DNA of 64,000 nt from a virus. The stretch spans positions 1-64,000 of the IMG/VR virus record IMGVR_UViG_3300032322_002033, one strand, 5' to 3'. The position numbers and the translations under genes are program-made. Below the pieces are notes generated by a model. That model did not search any database. It was given only the letters and a program-made list of their open reading frames with translations, and was not told the DNA's origin. Of this stretch, positions 1 through 64,000 are shown one piece after another (positions within the stretch are counted from its first letter, which is position 1; the number at the start of each line of letters is the position of its first letter).

Positions 1-135
1 GAAGATTATATTACTGATTTGGTTGACAGGTCAAGAAAACTACAAAATAAGATGGGACAAAATCCATCCTACGCAAAAAAGAAATTATATGGACAGACAG
101 GTGATGATGATTACCTATCAAGTTTAGGACTTTAA
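1..135 (+). CDS. 3' end of a hypothetical protein (partial)
   Basis: Frame 1 is open from the window edge (EDYITDLVDRSRK...DDDYLSSLGL) to TAA at 133-135, followed by a terminator hairpin. Confidence 0.7.
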   Translation, partial: EDYITDLVDRSRKLQNKMGQNPSYAKKKLYGQTGDDDYLSSLGL

Positions 136-138
136 GTT

Positions 139-170
139 TAAACCCCTCACAATTGAGGGGTTTATTATTT
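139..170 (+). terminator. Intrinsic terminator hairpin
   Basis: TAAACCCCTCA-caat-TGAGGGGTTTA inverted repeat followed by a T-rich tail. Confidence 0.75.
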
Positions 171-175
171 CCAAG

Positions 176-182
176 TATTTAT
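176..182 (+). promoter_or_regulatory. TATTTAT motif, putative phage late promoter
   Basis: 5 nt upstream of the terminase ATG; same motif recurs before many structural genes. Confidence 0.55.
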
Positions 183-187
183 AGAAT

Positions 188-1930
188 ATGTCACTAAGTA
201 AAGAAGCGGTTATAATGGAATATAAAAAGTGTATGATGTCAACAGAATACGCTTTAAAAACATACCTACAAACCTACGATAATACGGTACAAAAATATGT
301 GCCGTTAGAATTATTTCCTGACCAAGTTGGATTGGTTGAAGATTATGAAAATTTTAATGAAAATATTGCATTAAAATATCGACAAGCGGGGGTCTCCACA
401 GTAACCGCCGCATGGTCGTCAAAAAAATTGGCTTTTGCTAAAAAAAGTAAACCTGAAAAAATTCTAATAATTGCAAATAAATTGGATACTGCGGTTGAAT
501 TTGCTAACAAAATACGAGGTTTTACTGAGCAGTGGCCAAGTTGGGTTGGAATTGGATTCTCGGCTGAAAAAAACTCACAAAGACATTTTAAATTAAATAA
601 TGGATGTGAGGTTAAAGCAGTTGCAACATCAAAAGATGCTCTACGTGGTTACACTCCAACCATATTAATATTTGACGAGGCGGCATATATTGATGCTGAT
701 GATGATTTTTGGGCGGCTTGTATGGCATCCTTATCCACAGGAGGTAAGGTAATTGTTATATCAACACCAAATGGCTATGACCCAATTTATTATGAAATCT
801 ATGACCAAGCATTAAAGAGAATGAATGAGTTCAAAATTTCTGAGATGGTTTGGTGGAAAGACCCGAGATATAACAAGGATTTAAAATTATTAAAAGTTAA
901 AGATGTTATTCATTATTATTTGAATCGAGGGGAATATAGTGATGTTGAGGAAATAAGTTATGAAAATACTCAAAAAAATTATGATGAGATAAGAAAATAT
1001 ATTGCTCAAGGGTTTAGACCTTCTTCCACTTGGTATGAAACTATGGTTAAAAAATTGAAGTATGACCGAAGAAAAGTTAACCAGGAGTTGGAGTGTGAAT
1101 TTTTAGGTTCGGGGGATAATGTATTTGACTCGGATGTTATTGCAAGGATAAAAAACGAACAAATTAAAGAACCTGAGACAACTATGATTGGTGGAGCTCT
1201 TTGGATTTGGAAAGAAGTAACTGCGGGTCACAAATATATTATGGGAGTTGATGTCAGTAGAGGAGATAGTGAAGATTATTCAACATTCCAAATAATTGAT
1301 TTTGACACACGAGAACAAGTTGTAGAATACGTTGGAAAAATACCACCTGATACGTTAGCGGAACTATGTTATAAATGGGGAACCATGTATTCTGCGTTTA
1401 TAGTTGTGGATATTACAGGTGGAATGGGTGTAACAACATCTTTACGACTTAGAGAATTAGGATACAGAAATATGTATGTTGATGGAGTTGACTTATCAAA
1501 CAAATGGCAATATGACCCAAAAATAAATGAAAAAATACCTGGTATTAATTTTAATAATAAAAGGGTTCAGATTATTGCAATATTTGAGGAATACTTACGT
1601 CACGGGTTTTCAGTTAGGTCGAAAAGGTTACTAAACGAAATGAATACTTTTGTTTATGTGAATGGAAGACCTGACCACCAAAAAGGTCAACACGATGATT
1701 TAATTATGTCAATAGCAATGGCAATATATGTCGGGGAGTCATCGTTTTCTCAATTAACAAAAGTTACTAATCACACCAAGGCAATGTTAAATTCATGGTC
1801 AGTTGAGACAAATGAATTAAAAAAAGAAACTTTTGCAGCTCCTGTTATAATTGAAGGCGGTCATAAAAAAAATCAACCAACACTTAAAGACTACCAAACA
1901 TATTCATGGTTATTTGCTGGAAAAAGATAA
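188..1930 (+). CDS. terL: Terminase large subunit (T4 gp17-like)
   Basis: KYRQAGVST Walker-A-like, LIFDEAA Walker B, VISTPNG motif III, nuclease motifs GVDVSRG and HDDLIM; precedes the portal. Confidence 0.95.
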   Translation: MSLSKEAVIMEYKKCMMSTEYALKTYLQTYDNTVQKYVPLELFPDQVGLVEDYENFNENIALKYRQAGVSTVTAAWSSKKLAFAKKSKPEKILIIANKLDTAVEFANKIRGFTEQWPSWVGIGFSAEKNSQRHFKLNNGCEVKAVATSKDALRGYTPTILIFDEAAYIDADDDFWAACMASLSTGGKVIVISTPNGYDPIYYEIYDQALKRMNEFKISEMVWWKDPRYNKDLKLLKVKDVIHYYLNRGEYSDVEEISYENTQKNYDEIRKYIAQGFRPSSTWYETMVKKLKYDRRKVNQELECEFLGSGDNVFDSDVIARIKNEQIKEPETTMIGGALWIWKEVTAGHKYIMGVDVSRGDSEDYSTFQIIDFDTREQVVEYVGKIPPDTLAELCYKWGTMYSAFIVVDITGGMGVTTSLRLRELGYRNMYVDGVDLSNKWQYDPKINEKIPGINFNNKRVQIIAIFEEYLRHGFSVRSKRLLNEMNTFVYVNGRPDHQKGQHDDLIMSIAMAIYVGESSFSQLTKVTNHTKAMLNSWSVETNELKKETFAAPVIIEGGHKKNQPTLKDYQTYSWLFAGKR

Positions 1931-1972
1931 ACAAATATTTAAACTAAATTTAAAAATATTATATTTTGAGTT

Positions 1973-3790
1973 ATGAGTAATGAAAAATTAACAGTATGGC
2001 AAAGGTTATCGCAAACATTTGGACCTAATTCTTTATTAGGACAAGATTACCCGACATACAAATATGACAAACAAGAGCTTTTAAAAACTACTTCAAAACA
2101 AGAGTATGACAAAGAAAAATTACAGGCTCAACAAACATATTATTTGGCTAATCAATGGGCTAAAATAGAAAATAATTTATATACTCAGGCGGTATATTAC
2201 GAACCAACTAGATTATCATCATTTTATGATTATGAATCTATGGAATTTACTCCTGAGATATCTGCGGCGTTAGATATATATTCGGAAGAATCGACTACTG
2301 TAAACCAAGATGGATATATGTTACAGATTTATTCTGAATCTAGACGTATCAAATCAATTATTGCCGATTTATTTAATAACGTATTAGATATCAACACAAA
2401 CTTACCTATGTGGACAAGAAACACATGTAAGTATGGTGATAATTTTGTTTACTTGAAGTTAGACCCTGAAAAAGGTGTTGTTGGGTGTTTGCAATTACCG
2501 ATAATTGAAATTGAAAGATTAGAAGCGGGAATGGGAGCTCACTCAACTGACTCAACAACTGACCCAAAGAAAAAACATTTGAAGTTCAAATGGAAACAAA
2601 AAGATATTGAGTTTAATACGTGGGAAATAGCTCACTTTAGAATTTTAGGTGATGATAGACGATTACCATACGGAACTTCGATGTTAGAGAAGGCTCGTCG
2701 TATATGGAAACAATTATTATTGGCGGAAGATGCTATGTTAATTTATAGAACATCAAGAGCTCCTGAAAGACGTGTATTTAAGGTATTTGTCGGTAACATG
2801 GATGATGCAGATGTTGAACCATATATCCAAAGATTTGCAAATAAATTTAAACGTTCTCAAGTAGTTGACCACAATACAGGTAATGTGGATATGAGATTTA
2901 ACCAAATGGCGGTTGACCAAGATTACTTTGTACCTGTTCGTGACCCTCAACAAGTGTCACCTATTGATACATTAGCAGGTGCTCAAAACCTATCAGAGAT
3001 TGCGGATATTGAGTATATCCAAAAGAAACTATTGGCGGCAATTAGAGTTCCAAAAGCGTTTTTAGGATTTGAAGAAACTGTAGGTGACGGTAAAAATCTA
3101 TCATTACAAGATATACGTTTTGCAAGAACTATTAATAAAATTCAGAAAAGTATGATATCTGAATTAAATAAAATTGCAATTATACACTTGTTTATTTTAG
3201 GTTTTGAGGATGAGTTATCTAATTTCCAATTATCTCTGACAAATCCTTCAACACAAGCCGATTTATTAAGAATTGAAGTTTGGAAAGAAAAAATACTTTT
3301 ATATAAAGATGTTGTTACAGGTGTTGAAGGGATTGCCCCGGCATCAGTGTCTTGGGCTAAGAAACACATTCTTGGTTTTTCTGATGAGGAAATTAAACTT
3401 GATTTACAACAACAAAGAATTGAAAGAGCGGTTGCATCTGAATTAACTAAAACTCCTGAAGTTATTACTCACACAGGTTTATTTGATAACTTAGACAAGT
3501 TATATGGTAAAAAAGAAAATGAACCAGCAGGTGCTGAGGCACCTGCAGGAGAACCAACTGACATGGGAATGGGTTCACCATCTGAACCTGTAGGAGGTCC
3601 GACACCACCAGAGCCAGGTGCTCCTGGAGAAATTCCACCAACAGTACCTGAAGAAGAAAGAAAAGGAAATTTAAATATTTTATTGGAAAATTCTAATGTG
3701 TTTGGGGATGATGAAATTATTGATTTGTCTAAAGCCAAAAATTTCTTAAATGAAATGGAGAAAGAACTTGATAAGTTATTAGATAAGTAA
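1973..3790 (+). CDS. Portal protein (T4 gp20-like) with Pro/Glu-rich C-terminal extension
   Basis: LAEDAMLIYRTSRAPERRVFKVFVGNM, QDYFVP, DIEYIQKKL and DIRFARTI are gp20-type motifs. Confidence 0.95.
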   Translation: MSNEKLTVWQRLSQTFGPNSLLGQDYPTYKYDKQELLKTTSKQEYDKEKLQAQQTYYLANQWAKIENNLYTQAVYYEPTRLSSFYDYESMEFTPEISAALDIYSEESTTVNQDGYMLQIYSESRRIKSIIADLFNNVLDINTNLPMWTRNTCKYGDNFVYLKLDPEKGVVGCLQLPIIEIERLEAGMGAHSTDSTTDPKKKHLKFKWKQKDIEFNTWEIAHFRILGDDRRLPYGTSMLEKARRIWKQLLLAEDAMLIYRTSRAPERRVFKVFVGNMDDADVEPYIQRFANKFKRSQVVDHNTGNVDMRFNQMAVDQDYFVPVRDPQQVSPIDTLAGAQNLSEIADIEYIQKKLLAAIRVPKAFLGFEETVGDGKNLSLQDIRFARTINKIQKSMISELNKIAIIHLFILGFEDELSNFQLSLTNPSTQADLLRIEVWKEKILLYKDVVTGVEGIAPASVSWAKKHILGFSDEEIKLDLQQQRIERAVASELTKTPEVITHTGLFDNLDKLYGKKENEPAGAEAPAGEPTDMGMGSPSEPVGGPTPPEPGAPGEIPPTVPEEERKGNLNILLENSNVFGDDEIIDLSKAKNFLNEMEKELDKLLDK

Positions 3791-3791
3791 A

Positions 3792-3798
3792 TATTTAT
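3792..3798 (+). promoter_or_regulatory. TATTTAT motif, putative late promoter
   Basis: In the 22-nt gap before ORF 3813. Confidence 0.5.
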
Positions 3799-3812
3799 TA
3801 AATAAAAGAAAA

Positions 3813-4523
3813 ATGAAATTCGGATTAATTAAAACCCTAATTGAAAATAGATTGGTAGAATCATTCAAAAAGGATGACCTAACAAAGAATATGAAAATAT
3901 TCAAATCAAAATTATTAACAAATAAATCGTTTGTTAGTATGATGAATATTTACGACAATTTAAATGAACATAAGGAATTGGATAAAGAGAGCGCAAATTA
4001 TTTAGTTGATGATTTGTCTAATGAATTTAAATCTATTAAACTTGATGAAAACACAATTAAGTTTATTAAAACTTGGACATCAGGTATTGTAGTTGAAAAC
4101 AAATACTCAGTTATTGATGATTTGTTATATGGTGATAATACTAAACCCGAGAAAAGGTCTATTGCTAGAAAATCAATCGTAGAGTCATTAGGTGAGAAAA
4201 ATATTATTAAAGAGTCTAAAACTCCAAAATTACCAATATCAACTATGTTGAAGGTTGCTAACTCAAACGCTAAGAAATATTTAGACACGTTAACCGAATC
4301 TGAAAAAAAGGAAGTTCTTTCAATAATGGAATTAAAGGATGAAAAATTAACTGAAAGTTTTTCTAAATTAAAAGAAGATACGATTTCTAAAATAGATAAA
4401 CTCATTTCAGAATCTGAAGAAGGACTTAAAGAAACTTTGTCAGATACAAGAGAAAAAATACAAAGTTCAATCCCGACAAAAAAGGAATATATAAAACTTT
4501 TGGAATTAAACAAAAACATTTAA
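3813..4523 (+). CDS. Hypothetical helical protein, possible prohead core component
   Basis: Lies between portal and protease; many [LIV]xE-S sites; K/E-rich. Confidence 0.5.
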   Translation: MKFGLIKTLIENRLVESFKKDDLTKNMKIFKSKLLTNKSFVSMMNIYDNLNEHKELDKESANYLVDDLSNEFKSIKLDENTIKFIKTWTSGIVVENKYSVIDDLLYGDNTKPEKRSIARKSIVESLGEKNIIKESKTPKLPISTMLKVANSNAKKYLDTLTESEKKEVLSIMELKDEKLTESFSKLKEDTISKIDKLISESEEGLKETLSDTREKIQSSIPTKKEYIKLLELNKNI

Positions 4524-4527
4524 CAAT

Positions 4528-4554
4528 AAGTCCGACATCTGTCGGACTTTTTTT
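4528..4554 (+). terminator. Intrinsic terminator
   Basis: AAGTCCGAC-atct-GTCGGACTT followed by a T run. Confidence 0.85.
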
Positions 4555-4581
4555 GACAATAAAGTATTAAATGTTTATAAT
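4553..4581 (+). promoter_or_regulatory. Consensus sigma70-type promoter
   Basis: TTGACA (4553-4558), 17-nt spacer, TATAAT (4576-4581). Confidence 0.8.
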
Positions 4582-4616
4582 TAAAATACTAATAAACTTT
4601 GTTGTGAAATTTTTTA

Positions 4617-5072
4617 ATGAAGAAAGGAAAATCATGTGTCGTCAATGGATACAAAAAATTTAAATGCAGTTATGGAACAGTAGATTCCAAAAATCTAAAA
4701 TCAATTTATTTGAACTTACAAACTTGGGTACAACCAAAAAATCACGAAGTTAATTGGGAGAGATTAATCTCAAATTTATCAAGAAATATTAAAATGTTGG
4801 TGTCTGAAATATTGGATGTTAACATATATGGTGAAAACATTATTGTTGATTTAGATTTAAGAGCCAGCGGAATATCACTTAAAAAAAGGTCGTTCATGAA
4901 TTTAGAAATTACTTTATTTGTTAAAACAAATACTGAATTCAAATCTAATGAAATAAAAAATTCTGTTAAAAATATTATTTCTCATATCGAGAAAGAGGTG
5001 ATTAAAAAAAATAAATATTTTTCTTTTTATTTGACAAAATCAGATACTAAAATAAAAACTGAATTGGTTTAG
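4617..5072 (+). CDS. Hypothetical protein
   Basis: 151-aa ORF with its own sigma70-type promoter. Confidence 0.75.
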   Translation: MKKGKSCVVNGYKKFKCSYGTVDSKNLKSIYLNLQTWVQPKNHEVNWERLISNLSRNIKMLVSEILDVNIYGENIIVDLDLRASGISLKKRSFMNLEITLFVKTNTEFKSNEIKNSVKNIISHIEKEVIKKNKYFSFYLTKSDTKIKTELV

Positions 5073-5079
5073 TATTTAT
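5073..5079 (+). promoter_or_regulatory. TATTTAT motif, putative late promoter
   Basis: Intergenic, 14 nt before the protease ATG. Confidence 0.55.
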
Positions 5080-5093
5080 TATAAAAAAAGAAA

Positions 5094-5813
5094 ATGCAAA
5101 ACTATAAGATATTAGGTCCAAATGAATCAGGAAAAGGGGTATTAATTGAAATGGATGCTGGTTATGTTTCCCCAAATGAAGCAAGAAATATTAAAGTACT
5201 TCAGGAAAATAAAAACATAGCTGACTATTCTAAACCTTTTGAGTTTTATGCGGTATTACAAAAATACGATACACCAAATAGAAATGGTAGAATTTATCCT
5301 GAAAGAATATTAAAGAGAGAGGCCGACAATTACATTAAAAATTATATTAATAAGGGAACATCTCTTTCAGAATTAAATCACCCTGAATCGTCTTTAATTG
5401 ACTTAGATAGGGTTTCTCACATTATTACCGAAGTATGGTGGGAAGGGAATGTTTTAATCGGTAAACTTAAATTATTAACATCACCAGGATTCCACGAAAG
5501 AGGGATATGTTCAACTAAAGGAGATTTGGCGGCAAATTACCTAAGACAAGGTGTTACTTTGGGTATATCATCAAGAGGTGTTGGTTCTTTAAAAAAGAAA
5601 GGGGAACAAAATGAAGTTCAAGAAGATTTTGAATTAATTTGTTTTGACTTAGTATCGTCTCCATCTACACCAGGAGCATATCTATTCTCAGATGTTAATG
5701 ACAGATTGAAATTTGAAGAAGATTTGAAAGAAGAACAAGTTGTTAAAAATCAAAGATTAGGTGGTAACTCTATTGATTTAATGAATAAATTAAACGATTA
5801 TTTAGGAAAATAA
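5094..5813 (+). CDS. Prohead core protease (T4 gp21-like)
   Basis: NRNGRIYP, ELNHP, RVSHII, GISSRGVGS and DLVSSPSTPGA motifs. Confidence 0.95.
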   Translation: MQNYKILGPNESGKGVLIEMDAGYVSPNEARNIKVLQENKNIADYSKPFEFYAVLQKYDTPNRNGRIYPERILKREADNYIKNYINKGTSLSELNHPESSLIDLDRVSHIITEVWWEGNVLIGKLKLLTSPGFHERGICSTKGDLAANYLRQGVTLGISSRGVGSLKKKGEQNEVQEDFELICFDLVSSPSTPGAYLFSDVNDRLKFEEDLKEEQVVKNQRLGGNSIDLMNKLNDYLGK

Positions 5814-5819
5814 TTTAAT

Positions 5820-6035
5820 ATGGAAATGGACGAAAAATATTTTGTGGCAAAAATCCAATACGATTTGCCAGATGAAAACTCAGGAAAGATTAAAAAAGTC
5901 AGAGAAGAGAAATTAGTTAAAGGTTACAACGTAACAGATGTTGAAGCCAAAGTAACTAAAGCTTATGAATCATTTTCTTATGATTGGAGAATTACTTCAG
6001 TTGCGGAAAGTAAGATTGATGAGATTTTTGAGTAA
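5820..6035 (+). CDS. Small hypothetical protein, DUF4494-like
   Basis: YFVAKIQY...GKIKKVREEKLV...TDVEAKV resembles the Bacteroidota DUF4494 N-terminus (recalled, not searched). Confidence 0.5.
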   Translation: MEMDEKYFVAKIQYDLPDENSGKIKKVREEKLVKGYNVTDVEAKVTKAYESFSYDWRITSVAESKIDEIFE

Positions 6036-6058
6036 TTTTTAATTAATCTTAAAATAAT

Positions 6059-6085
6059 AAAGGGGAGTGTAAACTCCCTTTTTTT
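6059..6085 (+). terminator. Intrinsic terminator
   Basis: GGGAGT-gtaa-ACTCCC followed by T7. Confidence 0.85.
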
Positions 6086-6128
6086 ATGCTCAAAACAAAC
6101 AAAAATTAATTTTTTTTAAATCTTGCCA

Positions 6129-6135
6129 TATTTAT
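6129..6135 (+). promoter_or_regulatory. TATTTAT motif, putative late promoter for scaffold and capsid genes
   Basis: Downstream of a terminator, 15 nt before ATG 6151. Confidence 0.6.
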
Positions 6136-6150
6136 CAATAAAATATCTAA

Positions 6151-7599
6151 ATGAAAAAAGAAAATTTAGTTGAAGAAACAATCTTACAATTACAAAATTT
6201 GGAAGATGTTATCAATGAAAACGCAAAAGAAATACTTGCTTCTACTATGGAGAAAGAAATTAGCGAATTAGTAAAAGAGTCTATGAAAGAAGAGGCTGAT
6301 GATGAAACATTAGAGCAGTCTAATGACACCCCTGAAGAAATGTCTGAACAGGAATCTGATAAAGAATTAGAAATGGATTTGGATGACATGGATGACGATT
6401 CAGAAGAAATTGATATGGACATGATGAATATGGACATGGATGACGATTCAGAAGAAATTGATATGGGCATGATGGACATGGACATAGATGATGATTCTGA
6501 TGAATCTGATATGGGAATGGACATGGACATGGATATGGGTGGAGAAGAAACAATCGACTTAACAGATGCGAGCGATGATGAAATTCTTAAAGTATTTAAA
6601 TCTATGACTGACAACGACTCTATCTCAATCGAAAAAGATGGAGATTATCTTCATTTAACTGATGAAGATGATGAGTACTTAATCCAAACTGAATCTGAAG
6701 AAATGGACGAATCTTGGTCTGAAGAAATGGACGAACAAGAAGAGGACATGGATATGATGGATATGGATGATGAAATGGACATCACAGTTGCTGATGATGA
6801 TTCAGAAGAAATTGTCTATGAAATTGAAATGGATGAAGAAGAAGTTGAAGATGACGAATTTATGAATGAGAACAAACACTTTGCATTTGCAAAAGGCTTT
6901 AAAACTGAAACAAAAGAATCTGCAAAATCAATTAAACCAAAAGTAGGTAATGACGTAACGACTGGAACTCCTAATAAATTTTCATACAAGAAGACTAATA
7001 AAGGATTCAAAGAGGAAATGCCACAAGGCACTAAAGGTGTTGGAATGGGTAAAGCCAAATTTGAATACAAAGAGTCTAAAATGAAAGAACCTAAGAAAGT
7101 TGAAACTAAGGAAGCTGCTAGAACATTAGGTAATGGTAAGAGATGGGGAAGAAAAGGTTTAGACAAACCAAGAAGTGCTCCTCGTCACTTAGCAATTGAA
7201 TCAACGCAGTCTGAACTTGAAATGTTGAGAACAAAAAATGAAGAATACAGAAAATCTTTGAATTTATTTAGAGAAAAACTTAACGAAGTTGCTACATTTA
7301 ATTCAAATTTAGCTTACGCTACAAGATTGTTCACAGAACACTCAACATCTAAACAAGAGAAAATCAACATTCTAAGAAGATTTGATACCGCAGAAACTTT
7401 AAAAGAGTCTAAAGCACTATATAAGCAAATTAAAGACGAATTAACAGGTGAAAAGAAAAAATTTGTTAATGAGTCAATCGAAACAGCAATTGAGAAGACT
7501 CCACAATCAGGTTCAGCAATGAATTTAATTGAGTCTAAGACTTATGAGAACCCTCAATTCTTGAGAATGAAAGACATTATGTCAAAAATAACAAAATAA
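6151..7599 (+). CDS. Prohead scaffolding/core protein (gp22-like position)
   Basis: Between protease and capsid; very acidic D/E/M-rich middle, coiled-coil C-terminus, many xxE-S/A sites. Confidence 0.8.
   Translation: MKKENLVEETILQLQNLEDVINENAKEILASTMEKEISELVKESMKEEADDETLEQSNDTPEEMSEQESDKELEMDLDDMDDDSEEIDMDMMNMDMDDDSEEIDMGMMDMDIDDDSDESDMGMDMDMDMGGEETIDLTDASDDEILKVFKSMTDNDSISIEKDGDYLHLTDEDDEYLIQTESEEMDESWSEEMDEQEEDMDMMDMDDEMDITVADDDSEEIVYEIEMDEEEVEDDEFMNENKHFAFAKGFKTETKESAKSIKPKVGNDVTTGTPNKFSYKKTNKGFKEEMPQGTKGVGMGKAKFEYKESKMKEPKKVETKEAARTLGNGKRWGRKGLDKPRSAPRHLAIESTQSELEMLRTKNEEYRKSLNLFREKLNEVATFNSNLAYATRLFTEHSTSKQEKINILRRFDTAETLKESKALYKQIKDELTGEKKKFVNESIETAIEKTPQSGSAMNLIESKTYENPQFLRMKDIMSKITK
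6385..6528 (+). repeat. 3 x 48-nt tandem repeat (DMDDDSEEIDMxMMxM)
   Basis: Units start at 6385, 6433 and 6481; the first two share GACATGGATGACGATTCAGAAGAAATTGATATGG. Confidence 0.85.
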
Positions 7600-7635
7600 A
7601 CAATAAACTAAAAAATAATTAAAACCAAATAAAAA

Positions 7636-9495
7636 ATGGGAGCATTATTAGAAAGTGGATTAGTAGGTAACATCGGTCTTAAGCACCTTAAAGTTATCAA
7701 AGAAGACACTATAAACAAATGGGACAAATTAGGGTTCCTAGAAGGTCTACGTGGCCACCTAAAAGAAAATGTAGCTCAGTTGTATGAAAACCAAGCTTCA
7801 TTCTTAATCAACGAATCTTCATCTACAACTGATTCAGGTTCATTCGAAACTGTGGTATTCCCTATCATCAGACGTGTGTTCTCTAAATTGTTAGCGAATG
7901 AAATCGTATCTGTACAAGCTATGAACTTACCAATCGGTAAATTGTTTTACTTTGTACCTCAAATCCAAGGTTATACTGCAGCAACTCCCTCAGTTGCACA
8001 AGGTGAAACTAATGGTCACTACGCACCATTTGGAGCCCCAAATTCAAATGCGACAAGTATTAACGCAGGTTATGAAGGTTCAAATGCTTATGCTAAAAAT
8101 CTTTATGATTTATTCTATGAAGGTAGTGAAGGAGCTTTAGACCCTCCTGGATTGTTTGACTACTCTAAAGGTCGTTTCTACTGGTTATCAGCCGCAACAT
8201 CTACAGTTTCTTGGTCAAATGGTTATATGGTATCTACAAATTTAACTAGTGGTGATGTTTATCGTAAAGTAATCATTGCAATGTCAGGATTCTCTAGCAC
8301 AGGTGCTGGTAAATTAATCGGACCTGACGGACAAGAAATGGATAATGAAGCGTTCTTATCAGATTTGACTTTATTCCCTAACTCAACAATGGTTACTCAA
8401 GTAAACACTGCCGCAGGTGCTACAATTTTAGGTGCAACAACACCTCTTTTATTCCGTGTTGTAACTCAAAAATATGGAAAAGGTATTGTTCAGTATGGTT
8501 CAACAACTACTACGTCATTCCCAGGTACTAACACTGGTGGTGGAAATGGTGGTACTTTCCAAGATTTATGTTCACAAAATGGTGTAATTTATTTGGAAGT
8601 TGACTTACAATTCCCAGCATGTATTTCTTGTGGTCAGTCTAGTCCTGATGGATATACTGGAGCAACTTTAACTGCCGCAGCAATTACTGGTGACACAAAC
8701 GTTATTAGAGCGTTCTATAAGAGATATGAAGAGTTAGAATTTGAAGACAAAATCGGTGAAGTTTCTTTCAATTTGGAGTCTGTAACAGTTTCTGTAACTG
8801 AAAGAAAATTAAGAGCACAATGGTCTCCTGAATTGGCACAAGACGTTGCGGCATTCCACAACATCGACGCTGAGGCTGAATTAACAGCTTTATTGTCTGA
8901 ACAAGTTGCGGCTGAAATTGACCGTGAAATCTTACGTGACTTACGTAAAGGTGCAGCTTGGACATTACGTTGGGATTACAACGGATGGAAGAGACTGAAC
9001 AACCAAGCTACTCCATACACTCAAAAAGACTGGAACCAAACTTTGATTACTGCGATTAACCAAATCTCAGCTCAAATTCACAAGTCTACTTTAAGAGGTG
9101 GAGCTAACTGGATTGTTGTTTCTTCTGAAATCAGTGCTATTTTTGATGACTTGGAATACTTCCACGTATCAAACGCAGCTCCTGAGCAAGACCAATACAA
9201 CATGGGTATTGAAAGAGTAGGAACATTGAGTGGACGTTACCAAGTGTATCGTGACCCATACTTCCCACCAAATACTATCTTGATTGGTCATAAAGGTACA
9301 TCTTTATTGGATACTGGTTACATCTACGCTCCATATGTACCTCTACAATTAACTCCAACTATGTATAACCCATTCAACTTCACACCTATCAAAGGTATCA
9401 TGACACGTTACGCTAAGAAGATGGTTAACAACCGTTTCTATGGACGTATCGTAGTTGATGGAGTTCGTACATTTGACTTGAGAGAATTAAGATAA
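7636..9495 (+). CDS. Major capsid protein (T4 gp23-like) with large T/S/G/A-rich insertion
   Basis: VSVQAMNLPIG, RKLRAQWSPELAQD, DAEAELTALLSEQVAAEIDREI, YAPYVPL, GIMTRYA. Confidence 0.97.
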   Translation: MGALLESGLVGNIGLKHLKVIKEDTINKWDKLGFLEGLRGHLKENVAQLYENQASFLINESSSTTDSGSFETVVFPIIRRVFSKLLANEIVSVQAMNLPIGKLFYFVPQIQGYTAATPSVAQGETNGHYAPFGAPNSNATSINAGYEGSNAYAKNLYDLFYEGSEGALDPPGLFDYSKGRFYWLSAATSTVSWSNGYMVSTNLTSGDVYRKVIIAMSGFSSTGAGKLIGPDGQEMDNEAFLSDLTLFPNSTMVTQVNTAAGATILGATTPLLFRVVTQKYGKGIVQYGSTTTTSFPGTNTGGGNGGTFQDLCSQNGVIYLEVDLQFPACISCGQSSPDGYTGATLTAAAITGDTNVIRAFYKRYEELEFEDKIGEVSFNLESVTVSVTERKLRAQWSPELAQDVAAFHNIDAEAELTALLSEQVAAEIDREILRDLRKGAAWTLRWDYNGWKRLNNQATPYTQKDWNQTLITAINQISAQIHKSTLRGGANWIVVSSEISAIFDDLEYFHVSNAAPEQDQYNMGIERVGTLSGRYQVYRDPYFPPNTILIGHKGTSLLDTGYIYAPYVPLQLTPTMYNPFNFTPIKGIMTRYAKKMVNNRFYGRIVVDGVRTFDLRELR

Positions 9496-9514
9496 TATAT
9501 CTTAACCCAAATAT

Positions 9515-9543
9515 AAAAAGGTCAGAGAAATCTGACCTTTTTT
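9515..9543. terminator. Bidirectional intrinsic terminator
   Basis: AAAAAGGTCAGA-gaaa-TCTGACCTTTTT between convergent genes. Confidence 0.9.
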
Positions 9544-9796
9544 ATTTATTAGTAATTACTCGAATTGACTTGGAGATTGCTTCAGATTCTTCTAATCTAA
9601 AAGCACCTCTTGTATATGCTGATTTAACTGCTTCAATTACACAATATAAAGCTTGGTCATAGTTTAAATTAGAAATAAATCTATCTAAATCATCATAGTT
9701 TGAGTATTGAATTGAATCAAACAACTCTCCAATTGGGGATATTTTATTTAATTCATTATTAATATCTTGTTTTAATTTTTCTGCGTCATTTTCCAT
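9542..9796 (-). CDS. Hypothetical protein
   Basis: 84-aa ORF with a sigma70-like promoter upstream and a terminator downstream. Confidence 0.75.
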   Translation of the reverse strand: MENDAEKLKQDINNELNKISPIGELFDSIQYSNYDDLDRFISNLNYDQALYCVIEAVKSAYTRGAFRLEESEAISKSIRVITNK

Positions 9797-9801
9797 ATTA
9801 A

Positions 9802-9830
9802 AATATATTTATAATAAACGTTATTGTCAA
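9802..9830 (-). promoter_or_regulatory. Sigma70-like promoter overlapping a divergent TATTTAT (9806-9812, +)
   Basis: Minus strand TTGACA-17 nt-TATATT, ending 5 nt before ATG 9796. Confidence 0.6.
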
Positions 9831-9833
9831 TTA

Positions 9834-10787
9834 ATGAGTAATAGAAAAGAAATATTGGAAATCATTAAATTAATGGAAGATTATAATTCTGTTAATGAAT
9901 CAACAAGTGACTCATCAGGAAGTAGAGGTTCATACGTTGCTCCAATAATGCCGGGGTTTAGAAAGTTTAAAAAAACTCAATTGGCTCCGTTTAATACTCG
10001 AGTATCAAAATATGATGATTCTGAATTAGCGTATGATAGTTATGATGGTGAAATGGATACCCCAAAATCTGAAATACAAAAAATAGAAAAAAAGGCTAAA
10101 AAAATATCTAATTACGTTGCAAAACATTTTGTCGCTAACGATGAGGATGGGGATATTATGAATAACAATCCAATTTTTAAAAATAAAAATAAAAATATTT
10201 CTAAACCATTTGTTAGTGAATCAGATAGTACAATTACCGCTGGTGAGTATACTGGACCAATAGAAATTGGATTAAAAAAATGGAGAAAACAAGAATTAGG
10301 ACCCTTTACTGAATTTTCAAAACACCCTGTAAATAAAACAAAAAAACAAAAAACTTTAAAAAATAACATTAAAAAAATAGTAGGTGTTTGGGAAAAACAT
10401 CATGAAGATGGGTATGAAATACCTACTCATGACGCACATTCAATTAATGAAGATTTAGGCGTTTGGTTTGGAACTAAGAAAAAACCTAAGGGTAGTAAAC
10501 AACCAAAAGGTCCATGGGTTAACATTTGTAGGAAAGTTGACGGTAAACACCCACCTTGTGGTAGACCTGACGCTTCTGATAAAGCATATCCAAAATGTAG
10601 AGCCGCAGGTGTTGCGGGTAAAATGTCCGATTCACAAAAAAAGGCTGCATGTGCTCAAAAAAGAAGGGCTGAAAAATCAAACCCAAAAAGTGGTACGGGA
10701 AATAAACCAAAAATGGTATCTTACAAACCTAAGAAAAAAACTAATGAATCAATCATCATTAGTTTAATTAGAAAAGCAATAAATTAA
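9834..10787 (+). CDS. Hypothetical virion-associated protein with basic Cys-containing C-terminal domain
   Basis: xNE-S sites; EDLGVWF...PWVNIC...PCGR...YPKC domain. Confidence 0.75.
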   Translation: MSNRKEILEIIKLMEDYNSVNESTSDSSGSRGSYVAPIMPGFRKFKKTQLAPFNTRVSKYDDSELAYDSYDGEMDTPKSEIQKIEKKAKKISNYVAKHFVANDEDGDIMNNNPIFKNKNKNISKPFVSESDSTITAGEYTGPIEIGLKKWRKQELGPFTEFSKHPVNKTKKQKTLKNNIKKIVGVWEKHHEDGYEIPTHDAHSINEDLGVWFGTKKKPKGSKQPKGPWVNICRKVDGKHPPCGRPDASDKAYPKCRAAGVAGKMSDSQKKAACAQKRRAEKSNPKSGTGNKPKMVSYKPKKKTNESIIISLIRKAIN

Positions 10788-10975
10788 TCTTCTCTTTTAT
10801 ATTTTGTAACGGGGAAGTTAGAATTTAATTCATTAAGTGCACTTACGTACTCATCACCATATTCACCAATTCTACTTATTACATCATCACAAAACATTCT
10901 TCTTTCGAACATTGTGTATTTTGCAAAACTCTCTTTAAGATGTTTTTTAACTATTTTAGATAATTCCTTGCTCAT
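10784..10975 (-). CDS. Small hypothetical protein (start re-called at MSKELS)
   Basis: TATTTAT on the minus strand at 10992-10998 precedes ATG 10975; N-terminal KIVKKHLKES helix. Confidence 0.5.
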   Translation of the reverse strand: MSKELSKIVKKHLKESFAKYTMFERRMFCDDVISRIGEYGDEYVSALNELNSNFPVTKYKRED

Positions 10976-11378
10976 TTTCTGATATTTTATTATAAATATC
11001 ACTTAATGAATCTTTTATCTGTAAAATCATCTCAGTATCATACATTTCACCTCTTTTTTCCAACTCATTTTCAAATGAATTAGTTAGTTTTCTTTCATTA
11101 TTAGGGGTTAATTTGATTTCATATGAATATCTATGATTGGCAACTGACAATATGTTATCGCAAATCACCATATAGACCCCCAATTTTTCATTTTTAATGT
11201 AGTACTTAACACTTTTAGGGGTGTAGACTAAAATGGACGAATTATCCCTTATTAATGACTTTGCAACCTGAACGCAAAGGGATTCATATTTCTTTTGTTC
11301 GACAATGTGGTTAGGTCGACTGATTGAGTTTCTTAGGAAAATTCTAAGTTTGTAGTACTGTTTCTTAATTGGGTTCAT
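10956..11378 (-). CDS. Hypothetical protein
   Basis: 140-aa ORF preceded by TATCTTTG (11398-11405, minus strand). Confidence 0.7.
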   Translation of the reverse strand: MNPIKKQYYKLRIFLRNSISRPNHIVEQKKYESLCVQVAKSLIRDNSSILVYTPKSVKYYIKNEKLGVYMVICDNILSVANHRYSYEIKLTPNNERKLTNSFENELEKRGEMYDTEMILQIKDSLSDIYNKISENEQGII

Positions 11379-11435
11379 ATTATTGATGAATATGAAACAA
11401 AGATAATCAAAAAACTAATACTAACAATAAGGTTG

Positions 11436-11924
11436 TTAAGATTTAATAAACAATTTAATAAAGGATACCCAAGTTTCTAAATCGTTTTCATTCCTACCAA
11501 TATTCGCAGAATAACAAGTGAGAACTACATTATCTTTTGTATAACCTTTGTCCCTATCTAATCTATCTAATGATGGTTGTTGTGGATGTTTTGATTTATC
11601 TGATGGGACTAAAGGAGTTTTAAACCAATAACATAATCCATTTTGTCTCTCAAACATCTCGTTAATGTCCTCAACTGTTAATGTGTTTTCTATATTTCTG
11701 TGTTTTGAATCATTAATTAAAGTATTTTGCCAAAGCCTAACTCTTCTTTCTTTTTGTTTTTTCCCTTCAGTTTTTCTAAACTCAGAATCTTTCCTTTTTT
11801 GTCTTTTGTATTCTCTTGTTACATTAAGGACACATAATTTGCATTTTGTCCCTCTTTGTGATTTGTAAAAATCATCTTTATTTTTTGTTTTACCGCAAAT
11901 ACTACAAGTTTTATGTATTTCCAT
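11436..11924 (-). mobile_element. Free-standing HNH-type homing endonuclease gene
   Basis: N-terminal CSIC...CKLC zinc motif, ERQNGLCYW, PSLDRLDRDKGYTKDNVVLTCYSAN; start re-called at MEIHK. Confidence 0.8.
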
Positions 11925-11971
11925 ATATATAAATATATGGGTATACATAAAAATACAAAAAAAAAGAAGAA

Positions 11972-12475
11972 TTATTTCTTCTTTTTAGAACCACAATACG
12001 GAGGGGAACATCTTTTTTTACCATCTAATCCTGGCATTCTACCTTGACATACTTGAACTCCGTAACCATTCGAATAAGCTGAGGGGTGTACTTTAAATTT
12101 AGATTTTGCGGCGGCATAACCACGAGAACAAAGTTTTGTGCCGGCCTTTTTACGACCTTCATTCATTTGGTATAGGGCTAATGCTTTGTCAGGGTCTTTT
12201 TCGGTCATTGCTAAATCGTCGATAATATTATCATCTTCCATCATATCACCACCTTGTGTTTCATTCATTATGAAATCAAAAACTTGGTCCATGTTGTTCT
12301 TTGCTTCCGCAATATGGTCTTGAGCCCAATCATGTCCATCAGATAAAATTCCCTCAACCATATTACGGTCTAAATCTAACAATAAGTCACATTGTCTTCT
12401 CATTTGTTCTAAATTACTGAAAAACATATATCTTTCAGATTCTTCTTTTAAAATTTTTTTAATTAATTTTTCCAT
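11972..12475 (-). CDS. Hypothetical protein with C-terminal PSAY-motif basic domain
   Basis: MEKLIKKILKEE N-terminus, HDWAQDHI, LCSRGYAAAKSKFKVHPSAYSNG. Confidence 0.75.
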   Translation of the reverse strand: MEKLIKKILKEESERYMFFSNLEQMRRQCDLLLDLDRNMVEGILSDGHDWAQDHIAEAKNNMDQVFDFIMNETQGGDMMEDDNIIDDLAMTEKDPDKALALYQMNEGRKKAGTKLCSRGYAAAKSKFKVHPSAYSNGYGVQVCQGRMPGLDGKKRCSPPYCGSKKKK

Positions 12476-12479
12476 ATTA

Positions 12480-12983
12480 TTAAGTCATTAAATCACCTTT
12501 TAAGTCATTACATACAATACTTAGAAACGATTCGATTTCATGTTCTAATCCTTCGTATGTTTCAAATAAGTTTACACTTTCATCAGATTCGAAATTACAT
12601 AAAGAATAATTTCCTTCATTATCACAGTAAATTTCACCATAAAATTGGTCATTATTAACTGCTAAATATCCTGTATGAATTATCTCGTCAATATTCTCTT
12701 CTGTTGTCTCATACTGGAATTCCATTTTTGGTATACCTGGTACACCATCAAAAACCCAAGTTTCACCTGAAGGAACTCTGTCTAGTGATGTTATTAATTC
12801 TTCATCATCTAAATAACCACCTGTCTTTGCGTGGTAGTCCAAATATTCCATTTCTTTTTTTGAAAGTTTCTCAATACCGACTTGATTTATCTTATCCAAA
12901 ATTGAGTCAATTTTTTCTTGACTCTCATTCACCACACGTTTGACAATATTAAGAATTTGTTCTTCAGTTATTATTATTTTCAT
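12480..12983 (-). CDS. Hypothetical protein
   Basis: MKIIITEEQ...IVKRVVNES N-terminus, then IDSILDKI...GIEKLS. Confidence 0.75.
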   Translation of the reverse strand: MKIIITEEQILNIVKRVVNESQEKIDSILDKINQVGIEKLSKKEMEYLDYHAKTGGYLDDEELITSLDRVPSGETWVFDGVPGIPKMEFQYETTEENIDEIIHTGYLAVNNDQFYGEIYCDNEGNYSLCNFESDESVNLFETYEGLEHEIESFLSIVCNDLKGDLMT

Positions 12984-14473
12984 TTTTGATTAACTATTTG
13001 GAACTGTAATGTTCTTTTATAAGTATCAACTTGTCCTGAAGATAATACTTTAATGTCTATAAAATATTCATTTGGTAATTTATCTCTTGTGTCGAACATA
13101 AAGAAAAATTCATTTGAAGTTCGATTAATCCTTGTCCAATCCTGAACTTGAACTTCTGTTTGACCTTCTCTAACATACACTCTATAAGACGCGGTAACCG
13201 GAGTTAAAACTTCATTTGTACTGTACGCCTTTTTAATAACTACACCGACTTTTCTAATATCTGTGTTTACTATTTTTTCATTTTGTTTGATACCATAAAA
13301 ATCAAAACCATATATTGAGGGGTCTTTACTCTCAGTACCTAAAGTGAAATAATTCTTAAACGGTAATACTACTAAATCATTTGTGATGTTTGGTATTGCA
13401 ATATTATTATATTCTAAATTTGACCATTCATCTGTCCACATACAAGGTGTTGTAATAGACGACGCTGAGAAACTTATTTGATATATACCTGTGGTCACTT
13501 CACAACTAACTTCAGTTGTTACTGTCTCATCTAAATGGTTTCGTATCTCAACTTGTGGGTATTGGTCTAAACTTGTTAGTTCACCATTTATATAGGAATA
13601 AAGGTATAATTTGTTAACTTTATTTGAATAAAAAGAATTTCTATCGTCATCTACAAAATCATTATATGTTGTTTCTAAAAATGGTTGATAGAATGTTTGA
13701 GTATGTCTTGTGAAAAATCCAACTGAATAGTTTTGTGTTAATCCTGATAAGTTTTCTAATTCAGGGACAAATGCTATCCCCCATCCTGTAACACCTGTGG
13801 TACCTCCGGTCAATATTGAATTAATTTCATTTGTCATATTAAATTCAATATCTTCATTACCAAATTCAAAATGTTGAGTATCAACAATAATTAAATTATT
13901 ATAATTAACATTACCATTATTTTTATTTGAATATATCCCGTATTCACTCCACCCACTTAAAGTATTTCTTTGGTACCAATTGGATGGTCTATTTGAATAT
14001 GATTTATCTTCAGGTAATACAAGTGGTGTTAATAAAGCATTTGTTGAGTTTTCTGTTTTTTTAATGTCGTAGTAATCATATCCGACGCCTTCATCCCATG
14101 TTTGTGGTGTTCCTGTGGTACCTGACGTTTTTGGTATTCTAAATAAAATTAAATCAAATGATGTTGCTCTTTTTCTTCCCTCACTTGTTGATGTGTTCAA
14201 TAATTCATTATCGAATGATGAAGTATTGGTCATACGTAAAGTATGAGTTGTTGATGAAAAATTACATCCGTATTGAGGGATTGTTTTATTTGAAATTTTT
14301 TGAATTAAATCGGTTAAATCTAAATCAAATATAAATCTACTAAATCCTGGTGATGAATAGAAATCAGTAGAAGAGCCAAAGTATAGTTCAGTAATAGGAG
14401 ATTTACCTGTATTGGTAAAACTATTATTAATGATAGTATTATTTCTTTTAAAATATGAACGATGAATTGACAT
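12980..14473 (-). CDS. Putative virion structural protein
   Basis: 497 aa, beta-rich, T/N-rich; TATTTAT upstream at 14487-14493; carries SGTT, TGGT, TGVT and SGLT motifs. Confidence 0.6.
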   Translation of the reverse strand: MSIHRSYFKRNNTIINNSFTNTGKSPITELYFGSSTDFYSSPGFSRFIFDLDLTDLIQKISNKTIPQYGCNFSSTTHTLRMTNTSSFDNELLNTSTSEGRKRATSFDLILFRIPKTSGTTGTPQTWDEGVGYDYYDIKKTENSTNALLTPLVLPEDKSYSNRPSNWYQRNTLSGWSEYGIYSNKNNGNVNYNNLIIVDTQHFEFGNEDIEFNMTNEINSILTGGTTGVTGWGIAFVPELENLSGLTQNYSVGFFTRHTQTFYQPFLETTYNDFVDDDRNSFYSNKVNKLYLYSYINGELTSLDQYPQVEIRNHLDETVTTEVSCEVTTGIYQISFSASSITTPCMWTDEWSNLEYNNIAIPNITNDLVVLPFKNYFTLGTESKDPSIYGFDFYGIKQNEKIVNTDIRKVGVVIKKAYSTNEVLTPVTASYRVYVREGQTEVQVQDWTRINRTSNEFFFMFDTRDKLPNEYFIDIKVLSSGQVDTYKRTLQFQIVNQK

Positions 14474-14493
14474 TATCTTTTTTTAGATAAATA

Positions 14494-16044
14494 TCAATTT
14501 ATTCTAATATTTTGATTAATAATCTTCGTATCAAATTGTTGTAACTCAGATTGAATCTCCTCAACACCTTGTGGTATTGGGGGAGTTCCGTGATATGGGT
14601 GTTGATGTGAAATTAAAAAGTTAACAATTACGTTTATTAATTGTTTTAATGCTTCACCCCTAACTAAACCTTCGGTGTTTGTTTTATATGAGTCGTAAAG
14701 TAAACTTCTATCAATACCATATACCGTATTTTCGCCTAAATCAACTTTAACTTTACCGGGTATAGAAGTTTTGTGTGATAATAAAAATATATTATCTGAA
14801 CCCATAACTGAAAATCCCACAGGACTTGTTTCATAACGATATTGTTTTATAACCTCAGTTTGTGTCTTATATTTTGGACCTGAGTCATTAAATCCACTTA
14901 ACAATCCACTTCCTTTTTTTAAACTTGAGGGTGAGTAACTTATTTGTAATAATATCTGATTAACTCTATTTGCAACATTAATATCATTTTTAAGTGCGTC
15001 TGATTTTGAAAGAAGAGCCTTTGATGGTCGATAAAAAAACGGGAATCTAACATCCTCACTAAATGAAACCGTTGTCCCTGTTAAATTATCGACAACTTTA
15101 CCGTCATTAAGTCCTTTGATTATTGAGTTAATGATATTCACAACATTTGTTTGTCCTGAGATTCCAGTAAATGTGCTTGTAAAAACAGGAGTCATAAATT
15201 GAGACGGTAATTCCGTTTTTTCACTAAAAGTAGATGTCTCAGTTAATGCAATATTTGGAACATTATAGATTTTAACATTACCTGAATATACATCAAAATC
15301 ATTATCCAATCCCGCAATAATGTCATACTCAATTAATTTTTTTAAATTGTTATTTTGTTCAACTATTTTAGTTAATATTTTGCTGGGGTCTTCAAATCTT
15401 TCATTTTCAAAATATGACAATTGTAAAAAAGACCTATTTTGATTTTTCTCAGGAAATTTATTTTCTTGTAAATTATTAGTTTTTGCGGCTCTAATTAGAA
15501 CTTCGGTATCTTTTAAAATAATATCTGAACGACCCTTTGAATAAATTCCAATATCTTCTTTATTTGCAAATACTCCTTCACTTTTTTTATTTCTAAACTT
15601 ACCTGTCTTATCTTTTATTGCCAAATTTTGTCGAATATTAGCACCAAATCCAAGTATTTTTCTTGTTTCTTTTTCAGATTCGAATGATAAGTTCATAGGA
15701 CTTGAGTTAGGTCCCGGTATGTAAAATTGATTTTTTCGTCCTGGATTTTCTTGGCTGTTTGTATAAAATATGTGAACATATTCTTTTTCTGAGGGGACGT
15801 AATTTAAATTAAATGGTAGTAATGGAATAAATACGAATGGGTCAAAGTCAGTAAATCGATAATTTTCGGCAATATCAGTCTGACTACTATTTAAGTATTT
15901 TGCATCAATTGACCTAAGTTTTTCTTTAATTACTTCATGGTCGGGAAAAACTCGAACTCTACCAATATTTAAATCGTCATCTCCTTCTTGGACAACCCCT
16001 CCAAATATTACTCTATATGGACTATTAATTTCTTTTTCTGACAT
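14494..16044 (-). CDS. Putative baseplate hub/spike (gp5/GpV-like)
   Basis: N-terminal OB-fold-like IGRVRV...PLLP...VP..KEYVHI; C-terminal LVRGEAL...HQHP His pair typical of spike tips. Confidence 0.6.
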   Translation of the reverse strand: MSEKEINSPYRVIFGGVVQEGDDDLNIGRVRVFPDHEVIKEKLRSIDAKYLNSSQTDIAENYRFTDFDPFVFIPLLPFNLNYVPSEKEYVHIFYTNSQENPGRKNQFYIPGPNSSPMNLSFESEKETRKILGFGANIRQNLAIKDKTGKFRNKKSEGVFANKEDIGIYSKGRSDIILKDTEVLIRAAKTNNLQENKFPEKNQNRSFLQLSYFENERFEDPSKILTKIVEQNNNLKKLIEYDIIAGLDNDFDVYSGNVKIYNVPNIALTETSTFSEKTELPSQFMTPVFTSTFTGISGQTNVVNIINSIIKGLNDGKVVDNLTGTTVSFSEDVRFPFFYRPSKALLSKSDALKNDINVANRVNQILLQISYSPSSLKKGSGLLSGFNDSGPKYKTQTEVIKQYRYETSPVGFSVMGSDNIFLLSHKTSIPGKVKVDLGENTVYGIDRSLLYDSYKTNTEGLVRGEALKQLINVIVNFLISHQHPYHGTPPIPQGVEEIQSELQQFDTKIINQNIRIN

Positions 16045-16222
16045 CGAATTCTTTTAAAATTTCATTATATGACGATTCAATATAGTCCAACTTTTTAGTA
16101 AGGTAAATTACTGACTCTTTTGTTTTTTCAAACTCAGTTGTCAAATAATCCATAGCCTTAATTAAATCCTTATTTGGTCTATTTTTAAAATCTTTTATTA
16201 TTTCTTTAATCTCATTATCCAT
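16025..16222 (-). CDS. Small hypothetical protein
   Basis: 65-aa helical ORF packed within the operon. Confidence 0.65.
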   Translation of the reverse strand: MDNEIKEIIKDFKNRPNKDLIKAMDYLTTEFEKTKESVIYLTKKLDYIESSYNEILKEFDVRKRN

Positions 16223-16223
16223 A

Positions 16224-18158
16224 TTAAAAATATTTTCCTGAAGCTCTTGCAGGTTGTGTTACAAATACACCAGTCGCTAATGGAGGAATAAAAACCTCAA
16301 CCTTACCATTTTCATCCCTTTCCTGATACATTCCACTTATCAAACAAAAATCAGCAATTAAACCTAAGTTAGGACTTCCATTTGAGTATGGTCCAGTATT
16401 AATTCCAACTCTTTGTAGATTTTGTATATAATTCATCCACGCTCTATTTGCCGATGCTCCTGGTAATAAGTCAGCTAACGCCAAGATTGGTGTTGGAATA
16501 ATCTGAGCGGATGTTGGTAATCGTAAATTGAATAATTGTAATAGTGTTTGGATTAAACTTCGACATTTTCTAAAATCTCGAATTGCGGTTGCAATTGCAA
16601 CTGCTAACCCAACAAGGTTATTAATTGCGGATAAAACGGTTTGTGCTCTTTCATTTGCAATATCCTTAATAATAGATTTCGCAAGTGCTAAAACATCTCT
16701 TGCGATTTCATCAAACAATGCCTTTAAAAATATTTCCCCAATTCTGGAAATTAACCCTATCATTAATTTTTTATTTTGTTTAAAGAAATTTTGAATCCCT
16801 GTAATGGAGTCATCAAACATCACACCTAATGACTTTAACATTAATATAAAACCTAATAAAATTTTTGGACTAAGTAACGCCCCTACTACCGCTTTTGGAA
16901 ATGTTTTTATAATATCTGTGTTAATTGATAGTTTAACAGAATTTGGAAATGGTATCTGTAACTGCCATCTTGGGTCATTAACTAAAGAGTCTAAAATATT
17001 ATTAATTGATTGACTAATATTAGAACCATCAACATTTGACATAATCTCAAGAGCATACTGAGTATCAGTAATAGGTAATCGAATATTATCGCAAGACTCA
17101 AGTTCGACAAAACCTGACCTTGTTAATTGAGTCTCTTGTTCAATATTTCTTAAATCAACATCCGACAACTCAAAAAAACTTTCATCAATATTATCAACCT
17201 CAGGAGTTTTTGCTAATCCTGATATTGAAATCTCCTCATCATTATCAAAACATAAACCTAAAACTCTCTGTACTATTAATCCAAATTTATTTTTATCATC
17301 TAATTGTGCAGTACTATTACCCACTTCAACCGAAACAACATTTGTAATAGCATCAATTAATTTTGCAACAAATGAATTAAAATCAATCATGTCAATTGTT
17401 TTATAATAATCAATAATAAAATCTTTAATTCTATTTGGTGAACTTGATGTACGATTTAATAAATCAACTTTGAAAAAACTACCTTGATTATTGTTATTAT
17501 CATTAGTGACATAGGTAATGTCAAATAGTTCATTTGATGAGATTCCTTTATATTTTGTATTATATAAAGAATTCATAGATTGTCCCTGATGACTAATTAA
17601 ATCATATAATAATTTGTTGGTAGGTCTCGGATTTAAATTTACCGTAAAATTGTCTAAAATATCTTTTTCATACAATACTTTACCTGCAGTACTATCAGGG
17701 TTAGTTACTAACATTTTAAATAAATCAATTGAACTTACTTTAATATAGATTGATTGTGGTCCATATGTTTGTTCTTCCGAGCAACCTAACGATGTAATAA
17801 CTTCCTGAGTAAATATTTCAAAAATCTTCGGTTTAATTTCTTGGACAATTCTTGAAAACTTTTTGGTTAAGTAATTATTTGTTGAAGAACCGGCTCCTCT
17901 TGAAGACCCAAAAAGTTCAAATAACTCATCAAAAGTGCTTTTAACTTTGTTTTTGGCCTCATTAATTTTTTGCTCGGCATTATCAACCTTTTTATTAACC
18001 TTATTTAATGCAGTTTGTGTTTTTTGTAAATTTTGTTGATATAAGTCATTAGCCTTATCTTTGGCATTATTTATAGAACTTTTTGCCGCGTTAAAACTTT
18101 TGAAGGATTTTAATTTTTCCTTACTATCATTAAACCCTTGGTTAACATCTATTGGCAT
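16224..18158 (-). CDS. Hypothetical protein, probably structural
   Basis: 644 aa; coiled-coil N-terminus, hydrophobic helical C-terminus; co-oriented with the spike-like gene. Confidence 0.6.
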   Translation of the reverse strand: MPIDVNQGFNDSKEKLKSFKSFNAAKSSINNAKDKANDLYQQNLQKTQTALNKVNKKVDNAEQKINEAKNKVKSTFDELFELFGSSRGAGSSTNNYLTKKFSRIVQEIKPKIFEIFTQEVITSLGCSEEQTYGPQSIYIKVSSIDLFKMLVTNPDSTAGKVLYEKDILDNFTVNLNPRPTNKLLYDLISHQGQSMNSLYNTKYKGISSNELFDITYVTNDNNNNQGSFFKVDLLNRTSSSPNRIKDFIIDYYKTIDMIDFNSFVAKLIDAITNVVSVEVGNSTAQLDDKNKFGLIVQRVLGLCFDNDEEISISGLAKTPEVDNIDESFFELSDVDLRNIEQETQLTRSGFVELESCDNIRLPITDTQYALEIMSNVDGSNISQSINNILDSLVNDPRWQLQIPFPNSVKLSINTDIIKTFPKAVVGALLSPKILLGFILMLKSLGVMFDDSITGIQNFFKQNKKLMIGLISRIGEIFLKALFDEIARDVLALAKSIIKDIANERAQTVLSAINNLVGLAVAIATAIRDFRKCRSLIQTLLQLFNLRLPTSAQIIPTPILALADLLPGASANRAWMNYIQNLQRVGINTGPYSNGSPNLGLIADFCLISGMYQERDENGKVEVFIPPLATGVFVTQPARASGKYF

Positions 18159-18520
18159 TATAAACTAAATTTTTCGTTTGAATTATCAATATCCTTCTTA
18201 ATTAATTCGTCTAATATAGAATCGTCCATAGATGTGATGTCGAATGAATCTTCATTATTCTGTTGCTTTTCCCATATGGATGATTGTAATTTAGATAATT
18301 GAAGTTTTTTCTCAACACAATCATTAATTATTTTTTGTTGTTTTTCAATAACCGGTCCAATTAAAGTCATATCCTCAGGTTCTTTCATCATAGAAACCAT
18401 TTTATTTTGGATACGTATAGCTGTGGCTCTTTGTTCAACAAGTTCGTTATAAATTTCTTGCATAAGAGTCAATATTGAATCTTTTGTGAAATTTATTTGT
18501 TTTCTTTTAGGTTTACTCAT
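18158..18520 (-). CDS. Hypothetical coiled-coil protein
   Basis: 120 aa; TATTTAT at 18525-18531 on the minus strand. Confidence 0.7.
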   Translation of the reverse strand: MSKPKRKQINFTKDSILTLMQEIYNELVEQRATAIRIQNKMVSMMKEPEDMTLIGPVIEKQQKIINDCVEKKLQLSKLQSSIWEKQQNNEDSFDITSMDDSILDELIKKDIDNSNEKFSL

Positions 18521-18547
18521 AGTAATAAATATTTTTTTACCTAAAAT

Positions 18548-19285
18548 TTATTCAGATGGTGGCTCTAATAATGAAGTATATATTTTTTTATACTTTTTAA
18601 TTGCAACTCTGATTTCTTTTGTTGACATATTTGTCATTTCTCTTAATGACAAAAGAATAACATTTTTATTAAATTTATTGTTATCAGTTGCAGGAAATAT
18701 AGTTTCGTAGTTTTCAAATATATCATGTAATGCAACCCCAAGTTTCATTTCATTCTCATTTAAATCATCCGTTTCAATTGTATCTTTAATATATGATTGT
18801 AAAATTGGGATTATGTTAACTTCTTCTTTCTCTTCCAAATCTAAGTGATATACCATATTTGGATTATTTTCCAAATCTGAGGATATATCCTCGTAAGATA
18901 TTTTTCTATTTTGTTCTTTTTGGTCTTTTAAAATTTGACCCATTAAATAATTTTTACATATTGTACCAAAATACGAATATGCCTTTTTTTCTTTGGATGG
19001 ACTAAACTTATCAATCTTAGTCATTAGAAATGAATGAGTATCGGTGTGTAACTCGATAAAATCCATATCTTTTCTATATAATTTATATCTTCTTATAATT
19101 GAAGATATCATTTTATCCAAAGGGTGTCTTAAAAAATCATTATAAATCTTGTTCTTCTCATCAAAAGTAGTTGCGGTCAGGTAACACCTAACCGCAATCT
19201 CTTCTCGTGTGTCAAAATAGTTTTCAGAACCGGCTTTTTTTACTTTTTTTGAGCCAGAGCTTTCTGATTTTGCACTTAATATCAT
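18548..19285 (-). CDS. Putative phage RNA polymerase sigma factor (gp55-like)
   Basis: ENYF N-terminus and region-2-like LMTKIDKFSPSKEKKAYSYFGTICKNYL; helix-turn-helix-like C-terminus. Confidence 0.65.
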   Translation of the reverse strand: MILSAKSESSGSKKVKKAGSENYFDTREEIAVRCYLTATTFDEKNKIYNDFLRHPLDKMISSIIRRYKLYRKDMDFIELHTDTHSFLMTKIDKFSPSKEKKAYSYFGTICKNYLMGQILKDQKEQNRKISYEDISSDLENNPNMVYHLDLEEKEEVNIIPILQSYIKDTIETDDLNENEMKLGVALHDIFENYETIFPATDNNKFNKNVILLSLREMTNMSTKEIRVAIKKYKKIYTSLLEPPSE

Positions 19286-20091
19286 TAAACATTTGATTCA
19301 TCATATTTTATGTTTCTATCATTTGAGAAAAAATATTCTTTTTTGGCGGTAGAAACCCAAAACCTAACTTCATCTTCTGACATTTTCTTACTTCCATTCT
19401 TGTACTCCCAAAAAAGTGAATCTGGTCTCAAATTGATATGCTTATATCCAATCTTTGGAATTGTCATTATTTTTACAGAGTTGTATGTCATTCTCAATAA
19501 AAACTCATAACCAAATGTTAATTTGAAACTTGATTTAAATCCTCCGAAGTCTTCCAAGATTGACTTTTTAATTAATATTCCTGATGTTTGAAAGTTTTGA
19601 TAATTTAACAAAGTTTCATTAGTTAAATAACCAATTTCTTGTGTGAAGTTTGCGGCAAATGTTGCCTCGTTTGTAAACCCTGCAAATACTGACTTATTAT
19701 CAACATCAACAACAATAGGTAAAAATGCATCGACTTCAGGATAGAATTCAGAATATTTTAAAACATTCTTAAACCAAATTTGAGAATATTCATCGTCAAA
19801 TTCAAAAAATGAAACCCATTCAGAAGTTGCATTTTTAATACCTAAATTTATTTGTTCAGTATAATTAGGTTCAGAATCAAATTTAATTTTTTTAACATTT
19901 AATTCCCCAAAATTAAATCCATCCAAATAACTAGTTAAACTTTCTTCATTAGAATGGACAATAATAAGTTCATTAAATGTGACTTGTTGATTTTGTAATG
20001 ATTGAATTGCTTTCTCAAAATACTCATCAAATTCTCTCACAAGATTTGATTTAATTGGTAAAATGACACTTAAATTAATTTTATTTTCCAT
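19285..20091 (-). CDS. Glycosyltransferase, family 2 (GT-A)
   Basis: LSVILPI, QINLGIKNA, WVSFFEFDD, YEFLLR. Confidence 0.85.
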   Translation of the reverse strand: MENKINLSVILPIKSNLVREFDEYFEKAIQSLQNQQVTFNELIIVHSNEESLTSYLDGFNFGELNVKKIKFDSEPNYTEQINLGIKNATSEWVSFFEFDDEYSQIWFKNVLKYSEFYPEVDAFLPIVVDVDNKSVFAGFTNEATFAANFTQEIGYLTNETLLNYQNFQTSGILIKKSILEDFGGFKSSFKLTFGYEFLLRMTYNSVKIMTIPKIGYKHINLRPDSLFWEYKNGSKKMSEDEVRFWVSTAKKEYFFSNDRNIKYDESNV

Positions 20092-20092
20092 A

Positions 20093-21154
20093 TTATTGTT
20101 CTGTTGTTTGTGCGTGTTTATCTAATTCAGATTTAAAATTTTCTATTCTTAAATTAAAGTAACCTTGAAATAAATTACTAATATTTTCATCAAATTTAGT
20201 TCTATCTGAATATTCATTTGGAGTTGATTCCATGTTAGAATATAATTCCACAGAAATATTGTCCTCTAACCAATTCTGAATATAATCGGCGATTATGTCA
20301 GTTAATTTAATTACATCCTGTATCCATATACCATTATTTTCATTAATCCAATCTGGTAACAAATTAGGTAGTTTACCAATAACAGGTACTCCACACATCA
20401 TAGACTCTAATGGGAAGGTACCAAATGATGATGTATCGTCTAACCATACTGATACCATAGAATCTTGTAATTGAGTTGCAAATTCTTTTTGAGACAAGTT
20501 TCTTAAATCTCTAAATCTAACCCATCTGTATTGTGGATATTTTTGATAAAAAGTTTTAATTAGATTCATAGTATCTCTTTGGTCTCTTGAGTGAACTGAC
20601 ACTATTGGTTTAACAGGTAACTCTGACTTTGTAAAAATATTGTCAATAACAGGTGGTAATACATCGTAAGAAACTGCTCTCATTATTGAAGATACATGGT
20701 CTTTTAATTTGTTTCCTGTGATAATACATTTTGTGAATCCCATATCTGACCATGATTGACCTGGTTGTAAAGTTTCAAAAATATGGTCATATGCTTGACA
20801 CAAAACAATTTTACCACATGGTAAATTAGAAATTTGAGACATAACATACCCAAATATTTCAGGTACAATAATAAAATCTTCAGGGGATACTTCTAAATTT
20901 TGACCCTCAACAGGTTGATGTGGTAATGTCATAAACTCTTCACCCAACCAATTTTGAACACCAAAATAGTCAGGTTTTTCGTGTAAAATTATGGTGTTAA
21001 ATCCTGATTTTTTTAATGACATAGCCATGTCATAAGTGTGTTTAATTGATGCTCTTGGGTTACCCTTTGTATCTTGTACAAAGAAATAAATTCGAGATTT
21101 TTTCTCTTTTAAATTTTCTACCGAAATTTCAATTTTTCTAATAATTTCTTGCAT
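20093..21154 (-). CDS. Glycosyltransferase, GT-B fold (GT4-like)
   Basis: FIIVPE; SFGTFPLESMMCGVPVIG C-terminal motif. Confidence 0.75.
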   Translation of the reverse strand: MQEIIRKIEISVENLKEKKSRIYFFVQDTKGNPRASIKHTYDMAMSLKKSGFNTIILHEKPDYFGVQNWLGEEFMTLPHQPVEGQNLEVSPEDFIIVPEIFGYVMSQISNLPCGKIVLCQAYDHIFETLQPGQSWSDMGFTKCIITGNKLKDHVSSIMRAVSYDVLPPVIDNIFTKSELPVKPIVSVHSRDQRDTMNLIKTFYQKYPQYRWVRFRDLRNLSQKEFATQLQDSMVSVWLDDTSSFGTFPLESMMCGVPVIGKLPNLLPDWINENNGIWIQDVIKLTDIIADYIQNWLEDNISVELYSNMESTPNEYSDRTKFDENISNLFQGYFNLRIENFKSELDKHAQTTEQ

Positions 21155-21155
21155 T

Positions 21156-21419
21156 TTAGTATTTTTGGATTATTTTATTATTAAGTAATGTATTAAAGGC
21201 AATTTTAAAAGGAATACTTGTTGACGATTTTTCACCTAAAGTTTCGTCAATATCTTCTCTTTCGGTTATGATTGTCTCAATCATCATTTTAACAAGTTCG
21301 TATCTAACAACACTTATGTGTTGTTCAGTTGAGCCAGAAGTGTCTTTTACATCTAAATTAACGTATTTATTTATTTCTTCTAAATCGAAATAATAATGGT
21401 CATTAAATAATTTTAGCAT
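21156..21419 (-). CDS. Hypothetical protein
   Basis: 87 aa, tightly packed in the operon. Confidence 0.7.
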   Translation of the reverse strand: MLKLFNDHYYFDLEEINKYVNLDVKDTSGSTEQHISVVRYELVKMMIETIITEREDIDETLGEKSSTSIPFKIAFNTLLNNKIIQKY

Positions 21420-22053
21420 TTATTTTATCTTTTAATTCTGTTATTGAATTTATTGTAATAGTATGGTCAACATCATTATTATAATCAGTATTGTACTTAA
21501 TAATTGTTGATTTATTTCTATAATTAATAATTGTATCAGGGTTAGAAGTAACTATTAAATCAAAAGAACTTAATAAATGATTTTTAGTTTTTTCATTATA
21601 AAAATGAATACTCTCAATTAAACACCCAAATTTTGATAAGAAAAATAATGTTGCGGGTTTTGATTTACCAATTTCATCTGAGATTATACAAATTTCATAA
21701 TTTTCTCTTAAATCAATATATAAATTATTAAGTATTTGAAATGTATTCATTTCAGATGAAGGGGAATGACCAAATATTTCCATTGCGAATTCTTCATACA
21801 TAAAAGAAAATTGTTCTTCTTTATTTTGAAATGAGAAATGTTCATCTAAATTCAAACTAGTTACAGGTAGGTTCATAGAATAATTAAATGGTTCAGGATG
21901 AACATCTATTTCAGTATTACCTGACATATCAATCTGATACGTATCAATTGTAAAATTGTCCTCAGAGTTATCTATAAAATTTTTTTGATATACCTGAGTT
22001 ATTTTACCAATAGTGTCTCGTAAAACCCCATTAACATCAATCCCTATCTTCAT
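21403..22053 (-). CDS. HAD-superfamily 5'(3')-nucleotidase-like protein
   Basis: MKIGIDVNGVLRD motif I (DxN variant). Confidence 0.6.
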   Translation of the reverse strand: MKIGIDVNGVLRDTIGKITQVYQKNFIDNSEDNFTIDTYQIDMSGNTEIDVHPEPFNYSMNLPVTSLNLDEHFSFQNKEEQFSFMYEEFAMEIFGHSPSSEMNTFQILNNLYIDLRENYEICIISDEIGKSKPATLFFLSKFGCLIESIHFYNEKTKNHLLSSFDLIVTSNPDTIINYRNKSTIIKYNTDYNNDVDHTITINSITELKDKINAKII

Positions 22054-22768
22054 ATCTTTTTAATAGTTCTGTTATTATTGGATTCCTAACAACATCCTCA
22101 TCTCCAAATTGATGAACCCCAACTTCTGACATGTTTTTTAACCTCTCCAACGCATCCCAAAGACCTGAATGTTTTTTATCTTTATATCGGTCAGTTTGTT
22201 CTAAATCACCTGAAATAAAAAACTTACTATCCGTACCAATACGGGTTAATAAAAGTTTCATTTGTTTTGGAGTTGCGTTCTGAGCCTCCTCAAAAATTAA
22301 AATTGAATTATCAATATTCATACCCCTCATGTATGCTAATGCAAACACTTCAATAACTTCCATTGCTTTTAATTTTTCACGAGTCTCTTTTCCTACAATT
22401 TTATTTAATAGGTAATAAGATGGGAAAATATAGGGGTCTAATTTCTCCTCAACATTACCAGGTAATGAACCTAATTTTTCTTCAGCTTCAACTGCAGGTC
22501 TTACGATAATAATTTTTTCATACGGAGAATCGTGTTCGGCAAGTAAATCTACCGCCGCCTTCATTGCAATAAAACTTTTTCCAACACCTGCAGGTCCTGA
22601 ACAAACAGTAATTTGGTTTTTTCTAAGTTTATCGTAATACTCTCTTTGACTTTGAGTTAAAAATTTGTCTTTACCTTTTTTAATGATTCTACAAATTTGG
22701 TCTTTCTTTGAGATTTTAATTTCTCCCCCAAAATCTATCGGGTCTTTAGTTGTTTTTTTTCTTGTCAT
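22037..22768 (-). CDS. phoH: PhoH-family ATPase
   Basis: GPAGVGKS, RPAVEAEEKLGSLPG, AYMRG, EEAQN, LLTRIG, GDLEQTD, VVRNP. Confidence 0.95.
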   Translation of the reverse strand: MTRKKTTKDPIDFGGEIKISKKDQICRIIKKGKDKFLTQSQREYYDKLRKNQITVCSGPAGVGKSFIAMKAAVDLLAEHDSPYEKIIIVRPAVEAEEKLGSLPGNVEEKLDPYIFPSYYLLNKIVGKETREKLKAMEVIEVFALAYMRGMNIDNSILIFEEAQNATPKQMKLLLTRIGTDSKFFISGDLEQTDRYKDKKHSGLWDALERLKNMSEVGVHQFGDEDVVRNPIITELLKRYEDRD

Positions 22769-23641
22769 TTATTTGTTATTTAACCAATCTTTAACTGATA
22801 AGGTTGGAGTCCAACCTAAATCTAATTTAATTTTTTTATTATCACATAGGGTTTCAAATGGCTCAATCCTATTACCAATATATGATGTAGGGTGGTTAAA
22901 GTAACTAGCAATTTCATTTACTGATATATTATCACTGTACCCCACATTATATATGTTAAAATTTTCAGTATCCATAATACACGACAAATAATTTGCGATA
23001 ACAACATCTTTTACGTAAATAAAATCCCTTCTTTGATTTCCGTCATTAGTTATTGTTAATGGTGTATTTTTTTCTTTCTGTTCTTTAAACACCGATATTA
23101 CTGATTTGTATGCACCTTCATTTGTCATCCTTTCACCAAATACATTAAAATATCTTAAACAAACTGACTTAACTGAATATAAGTCAGAATATAATTTTAA
23201 ATAATTTTCGCTAGTTAATTTATCTAAAGCATATGGTGACATTGGGTTTGGTATTGAATTTTCACAAGTTGGAAAATTTTTTGGATTTCCATAGATTGCG
23301 GAAGTACTTGAAAACACAATTTTTTTAACATTTGTATTAACACATTTATTTAATACGTTTAAAGTTGTTTGGAAATTATTTTTATAAGATGTGTGAGGGT
23401 CGTCAATTGACTGTTGAACATTTGGTGTTGCTGCCATATGAATTATAAAATCAAAACCATCAAAAGAGTCTAAATAGTCGTTTAAATCTTTATTTATAAA
23501 AATTGCGTTTGGATTAATGTTTGACTTTTTTCCTGTGTACAAGTTGTCAATTATTGTAACATTATGACCTAAATCAATTAAATAATCAACCATATTTGAA
23601 CCAATAAATCCGGCACCACCAGTAACTAAAAAATTATACAA
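22769..23641 (-). CDS. NAD-dependent nucleotide-sugar epimerase/dehydratase
   Basis: VTGGAGFIGS, FSSTSAIYG, YALDK (YxxxK), LRYFNVFG, RDFIYVKDV; TTG start. Confidence 0.92.
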   Translation of the reverse strand: MYNFLVTGGAGFIGSNMVDYLIDLGHNVTIIDNLYTGKKSNINPNAIFINKDLNDYLDSFDGFDFIIHMAATPNVQQSIDDPHTSYKNNFQTTLNVLNKCVNTNVKKIVFSSTSAIYGNPKNFPTCENSIPNPMSPYALDKLTSENYLKLYSDLYSVKSVCLRYFNVFGERMTNEGAYKSVISVFKEQKEKNTPLTITNDGNQRRDFIYVKDVVIANYLSCIMDTENFNIYNVGYSDNISVNEIASYFNHPTSYIGNRIEPFETLCDNKKIKLDLGWTPTLSVKDWLNNK

Positions 23642-23720
23642 AATATTATATTTCTAATTGTTTATTAATCCCGTCTTGTCATAATAAATGGTTTAACTAT
23701 TAAAATAAAATCTCCAATTT

Positions 23721-24269
23721 TTATAATTTTTTAATATTAGTGATACAAAAAGTTGGACATCCATCATTTGTTAGATAATTTATTTTTAAATCTTTATTTT
23801 GACAAAATTCATTAACCGCTTGTACAACACCTGGAAATTTATCTGAAGTATAATCGTGACCACAAATTAATCCACCATTTTTTGTCTTTAGAAAAGATAC
23901 TGATAAATCTGACTTAACCCCTTCATAACTATGGTCACCGTCAATATAAATTAAATCAAAATAATTATCATCAAATTTATTTAGAACATCTAAACTTTTA
24001 TTTTTGTGTATTATTACACTACTATCATTTGAAAAATAATCAACTAATTTATAATATTCTTCGTTTAGATTAGTCCATATAATATTATTACCGTCTTTAT
24101 CTCCAGAACATCCATTACCTTCAAAAATATCAATTAAATGCAACTCTGAAGGGCTTAAATTTTCTTTTATGAACTTTGAAAATTCCCCTTGGAATACTCC
24201 TATTTCACATATTATTGTGTTTTTATCAAATGATTTGAGTAAATCATTCCTAGTATTAAAATTAATCAT
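23721..24269 (-). CDS. Class I SAM methyltransferase (Methyltransf_24-like)
   Basis: EIGVFQG, IYIDGDHSYEGVKSDL, GGLICGHDY. Confidence 0.88.
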   Translation of the reverse strand: MINFNTRNDLLKSFDKNTIICEIGVFQGEFSKFIKENLSPSELHLIDIFEGNGCSGDKDGNNIIWTNLNEEYYKLVDYFSNDSSVIIHKNKSLDVLNKFDDNYFDLIYIDGDHSYEGVKSDLSVSFLKTKNGGLICGHDYTSDKFPGVVQAVNEFCQNKDLKINYLTNDGCPTFCITNIKKL

Positions 24270-24997
24270 AGTATATTTTTATTAAAAAAATTAATCATTT
24301 TATCGTATTTAATTCCGTAATTTCCGGGACCTCCCGCAAAATGCAAGACAACTCCATTAAAACTATCAATATTATATCCATTATGAGACACATACTCCGT
24401 TAATTTATTATCATATAATGAATTTCTATAAAGATAAGTATTAAAAAATGGTTGCTCTAAACATTCATTAGAAAGATGAATGTTATCATTTAAAAATGAA
24501 TCAATATTTTTTAGGTGATTAACCATATTTTGGTTAAATGCAAAAAATCCGGCATTTATACCCATAATCCTATTTTCATTAATTTTATCTTTTTCATTTT
24601 GATTTAATATTTTAGAACCCCACCATTCCTCAGACATCAACTCATTTTCATTACTAACATAAAATTTATCTTCAATTATATTATCAAAAATAATATCAGG
24701 GTTATCGGTAAATAAAATATCTAAATCTGAAAATATTATTTTGTCATATTCATTTATCTTTTCAAAATTGTACAATTTAAGTTTATTTGAACTTGATGTG
24801 TATAACCCTTCATTAGGAGTATCCATGAAATAAACATTATTTTTAAATATAATATTTTCAGTTATTAAATTTTTAAAATTTGTTATGAATAAAAAATCAC
24901 CATCATAGTTAAATTTTTGGATACTTTCAATACATAATTTGGCTAAATTTAAATATTCTGAGTTATTACCTAATGTAAAATATATTAATTTTTTCAT
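24266..24997 (-). CDS. GT-A glycosyltransferase (GT8-like)
   Basis: KIIFSDLDILF, INAGFF, EQPFFN, LHFAG. Confidence 0.75.
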   Translation of the reverse strand: MKKLIYFTLGNNSEYLNLAKLCIESIQKFNYDGDFLFITNFKNLITENIIFKNNVYFMDTPNEGLYTSSSNKLKLYNFEKINEYDKIIFSDLDILFTDNPDIIFDNIIEDKFYVSNENELMSEEWWGSKILNQNEKDKINENRIMGINAGFFAFNQNMVNHLKNIDSFLNDNIHLSNECLEQPFFNTYLYRNSLYDNKLTEYVSHNGYNIDSFNGVVLHFAGGPGNYGIKYDKMINFFNKNIL

Positions 24998-25004
24998 ATT
25001 AGTA

Positions 25005-25616
25005 TTACAGGAGATATTTTTTTTTGTATTTGTATAAACATAGACCTACTGAATCAAATTCATCATCAGTAAAATCCGAATTTTTTTTGTCAGAATGTAA
25101 CTGCTCAACTAAAATCCAGTTATCAGAGTTTTCAATATACTCTCTAATTTTAATTGATTTTGTTGAGTAGTTATTGTCATAAGGTCTATAGTAATCCCAA
25201 TCGTGCATACAAAAATAAGTTCCATCGTCAATATGATTTTCTAAAAAAACAATATCTTCATATGCTATGTCCTGTTTTTCCGGACCGTCAAACATAATAA
25301 AGTTAGGTTTTATATTATCATTTATCAACATTTTTAACATTTCACTTGAATTATTTTTGTAATAATTCACAAATTTAAATTTTTCTAAAAATAATTTTTG
25401 TGGTGACCTAACAGGGTCACAAGTATAAAACTTAGTGTTGTAATTTTTATCAGAAATTGCTTTAGAAATATAATATGTTGACCCCCCTCCATCTCCGGTG
25501 CCAATCTCAAAAACTACTTTAGGTGATAACTCACTAATCCAAGTGTATAGTTTAAATCTTTCAAATGGTAACATTTCGCCGCCAAAATCATTATGTTTAA
25601 AATTATCTTTATCCAT
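25005..25616 (-). CDS. Class I SAM methyltransferase
   Basis: FEIGTGDGGGST, IMFDG, MHD. Confidence 0.75.
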   Translation of the reverse strand: MDKDNFKHNDFGGEMLPFERFKLYTWISELSPKVVFEIGTGDGGGSTYYISKAISDKNYNTKFYTCDPVRSPQKLFLEKFKFVNYYKNNSSEMLKMLINDNIKPNFIMFDGPEKQDIAYEDIVFLENHIDDGTYFCMHDWDYYRPYDNNYSTKSIKIREYIENSDNWILVEQLHSDKKNSDFTDDEFDSVGLCLYKYKKKYLL

Positions 25617-25624
25617 TATTTATT

Positions 25625-26428
25625 TTAAATTTTTTCTGACATTTTTTTTATTTTATCAACCCAATAGTAATAATCTAAAGTTTCTAAGCTATTATTTTTA
25701 ACTTCTTTTATTCTCTTTTCGACATTTCTAAAATCATCAAATTCTTTAATATCTCCAACAAATACGACTGGTAAATTTTTATATATTTTATTATTAATTG
25801 CATTATATTCTTCAGAGTTTCCATAAATAATAGGAATAGATTTTAAATATAAAACTTCATATGTTCTGATACATTCAATACCATTACCTCTAGGTGAAAG
25901 TGTTGCCATATGACTTTTCACCCCTTTAACAAAATCACCATAAGTTAAACCTTCTTCATTTGAAAAATTTTCATTAAAGAAACAATAATTTTTTAAAGGT
26001 GACCTTATTGGTATATTGGTATTTACGTTAAAATTTGAATATATTTTATTTTTAACCTCAAAATCACCGACGTTAACCTCACCTAATAGATAAGGTTTTT
26101 TTTCAAAAATGCCAGGATTAATCATTCCATGACCAGCTCTTGTTGTTAATTCCTCAATTTCAACTCCTATAGGAATTGGTGTTACTTTGTCAGAATTTGA
26201 AGTAGTATTTGTTGCGAAAATATGTTTTACATTTGGTGGACACCTTGATAAAATATCGTCAGTAACACTATAATCACTATTTGCAATAATTAAAATAATA
26301 TTTTTTTTAAAATTTCTAATTCTTTCAAATTCTTCGAGAATAAAATCTGTTTTACAAAAAACAATTTTTTCATCGTCATGCAGGTCATTGCAAAACCTGG
26401 ACATTTGAATTAAATTATGATTAATCAT
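25625..26428 (-). CDS. Exostosin/GT47-like glycosyltransferase
   Basis: LSPRGNGIECIRTYEVLYLKSIPI and LPVVFV. Confidence 0.65.
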   Translation of the reverse strand: MINHNLIQMSRFCNDLHDDEKIVFCKTDFILEEFERIRNFKKNIILIIANSDYSVTDDILSRCPPNVKHIFATNTTSNSDKVTPIPIGVEIEELTTRAGHGMINPGIFEKKPYLLGEVNVGDFEVKNKIYSNFNVNTNIPIRSPLKNYCFFNENFSNEEGLTYGDFVKGVKSHMATLSPRGNGIECIRTYEVLYLKSIPIIYGNSEEYNAINNKIYKNLPVVFVGDIKEFDDFRNVEKRIKEVKNNSLETLDYYYWVDKIKKMSEKI

Positions 26429-27434
26429 CTCTTCGATATTTTATGTTTGATTTATTATATATGTTGTCTATTAAAGAAATTACATTTAAACTTTCACTTA
26501 ACGAAAAATCATTTAAGTTTTTATAAACAAATGGATGATTTGGACATGAGCCTTGGTAGGAACCATATACATTAGGTTCAGTTATTATATTATATTTCTT
26601 TTCAATCTTATCAAATTCTTGTTGAGACCCGTGTGATAAAAAGTTGGCGGATTCCAAAATGTTTAAAGCTTTACCCCCAACCTTCATAAAACCATTTGAC
26701 CCCAATATAGAAATTGAACACTCCAAGTTATGAGGCTCCGCAGCAATTGTAATTTCACAAGTTCCTCCAAATGAACCAAAATCAAATATTGAATAGATTG
26801 TATCTTCAATATCCACTGATGCGTGTTTCATTTTATATACTTTTGATGAATGAACCTCAGGTTTACCAAATAAAAATTGTAATACATCCAAATAATGGAT
26901 ACCAACTTCATATAGAGTCCCCCCTCCAATTGATGGTACTGACCTCCATCCTGTAAAATATTCTACAGGACGTTGCCATCTTTGTATTAGATTAACTGAC
27001 CTTATATCACCTAATAATTTTTTATCAATTACTTCTTTTATTAGTTGTACTGTAGGGTTTAACCTAACTTGAAGTACACAATAAGCCTTTTGATTATTTG
27101 AGTCTGCTATTTTTTGTATCTCATCAATTTCATCTTTACTAAAAGACACTGGTTTTTCGATTAATACATCGCAGTTATTTTCAAGTGCGTAAATTGATTG
27201 TGAAAAATGTAATGAGTTAGGTGTTGCAATTGTGATAAAATTAACGCTTCCATCTTTTATCATTTCTTTATAATCAGTGTAGTATTTTACATTTAGTTTT
27301 TTTCCAATTTTTTTGGAGATATCTTCTTGTATGTCACAAACCGCAACCAATTCAAAATCTTTATTTTCATAAATAGATTCAAGGTGTCTTGGTAATATTG
27401 CTCCGCAACCTATAATACCAACTTTTTTAGTCAT
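26421..27434 (-). CDS. Gfo/Idh/MocA oxidoreductase (WlbA/WbpB-like)
   Basis: VGIIGCGAI, ATPNSLH, LIEKP, GGGTLYEVGIHYLD. Confidence 0.88.
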   Translation of the reverse strand: MTKKVGIIGCGAILPRHLESIYENKDFELVAVCDIQEDISKKIGKKLNVKYYTDYKEMIKDGSVNFITIATPNSLHFSQSIYALENNCDVLIEKPVSFSKDEIDEIQKIADSNNQKAYCVLQVRLNPTVQLIKEVIDKKLLGDIRSVNLIQRWQRPVEYFTGWRSVPSIGGGTLYEVGIHYLDVLQFLFGKPEVHSSKVYKMKHASVDIEDTIYSIFDFGSFGGTCEITIAAEPHNLECSISILGSNGFMKVGGKALNILESANFLSHGSQQEFDKIEKKYNIITEPNVYGSYQGSCPNHPFVYKNLNDFSLSESLNVISLIDNIYNKSNIKYRRDD

Positions 27435-27903
27435 TTTTTATTTTTTTTATTAGTTTAACTGGATTACCATAAGCTAAAAAATTATTGGGGATGTTTTTAG
27501 TTACCACACTACCTGCACCAATAAATGAGTTTTCACCAATAGTATTTCCGCATACAATAGTTGTATTAGCTCCAATGCTGCAACCTGATTTAAACAATGT
27601 TTTTCTAAATCTATCACTCCAATCATTATTTACATCAGGATAAATGTCGTTAGTTGTAATAACATTAGGACCTATAAAAACATTATTTTCAATAACGACT
27701 CCCTCATAAATCAAAGAATGATTTTGAATTTTACAATTATTACCTATAGTAACATTTGGACCAATATATACACCCTCACCAATTACACAATTATCTCCAA
27801 TTTTAACTCCTTTACAGACATGAGAAAACGACCAAATTTTAGTACCTAAACCTATATCTGAACTTTCAACTATTGAAGTTTCGTGACAAAAATATTCTTT
27901 CAT
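27427..27903 (-). CDS. Hexapeptide-repeat N-acetyltransferase (WlbB/WbpD-like)
   Basis: IGLGTKIWSFSHV, IGNNCKIQN, VFIGPNVITTND, SIGANTTI, GAGSVVTK, GNP. Confidence 0.9.
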   Translation of the reverse strand: MKEYFCHETSIVESSDIGLGTKIWSFSHVCKGVKIGDNCVIGEGVYIGPNVTIGNNCKIQNHSLIYEGVVIENNVFIGPNVITTNDIYPDVNNDWSDRFRKTLFKSGCSIGANTTIVCGNTIGENSFIGAGSVVTKNIPNNFLAYGNPVKLIKKIKND

Positions 27904-28692
27904 TTAATTATATTTTGGTATCATATCAAATAATGTATCTAAATATTTTTGATGGTCATGGTACGGTCTACATGAGTGACACTCAATATATCCATTATTC
28001 AATAATAAAGGTAAATCGTACACAACTTCAATATTTCTATAACAATCAACTCTTTTATTTAAAAAATCAACGGTTTTACTTAAATCACTTATCCGATTTC
28101 TATTTTTAAAGTTTTTTAATTTGTTACAACTATAAGCTTCGTCAGTACCCCACTTATCTCCCCACATAGTTGGTATATTTGTAGAGTCAACTTTTAATAT
28201 CTCAGATTCAAAAGTATCTTCAAATTCGTATATTTCATTAAATGTTTTACCTTTTGCAATATGGTAAGCTGAAGGACTAAAACCTCCTTCATCCCATTTA
28301 TATTTTGTTTTACCTTCTAAAGTATATTGATTATCTATCAACATAACATATCTATCATCAGGGATTGTTTTAATAGAATCCTTTAAAAAATACGTACCTA
28401 AAGGTATTTGGTCAATACCCATAACAATACATGTGTCATTTTCGTAAAATTTAGTGAAATAAAATAATGCCCATGTATATTGCCAAGGTAAAATCCCATC
28501 AACAGATTTTTCAACAATGATGTTACCAAATTCGGTACTCAAATTAAGTTTTTCAGGTTCATCTTCATCCCCGAAAAATATTAATGTTGGATTTATATTA
28601 AATTTTTCTTTATATGTGTATGATAATTTATTCCAAAACTCATAATATAATGGATTATTATTTGAAACTAATATAACTCTATCTATTTTCAT
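27904..28692 (-). CDS. Hypothetical protein, probable GT-A-like transferase
   Basis: MGIDQIP and WGTDE motifs; glycan-cluster context. Confidence 0.5.
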   Translation of the reverse strand: MKIDRVILVSNNNPLYYEFWNKLSYTYKEKFNINPTLIFFGDEDEPEKLNLSTEFGNIIVEKSVDGILPWQYTWALFYFTKFYENDTCIVMGIDQIPLGTYFLKDSIKTIPDDRYVMLIDNQYTLEGKTKYKWDEGGFSPSAYHIAKGKTFNEIYEFEDTFESEILKVDSTNIPTMWGDKWGTDEAYSCNKLKNFKNRNRISDLSKTVDFLNKRVDCYRNIEVVYDLPLLLNNGYIECHSCRPYHDHQKYLDTLFDMIPKYN

Positions 28693-29504
28693 AATTTATT
28701 TATATTTTTGTTGTGACTTGCGTGAAAGTATTTAATTTTAGTAGATTCGTAATATTTTTCTGAATCCACTAACGTTGATAAAATAACACCCCATATTGGT
28801 AAATCCCCCCATCGATTACTATAAATCCCGTGAGAATTCTCAACGTAATGTAAAAAATCCTGAACAAGTTGGTTCTCCTTAAAAAATTTAAGGTCAAGCA
28901 TCATAAAATTAGTATATGGGCAAGTAATATTTTTAAAATCCATAAACGGAGAAATTTTTTTATCTGCAATAAACTTGTTCCAAAGTTTTTCTAATCCAAC
29001 TATTACATAATCTTCGTCTTGACCCTGGAAATATCCTGAAACAAATTTAACATTTCCATTTATTAGGTTTGATAATGCGTCAAAATCAAAATCTGTGATA
29101 AAACAATCTTCATCAATTCTAATAATATAGTCATAATCTTTTAAATATTCAAAAAAATCAATAGACCAAAAATGACACATATGTTTATACCCCAAATGAA
29201 AACCTTGAGATTCTATTGTTGGTGGACACAACTCATAGTTCATAATGTTTTTTTTATCATTAAAAGCTTCCCCATTACCAGAATACCTAACATCTTTAAA
29301 AATTAAATTAGGTTTACTCAAACTACTTATATGTAATTGGTGGTCATTTGTAATATTACCTTCATGAAAAATAATTAAATCAAAATTAAATTTTGATTTT
29401 TTTAGGATATTTACAAAGATTAAATTATTTCTTTGAATTAATTGATTATATTGTGATAGATTGTAATAACCTTTAGTTAATACTGTTATTGCAATTTTTT
29501 TCAT
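28689..29504 (-). CDS. GT15 (Kre2/Mnt1-like) mannosyltransferase-like protein
   Basis: GYKHMCHFW, YDYIIRIDED, YTNF, RWGDLPI; start re-called at MKKIAI. Confidence 0.75.
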   Translation of the reverse strand: MKKIAITVLTKGYYNLSQYNQLIQRNNLIFVNILKKSKFNFDLIIFHEGNITNDHQLHISSLSKPNLIFKDVRYSGNGEAFNDKKNIMNYELCPPTIESQGFHLGYKHMCHFWSIDFFEYLKDYDYIIRIDEDCFITDFDFDALSNLINGNVKFVSGYFQGQDEDYVIVGLEKLWNKFIADKKISPFMDFKNITCPYTNFMMLDLKFFKENQLVQDFLHYVENSHGIYSNRWGDLPIWGVILSTLVDSEKYYESTKIKYFHASHNKNINKL

Positions 29505-29505
29505 T

Positions 29506-30261
29506 TTAATTAGATAATAAATTATTAAATAGTATATCAAATCTGTTATTTGGCAGAGGTGACGTGTCATGAGAATTCAATTGAAAATGTTCAATAAATC
29601 CTGGAAAAATTACTACCTTTAAATTATTAATAAAATAATAAAAACTTATTGACCTTTCATGTGAGTGTCCGGGAAATTCAAAAGTTTTTAAATCTTCAAA
29701 TATTTTTTCAAACCATATCATGTAATTATTAAATGTTTCTTTAGAAAAGGTTGAATTACTTGTTGAGCTCCATGACGCACTTTGATTTTTTTGAATATAA
29801 TTTTTAAAAAAATTGTCCATGTCAATCGAATAATGGTTTTTAATTGATTCTATCATTTTTTCAGTCCACACCCTATCTTTCAGATAACAAGGCTCATGGA
29901 TTGACATTGGTAAGTATCCGATAAAATCAAAATTACTATTTTGTATTTTATTAAAAATACTGGAAATATTTTGACGAGTATTAATATCGTACTCAAAAAG
30001 ATTTACATAATCAGTTTTAATTAAATCATATTTCCAAAGAATATACCATCCTGTATAGGATGTAAATTTTGGGTAGTCTTCAATATTTCCTTCAAGTTTT
30101 TGACAGATGATAACATCCTCAAAGTCGTCAACTAAATTATGAGAATTTTTACCGACAAGAACAAATTTAACGTCTGGTAATGTGTTGAATTTACCAATTT
30201 TTTTAAATTCAATTATTATGTCTTGAGTGTGAGCAAATATAAAAGTGCTTATTGTTTTCAT
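29506..30261 (-). CDS. Putative glycosyltransferase-like protein
   Basis: DYVNLFEYD, FNNYMIW and GHSHER, weakly DUF4422-like; next to glf. Confidence 0.45.
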   Translation of the reverse strand: MKTISTFIFAHTQDIIIEFKKIGKFNTLPDVKFVLVGKNSHNLVDDFEDVIICQKLEGNIEDYPKFTSYTGWYILWKYDLIKTDYVNLFEYDINTRQNISSIFNKIQNSNFDFIGYLPMSIHEPCYLKDRVWTEKMIESIKNHYSIDMDNFFKNYIQKNQSASWSSTSNSTFSKETFNNYMIWFEKIFEDLKTFEFPGHSHERSISFYYFINNLKVVIFPGFIEHFQLNSHDTSPLPNNRFDILFNNLLSN

Positions 30262-30983
30262 ATAACTTTTATTTTATTTTTTCTTAAATGTTCAGTATAA
30301 GTTATGGCATTTTTATCAGTATAGTGAGAACCAAAACCATTATTTTTATTAAAATTAGATAGTCTCTTACTTGACATCCTATATCTTTCTAAAACATATT
30401 TGAAATCTATAAATTTATAATGTAATAGTTTTAACTCGGCAGTTTCATTTGATTGACAATTATTACACACTGACTGATGAGCACCAATTCTATAATCAAT
30501 ATCTACCTCAGGGTTTATTAATATTTGTTTTGACATCGGTTCATATACTTCGGAACCAAATTTTATTTTTTCTGTAATTAATTCCCCATCATATATTGGA
30601 AAATTTTCACTAAACATGTCATGTCCATCTATTTTAGGTGAAGTTATGCCTAAATTTTTATATTCCTCAAGTTTAGATAATAAATTTTCGTGATATAAAA
30701 ATTCATCGCAGTCACAAATTATGACCCAGTCAACTCCTTGACCTCTACTTCTTTTTTTGTATTCTTCAGATTTAATTTTTGTGTAATTTAATTCATGTAT
30801 TTCATTACCACTATCCCATTTAATAACTTCCACTTTTGGATATTTTTTATAAATTTTATCTGAAGAGTCTGTTGACATATTATCATAAATAAAAATTTTT
30901 TCACAAATATTACTATAATAGTCTAATGTAAATGGAAGAATTTTTTCTTCATTCCATGATAGTATGTGGGCATGTATTTTCAT
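30258..30983 (-). CDS. Glycosyltransferase family 2-like
   Basis: WNEEKILP, IYDNMSTD, DWVIICDCDEF, LLHYK. Confidence 0.85.
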   Translation of the reverse strand: MKIHAHILSWNEEKILPFTLDYYSNICEKIFIYDNMSTDSSDKIYKKYPKVEVIKWDSGNEIHELNYTKIKSEEYKKRSRGQGVDWVIICDCDEFLYHENLLSKLEEYKNLGITSPKIDGHDMFSENFPIYDGELITEKIKFGSEVYEPMSKQILINPEVDIDYRIGAHQSVCNNCQSNETAELKLLHYKFIDFKYVLERYRMSSKRLSNFNKNNGFGSHYTDKNAITYTEHLRKNKIKVI

Positions 30984-31666
30984 AATGGTATTGATGAATA
31001 AACTTGTTGACTAAATGTTAAATTATGTTTAAAAAATAATTCGTGAAGTTCTTGTATTGGTTCTTTAGTAAATCTTCCATTGTAATTACCACCTATTGGC
31101 TTAGTATGTTCAACAGTAATAATATCAACTATCGCAATTTTATCAATAGGGTGACCTAATATTTTAGGCCATAAATAATCCATACCCCATCCTGACTCAT
31201 TGAGTGTAAAATAATTAACTAATTTAAAAACCGTTTTTTTACTCATCGATGGACATATTATCTCAACAAAATTTGTAAATCTAAGTTTTGACCCAAAAAC
31301 TTTCTTTTCAATTTCATATGAGACATAACCACTTAAACTTGGTTGTGATAACCACAAAGAATGTTCTTTAATTATATCAAAATACAAATTTATATCTTCA
31401 GTATTAGTTAACAAATCATCATCCGGAAACCAAAAATATTCGTAATTTGAAATATTGTTAAAATTATTTGTTATATAGTCAGATATTAAATGCCATTTAT
31501 GTCCTTTTTTTCTTACACAATGTTCAGATTGATTGGAATACTCATTAAATTTTTCTTCAGAATCTCCATAATATATTATGACTAAATCAAAATTAGTATC
31601 ACCACTAACCCAATGATGATGTAAAGAATAATCACCTGACGGGACTATAATTAAATTATTTTTCAT
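30980..31666 (-). CDS. DUF707-like putative glycosyltransferase
   Basis: YEYFWFPDDDL, LSQPSL, TNFVEIICP, GWGMD. Confidence 0.7.
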   Translation of the reverse strand: MKNNLIIVPSGDYSLHHHWVSGDTNFDLVIIYYGDSEEKFNEYSNQSEHCVRKKGHKWHLISDYITNNFNNISNYEYFWFPDDDLLTNTEDINLYFDIIKEHSLWLSQPSLSGYVSYEIEKKVFGSKLRFTNFVEIICPSMSKKTVFKLVNYFTLNESGWGMDYLWPKILGHPIDKIAIVDIITVEHTKPIGGNYNGRFTKEPIQELHELFFKHNLTFSQQVYSSIPL

Positions 31667-32759
31667 TTGTTATTTTTTCTATAAAGTTTATTGCCGATTC
31701 AACAACCTGGTGCATATCGTAATATTTATACTCCGCTAAACGACCACCAAAATATATGTTATTTTCTTCCTTGGATAAATTTAAATATTTTTGATATTTT
31801 TCATTATTTTCCGAATCGTTTACTGGATAATATGGCTCAATATCATCAGGAACATAATTAACAGGATATTCCCATGTACACCAACTTACTTCACTATTAT
31901 TATCCTGAAAATGTTTATGTTCAATTATCCTAGTAAATTCAATTGATTCATCCGTATAATTAACAACACTAGTGCCTTGGTAGTTATCTTTATCTATTTT
32001 TTTATGTTCAAACCTAACTGACTTATACTCTAAATGACCAAATTTATAATCATAAAATTTGTCTATGGGGCCTGTGTAAATTAATTTTTTTGACATTGAC
32101 ATAAGTTCATTTTTATTTAAGAAAAAATCAGTATTTAATTTAACGTCAATGCCTGATAATAACTTTTCAAAAATTTTAGTGTACCCTTCTTTTGGAATGC
32201 CTTGGTAAGTATCATTAAAATAGTTGTTATCATATTTAAATCTAACAGGTAACCTTTTAATTATTTCTTTTGGCAGTAATTTTGGTTCTTTTTTCCATTG
32301 TTTAGTTGTGTATCCTTTAATTAATTTTTCATAGACATCCTTCCCGACTAATTTAATCGCTTGTTCCTCCAAGTTGTTAGGTTCTATTATTTCATTACCT
32401 TGCTCCAATATTATTTTTTTAGCATCTTCAGGTTTATTAATACCCCATAGTTTATTAAACGTGAACATATTAAAAGGTAATGAATATATTTCTCCTTTAT
32501 AGTTAGCCAAAACATGGTGTCGGTAATTATTAAATTCGGAAAATTTATTCATATAATCCCAAATTTTTTTATTTGATGTGTGGAAAATATGTGCTCCATA
32601 TTTGTGAATATCTATATTATCTTGATTTTCAGTATAACAATTACCCCCAATATGACTACGTTTATCAAGAACTAAACACTTATATCCCATATCAGTTAAT
32701 TCTCTTGCACATATAGAACCAAAAAAACCTGAACCTACTATTAAAAAATCGTACATCAT
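31656..32759 (-). CDS. glf: UDP-galactopyranose mutase
   Basis: IVGSGFFG, HIGGNCY, HKYGAHIFHT, YQGIP, TRIIEHKHF, EPYYP, GRLAEYKYYDMHQ. Confidence 0.97.
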   Translation of the reverse strand: MMYDFLIVGSGFFGSICARELTDMGYKCLVLDKRSHIGGNCYTENQDNIDIHKYGAHIFHTSNKKIWDYMNKFSEFNNYRHHVLANYKGEIYSLPFNMFTFNKLWGINKPEDAKKIILEQGNEIIEPNNLEEQAIKLVGKDVYEKLIKGYTTKQWKKEPKLLPKEIIKRLPVRFKYDNNYFNDTYQGIPKEGYTKIFEKLLSGIDVKLNTDFFLNKNELMSMSKKLIYTGPIDKFYDYKFGHLEYKSVRFEHKKIDKDNYQGTSVVNYTDESIEFTRIIEHKHFQDNNSEVSWCTWEYPVNYVPDDIEPYYPVNDSENNEKYQKYLNLSKEENNIYFGGRLAEYKYYDMHQVVESAINFIEKITNEK

Positions 32760-33541
32760 AGATTAAATAAATTTTTCCATAAATTTAATACTTCATTATT
32801 ACTAAGTAAAGAAACCTCATTTTCAGTTTCTTCATTACCGTAAAATTCAGTATTAGTTAAATAACATTCATCTTTAACTAAACAGGCAACTTCTCCTTTT
32901 GAAGAATGGTATACCTTTCCAATCATATCATACATCTCTTGTTTGTTTGTGGTATATCCATGATGAATAACTTTATTTGATATAAAGGGTTTAACGTATC
33001 TTTCATAGTACTGTTGGTCACCTATTTGACCAAATAAATATATTTTTTCACATTTATCTTTTAGAGCTCTCTGTATTGAAACATGAGTTTGTTTCCTATC
33101 CTCAATAGTTCCAATAATACCAACAATATTTGAAACTAAAGATTTGTCAGATTTAGATAAATTTTCTTTTATATTAGGGATTATTGTAAATTCACCAATA
33201 TAATCTGAATGATATTTTCTATGTTCATCATGTAAAAAAACACAAACATCCCAATATTGTTTTACCTTACCAACAGGGAACCACCATTTTTCATGACAAG
33301 ATAAAATGACTTTTTTAACTGGTGGTCTTTCAGATAATTGTAAAAAATGTGTAATTATAATATCATCGGAATTATATTTTAAATCATTTTTAATAGTACC
33401 TGATTTACATTTATCTAAGTGGTACGGTTGGTCACCATAAAACACACAATCAATACCATTTTCATTAAAAAAATTGGTAAGATTAATAAAAAAAGTTGTA
33501 GACCCACCTTTGTCAGTATACCCTGAAACTATTTTAATCAT
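32756..33541 (-). CDS. GT-B glycosyltransferase (GT4-like)
   Basis: GGST, IIPN, IIGTIEDRKQ, YHSSKGEVACLVKDE. Confidence 0.7.
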   Translation of the reverse strand: MIKIVSGYTDKGGSTTFFINLTNFFNENGIDCVFYGDQPYHLDKCKSGTIKNDLKYNSDDIIITHFLQLSERPPVKKVILSCHEKWWFPVGKVKQYWDVCVFLHDEHRKYHSDYIGEFTIIPNIKENLSKSDKSLVSNIVGIIGTIEDRKQTHVSIQRALKDKCEKIYLFGQIGDQQYYERYVKPFISNKVIHHGYTTNKQEMYDMIGKVYHSSKGEVACLVKDECYLTNTEFYGNEETENEVSLLSNNEVLNLWKNLFNL

Positions 33542-35004
33542 TTTATAATTTTAAATTTTGAATTTAATTCACTATTTTGATTAACAAAATACATTATTTT
33601 TTGAAATTCTTGATTAACAATTTGGTCAGAAAAATAATCAGTTTCTTTTTGAATAATGCTATTAGTATCCACAAAACTTTTTAAAGACTTTAAATTAGTT
33701 TTCATACAAAAATTTAAAGAAAATAAGTCACTCTCAAAATCGATATCAAACCAATCATTTTTATTTAAAACAGAATATGTTGTTGCAAATAAAGGTGAGA
33801 TATTACCAAAATATACAGGTTGATACCCATTAAGAACATTATAATTAGTTAATCTTCCTTTAAAAAATACATTTAATTTTTGTTCTTGATTTTTTAAAAT
33901 TTCTAATCCATTTGAAAAAATGGTGTAATCATTATTTAATACTGATGGAAAAATTATTGACAATAGATTTTTTTCTTTTTGGTGTACTTTATACATACTA
34001 CCAAAAATATTACTCAATAATATTGTAGAATCATTTGAAAAGAAAATTAAATCATCTTTAATTGAATTAATAAAATCATCGTCCCATTTTAAAACAGATA
34101 AATTTTTGTTAATGGAGTTAAAAAAACCCTCAAAAACTTTTATATTTTCAGATGTAATTCCTTTTAAATCCTCATAATTATTTTCATTAGAAATTAAAAT
34201 AAAATTAACATCCTCAAAAACACCAATAGACTTAGTATTATTAATAAATTTTTCAGTTAAGTTTAAATCAGATGTTGTTTGTAGTACTAAGTTGTAACGT
34301 TTTTTTGGTTTATCGTAGTTTATTTGATTATAATTAATATTTGGAATTAAATTAATTGGTAAAGAATCTTTAAACTTCTCGGTAAACTCTAATCTATTTT
34401 CTTCCCATTTATCATTTGTTTGACCAATCGATTTATGAGTTAGTCTAACATCATGTGTAACCCCAATTTTAACGCCTGATAAATGATTCTCAACTGAAAA
34501 ATAAACATCATAGAAGTGAAATCCTTTAACGGATTCATTAAATTTATGGTTAATTTTATTTTTATTTAGTGATATAAAAACCCCATCAATCAAACAAACT
34601 TCTTGTAAAGAATTAATTAAACTACTGGAGTATTTTGATTCCCATTTTCTACCTTCGTGTTCATGATTAACAATTCCCGACATTTTAGACATGTCTTCCC
34701 ACCATCTTCCACTTACAGGAATGTTGGTTGTTCCGGCCACTCCGATAATTCCAAAATCATTATTTTGAAAATTCTTTAAAAGTTTTTTACCCCAATTGTT
34801 AGTATCAAAATAAATGTCATCGTGACATAAAACTATGATATCATAGTTTGACTCATCAATTATTTCATTATAAACCTGTGATAAACTCTTATCACCGTTA
34901 TTAACCTTTTCAATTACTTGAATTTTGTGTATACCTGAAGACTTTTTTAAATATTCGTAAAATTCAGGTTTAGTTTCTCTTGTGCTATATCCTATTGTAA
35001 TCAT
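33538..35004 (-). CDS. Two-domain glycosyltransferase (GT2-like N-terminal domain)
   Basis: SLSQVYN, IIVLCHDDIYF, GIIGVAG, IDGVF, FHFYD. Confidence 0.8.
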   Translation of the reverse strand: MITIGYSTRETKPEFYEYLKKSSGIHKIQVIEKVNNGDKSLSQVYNEIIDESNYDIIVLCHDDIYFDTNNWGKKLLKNFQNNDFGIIGVAGTTNIPVSGRWWEDMSKMSGIVNHEHEGRKWESKYSSSLINSLQEVCLIDGVFISLNKNKINHKFNESVKGFHFYDVYFSVENHLSGVKIGVTHDVRLTHKSIGQTNDKWEENRLEFTEKFKDSLPINLIPNINYNQINYDKPKKRYNLVLQTTSDLNLTEKFINNTKSIGVFEDVNFILISNENNYEDLKGITSENIKVFEGFFNSINKNLSVLKWDDDFINSIKDDLIFFSNDSTILLSNIFGSMYKVHQKEKNLLSIIFPSVLNNDYTIFSNGLEILKNQEQKLNVFFKGRLTNYNVLNGYQPVYFGNISPLFATTYSVLNKNDWFDIDFESDLFSLNFCMKTNLKSLKSFVDTNSIIQKETDYFSDQIVNQEFQKIMYFVNQNSELNSKFKIIK

Positions 35005-35585
35005 ATTCCTGTACTCCCAAAACCATTTTCATTTCTATCTTTTTCATCAAATGAATCGACCTTCACAAAATTAATGTTTCTACCCTGTACACATCTTGTC
35101 AATACTGCTTGGGCAACTTTCATTCCTTTATTAATTGTAATTGATTCAGGATTTGTGTTAAAAATAATAACTTTAATTTCACCAGTATACCCCTCATCGA
35201 TGGTACCTGGACTATTTAAAACCATAATACCTTGATTTAATGCTAATCCACTTTTAGTTCTAACCTGAACCTCAAATCCAAAAGGTATATTAATTTTGAC
35301 TCCTGTTGGAACAAGAGCTCTACCAAATGAACCTATCTCAATTGTGTCGTTTGAATATAAATCAAATCCACTATCTGAGTCATAGTTAAACATTAAATCT
35401 TTCTCATTTGTTGATGAATATTCTAAATCCATCTTTGGTACTTGATTCATCATTTGTTTTTCTAATTCGTTTAAATCAATCCCTATTTCTTCAGAGATAT
35501 TTTTAAAATTATCTTCTCCTAATGACTCTATTAATTTTTGTAATTCTTCTAAATCACTATAAAGTCCGTTTTTATCTTCACTCAT
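35001..35585 (-). CDS. dut: dUTPase (trimeric) with acidic N-terminal extension
   Basis: SGFDL, RTKSGLA, NSPGTIDEGYTGEI, AQ, RNENGFGSTG. Confidence 0.95.
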   Translation of the reverse strand: MSEDKNGLYSDLEELQKLIESLGEDNFKNISEEIGIDLNELEKQMMNQVPKMDLEYSSTNEKDLMFNYDSDSGFDLYSNDTIEIGSFGRALVPTGVKINIPFGFEVQVRTKSGLALNQGIMVLNSPGTIDEGYTGEIKVIIFNTNPESITINKGMKVAQAVLTRCVQGRNINFVKVDSFDEKDRNENGFGSTGI

Positions 35586-36280
35586 AATTCAATTATTTTT
35601 TTAACCACATTTATTAACACTTCAACATCTTTTTCACAATATTCTTGAATTTCACCATATTTGTTTTCGTTCCAAAATGAGTTATGAACTTTATTACCAG
35701 TCACTTCCATATTTTTAGAACTTTCAACTCCTAATGAAATACACATTAATTCTAATGAGGAAATTGCTCCAAATTGACCATATTGCCATATTTCTTTGGT
35801 GTCAATAACTTTCATTTCCCATGGCTTAGTATCATATGTTGGTAATAAAGATGAAGGTCTAACTCCATTTATTAACATTCTTTTTGATAAGACAGGAATG
35901 TCAAAATTTTTAACATTATGCCCACACAAAACAAATCCAAGTTTATCAACCCTATTAAACAAATTATTAACATCTGTTAATAATTGTTTTTCATCAGAAT
36001 TAAAGAAAGTTTGTTTTTTAACCTCTCCTTTTGGGCCAATAAACCCAACTGACACACATATAATTTTATTGAACTCAGGTACTAAAGCGGACCTATTAAG
36101 GAAAACTTCTTCTTTTGTTTTTTCAGAATCTTCAGGGAACCTCTTATGAAACCAATCCAAATAGTTTTCAAATTGGTAACATAATGAAGGATAATCTGAT
36201 TTAAAGTTTTCGAAATTACTGGAAATACCAACAGTTTCAATATCAATAAATAAAATTTTGTGTATTGGATGTTTTATCAT
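35582..36280 (-). CDS. DEDD 3'-5' exonuclease (PolB-exonuclease-like)
   Basis: FIDIETV, GHNVKNFDIP, YCEKDV. Confidence 0.88.
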   Translation of the reverse strand: MIKHPIHKILFIDIETVGISSNFENFKSDYPSLCYQFENYLDWFHKRFPEDSEKTKEEVFLNRSALVPEFNKIICVSVGFIGPKGEVKKQTFFNSDEKQLLTDVNNLFNRVDKLGFVLCGHNVKNFDIPVLSKRMLINGVRPSSLLPTYDTKPWEMKVIDTKEIWQYGQFGAISSLELMCISLGVESSKNMEVTGNKVHNSFWNENKYGEIQEYCEKDVEVLINVVKKIIEL

Positions 36281-37491
36281 ACTAATGTTTTATAAAATTC
36301 TGCTCTTTCTTTTGTTACAACATGTAGTGAATATTTTTTCGATACATGTTCATATAAGTTTTCACCTAAATCAATACGTAAGTTAGGATTTTGTACTAAT
36401 TTTTTCACATATTTTGCCCAATCGCTGTGGTTTCTCGAATCACCAACTAGTAAAGCGTTTCCACCATTATAGTTACCATTGGTTAATGCGTGTTTTAAGT
36501 CGATAGTATATGGACCAAAATCACTTGCAATTAACGCCTTCTTATAAAAACCTGCTTCAATAACCTTTAGTTGAGATTTAACTTTATTAAAAATGTGTTG
36601 TTTAATCGGAGCCAAAGATATATCAAATTTTGAATAATTCCGAGCATAAGATGTGACAGGTTTTGTCCACACTCTCAAATAAGGTTCTTCACTTTCGTTT
36701 TCAAAATTTGTTTGAGTGAACTGATAAAGATAATCTTTATACTGAGGAGATACTATTGAATAGTTATTTGTAAAAATTTTCTCATACTCATGCCAAACAG
36801 TTTCGTGTGGTTTAATGGGTCTTTGTTTTTTCTCACCTGTTTGTTGGTTGATTTCTGTCATCATACCTCTTGTATCAAATCCACACAATACGTATTGTAT
36901 TTGGTCTTTAATTTCAGAAAGTTTTGAAACCATCCCATCCAATAACATTAAGTCATGTAAGTGTGATGAACCTCCTAACCAACCAACTCTAACTCTATCA
37001 GATTCAATTGTCGGTTCGTTAAATTGTGGTTCATTTGGGTCAATTGCGTTTGGGAATACAACAACATTAGGATTGTGTTTTTTAATCTCATCGGCAAAAA
37101 TTTCCGTAGTTGTAGTTACGTATCTTGCAACCTTTAAGTTGTTGATTATTTTTTCATGAATTTTTTCTTGTCTAATTAAATCATGTAAAGGATGTTCTTT
37201 TGTCGGTGCCCAATAGTCATCTAAATCACAAATTGTTATAATACCCATACTATTCAACATAGGGACTATTTGTGCTGACCTATCTAAATCTTGTCCAAGA
37301 CTTCTATGATAATGAATTATCTGATATTGTTTAAAGTAATTTAAATTTGATAAATCAGGATTAAATTCAATATCGACATGGAAATCATCAGGATAATTAT
37401 CTTGTAAAAAAACGTGTGGATTAATTGAACGGAATCGACCAACTCCTGTTCCATCCGAAGGTACTACTAAAATTTTAATTTTTTCTTTCAT
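36277..37491 (-). CDS. GT-B glycosyltransferase
   Basis: DLDDYW, VFPNAID, GWLGGSSHLHDL, DISLAP, FNKVKSQLKVIEAG. Confidence 0.85.
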   Translation of the reverse strand: MKEKIKILVVPSDGTGVGRFRSINPHVFLQDNYPDDFHVDIEFNPDLSNLNYFKQYQIIHYHRSLGQDLDRSAQIVPMLNSMGIITICDLDDYWAPTKEHPLHDLIRQEKIHEKIINNLKVARYVTTTTEIFADEIKKHNPNVVVFPNAIDPNEPQFNEPTIESDRVRVGWLGGSSHLHDLMLLDGMVSKLSEIKDQIQYVLCGFDTRGMMTEINQQTGEKKQRPIKPHETVWHEYEKIFTNNYSIVSPQYKDYLYQFTQTNFENESEEPYLRVWTKPVTSYARNYSKFDISLAPIKQHIFNKVKSQLKVIEAGFYKKALIASDFGPYTIDLKHALTNGNYNGGNALLVGDSRNHSDWAKYVKKLVQNPNLRIDLGENLYEHVSKKYSLHVVTKERAEFYKTLV

Positions 37492-37498
37492 AAGTTTA

Positions 37499-37527
37499 AT
37501 AATAAACTAAAATGAAAGAATTTTCAA
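37499..37527 (-). promoter_or_regulatory. Sigma70-like promoter of the glycan operon
   Basis: Minus strand TTGAAA-17 nt-TATTAT, ending 7 nt before ATG 37491. Confidence 0.55.
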
Positions 37528-37540
37528 TATAAATCTTTAA

Positions 37541-38140
37541 TTACTTAGAAGTTTGTTTGATTTTTAAAATCTTACCTTCAAATATATGTTTTCCTACTTT
37601 AATTTGAACTACCTCATTTGCCTTTTGAGATGATTCGTACAATAAACCATTCTCAGATAAAACTTCTTCTAAAACTTCTCTTATCATTTCTTTTAATTCA
37701 GAGTTGTTTGATTTTGTCTGTGGTTGTGGTTTTTGAGTAGTTTTTTGTGTTGGCGTTTCAGATACCAATCCGTTTTTCTTCATTAATCTTGCGGCTCCTT
37801 CAATAATATCATCAGATAATGTCGCTTGATATTGTTGAGGTTTATCTATTGGGTGTTCTATCATTAATTTTTTGATAGCATCTGGTAATTTAGAATTTTT
37901 AATTCTGTCTTCAGTTACCACAGGTGCCTGCATTGTCATTTGTTTTGGTTGTTGTGGAGACAAATATTCTTCAGGTATTGAGTATTTTGCATCAATTGGT
38001 AATGTTGAGGTGTCACTAACCGAACTAACAGATTCGGATACTGACATACTGGGGTCATATTGATTTTGGTTTCTTGGCATTTGTTTATGTCTATCCATTA
38101 TTTGTTTAGATATCGCCAATTTTTGCATTAAATCATTCAT
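37541..38140 (-). CDS. Hypothetical protein
   Basis: Q/P/S-rich; SKLPDAIKKLMIEHPI motif; start re-called at MNDL. Confidence 0.7.
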   Translation of the reverse strand: MNDLMQKLAISKQIMDRHKQMPRNQNQYDPSMSVSESVSSVSDTSTLPIDAKYSIPEEYLSPQQPKQMTMQAPVVTEDRIKNSKLPDAIKKLMIEHPIDKPQQYQATLSDDIIEGAARLMKKNGLVSETPTQKTTQKPQPQTKSNNSELKEMIREVLEEVLSENGLLYESSQKANEVVQIKVGKHIFEGKILKIKQTSK

Positions 38141-38525
38141 ATTCTTCGTCAAATTTTGCACATACTTTAAGACCTACCATTCCCTTATCGTCAGGGTTAT
38201 ATTTTGGTCTAATTTCATTAAATTTATCTTTAGGGTCAATTGAATAGTTACCTATTCTATCTACTCTAAATAATCTCCACCCAGGTAATGGTTGTTCACC
38301 TTTACTTGCGGTGAAAGATGCTCCCTCACGTTCCCAAGCTCTAATAACTTTATTCCCCCTCTTTGATGTACCATAACAAAAAGGTTCAATAGTTCTTAAT
38401 CCCTTCCCACCATTATCCTCACCATTATAATAAATGGTTACAGGATTACGGTTCTTGATGGACTGAATTATAGTATCAGAACTCTTCTCAAGAATAATTT
38501 GTTTGATTAGATTGTAAAGCTTCAT
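38133..38525 (-). CDS. Stand-alone WYL-domain protein
   Basis: VTIYY...RTIEP...IRAW...WRLFRVDRI. Confidence 0.75.
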   Translation of the reverse strand: MKLYNLIKQIILEKSSDTIIQSIKNRNPVTIYYNGEDNGGKGLRTIEPFCYGTSKRGNKVIRAWEREGASFTASKGEQPLPGWRLFRVDRIGNYSIDPKDKFNEIRPKYNPDDKGMVGLKVCAKFDEEYE

Positions 38526-38815
38526 TAAGAAGTCGGAGTTGTGTACGGTTTATCAGGTTGATAAGCGTTTATTTTTATCTCGTTGTTTCTCTCAACGATA
38601 TCTTCACTTGTTCCACCATTTTTTATATCTAAAAATGTACCAGTACCTCTACCAATTTCATCACCATCAGATAATGCGTCTTTATTGGTACTTCCGTATT
38701 CATTTTTTTGAGATGCAAAATTGTTTTTTGCTAATAATTGATTTCTAATTTTATCAGCTACAGATGTCATATTGTTTTCTGGTTGTGATAAATCAACAGG
38801 TTCTTTTTCAGCCAT
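38525..38815 (-). CDS. Hypothetical protein
   Basis: 96 aa; DALSDGDEIGRGTG. Confidence 0.7.
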   Translation of the reverse strand: MAEKEPVDLSQPENNMTSVADKIRNQLLAKNNFASQKNEYGSTNKDALSDGDEIGRGTGTFLDIKNGGTSEDIVERNNEIKINAYQPDKPYTTPTS

Positions 38816-38816
38816 A

Positions 38817-39209
38817 TTACAGTAATTTTTTAATTATTTCATTTATTCTTTGTAAACTTTCGACAACAGATAAATCTTGTTGTGTATCTATTTTTTTAGT
38901 GTTATTATTGTGAGCCTTTCTAAATTGATTTTGCATCCCTCCATATTCTGATTTATGTTCATCACTTCTCTCAACCTGACCTCTCTTCTCACCTAACAAA
39001 CCATTTAAATACTCTAAAAACTTTTCACCCCCCAATTTCTCTTTCTCATTTGGGTCTGACATTCTATTAATAATTCTTTTAGCATTTGAATAGGATATTT
39101 GTTTAGATGATAGTATATTCTTGATACTTTCTTCAGATTTGAATTGCTCCAAATGTGATAAAATATCAGAAGTTAATGTAAAGTTTTTACCGTATAATTT
39201 GCTATTCAT
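38817..39209 (-). CDS. Hypothetical protein
   Basis: 130 aa; ends VVESLQRINEIIKKLL. Confidence 0.7.
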   Translation of the reverse strand: MNSKLYGKNFTLTSDILSHLEQFKSEESIKNILSSKQISYSNAKRIINRMSDPNEKEKLGGEKFLEYLNGLLGEKRGQVERSDEHKSEYGGMQNQFRKAHNNNTKKIDTQQDLSVVESLQRINEIIKKLL

Positions 39210-40075
39210 TATTTTTTCATTAATTTAATCAAATCCATTATATCAACACCTTCTTTATCCGCAATCTTTTTTATATTTTCAATATTTTTTGATAATATTT
39301 TTGTAATCCCCTTTTGTTTTTTTGGTGACATTTTATCTTCCTTTTTTTTCTTATTTAGGATGATATCCTCAACCATTTTTACAACTTCATTTTTCCTATG
39401 CTCTTCAATTTTTTCTTTTTCAGTTAGTCTTCTTTTTGTGAAACAATTAAGACATTTACCATTCTTTTTTTGTTTTTCTAAAGATTTATCTAATTTTTTT
39501 GAAAATCCAAATTTAGATAGTCTATCATCTAATTCCAAATCATCTTCTACACCCATTTTTTTCATAATGTTTGCCGCCTGATTGTAGGTTTTAGCGTCCT
39601 CTACTTCTTCATAACCAAAAGCATCCGAAAAGTCAATTTCTTTAATTACAGAATCTTCATTATCCACACTTTCTCCCCAATAAACTCGATAACCACGAGT
39701 AACAGGATTATTTGTTTGTCTTGTTGCAACAACCTCTTGGTCAGTAGTTTTCTTTGGTGATAAATAAGGATTGAAAATTGGAATTTTTGAACTTAACATA
39801 GTCCCGTCATAATCAACCAACTCTTCTAATTCTTCTTTTTTATCTGAAAGATGTTTTTTTAAATCTGAAGTATTTTTTATATTTTTTTCCTTTTTAATTT
39901 TACTCAATTCTTTTTTTAAAGAGTCTTTCTGAGTTTTTTTAAATTTTAAAATTTCATCTTTTTTTCTAGCCTCAGTTAAAGTATTTGACACACTAAAATA
40001 AAGAGTAATATCGTCTTTACCTTCTTTAAGGAAAAAGTAATATGGTGAACTAAAATATTCTTTTCTAAATTCCAT
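39209..40075 (-). CDS. Hypothetical K/E-rich protein
   Basis: Start re-called at MEFRK, downstream of TATTTAT at 40090-40096. Confidence 0.7.
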   Translation of the reverse strand: MEFRKEYFSSPYYFFLKEGKDDITLYFSVSNTLTEARKKDEILKFKKTQKDSLKKELSKIKKEKNIKNTSDLKKHLSDKKEELEELVDYDGTMLSSKIPIFNPYLSPKKTTDQEVVATRQTNNPVTRGYRVYWGESVDNEDSVIKEIDFSDAFGYEEVEDAKTYNQAANIMKKMGVEDDLELDDRLSKFGFSKKLDKSLEKQKKNGKCLNCFTKRRLTEKEKIEEHRKNEVVKMVEDIILNKKKKEDKMSPKKQKGITKILSKNIENIKKIADKEGVDIMDLIKLMKK

Positions 40076-40089
40076 TAGTCTTTTTACAT

Positions 40090-40115
40090 ATAAATACATC
40101 GGATTAACTATTTAT
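40090..40115. promoter_or_regulatory. Back-to-back divergent TATTTAT motifs
   Basis: ATAAATA at 40090-40096 (minus) and TATTTAT at 40109-40115 (plus) at the strand switch. Confidence 0.65.
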
Positions 40116-40122
40116 CTACAAA

Positions 40123-41880
40123 ATGGCTCAACAGAATATTAATCAATATAATTTTAAAAAATGGTTTATCAAATCGGTTCCAAAAAATAACGATTTAAGT
40201 CTGGCGTCGGATGAGGTAGACTTTAATCAAGAAGTTATTTTTTCTACAGAGTTGATAGGGTTAAATGATGGTAATCGATTACCTATACATTTTGATTTAA
40301 ACAATTCGGGCAGTTCTCAACTGTTTACAATTAATTATGGTGATTATTACACAGGTAATACTCTTGTATCTTTAAATTATTATAACCCTAATAATGACAA
40401 TTTAAATTGTTATACCTCATCGACATTATGTGACATAGGTTTAACAGGTGTTGATAATGGTTTAACTACTCAAATATCAGGTGAAACCCTGTATTATACT
40501 ATGGGGGTATATACTGGAGATACAAAATGGGATAGATACCATTATGATAGAAGAATGAAATTAATTCCTGTGTCTTATGGTACTAACGAACTAGTAGAAT
40601 TAGTACTAACTTCAGATATTAGTGCCGGCTCAGTTATTGTGAATTATGTTTTTTCAGCAAGCACAAATGTTAAAACTAATGTCTCAATATCATTTACTCA
40701 GTCAATTGGTAGGGAAGACAATACTCCTCTAGTGGTTACTACAGGGGTTACAATTTTTTCAGGAACATCAACAGGGTCAACAACTGTTGTGTTTGATGCG
40801 AGTTTTTCTAATTTAAATCGAACAAGTAGTTTTGAAAATGTGACAATATCGGGAGTTAAATACACACAACCCATTGTTCTCAAAGAAGATACAAAATTCG
40901 AAGTACCTGTGTGCGAACAATTTTTAACTAATGAATTGAGTAATATTTTAACAACTGAAAATAGTGATAATATAATTACTGAACTTGATGGTTGTTATAA
41001 TTGTTATTCTGGATTACAAACATTAAATGTCGGATATAGAACTGGTGCAATTGTTTATAATAGCGTTGATAACACAATTTACGTGGCAGCGGTAGAAAGC
41101 CCATATGTTTTTATAATTGACCCTTTAAACTTTACTGTTTCTGATACCGTAACGTTAAGTCAATCTTCTTCGTATTATAATTATATGGCTTATTATTCAG
41201 GAACAAATTCAGTATATGGTAGTTATTTGTTTAGTGATAACACAATTGGTGTTGTTTCATCAAACACTGAAGATAGTACGTTATCAATTTTTGTACCTAG
41301 AGGATTAACTGTACAACCAAATGAACAAAGATTATATGTTGGCGGGACAGGTAGGGTTAGATATGTCGATTTAAATACTCTAACAACACATACCGGTGTC
41401 TCATTAGGCTCAGCATCATTCGAATCAGTTTATAATAGTGTTGACAATACAATATATTTTGCAAAATATATTGCAGGCCAAGTTGCAGTTTACGATTGTT
41501 CAACAAGTAATGTAACTACCAATATTACTGTTGGGAAAACTCCATATAACTTACAATTTAATCCATTACTTAATGTTGTATATGTACTTAATGAAGGTGA
41601 TGATAGTGTTTCGGTAATTGATTGTAATACAAATATAGTAATTGCAACAATTACAGGGATGACTAACGTGTTATCAATTTTGTATATACCTAATACGACA
41701 AAACTTTTAGTTAGTAATCTAAATGGAGTTGTTTATAAAATAAATTGTTCTAACAACACAATTACTTGTTCTCAGGATTTAGGTACTAATATACCTCAAA
41801 TGACATACAATCCAAATGATGGGTTTGTATATGTGAGTGATTATAACGAAACAGCAACTATGAGAAGATTCATACCGTAA
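40123..41880 (+). CDS. Virion protein with C-terminal YVTN-like beta-propeller
   Basis: YNSVDNTIY repeats, VYVLNEGDDSVSVIDCNTNIVIATI, LTTENSDNIITE linker. Confidence 0.7.
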   Translation: MAQQNINQYNFKKWFIKSVPKNNDLSLASDEVDFNQEVIFSTELIGLNDGNRLPIHFDLNNSGSSQLFTINYGDYYTGNTLVSLNYYNPNNDNLNCYTSSTLCDIGLTGVDNGLTTQISGETLYYTMGVYTGDTKWDRYHYDRRMKLIPVSYGTNELVELVLTSDISAGSVIVNYVFSASTNVKTNVSISFTQSIGREDNTPLVVTTGVTIFSGTSTGSTTVVFDASFSNLNRTSSFENVTISGVKYTQPIVLKEDTKFEVPVCEQFLTNELSNILTTENSDNIITELDGCYNCYSGLQTLNVGYRTGAIVYNSVDNTIYVAAVESPYVFIIDPLNFTVSDTVTLSQSSSYYNYMAYYSGTNSVYGSYLFSDNTIGVVSSNTEDSTLSIFVPRGLTVQPNEQRLYVGGTGRVRYVDLNTLTTHTGVSLGSASFESVYNSVDNTIYFAKYIAGQVAVYDCSTSNVTTNITVGKTPYNLQFNPLLNVVYVLNEGDDSVSVIDCNTNIVIATITGMTNVLSILYIPNTTKLLVSNLNGVVYKINCSNNTITCSQDLGTNIPQMTYNPNDGFVYVSDYNETATMRRFIP

Positions 41881-41913
41881 AAAATAAAATATATTTATAA
41901 ATAAAATTAAAAA

Positions 41914-42894
41914 ATGTCAAATATTAAAATATCACAGTTAACTCAGTTTACTGGTTCATCAAGTAATACGTGGTTAGTTATAAATAACTCAGCTCAAACT
42001 GAAACGTTTAAAATAACAAGAGAAACCTTATTATCAGGATTAATACAATGTTCAAATGTTATTGCGAGCGAATCACTACAGGCGAATGAAATTTTCCCAT
42101 CAGATGATGTAGATTTAAATATAAGTACAAGAACTAACACTGGCACCAAAGGGATTAATTTAATGACCGGACCAAAACCTGGTGGTCTCGGGTATATTAG
42201 AATTAAAATCACATCCGGAGGTACGGTAGGTATTAATACAGATACACCAACTGCTCAACTTGATGTGTCAGTTCCAACAGGAAGTACGGTTGGATTAAGA
42301 GTTTCAGGTAATTCAAATACTGACATGGTTAGAATTACGCAAGTAGGAACAGGACATACTTTTGTTGTTGAGGATTCTCAAAATCCTGATAGTACACCAT
42401 TTGTCATAAGAAATGACGGTAAAGTGTATATGGGAACTTATACTGAAGACACCTCATCACTACTTAATGTTGGAGGTAACGCCCATTTTTGGGGTAATGT
42501 TTTTTTTACGGGAACCGCTAATGTCGCAATCCAAAATGCAGTTCCTGGAAGAACTTTAATAAATTTTGCATCAGTTGGGAATTCCTATTTTAATAACGGT
42601 AATTTAGGTGTTGGTACAATATTACCTGACGCCAGATTAGACGTAACCTCAACAGGAAGTACGGTTGGGTTAAGAGTCTCAGGTAACTCGTCAACTGACA
42701 TGGTTAGAATTACTCAAACAGGTAGTGGGAATGCTCTTATAGTTGAAGGAAATATAATATACCCGTCTCCATCTACTCCACCTGTAAGTAGTGGTAGTAC
42801 CGGAACAAAAGGTACTGTGACATGGGACGGAAGTTATTTTTATATCTGTGTTGATACTAATACTTGGAAGAGGTCACAATTATTATCTTGGTAA
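41914..42894 (+). CDS. Tail-fibre-like protein
   Basis: MSNIKISQL N-terminus, G.VG..T..P...LDV repeats, C-terminal WD..Y.YIC..TNTWKR motif. Confidence 0.7.
   Translation: MSNIKISQLTQFTGSSSNTWLVINNSAQTETFKITRETLLSGLIQCSNVIASESLQANEIFPSDDVDLNISTRTNTGTKGINLMTGPKPGGLGYIRIKITSGGTVGINTDTPTAQLDVSVPTGSTVGLRVSGNSNTDMVRITQVGTGHTFVVEDSQNPDSTPFVIRNDGKVYMGTYTEDTSSLLNVGGNAHFWGNVFFTGTANVAIQNAVPGRTLINFASVGNSYFNNGNLGVGTILPDARLDVTSTGSTVGLRVSGNSSTDMVRITQTGSGNALIVEGNIIYPSPSTPPVSSGSTGTKGTVTWDGSYFYICVDTNTWKRSQLLSW
42275..42713 (+). repeat. Internal direct repeat (about 64 nt, period 375 nt)
   Basis: CAACAGGAAGTACGGTTGG...CTGACATGGTTAGAATTAC at 42275 and 42650. Confidence 0.8.
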
Positions 42895-42932
42895 TAAAAA
42901 AGTCCAAAGTATTTATATAAAAATAGTTTTCA

Positions 42933-44690
42933 ATGTCAAGAAGATTTTCTGGAAATACCAAAGAAACCGTATATAATATTGTATCAAAAACGGGTAATAC
43001 TATAGGGTATTATAACCAACTTTACGGAGGGTTTTACCAAGGATTTTTTAAACTATTCGGATATGACTATGAAGTATTTCCGGACAGAACTAATAAAGGT
43101 TGGTCTGTTGAGATGTTATTAAGAGCGAGACAAGAAGATGAGTTTTATCATTTAGAGAATCAAACTTATTTAAATGAAGTTTACCCTAATAACAAGAATA
43201 CTTTTTTTTATTTTGGTACAAGAGCTGAGAATAAATTTTATCATCATGCGGCAGGTTCACCCGCGACAGATACGGGGTATACAAGAGTTACGGCAAGTCT
43301 AAGTGGATGTTTTGAAACTTGCGCATGTTCAAACACAGGAGTCACCAACTCTCGATGTGTTGAAGTCTATGAACCTTTAACATATCTACCACAACATAAT
43401 ATTGATTGTAATTGCGGTTGTGGTTCATCAACAACGGAAGTTCCTAATTCAGATAAAGACCCATTATTTGACACTATGTCAAATAGTTTTTCATTAAAAT
43501 TATCAGGTGACCCAAAAAACCCAAAAATATGTGTCAGAGTTTTAAAATTTACGGGAGGGTGTGAAGTAACAGGTACTTGTTCAACAACAGGAATTACATA
43601 TGCAACAGGTTATACAGTTTCAGAGTATTGTTCATCAAAACAAATTTACGATTATTGCCAGGTCGCAAACGATGATTATTTAAATAAAGAGCATTGGTTT
43701 TTAGTTGATTGTGTTTGGGAAAGAAATGAATATTTTGATACATGTGATTTATATTATAAAGGTGGGCTCGGTCTGATTAGTGAAACTAAATATGTTGATT
43801 CATTATCACAAAATACGGTTAATTTAATTTCCCCACCAATTACAAATGGGGAAGTAGTCGCTGAAACTATAGAAGTTATTGAGTTGAATGAAAGATGGTT
43901 AACTGAAAAAGACCACAGACTTGGTTCTTTAAAATTATATGTTAATGGTAAATTGTTTTATGTTATTAATGGATTTGAGGAAATTATACCAAGAGGATTA
44001 AATACTGAAAAAGAAAAACAATTAGGTGTACCTTTTAATCTTTCTTGGGGTGGAGGAACTCAAGGACTTAGAGAAAGTTTAACTTTGGTATCTTGTAATG
44101 ACAACACAGATTACCAGCAAGACCCTGAGGTAATGCCAAACCAAACATTATCAGGTACCTCATTATCCGCATTAACAACAAATATATTTATTGAACCTAA
44201 TTTTGCAGGAAGTTTTGATGGTGCCATAAGTCAATTTAGGATGTATACTGAACCATTATCTTATCCTGAAATTATACACAACTTTGATATATTAAAAGAA
44301 AATTTTTCTTTATTTGATTGGAAATGTCCAAATTGTAATGATTTTTTGGTAAATGATATTGTTAGTGGAGTTACTAATAATGTTTTAACTTTTTCTTCGG
44401 CAACTTTTTCAGCATATAGTTATGACTTGAGTTGGAAACCTTTAAATCAAAATTTTAGAATTTCAATCACAGGTAATACATCAATACCATCATTCCCATA
44501 TTCAATAAATTTATTAGACCCATTAATAATTCCTTACTTTGGTGGTGGTAGTTATTATTTTTATTTTCAACATATAGACCAAACATTACGTGTTGATGTT
44601 CCTGATAATGTAGTTAACGTATTATTATTTGGAGGTGATAATGTGTTAGATGTTGGTAATGATGCATATTTATTAATAGAACCTTTATAA
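42933..44690 (+). CDS. Cys-rich virion protein with LamG/concanavalin-like elements
   Basis: WSVEMLL, LKLYVNGKL, FDGAISQFRMYTEPLS..EI.HNF; CNCGC; TATTTAT at 42910-42916. Confidence 0.65.
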   Translation: MSRRFSGNTKETVYNIVSKTGNTIGYYNQLYGGFYQGFFKLFGYDYEVFPDRTNKGWSVEMLLRARQEDEFYHLENQTYLNEVYPNNKNTFFYFGTRAENKFYHHAAGSPATDTGYTRVTASLSGCFETCACSNTGVTNSRCVEVYEPLTYLPQHNIDCNCGCGSSTTEVPNSDKDPLFDTMSNSFSLKLSGDPKNPKICVRVLKFTGGCEVTGTCSTTGITYATGYTVSEYCSSKQIYDYCQVANDDYLNKEHWFLVDCVWERNEYFDTCDLYYKGGLGLISETKYVDSLSQNTVNLISPPITNGEVVAETIEVIELNERWLTEKDHRLGSLKLYVNGKLFYVINGFEEIIPRGLNTEKEKQLGVPFNLSWGGGTQGLRESLTLVSCNDNTDYQQDPEVMPNQTLSGTSLSALTTNIFIEPNFAGSFDGAISQFRMYTEPLSYPEIIHNFDILKENFSLFDWKCPNCNDFLVNDIVSGVTNNVLTFSSATFSAYSYDLSWKPLNQNFRISITGNTSIPSFPYSINLLDPLIIPYFGGGSYYFYFQHIDQTLRVDVPDNVVNVLLFGGDNVLDVGNDAYLLIEPL

Positions 44691-44694
44691 AATT

Positions 44695-45189
44695 ATGGCA
44701 CAGGGAAAAACTTTAAATGAATTAACAGGGACAACATCAGTAAATCAACAAGATTTACTTTTAATATACCAAACAGGTAGTACTAAAAACGTATCAATAA
44801 GTGCATTGACTCAGAATATTGTAAACAAAAATTTTACAGGAGGTACTATGTCAGTAACTGGTACATCTTCTTTTGAGGGTAATGTAACAATTAATGTTTT
44901 AAGTGTTACTGGGGAAACAATTTTTTCAGATAACATCACAGGACAAACAGGGACGTTTAATGAGATAACTATTACCGGAAGTACCACAATTAGTGGTAAT
45001 ACTGAAATTGGAGGTAATGTGAGAATATCTAACGATTTAATTTACCCAACACCATCAGTAGTACCAAGTTTAAGTGGTGGTAGTTATGGAACTACAGGAA
45101 CTACAGGAACAATTTCATGGGATTCAGATTACATATACGTATGTGTTGCAACTAATACATGGAAAAGAGCTCAGTTATTAATATGGTAA
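44695..45189 (+). CDS. Short fibre-like protein, paralog of 41914
   Basis: KTLNELT N-terminus; shared C-terminus WDSDYIYVCVATNTWKRAQLLIW. Confidence 0.7.
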   Translation: MAQGKTLNELTGTTSVNQQDLLLIYQTGSTKNVSISALTQNIVNKNFTGGTMSVTGTSSFEGNVTINVLSVTGETIFSDNITGQTGTFNEITITGSTTISGNTEIGGNVRISNDLIYPTPSVVPSLSGGSYGTTGTTGTISWDSDYIYVCVATNTWKRAQLLIW

Positions 45190-45248
45190 GTTAAAAAAAG
45201 ATTTATTTAGTTTTAAATTTTATTAATATTTTATTCAAATAGTAAACT

Positions 45249-46496
45249 ATGAGTAAAATATTCATACAAGTCGCGTCATATCGAGACCCCCAACTTATCC
45301 CAACAATAAAATCGGCGATAGATAATTCCAAAAATCCTGAAAATTTGGTATTCGGTATTTGTCGTCAATATCACCCTTCTGACAAGTTTGATGATTTAGA
45401 AGAATATCGAAATGATGGTAGATTCAAGATTATTGATGTGAATTATAAAGATTCTAAAGGTGCTTGTTGGGCAAGACATCAAATCCAACAATTATATGAT
45501 GGTGAGGATTATACCTTACAGATAGATTCCCACATGAGGTTTGCTAAAGATTGGGATTTTGAAATGATAAAAATGGTTAAAGATTTGAAAAAGAAAGGTT
45601 ATAAAAAACCATTACTAACTTCTTATGTTTCATCTTTTGACCCTGATAATGACCCAAATGGTAGAACTATGGAACCTTGGCAAATGGCTTTTGATAGATT
45701 TATTCCTGAAGGGGCGGTATTCTTTTTACCTGAAACAATACCTAATTGGCAAAATTTAGACTCACCTGTAACCTCAAGATTCTACTCGGCACATTTTTGT
45801 TTTACCCTTGGTAAGTTTGCTAAAGAAGTACAACACGACCCTGATTTTTATTTTCATGGTGAAGAAATATCTATTGCGGTTAGAGCGTTCACACATGGTT
45901 ATGATTTATTTCACCCGCATAAAGTTTTAATTTGGCATGAATACACAAGAAAAGGTAGAGTTAAGCAGTGGGATGATGATTTAAAATGGTTTGAGAAAAA
46001 TAATGTTGCCCATCAAAGAAACCGAGCTCTATTTGGAATGGATGGAGAAGCTGAAATTGAATTAGGTAAATACGGATTTGGGAAAGTTAGAACATTAAAA
46101 GATTATGAAAAATACTCAGGTCTAAAATTTTCAATACGAGGAGTCCAACAACATACATTAGATAAAAAATACCCACCTAACCCATATAATTTTAATAATG
46201 ATGAGGAATGGGAAAATTCATTTGCAACAATTTTTAAACATTGCATAGATGTTGGGTATTCAGATGTACCTGAAGATGATTATGATTTTTGGGCAGTTGC
46301 ATTTCACGATGAAAATGACAATACGATGTATCGATTAGATGCGACAAAAGAAGAAATAAAAAGAATGAAAAATGACCCCGATGGATATTGTAAAATATGG
46401 AGACAATTTGATACTTTAAAGAAACCAAAGTATTGGGTTGTTTGGCCACATTCAGAATCTAAAGGGTGGTGTAATAGAATAACAGGTAACTTATGA
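45249..46496 (+). CDS. GT60-like polypeptide N-acetylglucosaminyltransferase (Skp1 Gnt1-like)
   Basis: IFIQVASYRDP, SKGACWAR, LQIDSHMRF..DWD, FHGEEI..AVRAFTHGYD, WHEY. Confidence 0.85.
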   Translation: MSKIFIQVASYRDPQLIPTIKSAIDNSKNPENLVFGICRQYHPSDKFDDLEEYRNDGRFKIIDVNYKDSKGACWARHQIQQLYDGEDYTLQIDSHMRFAKDWDFEMIKMVKDLKKKGYKKPLLTSYVSSFDPDNDPNGRTMEPWQMAFDRFIPEGAVFFLPETIPNWQNLDSPVTSRFYSAHFCFTLGKFAKEVQHDPDFYFHGEEISIAVRAFTHGYDLFHPHKVLIWHEYTRKGRVKQWDDDLKWFEKNNVAHQRNRALFGMDGEAEIELGKYGFGKVRTLKDYEKYSGLKFSIRGVQQHTLDKKYPPNPYNFNNDEEWENSFATIFKHCIDVGYSDVPEDDYDFWAVAFHDENDNTMYRLDATKEEIKRMKNDPDGYCKIWRQFDTLKKPKYWVVWPHSESKGWCNRITGNL

Positions 46497-47209
46497 ATAT
46501 AGATTTTTGTTTTGCAACATTTTGTTTTGGTGATAGGTATTATTCCCAAACAAACACACTAATTAATGATTTGAAAATATCAGAATTAAAACCAAATTTA
46601 ATTGTGATTACTGATAATCCTGATAAAATATTAATTGAAGATTTTGTTAAAGTTTTTAATGTCTCAGAATATTCTGAGGATTATTTAAACTATGCTAACA
46701 ACTATTACGATTTTGATTTTTCAGTTAAACGATTTACAGTAAAGAAAGCATTTGAATTAGGTTATAATAAAATTATTTTGGTTGATACTGACATTCGAGT
46801 CAACTATGGGTTATTCACTCATGAAAATATTTCCAATTCGTTTGAAGATAATTCAATTTTAGGTTCAGTCACTTACAACTTTGATGAACAAATAACTACT
46901 AATAGTGAATTAGGTAAACGTTTAATGTATTATGAAAATCATTTTGGTTATGAAATAAATAAAAATGAATTAAACTTTATGCCTGAGGATTGTATTCAAT
47001 ATTTGAATATTGATACTGATAAAATGGTTAATTTTTTAAATGATTGGGACAATTGTATTCAAGTTAAGAATAGTCATGGGTTAAGGAACATACCTGCGGG
47101 AAATATTGATGAAATGTGTTTTAGTGCAATTAAGAATGGTATTAAAGTGGGTAACAATTCAAATAAATCTTTAAACATAGTTTTTGCACAACATGACAAA
47201 TGGTACTAA
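46493..47209 (+). CDS. Putative GT-A transferase
   Basis: VITDNP, FSVKRF, IILVDTD (DxD). Confidence 0.55.
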   Translation: MNIDFCFATFCFGDRYYSQTNTLINDLKISELKPNLIVITDNPDKILIEDFVKVFNVSEYSEDYLNYANNYYDFDFSVKRFTVKKAFELGYNKIILVDTDIRVNYGLFTHENISNSFEDNSILGSVTYNFDEQITTNSELGKRLMYYENHFGYEINKNELNFMPEDCIQYLNIDTDKMVNFLNDWDNCIQVKNSHGLRNIPAGNIDEMCFSAIKNGIKVGNNSNKSLNIVFAQHDKWY

Positions 47210-48047
47210 AATAGTTAGTTCAATTTATGAACTAAATTATGTCAAAGAAAGAAATGGTGAAAGATATAAAAACTTTCCATTACTTGTTGCGACTTTAAAA
47301 AACATAATTTTTCCCGAATACAACTATGTAATTTATACTGACCAAAATTCGTATGAAAAATTCAATTTACAATATGAATTTAATAAACCAAATGTTGAAT
47401 TTAAATTCAAAGAACTTAATACGTCAGAATCTTGTGAATTAATTGATAAAATCAGACATGATGAATTATCAGGGGGTATGAACTATGATAGAATTTATTG
47501 TGTTAACAATTATTTAGAAGTCGTAATTAATAAGTTGAAGTTTTTAATTGATGAGTCAGTTGATTGTGAAAATATATTTTGGATTGATTCTGGTTTGATT
47601 GGAACATCTTGTCATGACGGATGGAGAGATTACATGGCTCCACTAATTAACTCAAAAAATTTTTTAGAAAAAATTTTGGAAAAAATCCAAAAACATGGAT
47701 TTATACATTTAAAAGGTAATTCAATTGTTATGAATTATGAAATGGTTGATAGATTCCAAGAGTTGTATGGTGTAGAATTAAAGGTAGTGCCAGGATGTCT
47801 ATTTGGTGGAAAATCTGAAAAAGTTAGACATTTATTAGACGGATATTTAGACATTTTTACAAGTTATCTTATCAAATATAATCAGCTAATAAGTGAACAA
47901 GAAGTCCTTACGGCTATTACAGGTCAAAATAAAGAAGAATGTTATGCTTTTGAATTTGGAGATTGGTTAGACTTACAAAAAGGATTTTTAAACATTTTAG
48001 ACATTTATGATGAATCAAAGTACACAAGAGAAAGATGTTATGTTTAG
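47193..48047 (+). CDS. HtrL/YibB-like protein
   Basis: VIYTD, IFWIDSG, GCLFGG, SEQEVL. Confidence 0.65.
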   Translation: MTNGTKIVSSIYELNYVKERNGERYKNFPLLVATLKNIIFPEYNYVIYTDQNSYEKFNLQYEFNKPNVEFKFKELNTSESCELIDKIRHDELSGGMNYDRIYCVNNYLEVVINKLKFLIDESVDCENIFWIDSGLIGTSCHDGWRDYMAPLINSKNFLEKILEKIQKHGFIHLKGNSIVMNYEMVDRFQELYGVELKVVPGCLFGGKSEKVRHLLDGYLDIFTSYLIKYNQLISEQEVLTAITGQNKEECYAFEFGDWLDLQKGFLNILDIYDESKYTRERCYV

Positions 48048-48603
48048 TCTTAATATTGTATGTACAAGTATTGGAAGACAAACTCTACCAAGGTTAATCG
48101 ATTCATTTGTTAATCAACTAAAAAGTAATGATATTTTTACAATCATATCAGACATAAATCATGATTTTGTTTCTGAGGTTTTATCAAGATACAATTTTAA
48201 TTTTACTGTTAATCATATCATTAATAATGGTGAAAGAGCGTGGAAATATGGTCATCCATTAATTAATAAACACGTAAACAATTTAGATGGTGATTTTATA
48301 ATGTTTGCTGACGATGATGATAGATATACCGAAGGAGCGTTTGATGTAATTAGAGATAATGTTAAAGACAAAAATAAATTATATATTTTTAAACATAAGT
48401 GGGGTTCCGATATTAATTGGAAGTTAAAAGATTTTACAATAGGTAATGTTGGAAAATGTATGGGGGTAATTCCGAACACTCACAATCTTCCAAAATTTAG
48501 AGAAGATGTTTTTGGTGATGTTTATTTTTATGAGGAAATTGGTAACATGTTTGAAAGTGAGTTTATTGACCACATAATTTATAAAGTTAGGGATACAGAA
48601 TGA
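48040..48603 (+). CDS. Glycosyltransferase family 2-like
   Basis: TSIGRQTLPR, DFIMFADDDD, GDVYF; start re-called at MFSL. Confidence 0.75.
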   Translation: MFSLNIVCTSIGRQTLPRLIDSFVNQLKSNDIFTIISDINHDFVSEVLSRYNFNFTVNHIINNGERAWKYGHPLINKHVNNLDGDFIMFADDDDRYTEGAFDVIRDNVKDKNKLYIFKHKWGSDINWKLKDFTIGNVGKCMGVIPNTHNLPKFREDVFGDVYFYEEIGNMFESEFIDHIIYKVRDTE

Positions 48604-50267
48604 GTCTTACGTTAGTTACAGGTTTATGGAATATTGGTAGAGATAATTTAAATGAGGGATGGTCAAGGTCCTATCAACATTATTTAGATAAATTTTCACA
48701 ATTATTAGAAATTGATAATAATCTTATAATTTTTGGAGACTCTGAGCTTGAGACTTTTGTTTGGGAAAGAAGAAGTTCTGAAAATACTATGTTTATTGTT
48801 AGAGATAAAGATTGGTTTGTCAATAATGAGTTTTATGAAAAAATACAAAATATTAGAAAGTCAGAATCTTGGTATTCACAATCATCTTGGTTAAAAGACT
48901 CAACCCAAGGTAGATTAGAAATGTATAACCCATTAGTCATGTCAAAAATGTTTCTTTTACATGACGCAAAAATATTCGATAAATTTGATTCTGATAGTTT
49001 ATTTTGGATTGATGCGGGTATTACAAATACGGTACATCCTGGTTATTTTACTCACGACAAAGTTATTGAAAAGTTAAAAAAGAAAATTAATAAATTTACT
49101 TTTGTTTGTTTCCCATATGATGCGAATACCGAAATTCACGGATTCATATACCCAAAAATAAACCAGTGGTCAGGTAAAGATGTAAAAAAAGTTGCTCGAG
49201 GTGGATTTTTTGGTGGACCAAAACACATCATATCTGAAATAAATTCAATATACTATAATTTACTTAACGATACCTTATCACAAGGTTATATGGGGACTGA
49301 GGAATCAATATTCTCAATAATGGTTTATAAATTTTCAGAAATTATTGATTATTTTGAAATAAATTATGACGGGTTGTTGGGAACATTTTTTGAAAATGTT
49401 AAAAACGAAAAATTAACAATCAAAAGTGAAAATACAAAACCAACTAAAAATTTAAATATTACAAATGTTGGTCTTTATGTAATCACATTTAATTCTCCAA
49501 ATCAGTTCAGAACTTTAATACAATCTATGTCTGAATATGATAATGATTTTATTAAATTAACTAAAAAGTTTTTATTGGACAATTCAACTGATTTATCAAC
49601 TACCGACGAGTATTTAAAAATCTGTGAAGAGTTTGGATTTGAACATATCAAAAAAGATAATATTGGTATAACAGGCGGAAGACAATTTATTGCCGAACAC
49701 TTTAATGAAACTGAATTAGATTATATGTATTTTTTTGAGGACGATATGTTTTTTTATCGTGGAGAAAATAATGTTTGTAAAAATGGGTTTAATCGAAAAG
49801 TTAGTAATCTTTACCAAAAAAGTTTAGAAATTATCAATAAAGAAAATTTTGACTTTTTGAAACTTAATTTTTCCGAATTTTATGGTGATAATAGTACTCA
49901 GTGGAGTTGGTATAACGTACCTCAGAATTTTAGACAAAGTCACTGGCCAAATAATCCTAAATTACCTGAATTTGGTTTAGACCCAAATGCTCCTAAAACA
50001 AAATTTGAATTTATAAAATCTCACAAAAACTTACCATATGCGGGTGGAGAAATATTCCTATGTAATTGGCCAATTCTATTATCCAAAGAAGGGAATTTTA
50101 AATGTTATATTGAAACAAAATTCCAACATCCATTTGAACAAACAATAATGTCTCATTGTTTCCAAGAAACTATTAAAGGTAATATTACACCAGGTATACT
50201 GCTAATCACTCCTACTGAACATGATAGATTTGAACATTATGACTCATCTTTGAGGAAAGAATGTTAA
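48600..50267 (+). CDS. HtrL/YibB-like domain fused to a GT2-like domain
   Basis: TLVTGLW, MSKMF, FWIDAG, GGFFGG, TEESI; then LLDNSTD, MYFFEDD. Confidence 0.75.
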   Translation: MSLTLVTGLWNIGRDNLNEGWSRSYQHYLDKFSQLLEIDNNLIIFGDSELETFVWERRSSENTMFIVRDKDWFVNNEFYEKIQNIRKSESWYSQSSWLKDSTQGRLEMYNPLVMSKMFLLHDAKIFDKFDSDSLFWIDAGITNTVHPGYFTHDKVIEKLKKKINKFTFVCFPYDANTEIHGFIYPKINQWSGKDVKKVARGGFFGGPKHIISEINSIYYNLLNDTLSQGYMGTEESIFSIMVYKFSEIIDYFEINYDGLLGTFFENVKNEKLTIKSENTKPTKNLNITNVGLYVITFNSPNQFRTLIQSMSEYDNDFIKLTKKFLLDNSTDLSTTDEYLKICEEFGFEHIKKDNIGITGGRQFIAEHFNETELDYMYFFEDDMFFYRGENNVCKNGFNRKVSNLYQKSLEIINKENFDFLKLNFSEFYGDNSTQWSWYNVPQNFRQSHWPNNPKLPEFGLDPNAPKTKFEFIKSHKNLPYAGGEIFLCNWPILLSKEGNFKCYIETKFQHPFEQTIMSHCFQETIKGNITPGILLITPTEHDRFEHYDSSLRKEC

Positions 50268-50273
50268 TGTGAA

Positions 50274-50280
50274 TATTTAT
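50274..50280 (+). promoter_or_regulatory. TATTTAT motif, putative late promoter of the fibre operon
   Basis: TATTTATCTAAAAAAGATAGATG, nearly identical to the leader of ORF 14473. Confidence 0.6.
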
Positions 50281-50293
50281 CTAAAAAAGATAG

Positions 50294-50659
50294 ATGGAGT
50301 TTAGTATTGGTAAAAATTCAACCCTTCCCATATTAAAAATGCAGGTCGTTAATAACGGCAAAACTGAATTAGATGAATTTAATCAGGTGATTGAAAATTC
50401 TGCAATATTTTTTTCTATGAAAAATATGAAAAATGGGTCTTACAAGATACTAAATTCTCCCGCAGGATTTGTCGAAAGAACCAAAGAAAATATGGATGCT
50501 CCAACTGAATATTATGTGTATTATAGATTTAGTTCAGGTGACACAAGAACTGCTGGATTATATGAGGGTGAGTTTATGTTTAGAAATGAAGAGGGTACAT
50601 ATTTGTTACCAATCCGAGAAAAACTTACAATAAAAATTAATGAAACAAATGTGATATAA
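50294..50659 (+). CDS. BppU-N-like baseplate/fibre adaptor protein
   Basis: F.I.KNSTLP.L, YY.F...DT..AG.YEGEF, LPIREKL. Confidence 0.55.
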   Translation: MEFSIGKNSTLPILKMQVVNNGKTELDEFNQVIENSAIFFSMKNMKNGSYKILNSPAGFVERTKENMDAPTEYYVYYRFSSGDTRTAGLYEGEFMFRNEEGTYLLPIREKLTIKINETNVI

Positions 50660-51648
50660 TGGATTTTTATATTAAGAAAAACGCAACATTACCACAAATT
50701 CAGGTTGAGATATCTAAAAACGGAGTAAGTGATTTTAATGTAAATCAAAATCTATCCGAAATAATTGATGCGTACATTTCAATATTCAATCCTGATAATA
50801 ATCAATATATTGTTGCATCTAAAAATTGTACCATAACTCAAAGTGCGTCAACTACCAACCCAACTGATATATCATATTATTTAAATTATCAATTAACAAA
50901 TAGGGAAACAAAAAAACCTGGTAAATATGAAATTCAGATTTCTTTAACTGACACTAATGGTGAAATAATTTTACCATTACAAGAAAAAGTTTATTTGAAT
51001 ATTTTGGAAAGTTTTGCAATACAGGATTACCCATTTTCATCAAATTATATTGTTGATTTACCTTGTTGTGGTCCTGTTGAGGTTCTTCCTCCTGTTGTAC
51101 CTGTTAAAGGTCCTGCATTATTATTTATTGAACCTATTAGTGAGGCTAGTTTTGTAGGTAATTACTTACATTTACGTGAGGCTTCTTTTTATGGTTTCTC
51201 TAATGGTACTTCACCACAATCAGGTTCTGATATTGGAAAGTATATGGACATGTATGCTGAATATATAAATTCATTACCTAATGTTATTACACAAGACATT
51301 CCACAATCTTCAGGTGGGTTTGACTCATTTGGAAACGCAATTGTTCAATATAATTTCTATACAACAGAAGTAAGTGCAAATACCGTTAGTGAATTTGCAT
51401 GGTACACATGGGTTATACCAAGTGAATCTATTGGGGATTTAAAACAATCTGAAATTGCTTACGGATACGAGTTTGATAACCTTAGCACTGAGTCTATGAA
51501 CAATACGATTTACCAATATAATTTTTATTATACAGGTACATCTTATTCTGTAGGGCATTACTCGATGTATACCACATTCCAATCAAATAACTTTAATCTC
51601 AATAACACTAATAGAAGTATTTATTTTAAAGGTCAAACGGTACAATAA
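50659..51648 (+). CDS. Structural protein with N-terminal domain paralogous to 50294
   Basis: MDFYIKKNATLP...ETKKPGKYE...LPLQEKV. Confidence 0.6.
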   Translation: MDFYIKKNATLPQIQVEISKNGVSDFNVNQNLSEIIDAYISIFNPDNNQYIVASKNCTITQSASTTNPTDISYYLNYQLTNRETKKPGKYEIQISLTDTNGEIILPLQEKVYLNILESFAIQDYPFSSNYIVDLPCCGPVEVLPPVVPVKGPALLFIEPISEASFVGNYLHLREASFYGFSNGTSPQSGSDIGKYMDMYAEYINSLPNVITQDIPQSSGGFDSFGNAIVQYNFYTTEVSANTVSEFAWYTWVIPSESIGDLKQSEIAYGYEFDNLSTESMNNTIYQYNFYYTGTSYSVGHYSMYTTFQSNNFNLNNTNRSIYFKGQTVQ

Positions 51649-51650
51649 TT

Positions 51651-53258
51651 ATGTCATTACAATATAAAAATCCATTAACATCAAGTTTATTAGACGGGTC
51701 ACAATCCGCACTAAGAACAAAAACGTTTGGTACTAATTTTTCAGTACTACAAACGGGTGGATATATGGAAGTATATACCCTTAACGATTTAGTTTTTTCA
51801 ACTAATGGTCAAACAGGGTTAATAGAATATAGTGGTAATACGATTCCAATTAAATTTAATGTAAGAACATTAAATTTTTTACCTGATGTTTTAACATTAG
51901 AATCAGACAATATTTCAACAGGTAGACAAAGATTAGGTATGCTAGTTTACGTTAAAGAAGTAAATCAAGTATATCAATTACACATAGACAATTATAATAC
52001 TCTTTGGGATAATGCGGTTGCTGATGGTGATGTAATTCAAACTGAATATGGGACTTCAGTATATTCTAACCACGCAGGTGGTCGAGCATTAATTAACGCA
52101 TGGTCAGCATCTACAATTGAAGGTGTTGGTGGGATTACTAGACCAAACGCTAAATGGAGAAAATACTATGGGAATGATTTAGCCTTAACAGGTGGGTCAT
52201 TTAATTCATCCACAGGTATTTTAACTATGGTAACCATAACTGGAGGAACTGTACCAATTACAGGATTTGGAACGCCTTCAGGTGGTACGTCTGCAAACAT
52301 TACGGGAGGAACATCATTTGCTGGAACGGGTGGTACAAGAGATATAAGTTTGACATTAATTAACAGCGGACAAACAGAAGGTGTTGATATTAGTTTACTT
52401 GAAGCATTTTCTTTTGAAAATGACAATGCAGTAAAAGTAACTGTTGGTGGAGTTAGTGCCGGAACTGCTCCGTTTTCAGCGGCAACATCAATACATGAGA
52501 TAATCCAACAGATATTTTACCCAAGAATTGCTCCGGTATATAATCCCCAAAGAGACTCATCTCTTACTTTAAATCCGGGCACTTTATTATTTGAAGTTAA
52601 TCAAACAATATCAACATTAGTATTAAATTCAGCATTTACTAGAGGTATATACACTGGGGGTATTTATCAAAAAATTGGAGGACTACCAACTTCGTATGTA
52701 TACTCGGGACCGGATATTTCTCCTTCAGTTACAGCAACAACTAGTAATTTAACTAATTCATATACTTTAAATAATTACATCGTTTCATTAGGGTATAATA
52801 TTTGGACATTACAAGTAAATTATGGAGAAGGTGATATACCTGTTTATGATACAAATGAACCATATCCTGTTCCTATATTCACAAATTCAGGGTTCACAAC
52901 AACAACTGATAGATTTGAAGGGGTATATCCATTATTTGCGAATTCCACAACAATCAATACCAAAACTAGACAAACTTTAGTTTCTATAATTACATCAAAT
53001 ACTGTTGAGATATATTTTGCTGAAGGAGATAATAATGATGGTAGACAATATTTTGAAATTGCCGATGAATGGATAAACAGCCGGTCAATCAAAAGAGTAG
53101 AACAATTCAGTAGTATTACTCAATGGACATTAGACCCATATTGGACTAACATAACATCAACGACAAATACAATTCAGGGGGTTTCGGTTAATTATAAAAG
53201 ATATACATACGCAGCAGGAATTGATGTTGGATTTAGATTAATAAGATTAGTTTTTTAA
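51651..53258 (+). CDS. Tail-fibre-associated structural protein
   Basis: RLGMLVYV motif, T/G-rich; C-terminal half paralogous to 53266. Confidence 0.65.
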   Translation: MSLQYKNPLTSSLLDGSQSALRTKTFGTNFSVLQTGGYMEVYTLNDLVFSTNGQTGLIEYSGNTIPIKFNVRTLNFLPDVLTLESDNISTGRQRLGMLVYVKEVNQVYQLHIDNYNTLWDNAVADGDVIQTEYGTSVYSNHAGGRALINAWSASTIEGVGGITRPNAKWRKYYGNDLALTGGSFNSSTGILTMVTITGGTVPITGFGTPSGGTSANITGGTSFAGTGGTRDISLTLINSGQTEGVDISLLEAFSFENDNAVKVTVGGVSAGTAPFSAATSIHEIIQQIFYPRIAPVYNPQRDSSLTLNPGTLLFEVNQTISTLVLNSAFTRGIYTGGIYQKIGGLPTSYVYSGPDISPSVTATTSNLTNSYTLNNYIVSLGYNIWTLQVNYGEGDIPVYDTNEPYPVPIFTNSGFTTTTDRFEGVYPLFANSTTINTKTRQTLVSIITSNTVEIYFAEGDNNDGRQYFEIADEWINSRSIKRVEQFSSITQWTLDPYWTNITSTTNTIQGVSVNYKRYTYAAGIDVGFRLIRLVF

Positions 53259-53265
53259 AATAGTA

Positions 53266-55068
53266 ATGAATAGAATAACAGGAAGTACTACAATATCGTT
53301 GAACGTTGATGTGTTAGCGTCAGGTCCGTGGGACGCTCGCTCAATAATACCATATTACACAGGACTTACGGATAATGTAACATTACCTTATCCATACAAA
53401 GGTATGGTAGTTACTGTCTATAATGACCCTGATATTACAAAAAATGGGGTTTATTATTGTACTAACAAGGGTACCAATATTCCATTTGCAAATTCTGATG
53501 CAACTTGGACTAAAGTAGGTTCTGACTCTCAAACAATCACAGGTAATTCTTGGACATATTCTTCAGATACTTTAAATCTACTATATTCAACTGGTGGAAC
53601 AATCCCAATCACAGGTTTTACATTTGTTAATACAACAGGTGATACAATATTAGGACAATTAACAATATCTGCCAATACCAATCCATTAATTTTATCAGGA
53701 TTAACTGGTAGTACGTCATCAGTTGATACTAACACAAAATTTTTAACATTAGACCAATTTAATAATGTAATATATCAAACGGGTGTTACATCTACAGTTA
53801 TTACAGGTAATACTTGGACATATTCTTCTGACACTTTAAATCTACAAATGTCGACAGGTGGTACGATACCCATAACTGGATTTACATTTGTTAACACAAC
53901 AGGAGATACAATTCTTGGTAAGTTGATAATATCGGCAAACACTAATCCTCTTAATTTATCAGGTTTAACAGGGTCAACAAGTGCTGCCACAATAGATACA
54001 AAATTCCTTACTTTAGATGAATTCAATAATGTAATTTATCAAACAGGTTTAACCGCATCTTTACCTTACACAGGTGGTACTTCATCAGCGGGGACTGAAG
54101 GAACTACCGCAATTACCGCAACATTAATAGTATCAAATGAATCTACAGGAACTACAATTGATTTATCAGGGGCATTAACATTTGAAAACCCACTACCAAC
54201 AAAAGAATCTTTTGGAAGTATTGGTCAAAACACAACTTTTTTTGCCGGAGGTAAAACATTCCAAGAAATAATTCAGGCAATGTTTTATCCTGTAATACCG
54301 CCTACAATAACGGCAATTTCAACAAGTTTTACTCGAAATACAACTGGTGGGGGATTTAGTCCTTCACAATTACAAATTGCAGGAACAAGTGGTAATGTTA
54401 CTCTTACCGCAACTTACGTAAGTGGAACATCAATTGGTGGTGCTTACGTTGCAAAAACAGGTCCAGTAACTTCATTTGTATTTAGTGGATTTACTGAACC
54501 AACACCTGCTGTAACAGCATACACTTCTTTAAGTACTACCGCATATACTGTAAACTCAAATTATTTAGTAGTTTCAGGATATAACACTTGGAATTGTCAA
54601 ATAAATTTTGCACCAGGTCAACAGCCATTAGATGATAGTGGAGCGCCATACTATGGGTCAGGTACTCCGGACTTTATTAACGGAGGTACTAAAACACCCG
54701 CCAATATTGTTATAGAAGGAGTATTTCCAATATCGGCAACATCAGACTCAAACGCATTTTATACTCAACAATCATTAGTATCTATGAAAACTAATGCAAC
54801 CTCAACGTTTAATACTGCAGATGAAACCACATCAGATAGACAAGCATTTATATTACCGATAATGCTATACAATAAATTACAAACTATGGAATTATATGAT
54901 GGTAATAGTCAAAGATATGTGACGGTTACTCCGTCTGAATTTTATACAATTACAGATTTTGGTCCGGTATATATTAACAGTACATATTCAAGTGTTGCGT
55001 ATAAACAATATAAATATGATATAAGAGGTCAACACGGGGCTCAATTAATAAGATTAACATTTAGCTGA
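53266..55068 (+). CDS. Tail-fibre-like protein with two 88-aa repeats
   Basis: PWDAR...YPYKGMVV N-terminal domain, repeats, C-terminal domain shared with 51651. Confidence 0.7.
   Translation: MNRITGSTTISLNVDVLASGPWDARSIIPYYTGLTDNVTLPYPYKGMVVTVYNDPDITKNGVYYCTNKGTNIPFANSDATWTKVGSDSQTITGNSWTYSSDTLNLLYSTGGTIPITGFTFVNTTGDTILGQLTISANTNPLILSGLTGSTSSVDTNTKFLTLDQFNNVIYQTGVTSTVITGNTWTYSSDTLNLQMSTGGTIPITGFTFVNTTGDTILGKLIISANTNPLNLSGLTGSTSAATIDTKFLTLDEFNNVIYQTGLTASLPYTGGTSSAGTEGTTAITATLIVSNESTGTTIDLSGALTFENPLPTKESFGSIGQNTTFFAGGKTFQEIIQAMFYPVIPPTITAISTSFTRNTTGGGFSPSQLQIAGTSGNVTLTATYVSGTSIGGAYVAKTGPVTSFVFSGFTEPTPAVTAYTSLSTTAYTVNSNYLVVSGYNTWNCQINFAPGQQPLDDSGAPYYGSGTPDFINGGTKTPANIVIEGVFPISATSDSNAFYTQQSLVSMKTNATSTFNTADETTSDRQAFILPIMLYNKLQTMELYDGNSQRYVTVTPSEFYTITDFGPVYINSTYSSVAYKQYKYDIRGQHGAQLIRLTFS
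53533..54048 (+). repeat. 2 x 264-nt (88-aa) repeat
   Basis: WTYSSDTLNL units 264 nt apart (53548 and 53812). Confidence 0.9.
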
Positions 55069-55069
55069 T

Positions 55070-56992
55070 ATGAGTAGGACATTAGGAGCATTTGATTATA
55101 CACAAAACTATGAAGTATTAAATTCGTATCCTTTAGATGCTAGAATGAAAACCGGTTTATATGCCGATTTACAAGATAACGTAACAATACCTTATCCATA
55201 CACAGGAATGATTGTTGCCGTCACAGATGATGGGTCAAATAACGGATTATATATTTGTACTAATAAAGGAACCGCAATACAATATGCTAATGGTACTACA
55301 ATTTGGGAAAGAGTTGGTAGCCCAATTATAACTGGCAACACTTGGACTTATTCTTCTGACACTTTAAATTTACAAATGTCAACTGGAGGTACAATATCTC
55401 TAACAGGGTTTACTTTTGTCAATACAACAGGTGATACAATATTAGGTCAGTTAATAATCTCAGCGGACACTAACCCATTAATTTTATCAGGACTTACTGG
55501 TTCAACAACTTCTGTAGATACAGACACTAAATTTTTGATATTAGATGTTAATAATAACGTGATTTATCAAACGGGAGTGACCTCAACGGTAATAACTTCA
55601 AACACTTGGACATATTCTTCAGATACTTTAAATTTGGAAATGTCAACAGGTGGGACAATCCCAATCACAGGTTTTACATTTGTCAATACAACAGGTGATA
55701 CTATACTTGGTAAATTAACAATATCTGCGGATACTAATCCACTTAATTTATCAGGATTAACCGCAACAACTACGTCAGTTGACACTAATACGAAGTTTTT
55801 ATCTTTAGACTCAAATAATAACGTAATAATTCAAACAGGGGTCACTTCAACCGTTATTACCAGTAACACTTGGACATATTCTTCGGATACTTTAAATTTA
55901 CAAATGTCGACAGGTGGTACAATTCCGTTAACTGGATTTACATTTGTTAATACGACTGGTGACACAATTTTTGGTAAATTGGTAATATCTGCTGACACTA
56001 ATCCTCTTAATTTATCAGGGATAACCGCAACAACAACTTCAGTAGATACTAATACAAAGTTTTTATCTTTAGATTCAAATAATAATGTTATTATACAAAC
56101 TGGAGTCACATCAACGGTAATAACTTCAAACACTTGGACATATTCTTCGGATACTTTAAATTTACAAATGTCGACCGGAGGGACAATTCCGTTAACTGGA
56201 TTTACATTTGTTAATACGACAGGTGACACGATACTTGGTAAACTAACAATATCTGCAGATACCAATCCATTAAATTTATCAGGATTAACTGCCACAACAT
56301 CAGCACTCACAGTTAATACTAAATTCTTATCTTTAGATGAAAATAATAATGTAATTATTCAGACGGGTATTAGTGTAAGTAACGCATCCGCATTATCTGG
56401 TGGTGTTACAAACTATCTTGCAAAATGGACAGGAACAAGTGCAATAACGACAACATTATTAAGAACAACTGATGATGGTTCAAAACTTGCGATAGGATTA
56501 CCAAGCGGTGATACAATAAGTTATCCTTTAATGGTTTCTGCCGACACAAGTCCCGTATCATTTAAAGGAATAGTATCAAATTCTTTTGACCCTTCAAATC
56601 AATATTTGTATGTTGATACTTCATCGGGTGAGATTAAATCAAGTGTTATTTCAGAGCAGACAGGTATTACGGTTTATATAAGCGCAAGAACAAATAGCGG
56701 TCAAGTAGACTTCATTCAAACAGGTTCACCTGAAAACTTTAGAAGTGTTTATTACAACTATCACTTAAAAAGTTTAAGTAGTTATTCTATAAGAAGTGGT
56801 ACTTTACAAGCGGTTTGGGGGACAGGAGCGACGGCAGATTTAAATTATACTGACCAAGGCCCTTTACAAATCATAGAAGGAGCTAATACTATTAGTGGAA
56901 TAAATGTGTCAGGTGTGACAGGAGGTATTAGTGTGGTTATTGAGGTTGCAAATGGTAATTGGGAATTTAAAGCATATAGAGTAAAATTATAA
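55070..56992 (+). CDS. Tail-fibre-like protein with four 88-aa repeats
   Basis: PLDAR...YPYTGMIV N-terminal domain, four repeats, NYLAKWTG. Confidence 0.7.
   Translation: MSRTLGAFDYTQNYEVLNSYPLDARMKTGLYADLQDNVTIPYPYTGMIVAVTDDGSNNGLYICTNKGTAIQYANGTTIWERVGSPIITGNTWTYSSDTLNLQMSTGGTISLTGFTFVNTTGDTILGQLIISADTNPLILSGLTGSTTSVDTDTKFLILDVNNNVIYQTGVTSTVITSNTWTYSSDTLNLEMSTGGTIPITGFTFVNTTGDTILGKLTISADTNPLNLSGLTATTTSVDTNTKFLSLDSNNNVIIQTGVTSTVITSNTWTYSSDTLNLQMSTGGTIPLTGFTFVNTTGDTIFGKLVISADTNPLNLSGITATTTSVDTNTKFLSLDSNNNVIIQTGVTSTVITSNTWTYSSDTLNLQMSTGGTIPLTGFTFVNTTGDTILGKLTISADTNPLNLSGLTATTSALTVNTKFLSLDENNNVIIQTGISVSNASALSGGVTNYLAKWTGTSAITTTLLRTTDDGSKLAIGLPSGDTISYPLMVSADTSPVSFKGIVSNSFDPSNQYLYVDTSSGEIKSSVISEQTGITVYISARTNSGQVDFIQTGSPENFRSVYYNYHLKSLSSYSIRSGTLQAVWGTGATADLNYTDQGPLQIIEGANTISGINVSGVTGGISVVIEVANGNWEFKAYRVKL
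55325..56368 (+). repeat. 4 x 264-nt (88-aa) tandem repeat
   Basis: ACTTGGAC anchors at 55340, 55604, 55868 and 56132. Confidence 0.95.
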
Positions 56993-58398
56993 TGGGAATT
57001 TTTAGTGGAATAGTAAACTATCAAAATTTTGAGGTAGAATCAGGTATAACATCTAATTTTTTTATATCTCCAACTATCTCCGCTAATACAATTTCAGGTG
57101 GGGCATTATCGGCTTTATATGTTGCTAGCGGAAAAGTTACAAATCAGGAGTTTAAATATTTGAGTGGAACTACATCAAGTATTCAAATTCAAATAAATTC
57201 TTTAGCAAATAAAAACGAACAGTTTGTTTCTTATAGTGCGAGTACTAATTTAGATAATGATAAAAGTAGTATTGCGGGAAATGCTATAACATTTAGTCAA
57301 GGAAATAAAGAACTACTTATTAATACCACATTAACCAGTACTGAATTTGTTTGGATTAATTTTAATATGACGGACATATCCGTAACATCAATAACTAATT
57401 GGAATCCAACAGGTTTTCAAACAAATAATAATAATAGAGCTACACATATAATAATTGGTGGGGGGTCAACATCTGTCTATCCTTCAGTAATTTCAGGATT
57501 AACTGGTGGTACTAATGGTAGAATTGCAATAATAAGTAATTTGGGTACAGGATTTCCTGTGATATTTGAAAATAATAGTTCAAAATGTCCGACAATTTGT
57601 AAATTTAATTTTTCAAATAACGAGGCATATTTTTTACCTCATAACGCAACTATGACTTTAATATATGATGGAGAGTCTCAGTCGTGGAAGGAATTTTATC
57701 CATTAACAAGAGAAAGTATGTTTTCTACATACCAAGACTTTAACTATGTTGGTCGAAATACTAATTTTGGAAATGGTGCTTATGGTAGATTTTATTCATC
57801 GCAAGGAGTAATTGCATATACAGGTTTTAATGATACTAATAGTGTTATTTCTTTTAGGGGTACGAGTACTTATGCAGCACCTGGATTATCCGCAAGCTAT
57901 TGTGCCGGAAGAGTCCCCCAAAGCTTAGGAGGTTCACAGTTCACTTTTTTTTTATCAAAAGTTGCAATTGATAATGATTTTGCAGGTCAAATGACTTTTG
58001 AAAACACAGTTGCGGTATTAAATAACGGCAAAGTCAATAATTATGGACAGGTGTGTGGTGCGGTAGGTACGGCAGCTAGTTCTAATCAGCATTGGATGAT
58101 TTCTGGGAATAATTGGGTAAATATGGCAACAGTTGCTGGGTCGATAGTTCAAGTTACGCCTACAAATTTATTGGCATCTGATAGTGTGTTTAATTTTGTG
58201 TATTTAGGTATTGCAAATAATAATACAAGATGTTTTTGGTTTTATTCTAAAGACGGAAATGAATATGAAATAAGTAACATTAGAGCACAAGCATCTAATA
58301 ATTTTATGGCAGGATTTGGGGCAGGTGTAAGGATAGTTACGCCAACAACAATCACACCAACTTTATTTGTTGACTGGTATGGAATGAATTTAAATTAA
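56992..58398 (+). CDS. Putative receptor-binding/fibre protein, paralog 1
   Basis: EFKYLSGTTSSIQIQIN, GLTGGTNGR. Confidence 0.65.
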   Translation: MGIFSGIVNYQNFEVESGITSNFFISPTISANTISGGALSALYVASGKVTNQEFKYLSGTTSSIQIQINSLANKNEQFVSYSASTNLDNDKSSIAGNAITFSQGNKELLINTTLTSTEFVWINFNMTDISVTSITNWNPTGFQTNNNNRATHIIIGGGSTSVYPSVISGLTGGTNGRIAIISNLGTGFPVIFENNSSKCPTICKFNFSNNEAYFLPHNATMTLIYDGESQSWKEFYPLTRESMFSTYQDFNYVGRNTNFGNGAYGRFYSSQGVIAYTGFNDTNSVISFRGTSTYAAPGLSASYCAGRVPQSLGGSQFTFFLSKVAIDNDFAGQMTFENTVAVLNNGKVNNYGQVCGAVGTAASSNQHWMISGNNWVNMATVAGSIVQVTPTNLLASDSVFNFVYLGIANNNTRCFWFYSKDGNEYEISNIRAQASNNFMAGFGAGVRIVTPTTITPTLFVDWYGMNLN

Positions 58399-59949
58399 AT
58401 GGGAAAAATAGTTAAAACATATGGAAATTTATCAGTATCCTCGACAGCTAATACCTTGTCCTTTACCTCAAATACAATAAATGGTGGGCTATTATTAGGG
58501 AATATTGATGCGTCATTTATAGGAACCGGAGATTCTTTGACTAACAAATCAAATTTTGTAACCAATATTGAATTTATTTATTTGTCAGGATTAACAGGTC
58601 ACGTGCAAACACAGATAAATGAAAAATCTTATAGTAGTCTGTCGTATCTAACAACTTTATCATCCCCAAACTTAATTAATTCAAAAATAATTTCCGCAGA
58701 TACTAATATAAAATTTGTAACAAGTTCAACAGAAATAGTAATTAATCAGTGGATAGGAGCGTTAGAATTCGGTTCAATTAGTGTATCAACATCGGGGGAT
58801 AGCTCATATTCTGTAAATAATTTAACTTTGACTGGTTGGAACGATGTATACCCTAATAGGGCATTACAAATTAAAATAAATCCTCTATGTGTCTTGAAAT
58901 TAACAGGTTTGGTTGGGGGTTCTGACGGCAGAATGGTAACAATAACAAATGTTGGGAATTTTTTAATAATTATTGAAAATTTAAGTCAGAATAGTAACTC
59001 TGACAATAATTTTTCACTTTACAATAAAACCAGTTATTTTTTGGGTAAGAATTCATCAATTAATTTTTTATACAATAATAATTTAAAAAAATGGGTACAA
59101 AATCTATCGTATCCTAATAACGAATTTTTAATTTACGATGATTTTACAAAGTCTTATTTTGCAGATATTACAACAACTTCATTATATTCAGGTTTAACTT
59201 CAGCATCAACACTATCAACAATAATTTATAGTGGTGGAACACAACCAGGAGCTACTTTTGTACCTGGATTTAGAACCTTTTCAGGATGTGCCACAGGTGC
59301 TGTCGAATTATATAAAAATTTTCAAAATAATTCAACAAATTCAACATCTTCGATATCTATAGGTTTTAGGGATAATTATAAAGGATTTCAATCTAAAACA
59401 GGATATTCTATGACAATTATTTCTAAATTCACCTCAATTAAAAACGTTCCCCCATTTTTAGGTCCTTTGGATAATTGGGCATTAACTTTAGGTACTAAAA
59501 ATGTTAATATTTTAACAAATTACTCAGCAACCACAAATAGTAATACCATATTTCCAAATTTTAATGGAGGTACTTTTTGGTTGTTTGATTATAGTGGTAG
59601 TCCACAATATGCAAGATTTGCGGTTCAGGACACTTCAAACTCAACAATCGTAAAAAATTCAACTTTTAATTTATTAGATATTACAGGTAACACTTTTAAA
59701 ACTTTTGGGGTTTATTCATTAACACCTTCAGGGTCTTCTTTTGGTAGTTCTACTTTTTTTTGGTGTGTAAATTCAGGAAGTTCTGAAAATTATATAATAG
59801 AGCCACCAATATTCCATACAGGAGGGACTATAAATGGATATCCTTCACTTACTTTTTACGGTGCTTACAATTATAGTGGTAATAGTAATTTTAATAATGT
59901 ATCTAAAATTGTTGTGGACAATTTTGGATTTGATTTTAAAAAAATATAA
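58399..59949 (+). CDS. Putative receptor-binding/fibre protein, paralog 2
   Basis: EFIYLSGLTGHVQTQIN, YPNRA, GLVGGSDGR. Confidence 0.65.
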   Translation: MGKIVKTYGNLSVSSTANTLSFTSNTINGGLLLGNIDASFIGTGDSLTNKSNFVTNIEFIYLSGLTGHVQTQINEKSYSSLSYLTTLSSPNLINSKIISADTNIKFVTSSTEIVINQWIGALEFGSISVSTSGDSSYSVNNLTLTGWNDVYPNRALQIKINPLCVLKLTGLVGGSDGRMVTITNVGNFLIIIENLSQNSNSDNNFSLYNKTSYFLGKNSSINFLYNNNLKKWVQNLSYPNNEFLIYDDFTKSYFADITTTSLYSGLTSASTLSTIIYSGGTQPGATFVPGFRTFSGCATGAVELYKNFQNNSTNSTSSISIGFRDNYKGFQSKTGYSMTIISKFTSIKNVPPFLGPLDNWALTLGTKNVNILTNYSATTNSNTIFPNFNGGTFWLFDYSGSPQYARFAVQDTSNSTIVKNSTFNLLDITGNTFKTFGVYSLTPSGSSFGSSTFFWCVNSGSSENYIIEPPIFHTGGTINGYPSLTFYGAYNYSGNSNFNNVSKIVVDNFGFDFKKI

Positions 59950-59950
59950 T

Positions 59951-61489
59951 ATGTCAGAAATAGGTCAAATAAGAGGAAGATTTGTTAGTTCAAACTTTAG
60001 TGGGTTTTCAAACAGTCTTAGTTCAACTACAATATCAGCCACTACTTTTTTTGGTAATATTAGTGCCAAATTTATAGGTACGGGTACAACAATTGGGGAT
60101 ACCCCAAATTTTGTGACTGACTTAGAATTTTCATATTTATCCGCAACGACCTCTAACATTCAAACTCAAATCAATACTAAAGCGAGAAAATTAGACCCAT
60201 TTTTAACTTATTCTTCAGAGACTAATTTAACAGATTACCGACAAATTTCGGCCGGAACAAACATAAATTTTACATCATCCACTACTAATTTTGGAATTTC
60301 TGCAAAATTTGATTTATTTAACCCAAATATAGTTTATGATACACCAACAATTCCCTCAAATAAAATAATTTTAGATTATTTCCCAAATGGGTGGTCTAAC
60401 ACCTATCCAAACAGAGCAACTCATTTAATAATTAACCCAACAGGAGTAACCCAAATATTTAATTTGAGTGCAAACACATTCGACTCACAATTAAATAGAT
60501 TTGTAACAATCACAAACGTTGGTAACTATGTAATAATATTAGGAGGTACCCCATCATCAAGGGTTGGAAAATTTGAGGGAATCCCCACAATAGTGATGGG
60601 TGGAATGGCAAATTCAAGTTACACAACTGGATTTTATTTAATGCCTAATAAAAGTGTAAGTTTCGTTTGGTATAATTTTAATTGGTATATGATAAATTCA
60701 TATTTGGCGGATAAACAATGCGGTCTGGATGCTAATGATTTATTTTTAGTTGTACCTGATACCGCAAATTCCCCTTTGAATAGCGGATTAAATCTACAGT
60801 CAAAAAACTACACAATGTGGTGTGACCCAAGTCTAACTCGTTCTTGTTTTGGTGGGGACCATGGTGCCCTCTTAAACGGATATATTGCATTTGGGGCACC
60901 AAATAACGGTTCGTGTTCTATAGGCTCTTTTTCTAATACCGCATTTCAATCTCAATCAGGTATGTCTTTTTTATACACAGTAATGACTAGAGCTAAATTT
61001 GTGGTGGATAATTATCGAACCACTAAAATATTTGGAACTCAAAATAGATTATCAACGACCTCATATACTGCATTAACAAATAATTTCCAAACCATCCCTA
61101 ATCTTGGTGGGGGGACATTTATGTTAAATGATTACAGACGTAACCAAAACTATTGGTCCATGTGCGTACAAACTCAAGATGGTTCTACAATTGTCTCATC
61201 GTCTACTTTGCCTTTTTCAGCATTGACCTCAGAAACTGTTGCGGTACATTTTGGATTATACACAATAAATCCATCAGGTAGTAGTTTAGGTAGTACAACA
61301 TTTTTTTGGAGAAAGACTTCCGACACGTATTGGACTATTGAAAATGAGATATTTCACACCGGTTCAACTATCAACGGTAACCCTTCATATGTATTATACG
61401 GGATTACAGGTAACAGCTCATCTATATCGACACGAGAATGTCAACAAGATTTGTATTATATGGGACACGCGGTTGGTTATTTAAATTGA
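59951..61489 (+). CDS. Putative receptor-binding/fibre protein, paralog 3
   Basis: EFSYLSATTSNIQTQIN, YPNRA; start re-called at ATG 59951, directly after the previous stop. Confidence 0.65.
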   Translation: MSEIGQIRGRFVSSNFSGFSNSLSSTTISATTFFGNISAKFIGTGTTIGDTPNFVTDLEFSYLSATTSNIQTQINTKARKLDPFLTYSSETNLTDYRQISAGTNINFTSSTTNFGISAKFDLFNPNIVYDTPTIPSNKIILDYFPNGWSNTYPNRATHLIINPTGVTQIFNLSANTFDSQLNRFVTITNVGNYVIILGGTPSSRVGKFEGIPTIVMGGMANSSYTTGFYLMPNKSVSFVWYNFNWYMINSYLADKQCGLDANDLFLVVPDTANSPLNSGLNLQSKNYTMWCDPSLTRSCFGGDHGALLNGYIAFGAPNNGSCSIGSFSNTAFQSQSGMSFLYTVMTRAKFVVDNYRTTKIFGTQNRLSTTSYTALTNNFQTIPNLGGGTFMLNDYRRNQNYWSMCVQTQDGSTIVSSSTLPFSALTSETVAVHFGLYTINPSGSSLGSTTFFWRKTSDTYWTIENEIFHTGSTINGNPSYVLYGITGNSSSISTRECQQDLYYMGHAVGYLN

Positions 61490-61514
61490 CAAACCCAAAT
61501 TTGTAAATTATAAT
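61486..61514 (+). promoter_or_regulatory. Consensus sigma70-type promoter for the DNA polymerase
   Basis: TTGACA (61486-61491), 17-nt spacer, TATAAT (61509-61514). Confidence 0.8.
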
Positions 61515-61534
61515 TAAACCAAAATAAGGTAAAC

Positions 61535-61552
61535 TCCGACCTATAATTCGGA
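61535..61552 (+). promoter_or_regulatory. 5'-UTR hairpin (5-bp stem, 8-nt loop)
   Basis: TCCGA-CCTATAAT-TCGGA, 25 nt upstream of the polymerase ATG. Confidence 0.45.
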
Positions 61553-61577
61553 AGCAAATACACCAAAAGTTTAATTT

Positions 61578-64000
61578 ATGATATCAAATGAAGAAATTGA
61601 GAATTTCCTACAAGGAAATGACGATGAGAAATACATCATCGGAGTAGAATACGATTACGTCAAAGATTGTGTTTGGAAAATTATTGAAGACCCTATTCAC
61701 GGAAAACTAATTAAAAAAGATACATTCATCCCATTTGCATGGGTTGGTGACTTACGTGGATTAAACTTTTATCAATCATCAAAAGCGTTACAGAAAGAAG
61801 CAATGACAAAACATAAGATTGTCATTGAAAAATTACGAACTGATGGTAATGAGCGATTAGAAAAAGGTTTGACATTTATGGTTAAATCCCTAAATGGTTA
61901 TCGTTCTCTTATTCAGTTTTTTAGAGATGGTGGAGTTGACCCTTGGGGTGAAAAGACCAAAGGACTTATCCTTATTCTACCACCTGTTGAGCAATTTCTA
62001 GTTACAAAGGAGAAACGACTATTCAAAGGATTTGACGATTACAATAGTATTACGAGGTTTGTATTTGACTTAGAGACGACCGCATTAGAACCAAAGGATG
62101 GTCGTATCTTTATGATAGGGATGAAAACCAATAAAGGTTTTAGTCAAGTAATTGAGTGTTCAACTGAAGAACAAGAAAGAGAAGGTATTATCAAATTCTT
62201 TAATACCATAGATGAACTTAAACCAAGTATCATTGCATCTTATAACGGATTTAACTTTGACTGGTTTTGGATATTTGAAAGAGCCAAGGCTCTAAAATTG
62301 GATATTAAGAAAGTTGCAAAAACTCTTAATCCAATTAACCCAATCAAACAATCTGAAAGTATGTTGAAACTCGCAAACGAGGTTGAAAGATTTAATCAGA
62401 CATCTATGTGGGGGTATAACGTTGTGGATACATTACATGCAGTTAGAAGAGCTCAAGCAATTAACTCATCTATTAAATCTGCGGGTTTGAAGTATATCAC
62501 CCAATATATTAAAGCCGAGGCCGCTGACCGAGTTTATATTGACCACACAGATATTGGTTCGTTCTACGCTAAGAAAGAAGAGTATTGGTTAAACATCCAA
62601 AACGGAAAATATAAGAAAGTGGGGATTGATACCTCAATTGATGAAGCGTGTTCCAAACATTCAAATGTTTATATTAAAACAACAGGTGATGATTTGGTTG
62701 AACGATACCTTGACGATGACTTGGAGGAAACTTTAACCGTAGATGAGGAATTCAATCAGGGTTCGTTCCTACTTGCGTCTTTGGTCCCAACAACATATGA
62801 AAGGGTTTCCACTATGGGAACTGCAACATTATGGGAAATTCAAATGAGAGCTTGGTCATACAAACATAATTTGGCAATTCCCGCAAAGAATGAAAAAACA
62901 GAATTTGTTGGTGGATTATCGCGACTACTTAAAGTAGGATACTCAACTGATGTATTGAAACTTGACTTCTCGTCACTTTACCCTTCAATACAACTTGTAC
63001 ACGATGTATTCCCAACTTGTGATATTACAGGAGCAATGAAAGGAATGTTAAATTACTTCCGTAATACTCGTATTAAGTATAAAAACTTGGCTAAAGAATA
63101 TGCCGATATAGATAAGAAACAATCGACATCTTATGATAGAAAACAATTACCGATTAAGATTTTCATCAATAGTATGTTTGGCGCGTTATCTGCACCACAG
63201 GTATATCACTGGGGTGATATGTATATGGGTGAACAGATTACTTGTACAGGACGACAATACCTTCGTCAGATGTTACGTTTCTTTATGAAACGAGGTTATA
63301 CTCCACTTGTATGTGATACGGATGGTATGAACTTCTCATTACCTGAAGGTGGTGTGGATGATAGAAGATACATTGGTAAGGGTAACAATTGGTTGGTTAA
63401 AGAAGGTAAGGAATACAAAGGTTATGATGCTGATGTTGCCGAGTTTAACGATATGTTTATGAAAGGTGCGATGGGTCTTGACTGTGATGGAACTTGGAAA
63501 TCTTGTATGAACATTGCTCGTAAGAACTATGCAACAATGGAACATAATGGTAAGATTAAACTTACAGGTAACTCAATTAAGAGTAAGAAACTACCACTTT
63601 ATATTGAGGACTTTTTGGACAAAGGAATTAAGATGTTGTTAGAAGGTGATGGTCAATCATTTGTTGAATGGTATTACGAGTACTTGGAAGTAATCTTTAA
63701 CCAACAAATTCCATTAATGAAGATTGCCCAAAGAGCAAAGGTTAAGTTATCAATTGACGATTATAAAAAACGTTCAAAGGAAAAGACCAAAGCTGGTAAT
63801 GAGATGTCTCGTATGGCTCATATGGAATTGGCAATCCGTGATGGTATTGCCGTGAGTTTAGGTGATGTAATATTCTATGTAAATAATGGTGTTAAAGCAT
63901 CGCACGGAGATGTCCAAAAGGTTAATAAACCTAAAAAAGGGTGGTCACAATCTGATTTGGATAATATGATGGAAGGATATGGTAAAATACCTCGTGAAAT
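61578..64000 (+). CDS. Family B DNA polymerase (partial, runs off the window; absent from the ORF track)
   Basis: Manual translation MISNEEIENF...: ExoI FDLETT, ExoII YNGFNFDW, DFSSLYPS, KIFINSMFG, CDTDG, RKNYA. Confidence 0.95.
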   Translation, partial: MISNEEIENFLQGNDDEKYIIGVEYDYVKDCVWKIIEDPIHGKLIKKDTFIPFAWVGDLRGLNFYQSSKALQKEAMTKHKIVIEKLRTDGNERLEKGLTFMVKSLNGYRSLIQFFRDGGVDPWGEKTKGLILILPPVEQFLVTKEKRLFKGFDDYNSITRFVFDLETTALEPKDGRIFMIGMKTNKGFSQVIECSTEEQEREGIIKFFNTIDELKPSIIASYNGFNFDWFWIFERAKALKLDIKKVAKTLNPINPIKQSESMLKLANEVERFNQTSMWGYNVVDTLHAVRRAQAINSSIKSAGLKYITQYIKAEAADRVYIDHTDIGSFYAKKEEYWLNIQNGKYKKVGIDTSIDEACSKHSNVYIKTTGDDLVERYLDDDLEETLTVDEEFNQGSFLLASLVPTTYERVSTMGTATLWEIQMRAWSYKHNLAIPAKNEKTEFVGGLSRLLKVGYSTDVLKLDFSSLYPSIQLVHDVFPTCDITGAMKGMLNYFRNTRIKYKNLAKEYADIDKKQSTSYDRKQLPIKIFINSMFGALSAPQVYHWGDMYMGEQITCTGRQYLRQMLRFFMKRGYTPLVCDTDGMNFSLPEGGVDDRRYIGKGNNWLVKEGKEYKGYDADVAEFNDMFMKGAMGLDCDGTWKSCMNIARKNYATMEHNGKIKLTGNSIKSKKLPLYIEDFLDKGIKMLLEGDGQSFVEWYYEYLEVIFNQQIPLMKIAQRAKVKLSIDDYKKRSKEKTKAGNEMSRMAHMELAIRDGIAVSLGDVIFYVNNGVKASHGDVQKVNKPKKGWSQSDLDNMMEGYGKIPRE

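Follow-up and report, generated by a model that had tools for sequence, protein, structure and literature searches.

The locus described here lies in a 64,000-nt stretch of DNA (the window) that derives from a T4-like jumbo phage of fresh water, uncultured and represented by a 94-kb fragment that is ca. 32% complete, complete relatives being 290-320 kb long. The sequencing runs that contain matching DNA are lake and freshwater metagenomes, with no RNA sequencing run among the listed holders of matching sequence, and the hosts are probably freshwater Gram-negatives. The clade alone comprises at least 567 IMG/VR contigs, and close GT60 proteins number more than 7,400; cultured phages gave no match to ORF 55070 (tblastn) or to the region (megablast). 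The features of the window are listed below, ORFs being named after their first position and "motif" standing for the tetrapeptide [ST][GAS]xT.

18548-35004, minus strand: second sugar island (context), with glycosyltransferase and sugar-enzyme genes
40123-41880, plus strand: fibre-like protein, 9 motifs; conserved N-terminal module of ca. 150 aa; TATTTAT at 40109
41914-42894, plus strand: fibre/tail-like protein, 13.5% Thr, 7 motifs; matches phrog_17312 (tail protein, E 2e-7)
42933-44690, plus strand: conserved neighbour 5' of the cassette, 11 motifs; 1420 homologues
44695-45189, plus strand: 164-aa protein directly 5' of the GT60 gene, 18% Thr, 9 motifs (5.5 per 100 aa); TATTTAT at 44667
45249-46496, plus strand: GT60-family glycosyltransferase, putative polypeptide Thr/Ser O-GlcNAc-type initiating enzyme (Pfam, PHROGs, D-S-H)
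46493-47209, plus strand: possible GT-A-like transferase (structure match), variable middle
47184-48047, plus strand: possible HtrL_YibB-like transferase (language-model features), variable middle
48007-48603, plus strand: possible small GT2-like transferase (weak match to PF00535), variable middle
48600-50267, plus strand: conserved last cassette gene, HtrL_YibB-like N-terminus (Pfam, TIGR02192) and C-terminal half of ca. 300 aa
50294-50659, plus strand: 121-aa conserved domain protein; TATTTAT at 50274
50659-51648, plus strand: paralogous to the 50294 domain, C-terminal part variable; mucin-like tracts occur here in relatives
51651-56992, plus strand: three paralogous fibre-like proteins (51651, 53266 and 55070) with 16, 28 and 43 motifs; 264-bp tandem repeats
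56992-61489, plus strand: second family of paralogues (56992, 58399 and 59834) with 7, 11 and 18 motifs

The GT60 enzyme and the genes associated with it

ORF 45249 is clearly a member of GT60. It matches PF11397 ("GlcNAc", GT60) with an E value of 1.2e-71 and 242.5 bits for a cut-off of 21, over residues 52-294 plus an N-terminal piece, and phrog_24687 with an E value of 8e-167. A hydrophobic strand precedes the triplet D93-S94-H95, which does not vary in homologue alignments, including across 12 diverse GT60 homologues of 39-73% identity; it is read as the DxH of the family from these alignments of homologues. In GT60 and GT27, DxH replaces the DxD metal motif of GT-A enzymes, and both families O-glycosylate polypeptide Ser/Thr in a common way (PMC7185993). 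Characterised GT60 members transfer GlcNAc onto protein Thr, Ser or Hyp (PMC9472816, PMC7185993), a family prior that would favour a polypeptide acceptor here. Those of Trypanosoma cruzi form GlcNAc-alpha-O-Thr on mucins, further extended with Gal/Galf, and the acceptors of characterised members are Thr-rich mucin peptides or Skp1-Hyp, with no tetrapeptide code (PMC9472816). ORF 45249 has no predicted transmembrane segment and no late-promoter-like motif directly 5' of it. PDB sequence searches returned nothing useful for the GT60 protein (as single sequence or profile) or for ORFs 48600, 47184, 46493, 55070, 41914 and 58399. The single-protein scan for GT60 in viral contigs was empty and an alignment query was required; a literature search found no paper on the biochemistry of a GT60-encoding phage.

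The preliminary description had counted five transferase-like genes at 45249-50267, one of which is certain (the GT60 gene) and one solid (48600), the other three being leads. The N-terminal HtrL_YibB domain of 48600 is supported by Pfam (E 5e-15) and TIGR02192 (E 5e-17), and Pfam detects nothing in its C-terminal half. This type of gene is found in 81 of 87 clade loci, in XacN1 (42% identity) and in 28 of 74 bacterial loci, so that it partners GT60 in both phages and bacteria. Among the leads, ORF 46493 has no Pfam match and its Atlas model resembles nucleotide-diphospho-sugar transferases/GT8 (TM 0.79); ORF 47184 is weakly similar to XacN1 ORF332, and 24 of its 30 Atlas language-model feature matches are HtrL_YibB clusters; ORF 48007 matches PF00535 with an E value of 1e-4 and 22.6 bits, under the 23.3 cut-off.

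The sugar island encodes GT2, GT4-like, GT8-like, GT15-like and GT2_5 transferases together with Glf, an epimerase, a GFO/IDH/MocA oxidoreductase, a hexapeptide acyltransferase and two methyltransferases, and likely supplies sugars or extends glycans. In a complete relative (G002) the flanks of this island are kept and its middle is replaced, and in another relative (L003) a Glf homologue is found inside the GT60 cassette. No transmembrane segment was detected in the ca. 20 sugar genes, no ORF between 18 and 50 kb contains a 19-aa hydrophobic window of at least 1.6, and Pfam revealed in that interval no priming transferase, flippase/ABC exporter or polymerase of an O-antigen- or capsule-type pathway.

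The position of the cassette raises the question of a DNA target, namely glycosylation of hypermodified bases in the phage DNA as a protection against restriction: it adjoins the DNA polymerase gene and lies near dUTPase and exonuclease genes, in the clade as well as in XacN1, and phage glycosyltransferases often act on DNA (PMC12619734). Such a role is nevertheless highly improbable, the thymidylate-synthase-family gene being a true ThyA equivalog (346.7 bits for a cut-off of 325) and not a hydroxymethylase in five of five near-complete relatives. GT60 is, moreover, a protein-acceptor family, and to our knowledge the known DNA glucosyltransferases belong to other families.

Thr-rich neighbours and the [ST][GAS]xT motif

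The N-terminal module of ORF 40123 is joined to other C-termini in relatives and its own C-terminal half is beta-propeller-like; ORFs 41914 and 44695 are paralogous in their C-terminus; the 50294-type domain lies 3' of the cassette in most relatives and is often fused to a Thr-rich tail. The promoter-like TATTTAT upstream motif is common to flanking genes and head genes. With the phrog_17312 tail-type C-termini and the shuffled N-terminal modules, it weakly suggests that the flanking proteins are structural and located in the virion. PHROGs returned no match for six of the ORFs from 50659 to 61489 and one weak match of unknown function for 51651. The true start of gene 59834 is probably near 59951.

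In the 12 plus-strand flanking ORFs, [ST][GAS]xT occurs 162 times as compared to 38.8 in composition-preserving shuffles (4.2-fold, z 23), and TGxT is enriched 7.7-fold, while permuted patterns are flat ([GAS][ST]xT 1.1-fold, [ST][GAS]Tx 1.4-fold, [ST][GAS]xxT 1.2-fold). In the remaining 51 ORFs the motif is enriched only 1.55-fold, with 0-1 copies each in the terminase, the portal, PolB and all sugar enzymes. The impression recorded beforehand, that flanking proteins are packed with the motif and that it is rare in terminase, polymerase and metabolic enzymes, was thus borne out by shuffled controls. The description of an 88-aa repeat with nine motifs was also correct: one unit does hold nine, and it belongs to a 264-bp tandem repeat that has 3.9 copies in 55337-56356 and 1.9 in 53539-54048. 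Because the flanking ORFs fall into paralogue families they are not independent observations; merging near-identical repeat copies leaves 112 distinct motif contexts. Position 4 is enriched 4.3-fold for Thr, 1.5-fold for Ser and 1.2-fold for Val/Ile, [DN]GxT is not enriched (0.86-fold), and 57% of contexts have a hydrophobic residue just before the motif, as would a strand-turn junction. This grammar is specific and would suit a turn of structural nature as well as an acceptor that is site-specific.

Predicted structures give little further resolution. ORF 42933 has a beta-rich core with Cys-rich inserts and six of its 11 motif sites are positionally conserved, the motif being kept there by 10 or more of 13 homologues. 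Its model, built from 43 sequences, has a pLDDT of 56 and a pTM of 0.61, with all conserved motif sites below a pLDDT of 50; Foldseek comparison with the PDB yielded weak matches to lectin-like jelly-roll receptor-binding domains (E of at least 2.7e-3, TM ca. 0.2) that may hint at a beta-sandwich. ORF 55070 has only 14 homologues among 5.8 billion proteins and its AlphaFold2 model, from a 14-sequence alignment, has a mean pLDDT of 36.9.

One explanation of these figures is that the motif is purely structural, forming tight turns or Thr ladders, and that the cassette is directed at other targets, for instance host envelope glycans or host proteins, or only at the 50294-type N-terminal modules. 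The 88-aa tandem repeats with their regular, strand-like spacing and the fixed position of the conserved sites in ORF 42933 speak for its first part, but fibre proteins of T4 (gp34, gp35, gp36, gp37, gp12, wac and hoc) are nearly motif-free, with ratios of 0-2.9 that derive from very few motifs (<1 per 100 aa). As for other targets, the GT60 and 48600 pair is common in bacterial chromosomes; the enzymes, however, are all soluble, there are no export or lipid-carrier genes, and the family prior is a polypeptide acceptor. Given also the data from relatives presented below, this explanation is considered unlikely, though it deserves some weight.

Acceptor candidates in related phages and bacteria

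In the 87 clade loci, the GT60 gene comes first and, in 81, a 48600-like gene comes last, with 1-8 swappable genes in between. In 56 of 82 clade loci, Thr makes up 12% or more of the ORF directly 5' of GT60 (median 14.5%), a level reached by 10 of 330 ORFs genome-wide in G002, in which homologues of the large fibre block are found ca. 55 kb from the cassette. Since loci of a single clade owe this adjacency mostly to inherited synteny, the independent observations are few. The pairing of GT60 with a Thr-rich gene does recur in three other, distant GT60 lineages, for instance in 39 of 67 loci of cluster 1 (32-45% identity) and 11 of 11 of cluster 3, and in a 59%-GC contig the GT60 start shares 4 bp with the gene of a (T-E-T-V)n protein. 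In bacteria, 18 of 74 loci display such adjacency for 6% expected, and 56 do not. This recurrence in four divergent phage lineages and enrichment in bacteria argue against a target other than neighbouring proteins. Pointing in the opposite direction, the XacN1-like lineage retains the GT60 and 48600 pair with an adjacent Thr-rich gene in none of 16 loci, and two small lineages also have none. XacN1 itself also encodes a Thr/Pro-tract protein, and the same type of pair occurs in four cultured Xanthomonas/Stenotrophomonas jumbo phages. Like XacN1, the phages Xoo-sp13, CM1 and RAS14 are GT60-positive.

The hypothesis first put forward was that [ST][GAS]xT is a phage-defined sequon read by GT60, every motif being a glycan site. 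It would account for the pattern-specific 4.2-fold enrichment, for the requirement for both hydroxyl positions ([DN]GxT, Ser at position 4 and [ST]Gx[VI], the last at 1.2-fold, all falling short) and for the conserved sites of ORF 42933. In the cytoplasm, autotransporter heptosyltransferases do attach sugar to residues at the turns of beta-helix repeats. In addition, alternating [ST]x runs in the 94-kb fragment reach 14 aa at most, so that the motif proteins are the only Thr-rich candidates there. The relatives nonetheless weigh against a sequon: those whose GT60 is 64-78% identical often have Thr-rich neighbours made of (T-x)n tracts, several hundred residues long, in which Thr amounts to 27-40% and the motif occurs 0-5 times, so that conservation of the enzyme does not track the motif, and motif and transferase set do not consistently co-occur. 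In some relatives the motif count stems from collagen-like G-T-S repeats. The strand-turn-like context of the motif and the acceptors of characterised GT60s (PMC9472816) are further points against it, and a sequon is therefore regarded as improbable. As the candidates in relatives are mostly (T-x)n tracts, the most fitting reading of the motif is a turn or repeat feature, specific to the lineage, that happens to present hydroxyls and is possibly a local acceptor, not a recognition code.

A proposed route to glycosylated appendages and its known counterparts

The occurrence of a GT60 gene amid Thr-rich, fibre-like genes suggests that the phage probably sugar-coats its own appendages. What stands of the initial proposal of glycosylation by phage enzymes is a soluble enzyme of the GT60 family, beside Thr-rich fibre-like proteins in many phages; the sequon does not. 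We find it slightly more probable than not that soluble phage enzymes O-glycosylate exposed Thr of the phage's own appendage proteins. The 45249-50267 genes would form a soluble, cytoplasmic protein-glycosylation cassette in which GT60 would initiate O-glycans on Thr, or less likely Ser, exposed in the phage's Thr-rich fibre or appendage proteins during their folding and assembly in the cytoplasm. The conserved 48600-type enzyme would perform the next step, and the swappable middle genes, aided by the 18-kb sugar island, would diversify the glycan. Acceptors would be the motif-dense fibre-like proteins here and mostly (T-x)n mucin-like tracts in relatives. Virion glycans, their acceptor, their sugar and the timing are all what we infer from this arrangement. 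A more elaborate version, in which freshwater jumbo phages O-glycosylate their own fibres in the cytoplasm by a eukaryote-like mucin-type pathway, beta-turn repeats with a phi-[ST]-G-x-T acceptor have replaced mucin-like tracts in this phage and two hypervariable glycan loci generate a strain-specific coat, is improbable.

The closest counterparts are the protist GT60 enzymes, namely TcOGNT1/2 of T. cruzi, acting on mucins, and Dictyostelium Gnt1, acting on Skp1-hydroxyproline. The phage enzyme resembles them in its PF11397 domain, its DxH and its Thr-rich candidate acceptors, in being soluble like the cytoplasmic Gnt1, and in the Galf-supplying Glf that is co-encoded, as for T. cruzi mucin glycans. 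It differs in being phage-encoded, in operating in a bacterial cytoplasm with an HtrL_YibB-like partner and in being known from its sequence. No PF13640 prolyl hydroxylase was detected in the fragment or in four relatives that are 97-100% complete, and a Skp1-type route is therefore unlikely; unlike mucin-type substrates, no long Thr tract lies beside this GT60, although many relatives have one.

In mycobacteriophages, virion proteins are presumably glycosylated in the cytoplasm by transferases that the phage itself encodes, and glycans have been measured on subunits of the capsid and the tail tube, at their C-termini (Freeman et al. 2023, cited through PMC12619734). Here, by contrast, the candidates are fibre-like, the putative initiator is a GT60, freshwater Gram-negatives are the probable hosts and the system is predicted from genes; in the major capsid protein the insertion is internal and there are only six motifs, with no Ser/Thr-rich C-terminal extension or tail.

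Giant viruses also self-glycosylate, as seen with chlorovirus capsid glycans and mimivirus fibril glycans, and resemble the system proposed here in their large clusters for sugar synthesis and transfer, which lack export genes, in glycans that vary between clades and in surface fibrils that are decorated, but they infect eukaryotes and use other enzymes and linkages. Bacterial repeat proteins are glycosylated in the cytoplasm as well, by autotransporter heptosyltransferases or on Thr of collagen-like BclA; these systems similarly involve soluble transferases and Ser/Thr on regular repeats or turns with no strict sequon, but unrelated enzyme families and bacterial proteins.

If the proposed route is true, O-glycosylation of virion proteins would be common in abundant aquatic jumbo phages and not a curiosity of mycobacteriophages, and it would be initiated by a family, GT60, whose earlier characterisation is confined to protists. 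Fibres with a glycan coat that varies between strains could differ in host recognition, in how they stick to particles or mucus, in protease resistance and in losses to grazing.

The phage and its transferase cassette

The source record is a 94,074-bp IMG/VR fragment (32% complete according to CheckV) from a phage of ca. 30% GC, and DNA near-identical to that of the phage is found in lake and freshwater metagenomes of several studies. The genes for terminase, portal, protease, gp23-type capsid and family-B polymerase listed below, together with a PhoH gene also present in the window, identify a T4-like myovirus, which the size of its complete relatives (290-322 kb) places among the jumbo phages.

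Genes of the window referred to in the text (ORFs are named by their start coordinate)
188-1930, terminase
1973-3790, T4-type portal
5094-5813, prohead protease
7636-9495, major capsid protein, gp23-type
31656-32759, UDP-galactopyranose mutase
45249-46496, plus strand, GT60 glycosyltransferase (PF11397, E 1.2e-71; phrog_24687, E 8e-167)
ORF 46493, plus strand, GT-A-like by Atlas structure match (TM 0.79)
ORF 47184, plus strand, HtrL-like by Atlas features
ORF 48007, plus strand, GT2 score just below the cut-off
ORF 48600, plus strand, N-terminal HtrL_YibB domain
61578 onward, family-B DNA polymerase

The four genes located 3' of the GT60 gene are transferase-like, with a certainty that falls from ORF 48600 through 48007 and 46493 to 47184. 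In ORF 45249, D93-S94-H95 is invariant across 12 close homologues and across a set of 12 down to 39% identity; GT60 and GT27 are the GT-A families in which DxH replaces DxD, with a common mode of O-glycosylating polypeptide Ser/Thr (PMC7185993). On the mucins of T. cruzi, GT60 enzymes form GlcNAc-alpha-1-O-Thr, to which Gal and galactofuranose are later added (PMC9472816). A homologue of the UDP-galactopyranose mutase occurs directly 3' of GT60, within the cassette, in one relative (L003). A PF13640-type prolyl-hydroxylase domain was looked for in four complete relatives and not found, which argues against a Skp1/hydroxyproline mode and for Thr/Ser acceptors.

Glycosylation of DNA by the cassette is unlikely, GT60 being a protein-acceptor family and the thymidylate-synthase-family gene of the relatives scoring as a genuine ThyA equivalog. 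Modification of host glycans is disfavoured by the lack of any detected membrane or export component: no membrane segment was predicted in the ca. 20 sugar-related ORFs of the window, and no flippase, polymerase or priming transferase gene was found among its sugar genes.

An 18-kb sugar island (18548-35004, minus strand) has its counterpart at 80.3-97.9 kb in G002, a complete relative. Its ends are conserved there (homologues of 18548-22768 and 33538) while ca. 14 ORFs in the middle are wholly replaced; it behaves like a second hypervariable glycan locus.

The [ST][GAS]xT motif and the flanking proteins

In the 12 flanking plus-strand ORFs, [ST][GAS]xT occurs 162 times versus 38.8 expected from composition-preserving shuffles (z of 23, a score inflated because these ORFs group into paralogue families), with TGxT enriched 7.7-fold and permuted control patterns flat (1.1-1.4x); the remaining 51 ORFs reach 1.55x. 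Together with the GT60 match, these counts bear out the preliminary description, which had reported a transferase cluster amid motif-saturated ORFs. Once near-identical contexts are collapsed, 112 distinct ones remain. The 88-aa unit with nine motifs corresponds to a 264-bp tandem repeat, present in 3.9 copies in ORF 55070 and 1.9 in ORF 53266. T4 fibre, whisker and Hoc proteins display no comparable enrichment, so that the motif cannot be put down to fibre proteins in general.

At position 4, enrichment is 4.3x for Thr, 1.5x for Ser and 1.2x for Val/Ile; [DN]GxT shows none (0.86x) and a hydrophobic residue precedes the motif in 57% of contexts versus 34% in the background, indicating that both hydroxyls matter and that the motif lies at a strand-turn junction. 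It may be a purely structural element. In the well-conserved ORF 42933, 6 of 11 motifs keep both their alignment column and their motif character in 10 or more of 13 homologues, a pattern equally compatible with fixed modification sites and with a fixed structural element. The AlphaFold2 model of this protein (pLDDT 56) has a weak jelly-roll resemblance and every conserved motif site in segments below 50; that of ORF 55070 has a pLDDT of 36.9.

Indirect evidence suggests that the flanking ORFs encode virion proteins. The C-termini of ORFs 41914 and 44695 match the phrog_17312 tail protein, and the flanking proteins combine conserved N-terminal modules with hypervariable distal parts, like receptor-binding fibres. 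TATTTAT, under-represented overall in the window (42 versus 62 expected, both strands), lies 11-33 nt 5' of 40123, 41914, 42933, 44695, 50294 and 51651 and likewise precedes the terminase, protease, scaffold and capsid genes, a placement that fits a late-promoter-like element. Directly upstream of GT60 neither TATTTAT nor a terminator was found, and co-transcription of the cassette with the fibre genes is possible.

The N-terminal module of ORF 40123 (40123-40575, ca. 150 aa) is fused directly to a 42933-type protein in relatives (L010, 7808-9958; L031, 3597-5804), whereas the window has two separate genes and a beta-propeller inserted behind the module. ORF 59834-61489 as listed begins inside the preceding gene, with a hydrophobic artefact at its start; the alignment with its homologue ORF 58399 sets in at residue 43, which makes an ATG near 59951 the probable true start. 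The major capsid protein (619 aa) aligns with other gp23 proteins in two pieces only (ca. 52% coverage), implying an insertion of ca. 250 aa, and contains 6 motifs versus 1.9 expected.

Threonine-rich neighbours across GT60 loci

For ORF 45249, homologues at E <1e-10 number more than 7,400, the nearest hundreds at 75-79% identity, and at least 567 GT60 loci occur in IMG/VR. In the clade of the window, GT60 comes first and a 48600-like gene last in 81 of 87 loci, the rest being truncated, with 1-8 non-homologous genes in between. In 56 of 82 clade loci, the ORF directly upstream of GT60 lies on the same strand and has 12% Thr or more (median 14.5%), a content reached by only 10 of 330 ORFs in G002. 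Among these neighbours, many are (T-x)n tracts, alternating over hundreds of residues, with 27-40% Thr and 0-5 [ST][GAS]xT. Thr-rich pairing recurs in cluster 1 (32-45% identity; 39 of 67 loci), where GT60 is often embedded among motif-dense or collagen-like G-T-S fibre genes, and in cluster 3 (11 of 11 loci, some with tandem GT60 pairs); on a 59%-GC contig, the gene of a (T-E-T-V)n protein extends over the GT60 start codon. It is absent from two small lineages and from the XacN1-like lineage (0 of 16). XacN1, a cultured jumbo phage, retains the GT60 ... ORF330 arrangement (ORF330 being 42% identical to ORF 48600), with a T/P-tract protein 12 kb off; Xoo-sp13, CM1 and RAS14 are further cultured phages that carry GT60. 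In bacterial loci, a Thr-rich ORF adjoins GT60 in 18 of 74 versus 6% expected (binomial p ca. 5e-7, uncorrected for relatedness), and 28 of 74 have a 48600-like partner.

Among individual loci, four viral contigs (L209, L210, L215 and L217) carry two tandem GT60 paralogues immediately downstream of a protein that contains up to ca. 640 aa of I-S-V-T-P-T-type repeats. In L141, a 1153-aa fibre protein upstream of GT60 has long collagen-like G-T-S and G-S-S triplets that also score as [ST][GAS]xT. A small protein of 13-17% Thr precedes the GT60 and 48600-like pair on bacterial chromosomes (Gemmatimonas MAGs L237, L241, L246, L247); in Saprospiraceae (L225, L230, L250), MAG contigs have GT60 at 66-68% identity, which could reflect phage DNA in the bins or hint at the host.

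G002 has the same five-gene cassette, whose only flanking proteins are one of the 42933 type, with 21 motifs, and one of the 50659 type, with a 70-aa mucin tract. Its homologues of the 51651-59949 block lie in the tail region, ca. 55 kb from the cassette; the large fibre block beside the cassette is therefore specific to the window. Between its terminase and portal genes, G002 also encodes an 883-aa protein (61011-63662; 18% Thr, 25 motifs, a 164-aa mucin-like run), at which position the window has no gene.

Probable acceptors

That [ST][GAS]xT is the sequon, as initially proposed, is unsupported because GT60 conservation does not track the motif, the Thr-rich neighbours in relatives having as few as 0-5. 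A local role for it is favoured by the longest (T-x)n tract being at most 14 aa in the fragment (ca. 32% of the genome, 68% lying outside), which leaves none but the motif-rich proteins as Thr-rich candidates close to the cassette. Thr-rich adjacency across GT60 lineages gives real, if inferential, support to the other part of the proposal, that phage enzymes would glycosylate the phage's own Thr-rich appendages. Overall, the observation is confirmed and its interpretation partly supported.

Publications connecting GT60 with phages, or O-glycosylation with the fibres of jumbo phages, were not found in the literature. Aquatic "moraphages", described in 2025, have core glycosyltransferases with no target assigned (PMC12619734) and, as cited in that paper, virion glycosylation is established for mycobacteriophages only. 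The GT60 system, as read from its genes, would represent a variant of phage self-glycosylation.
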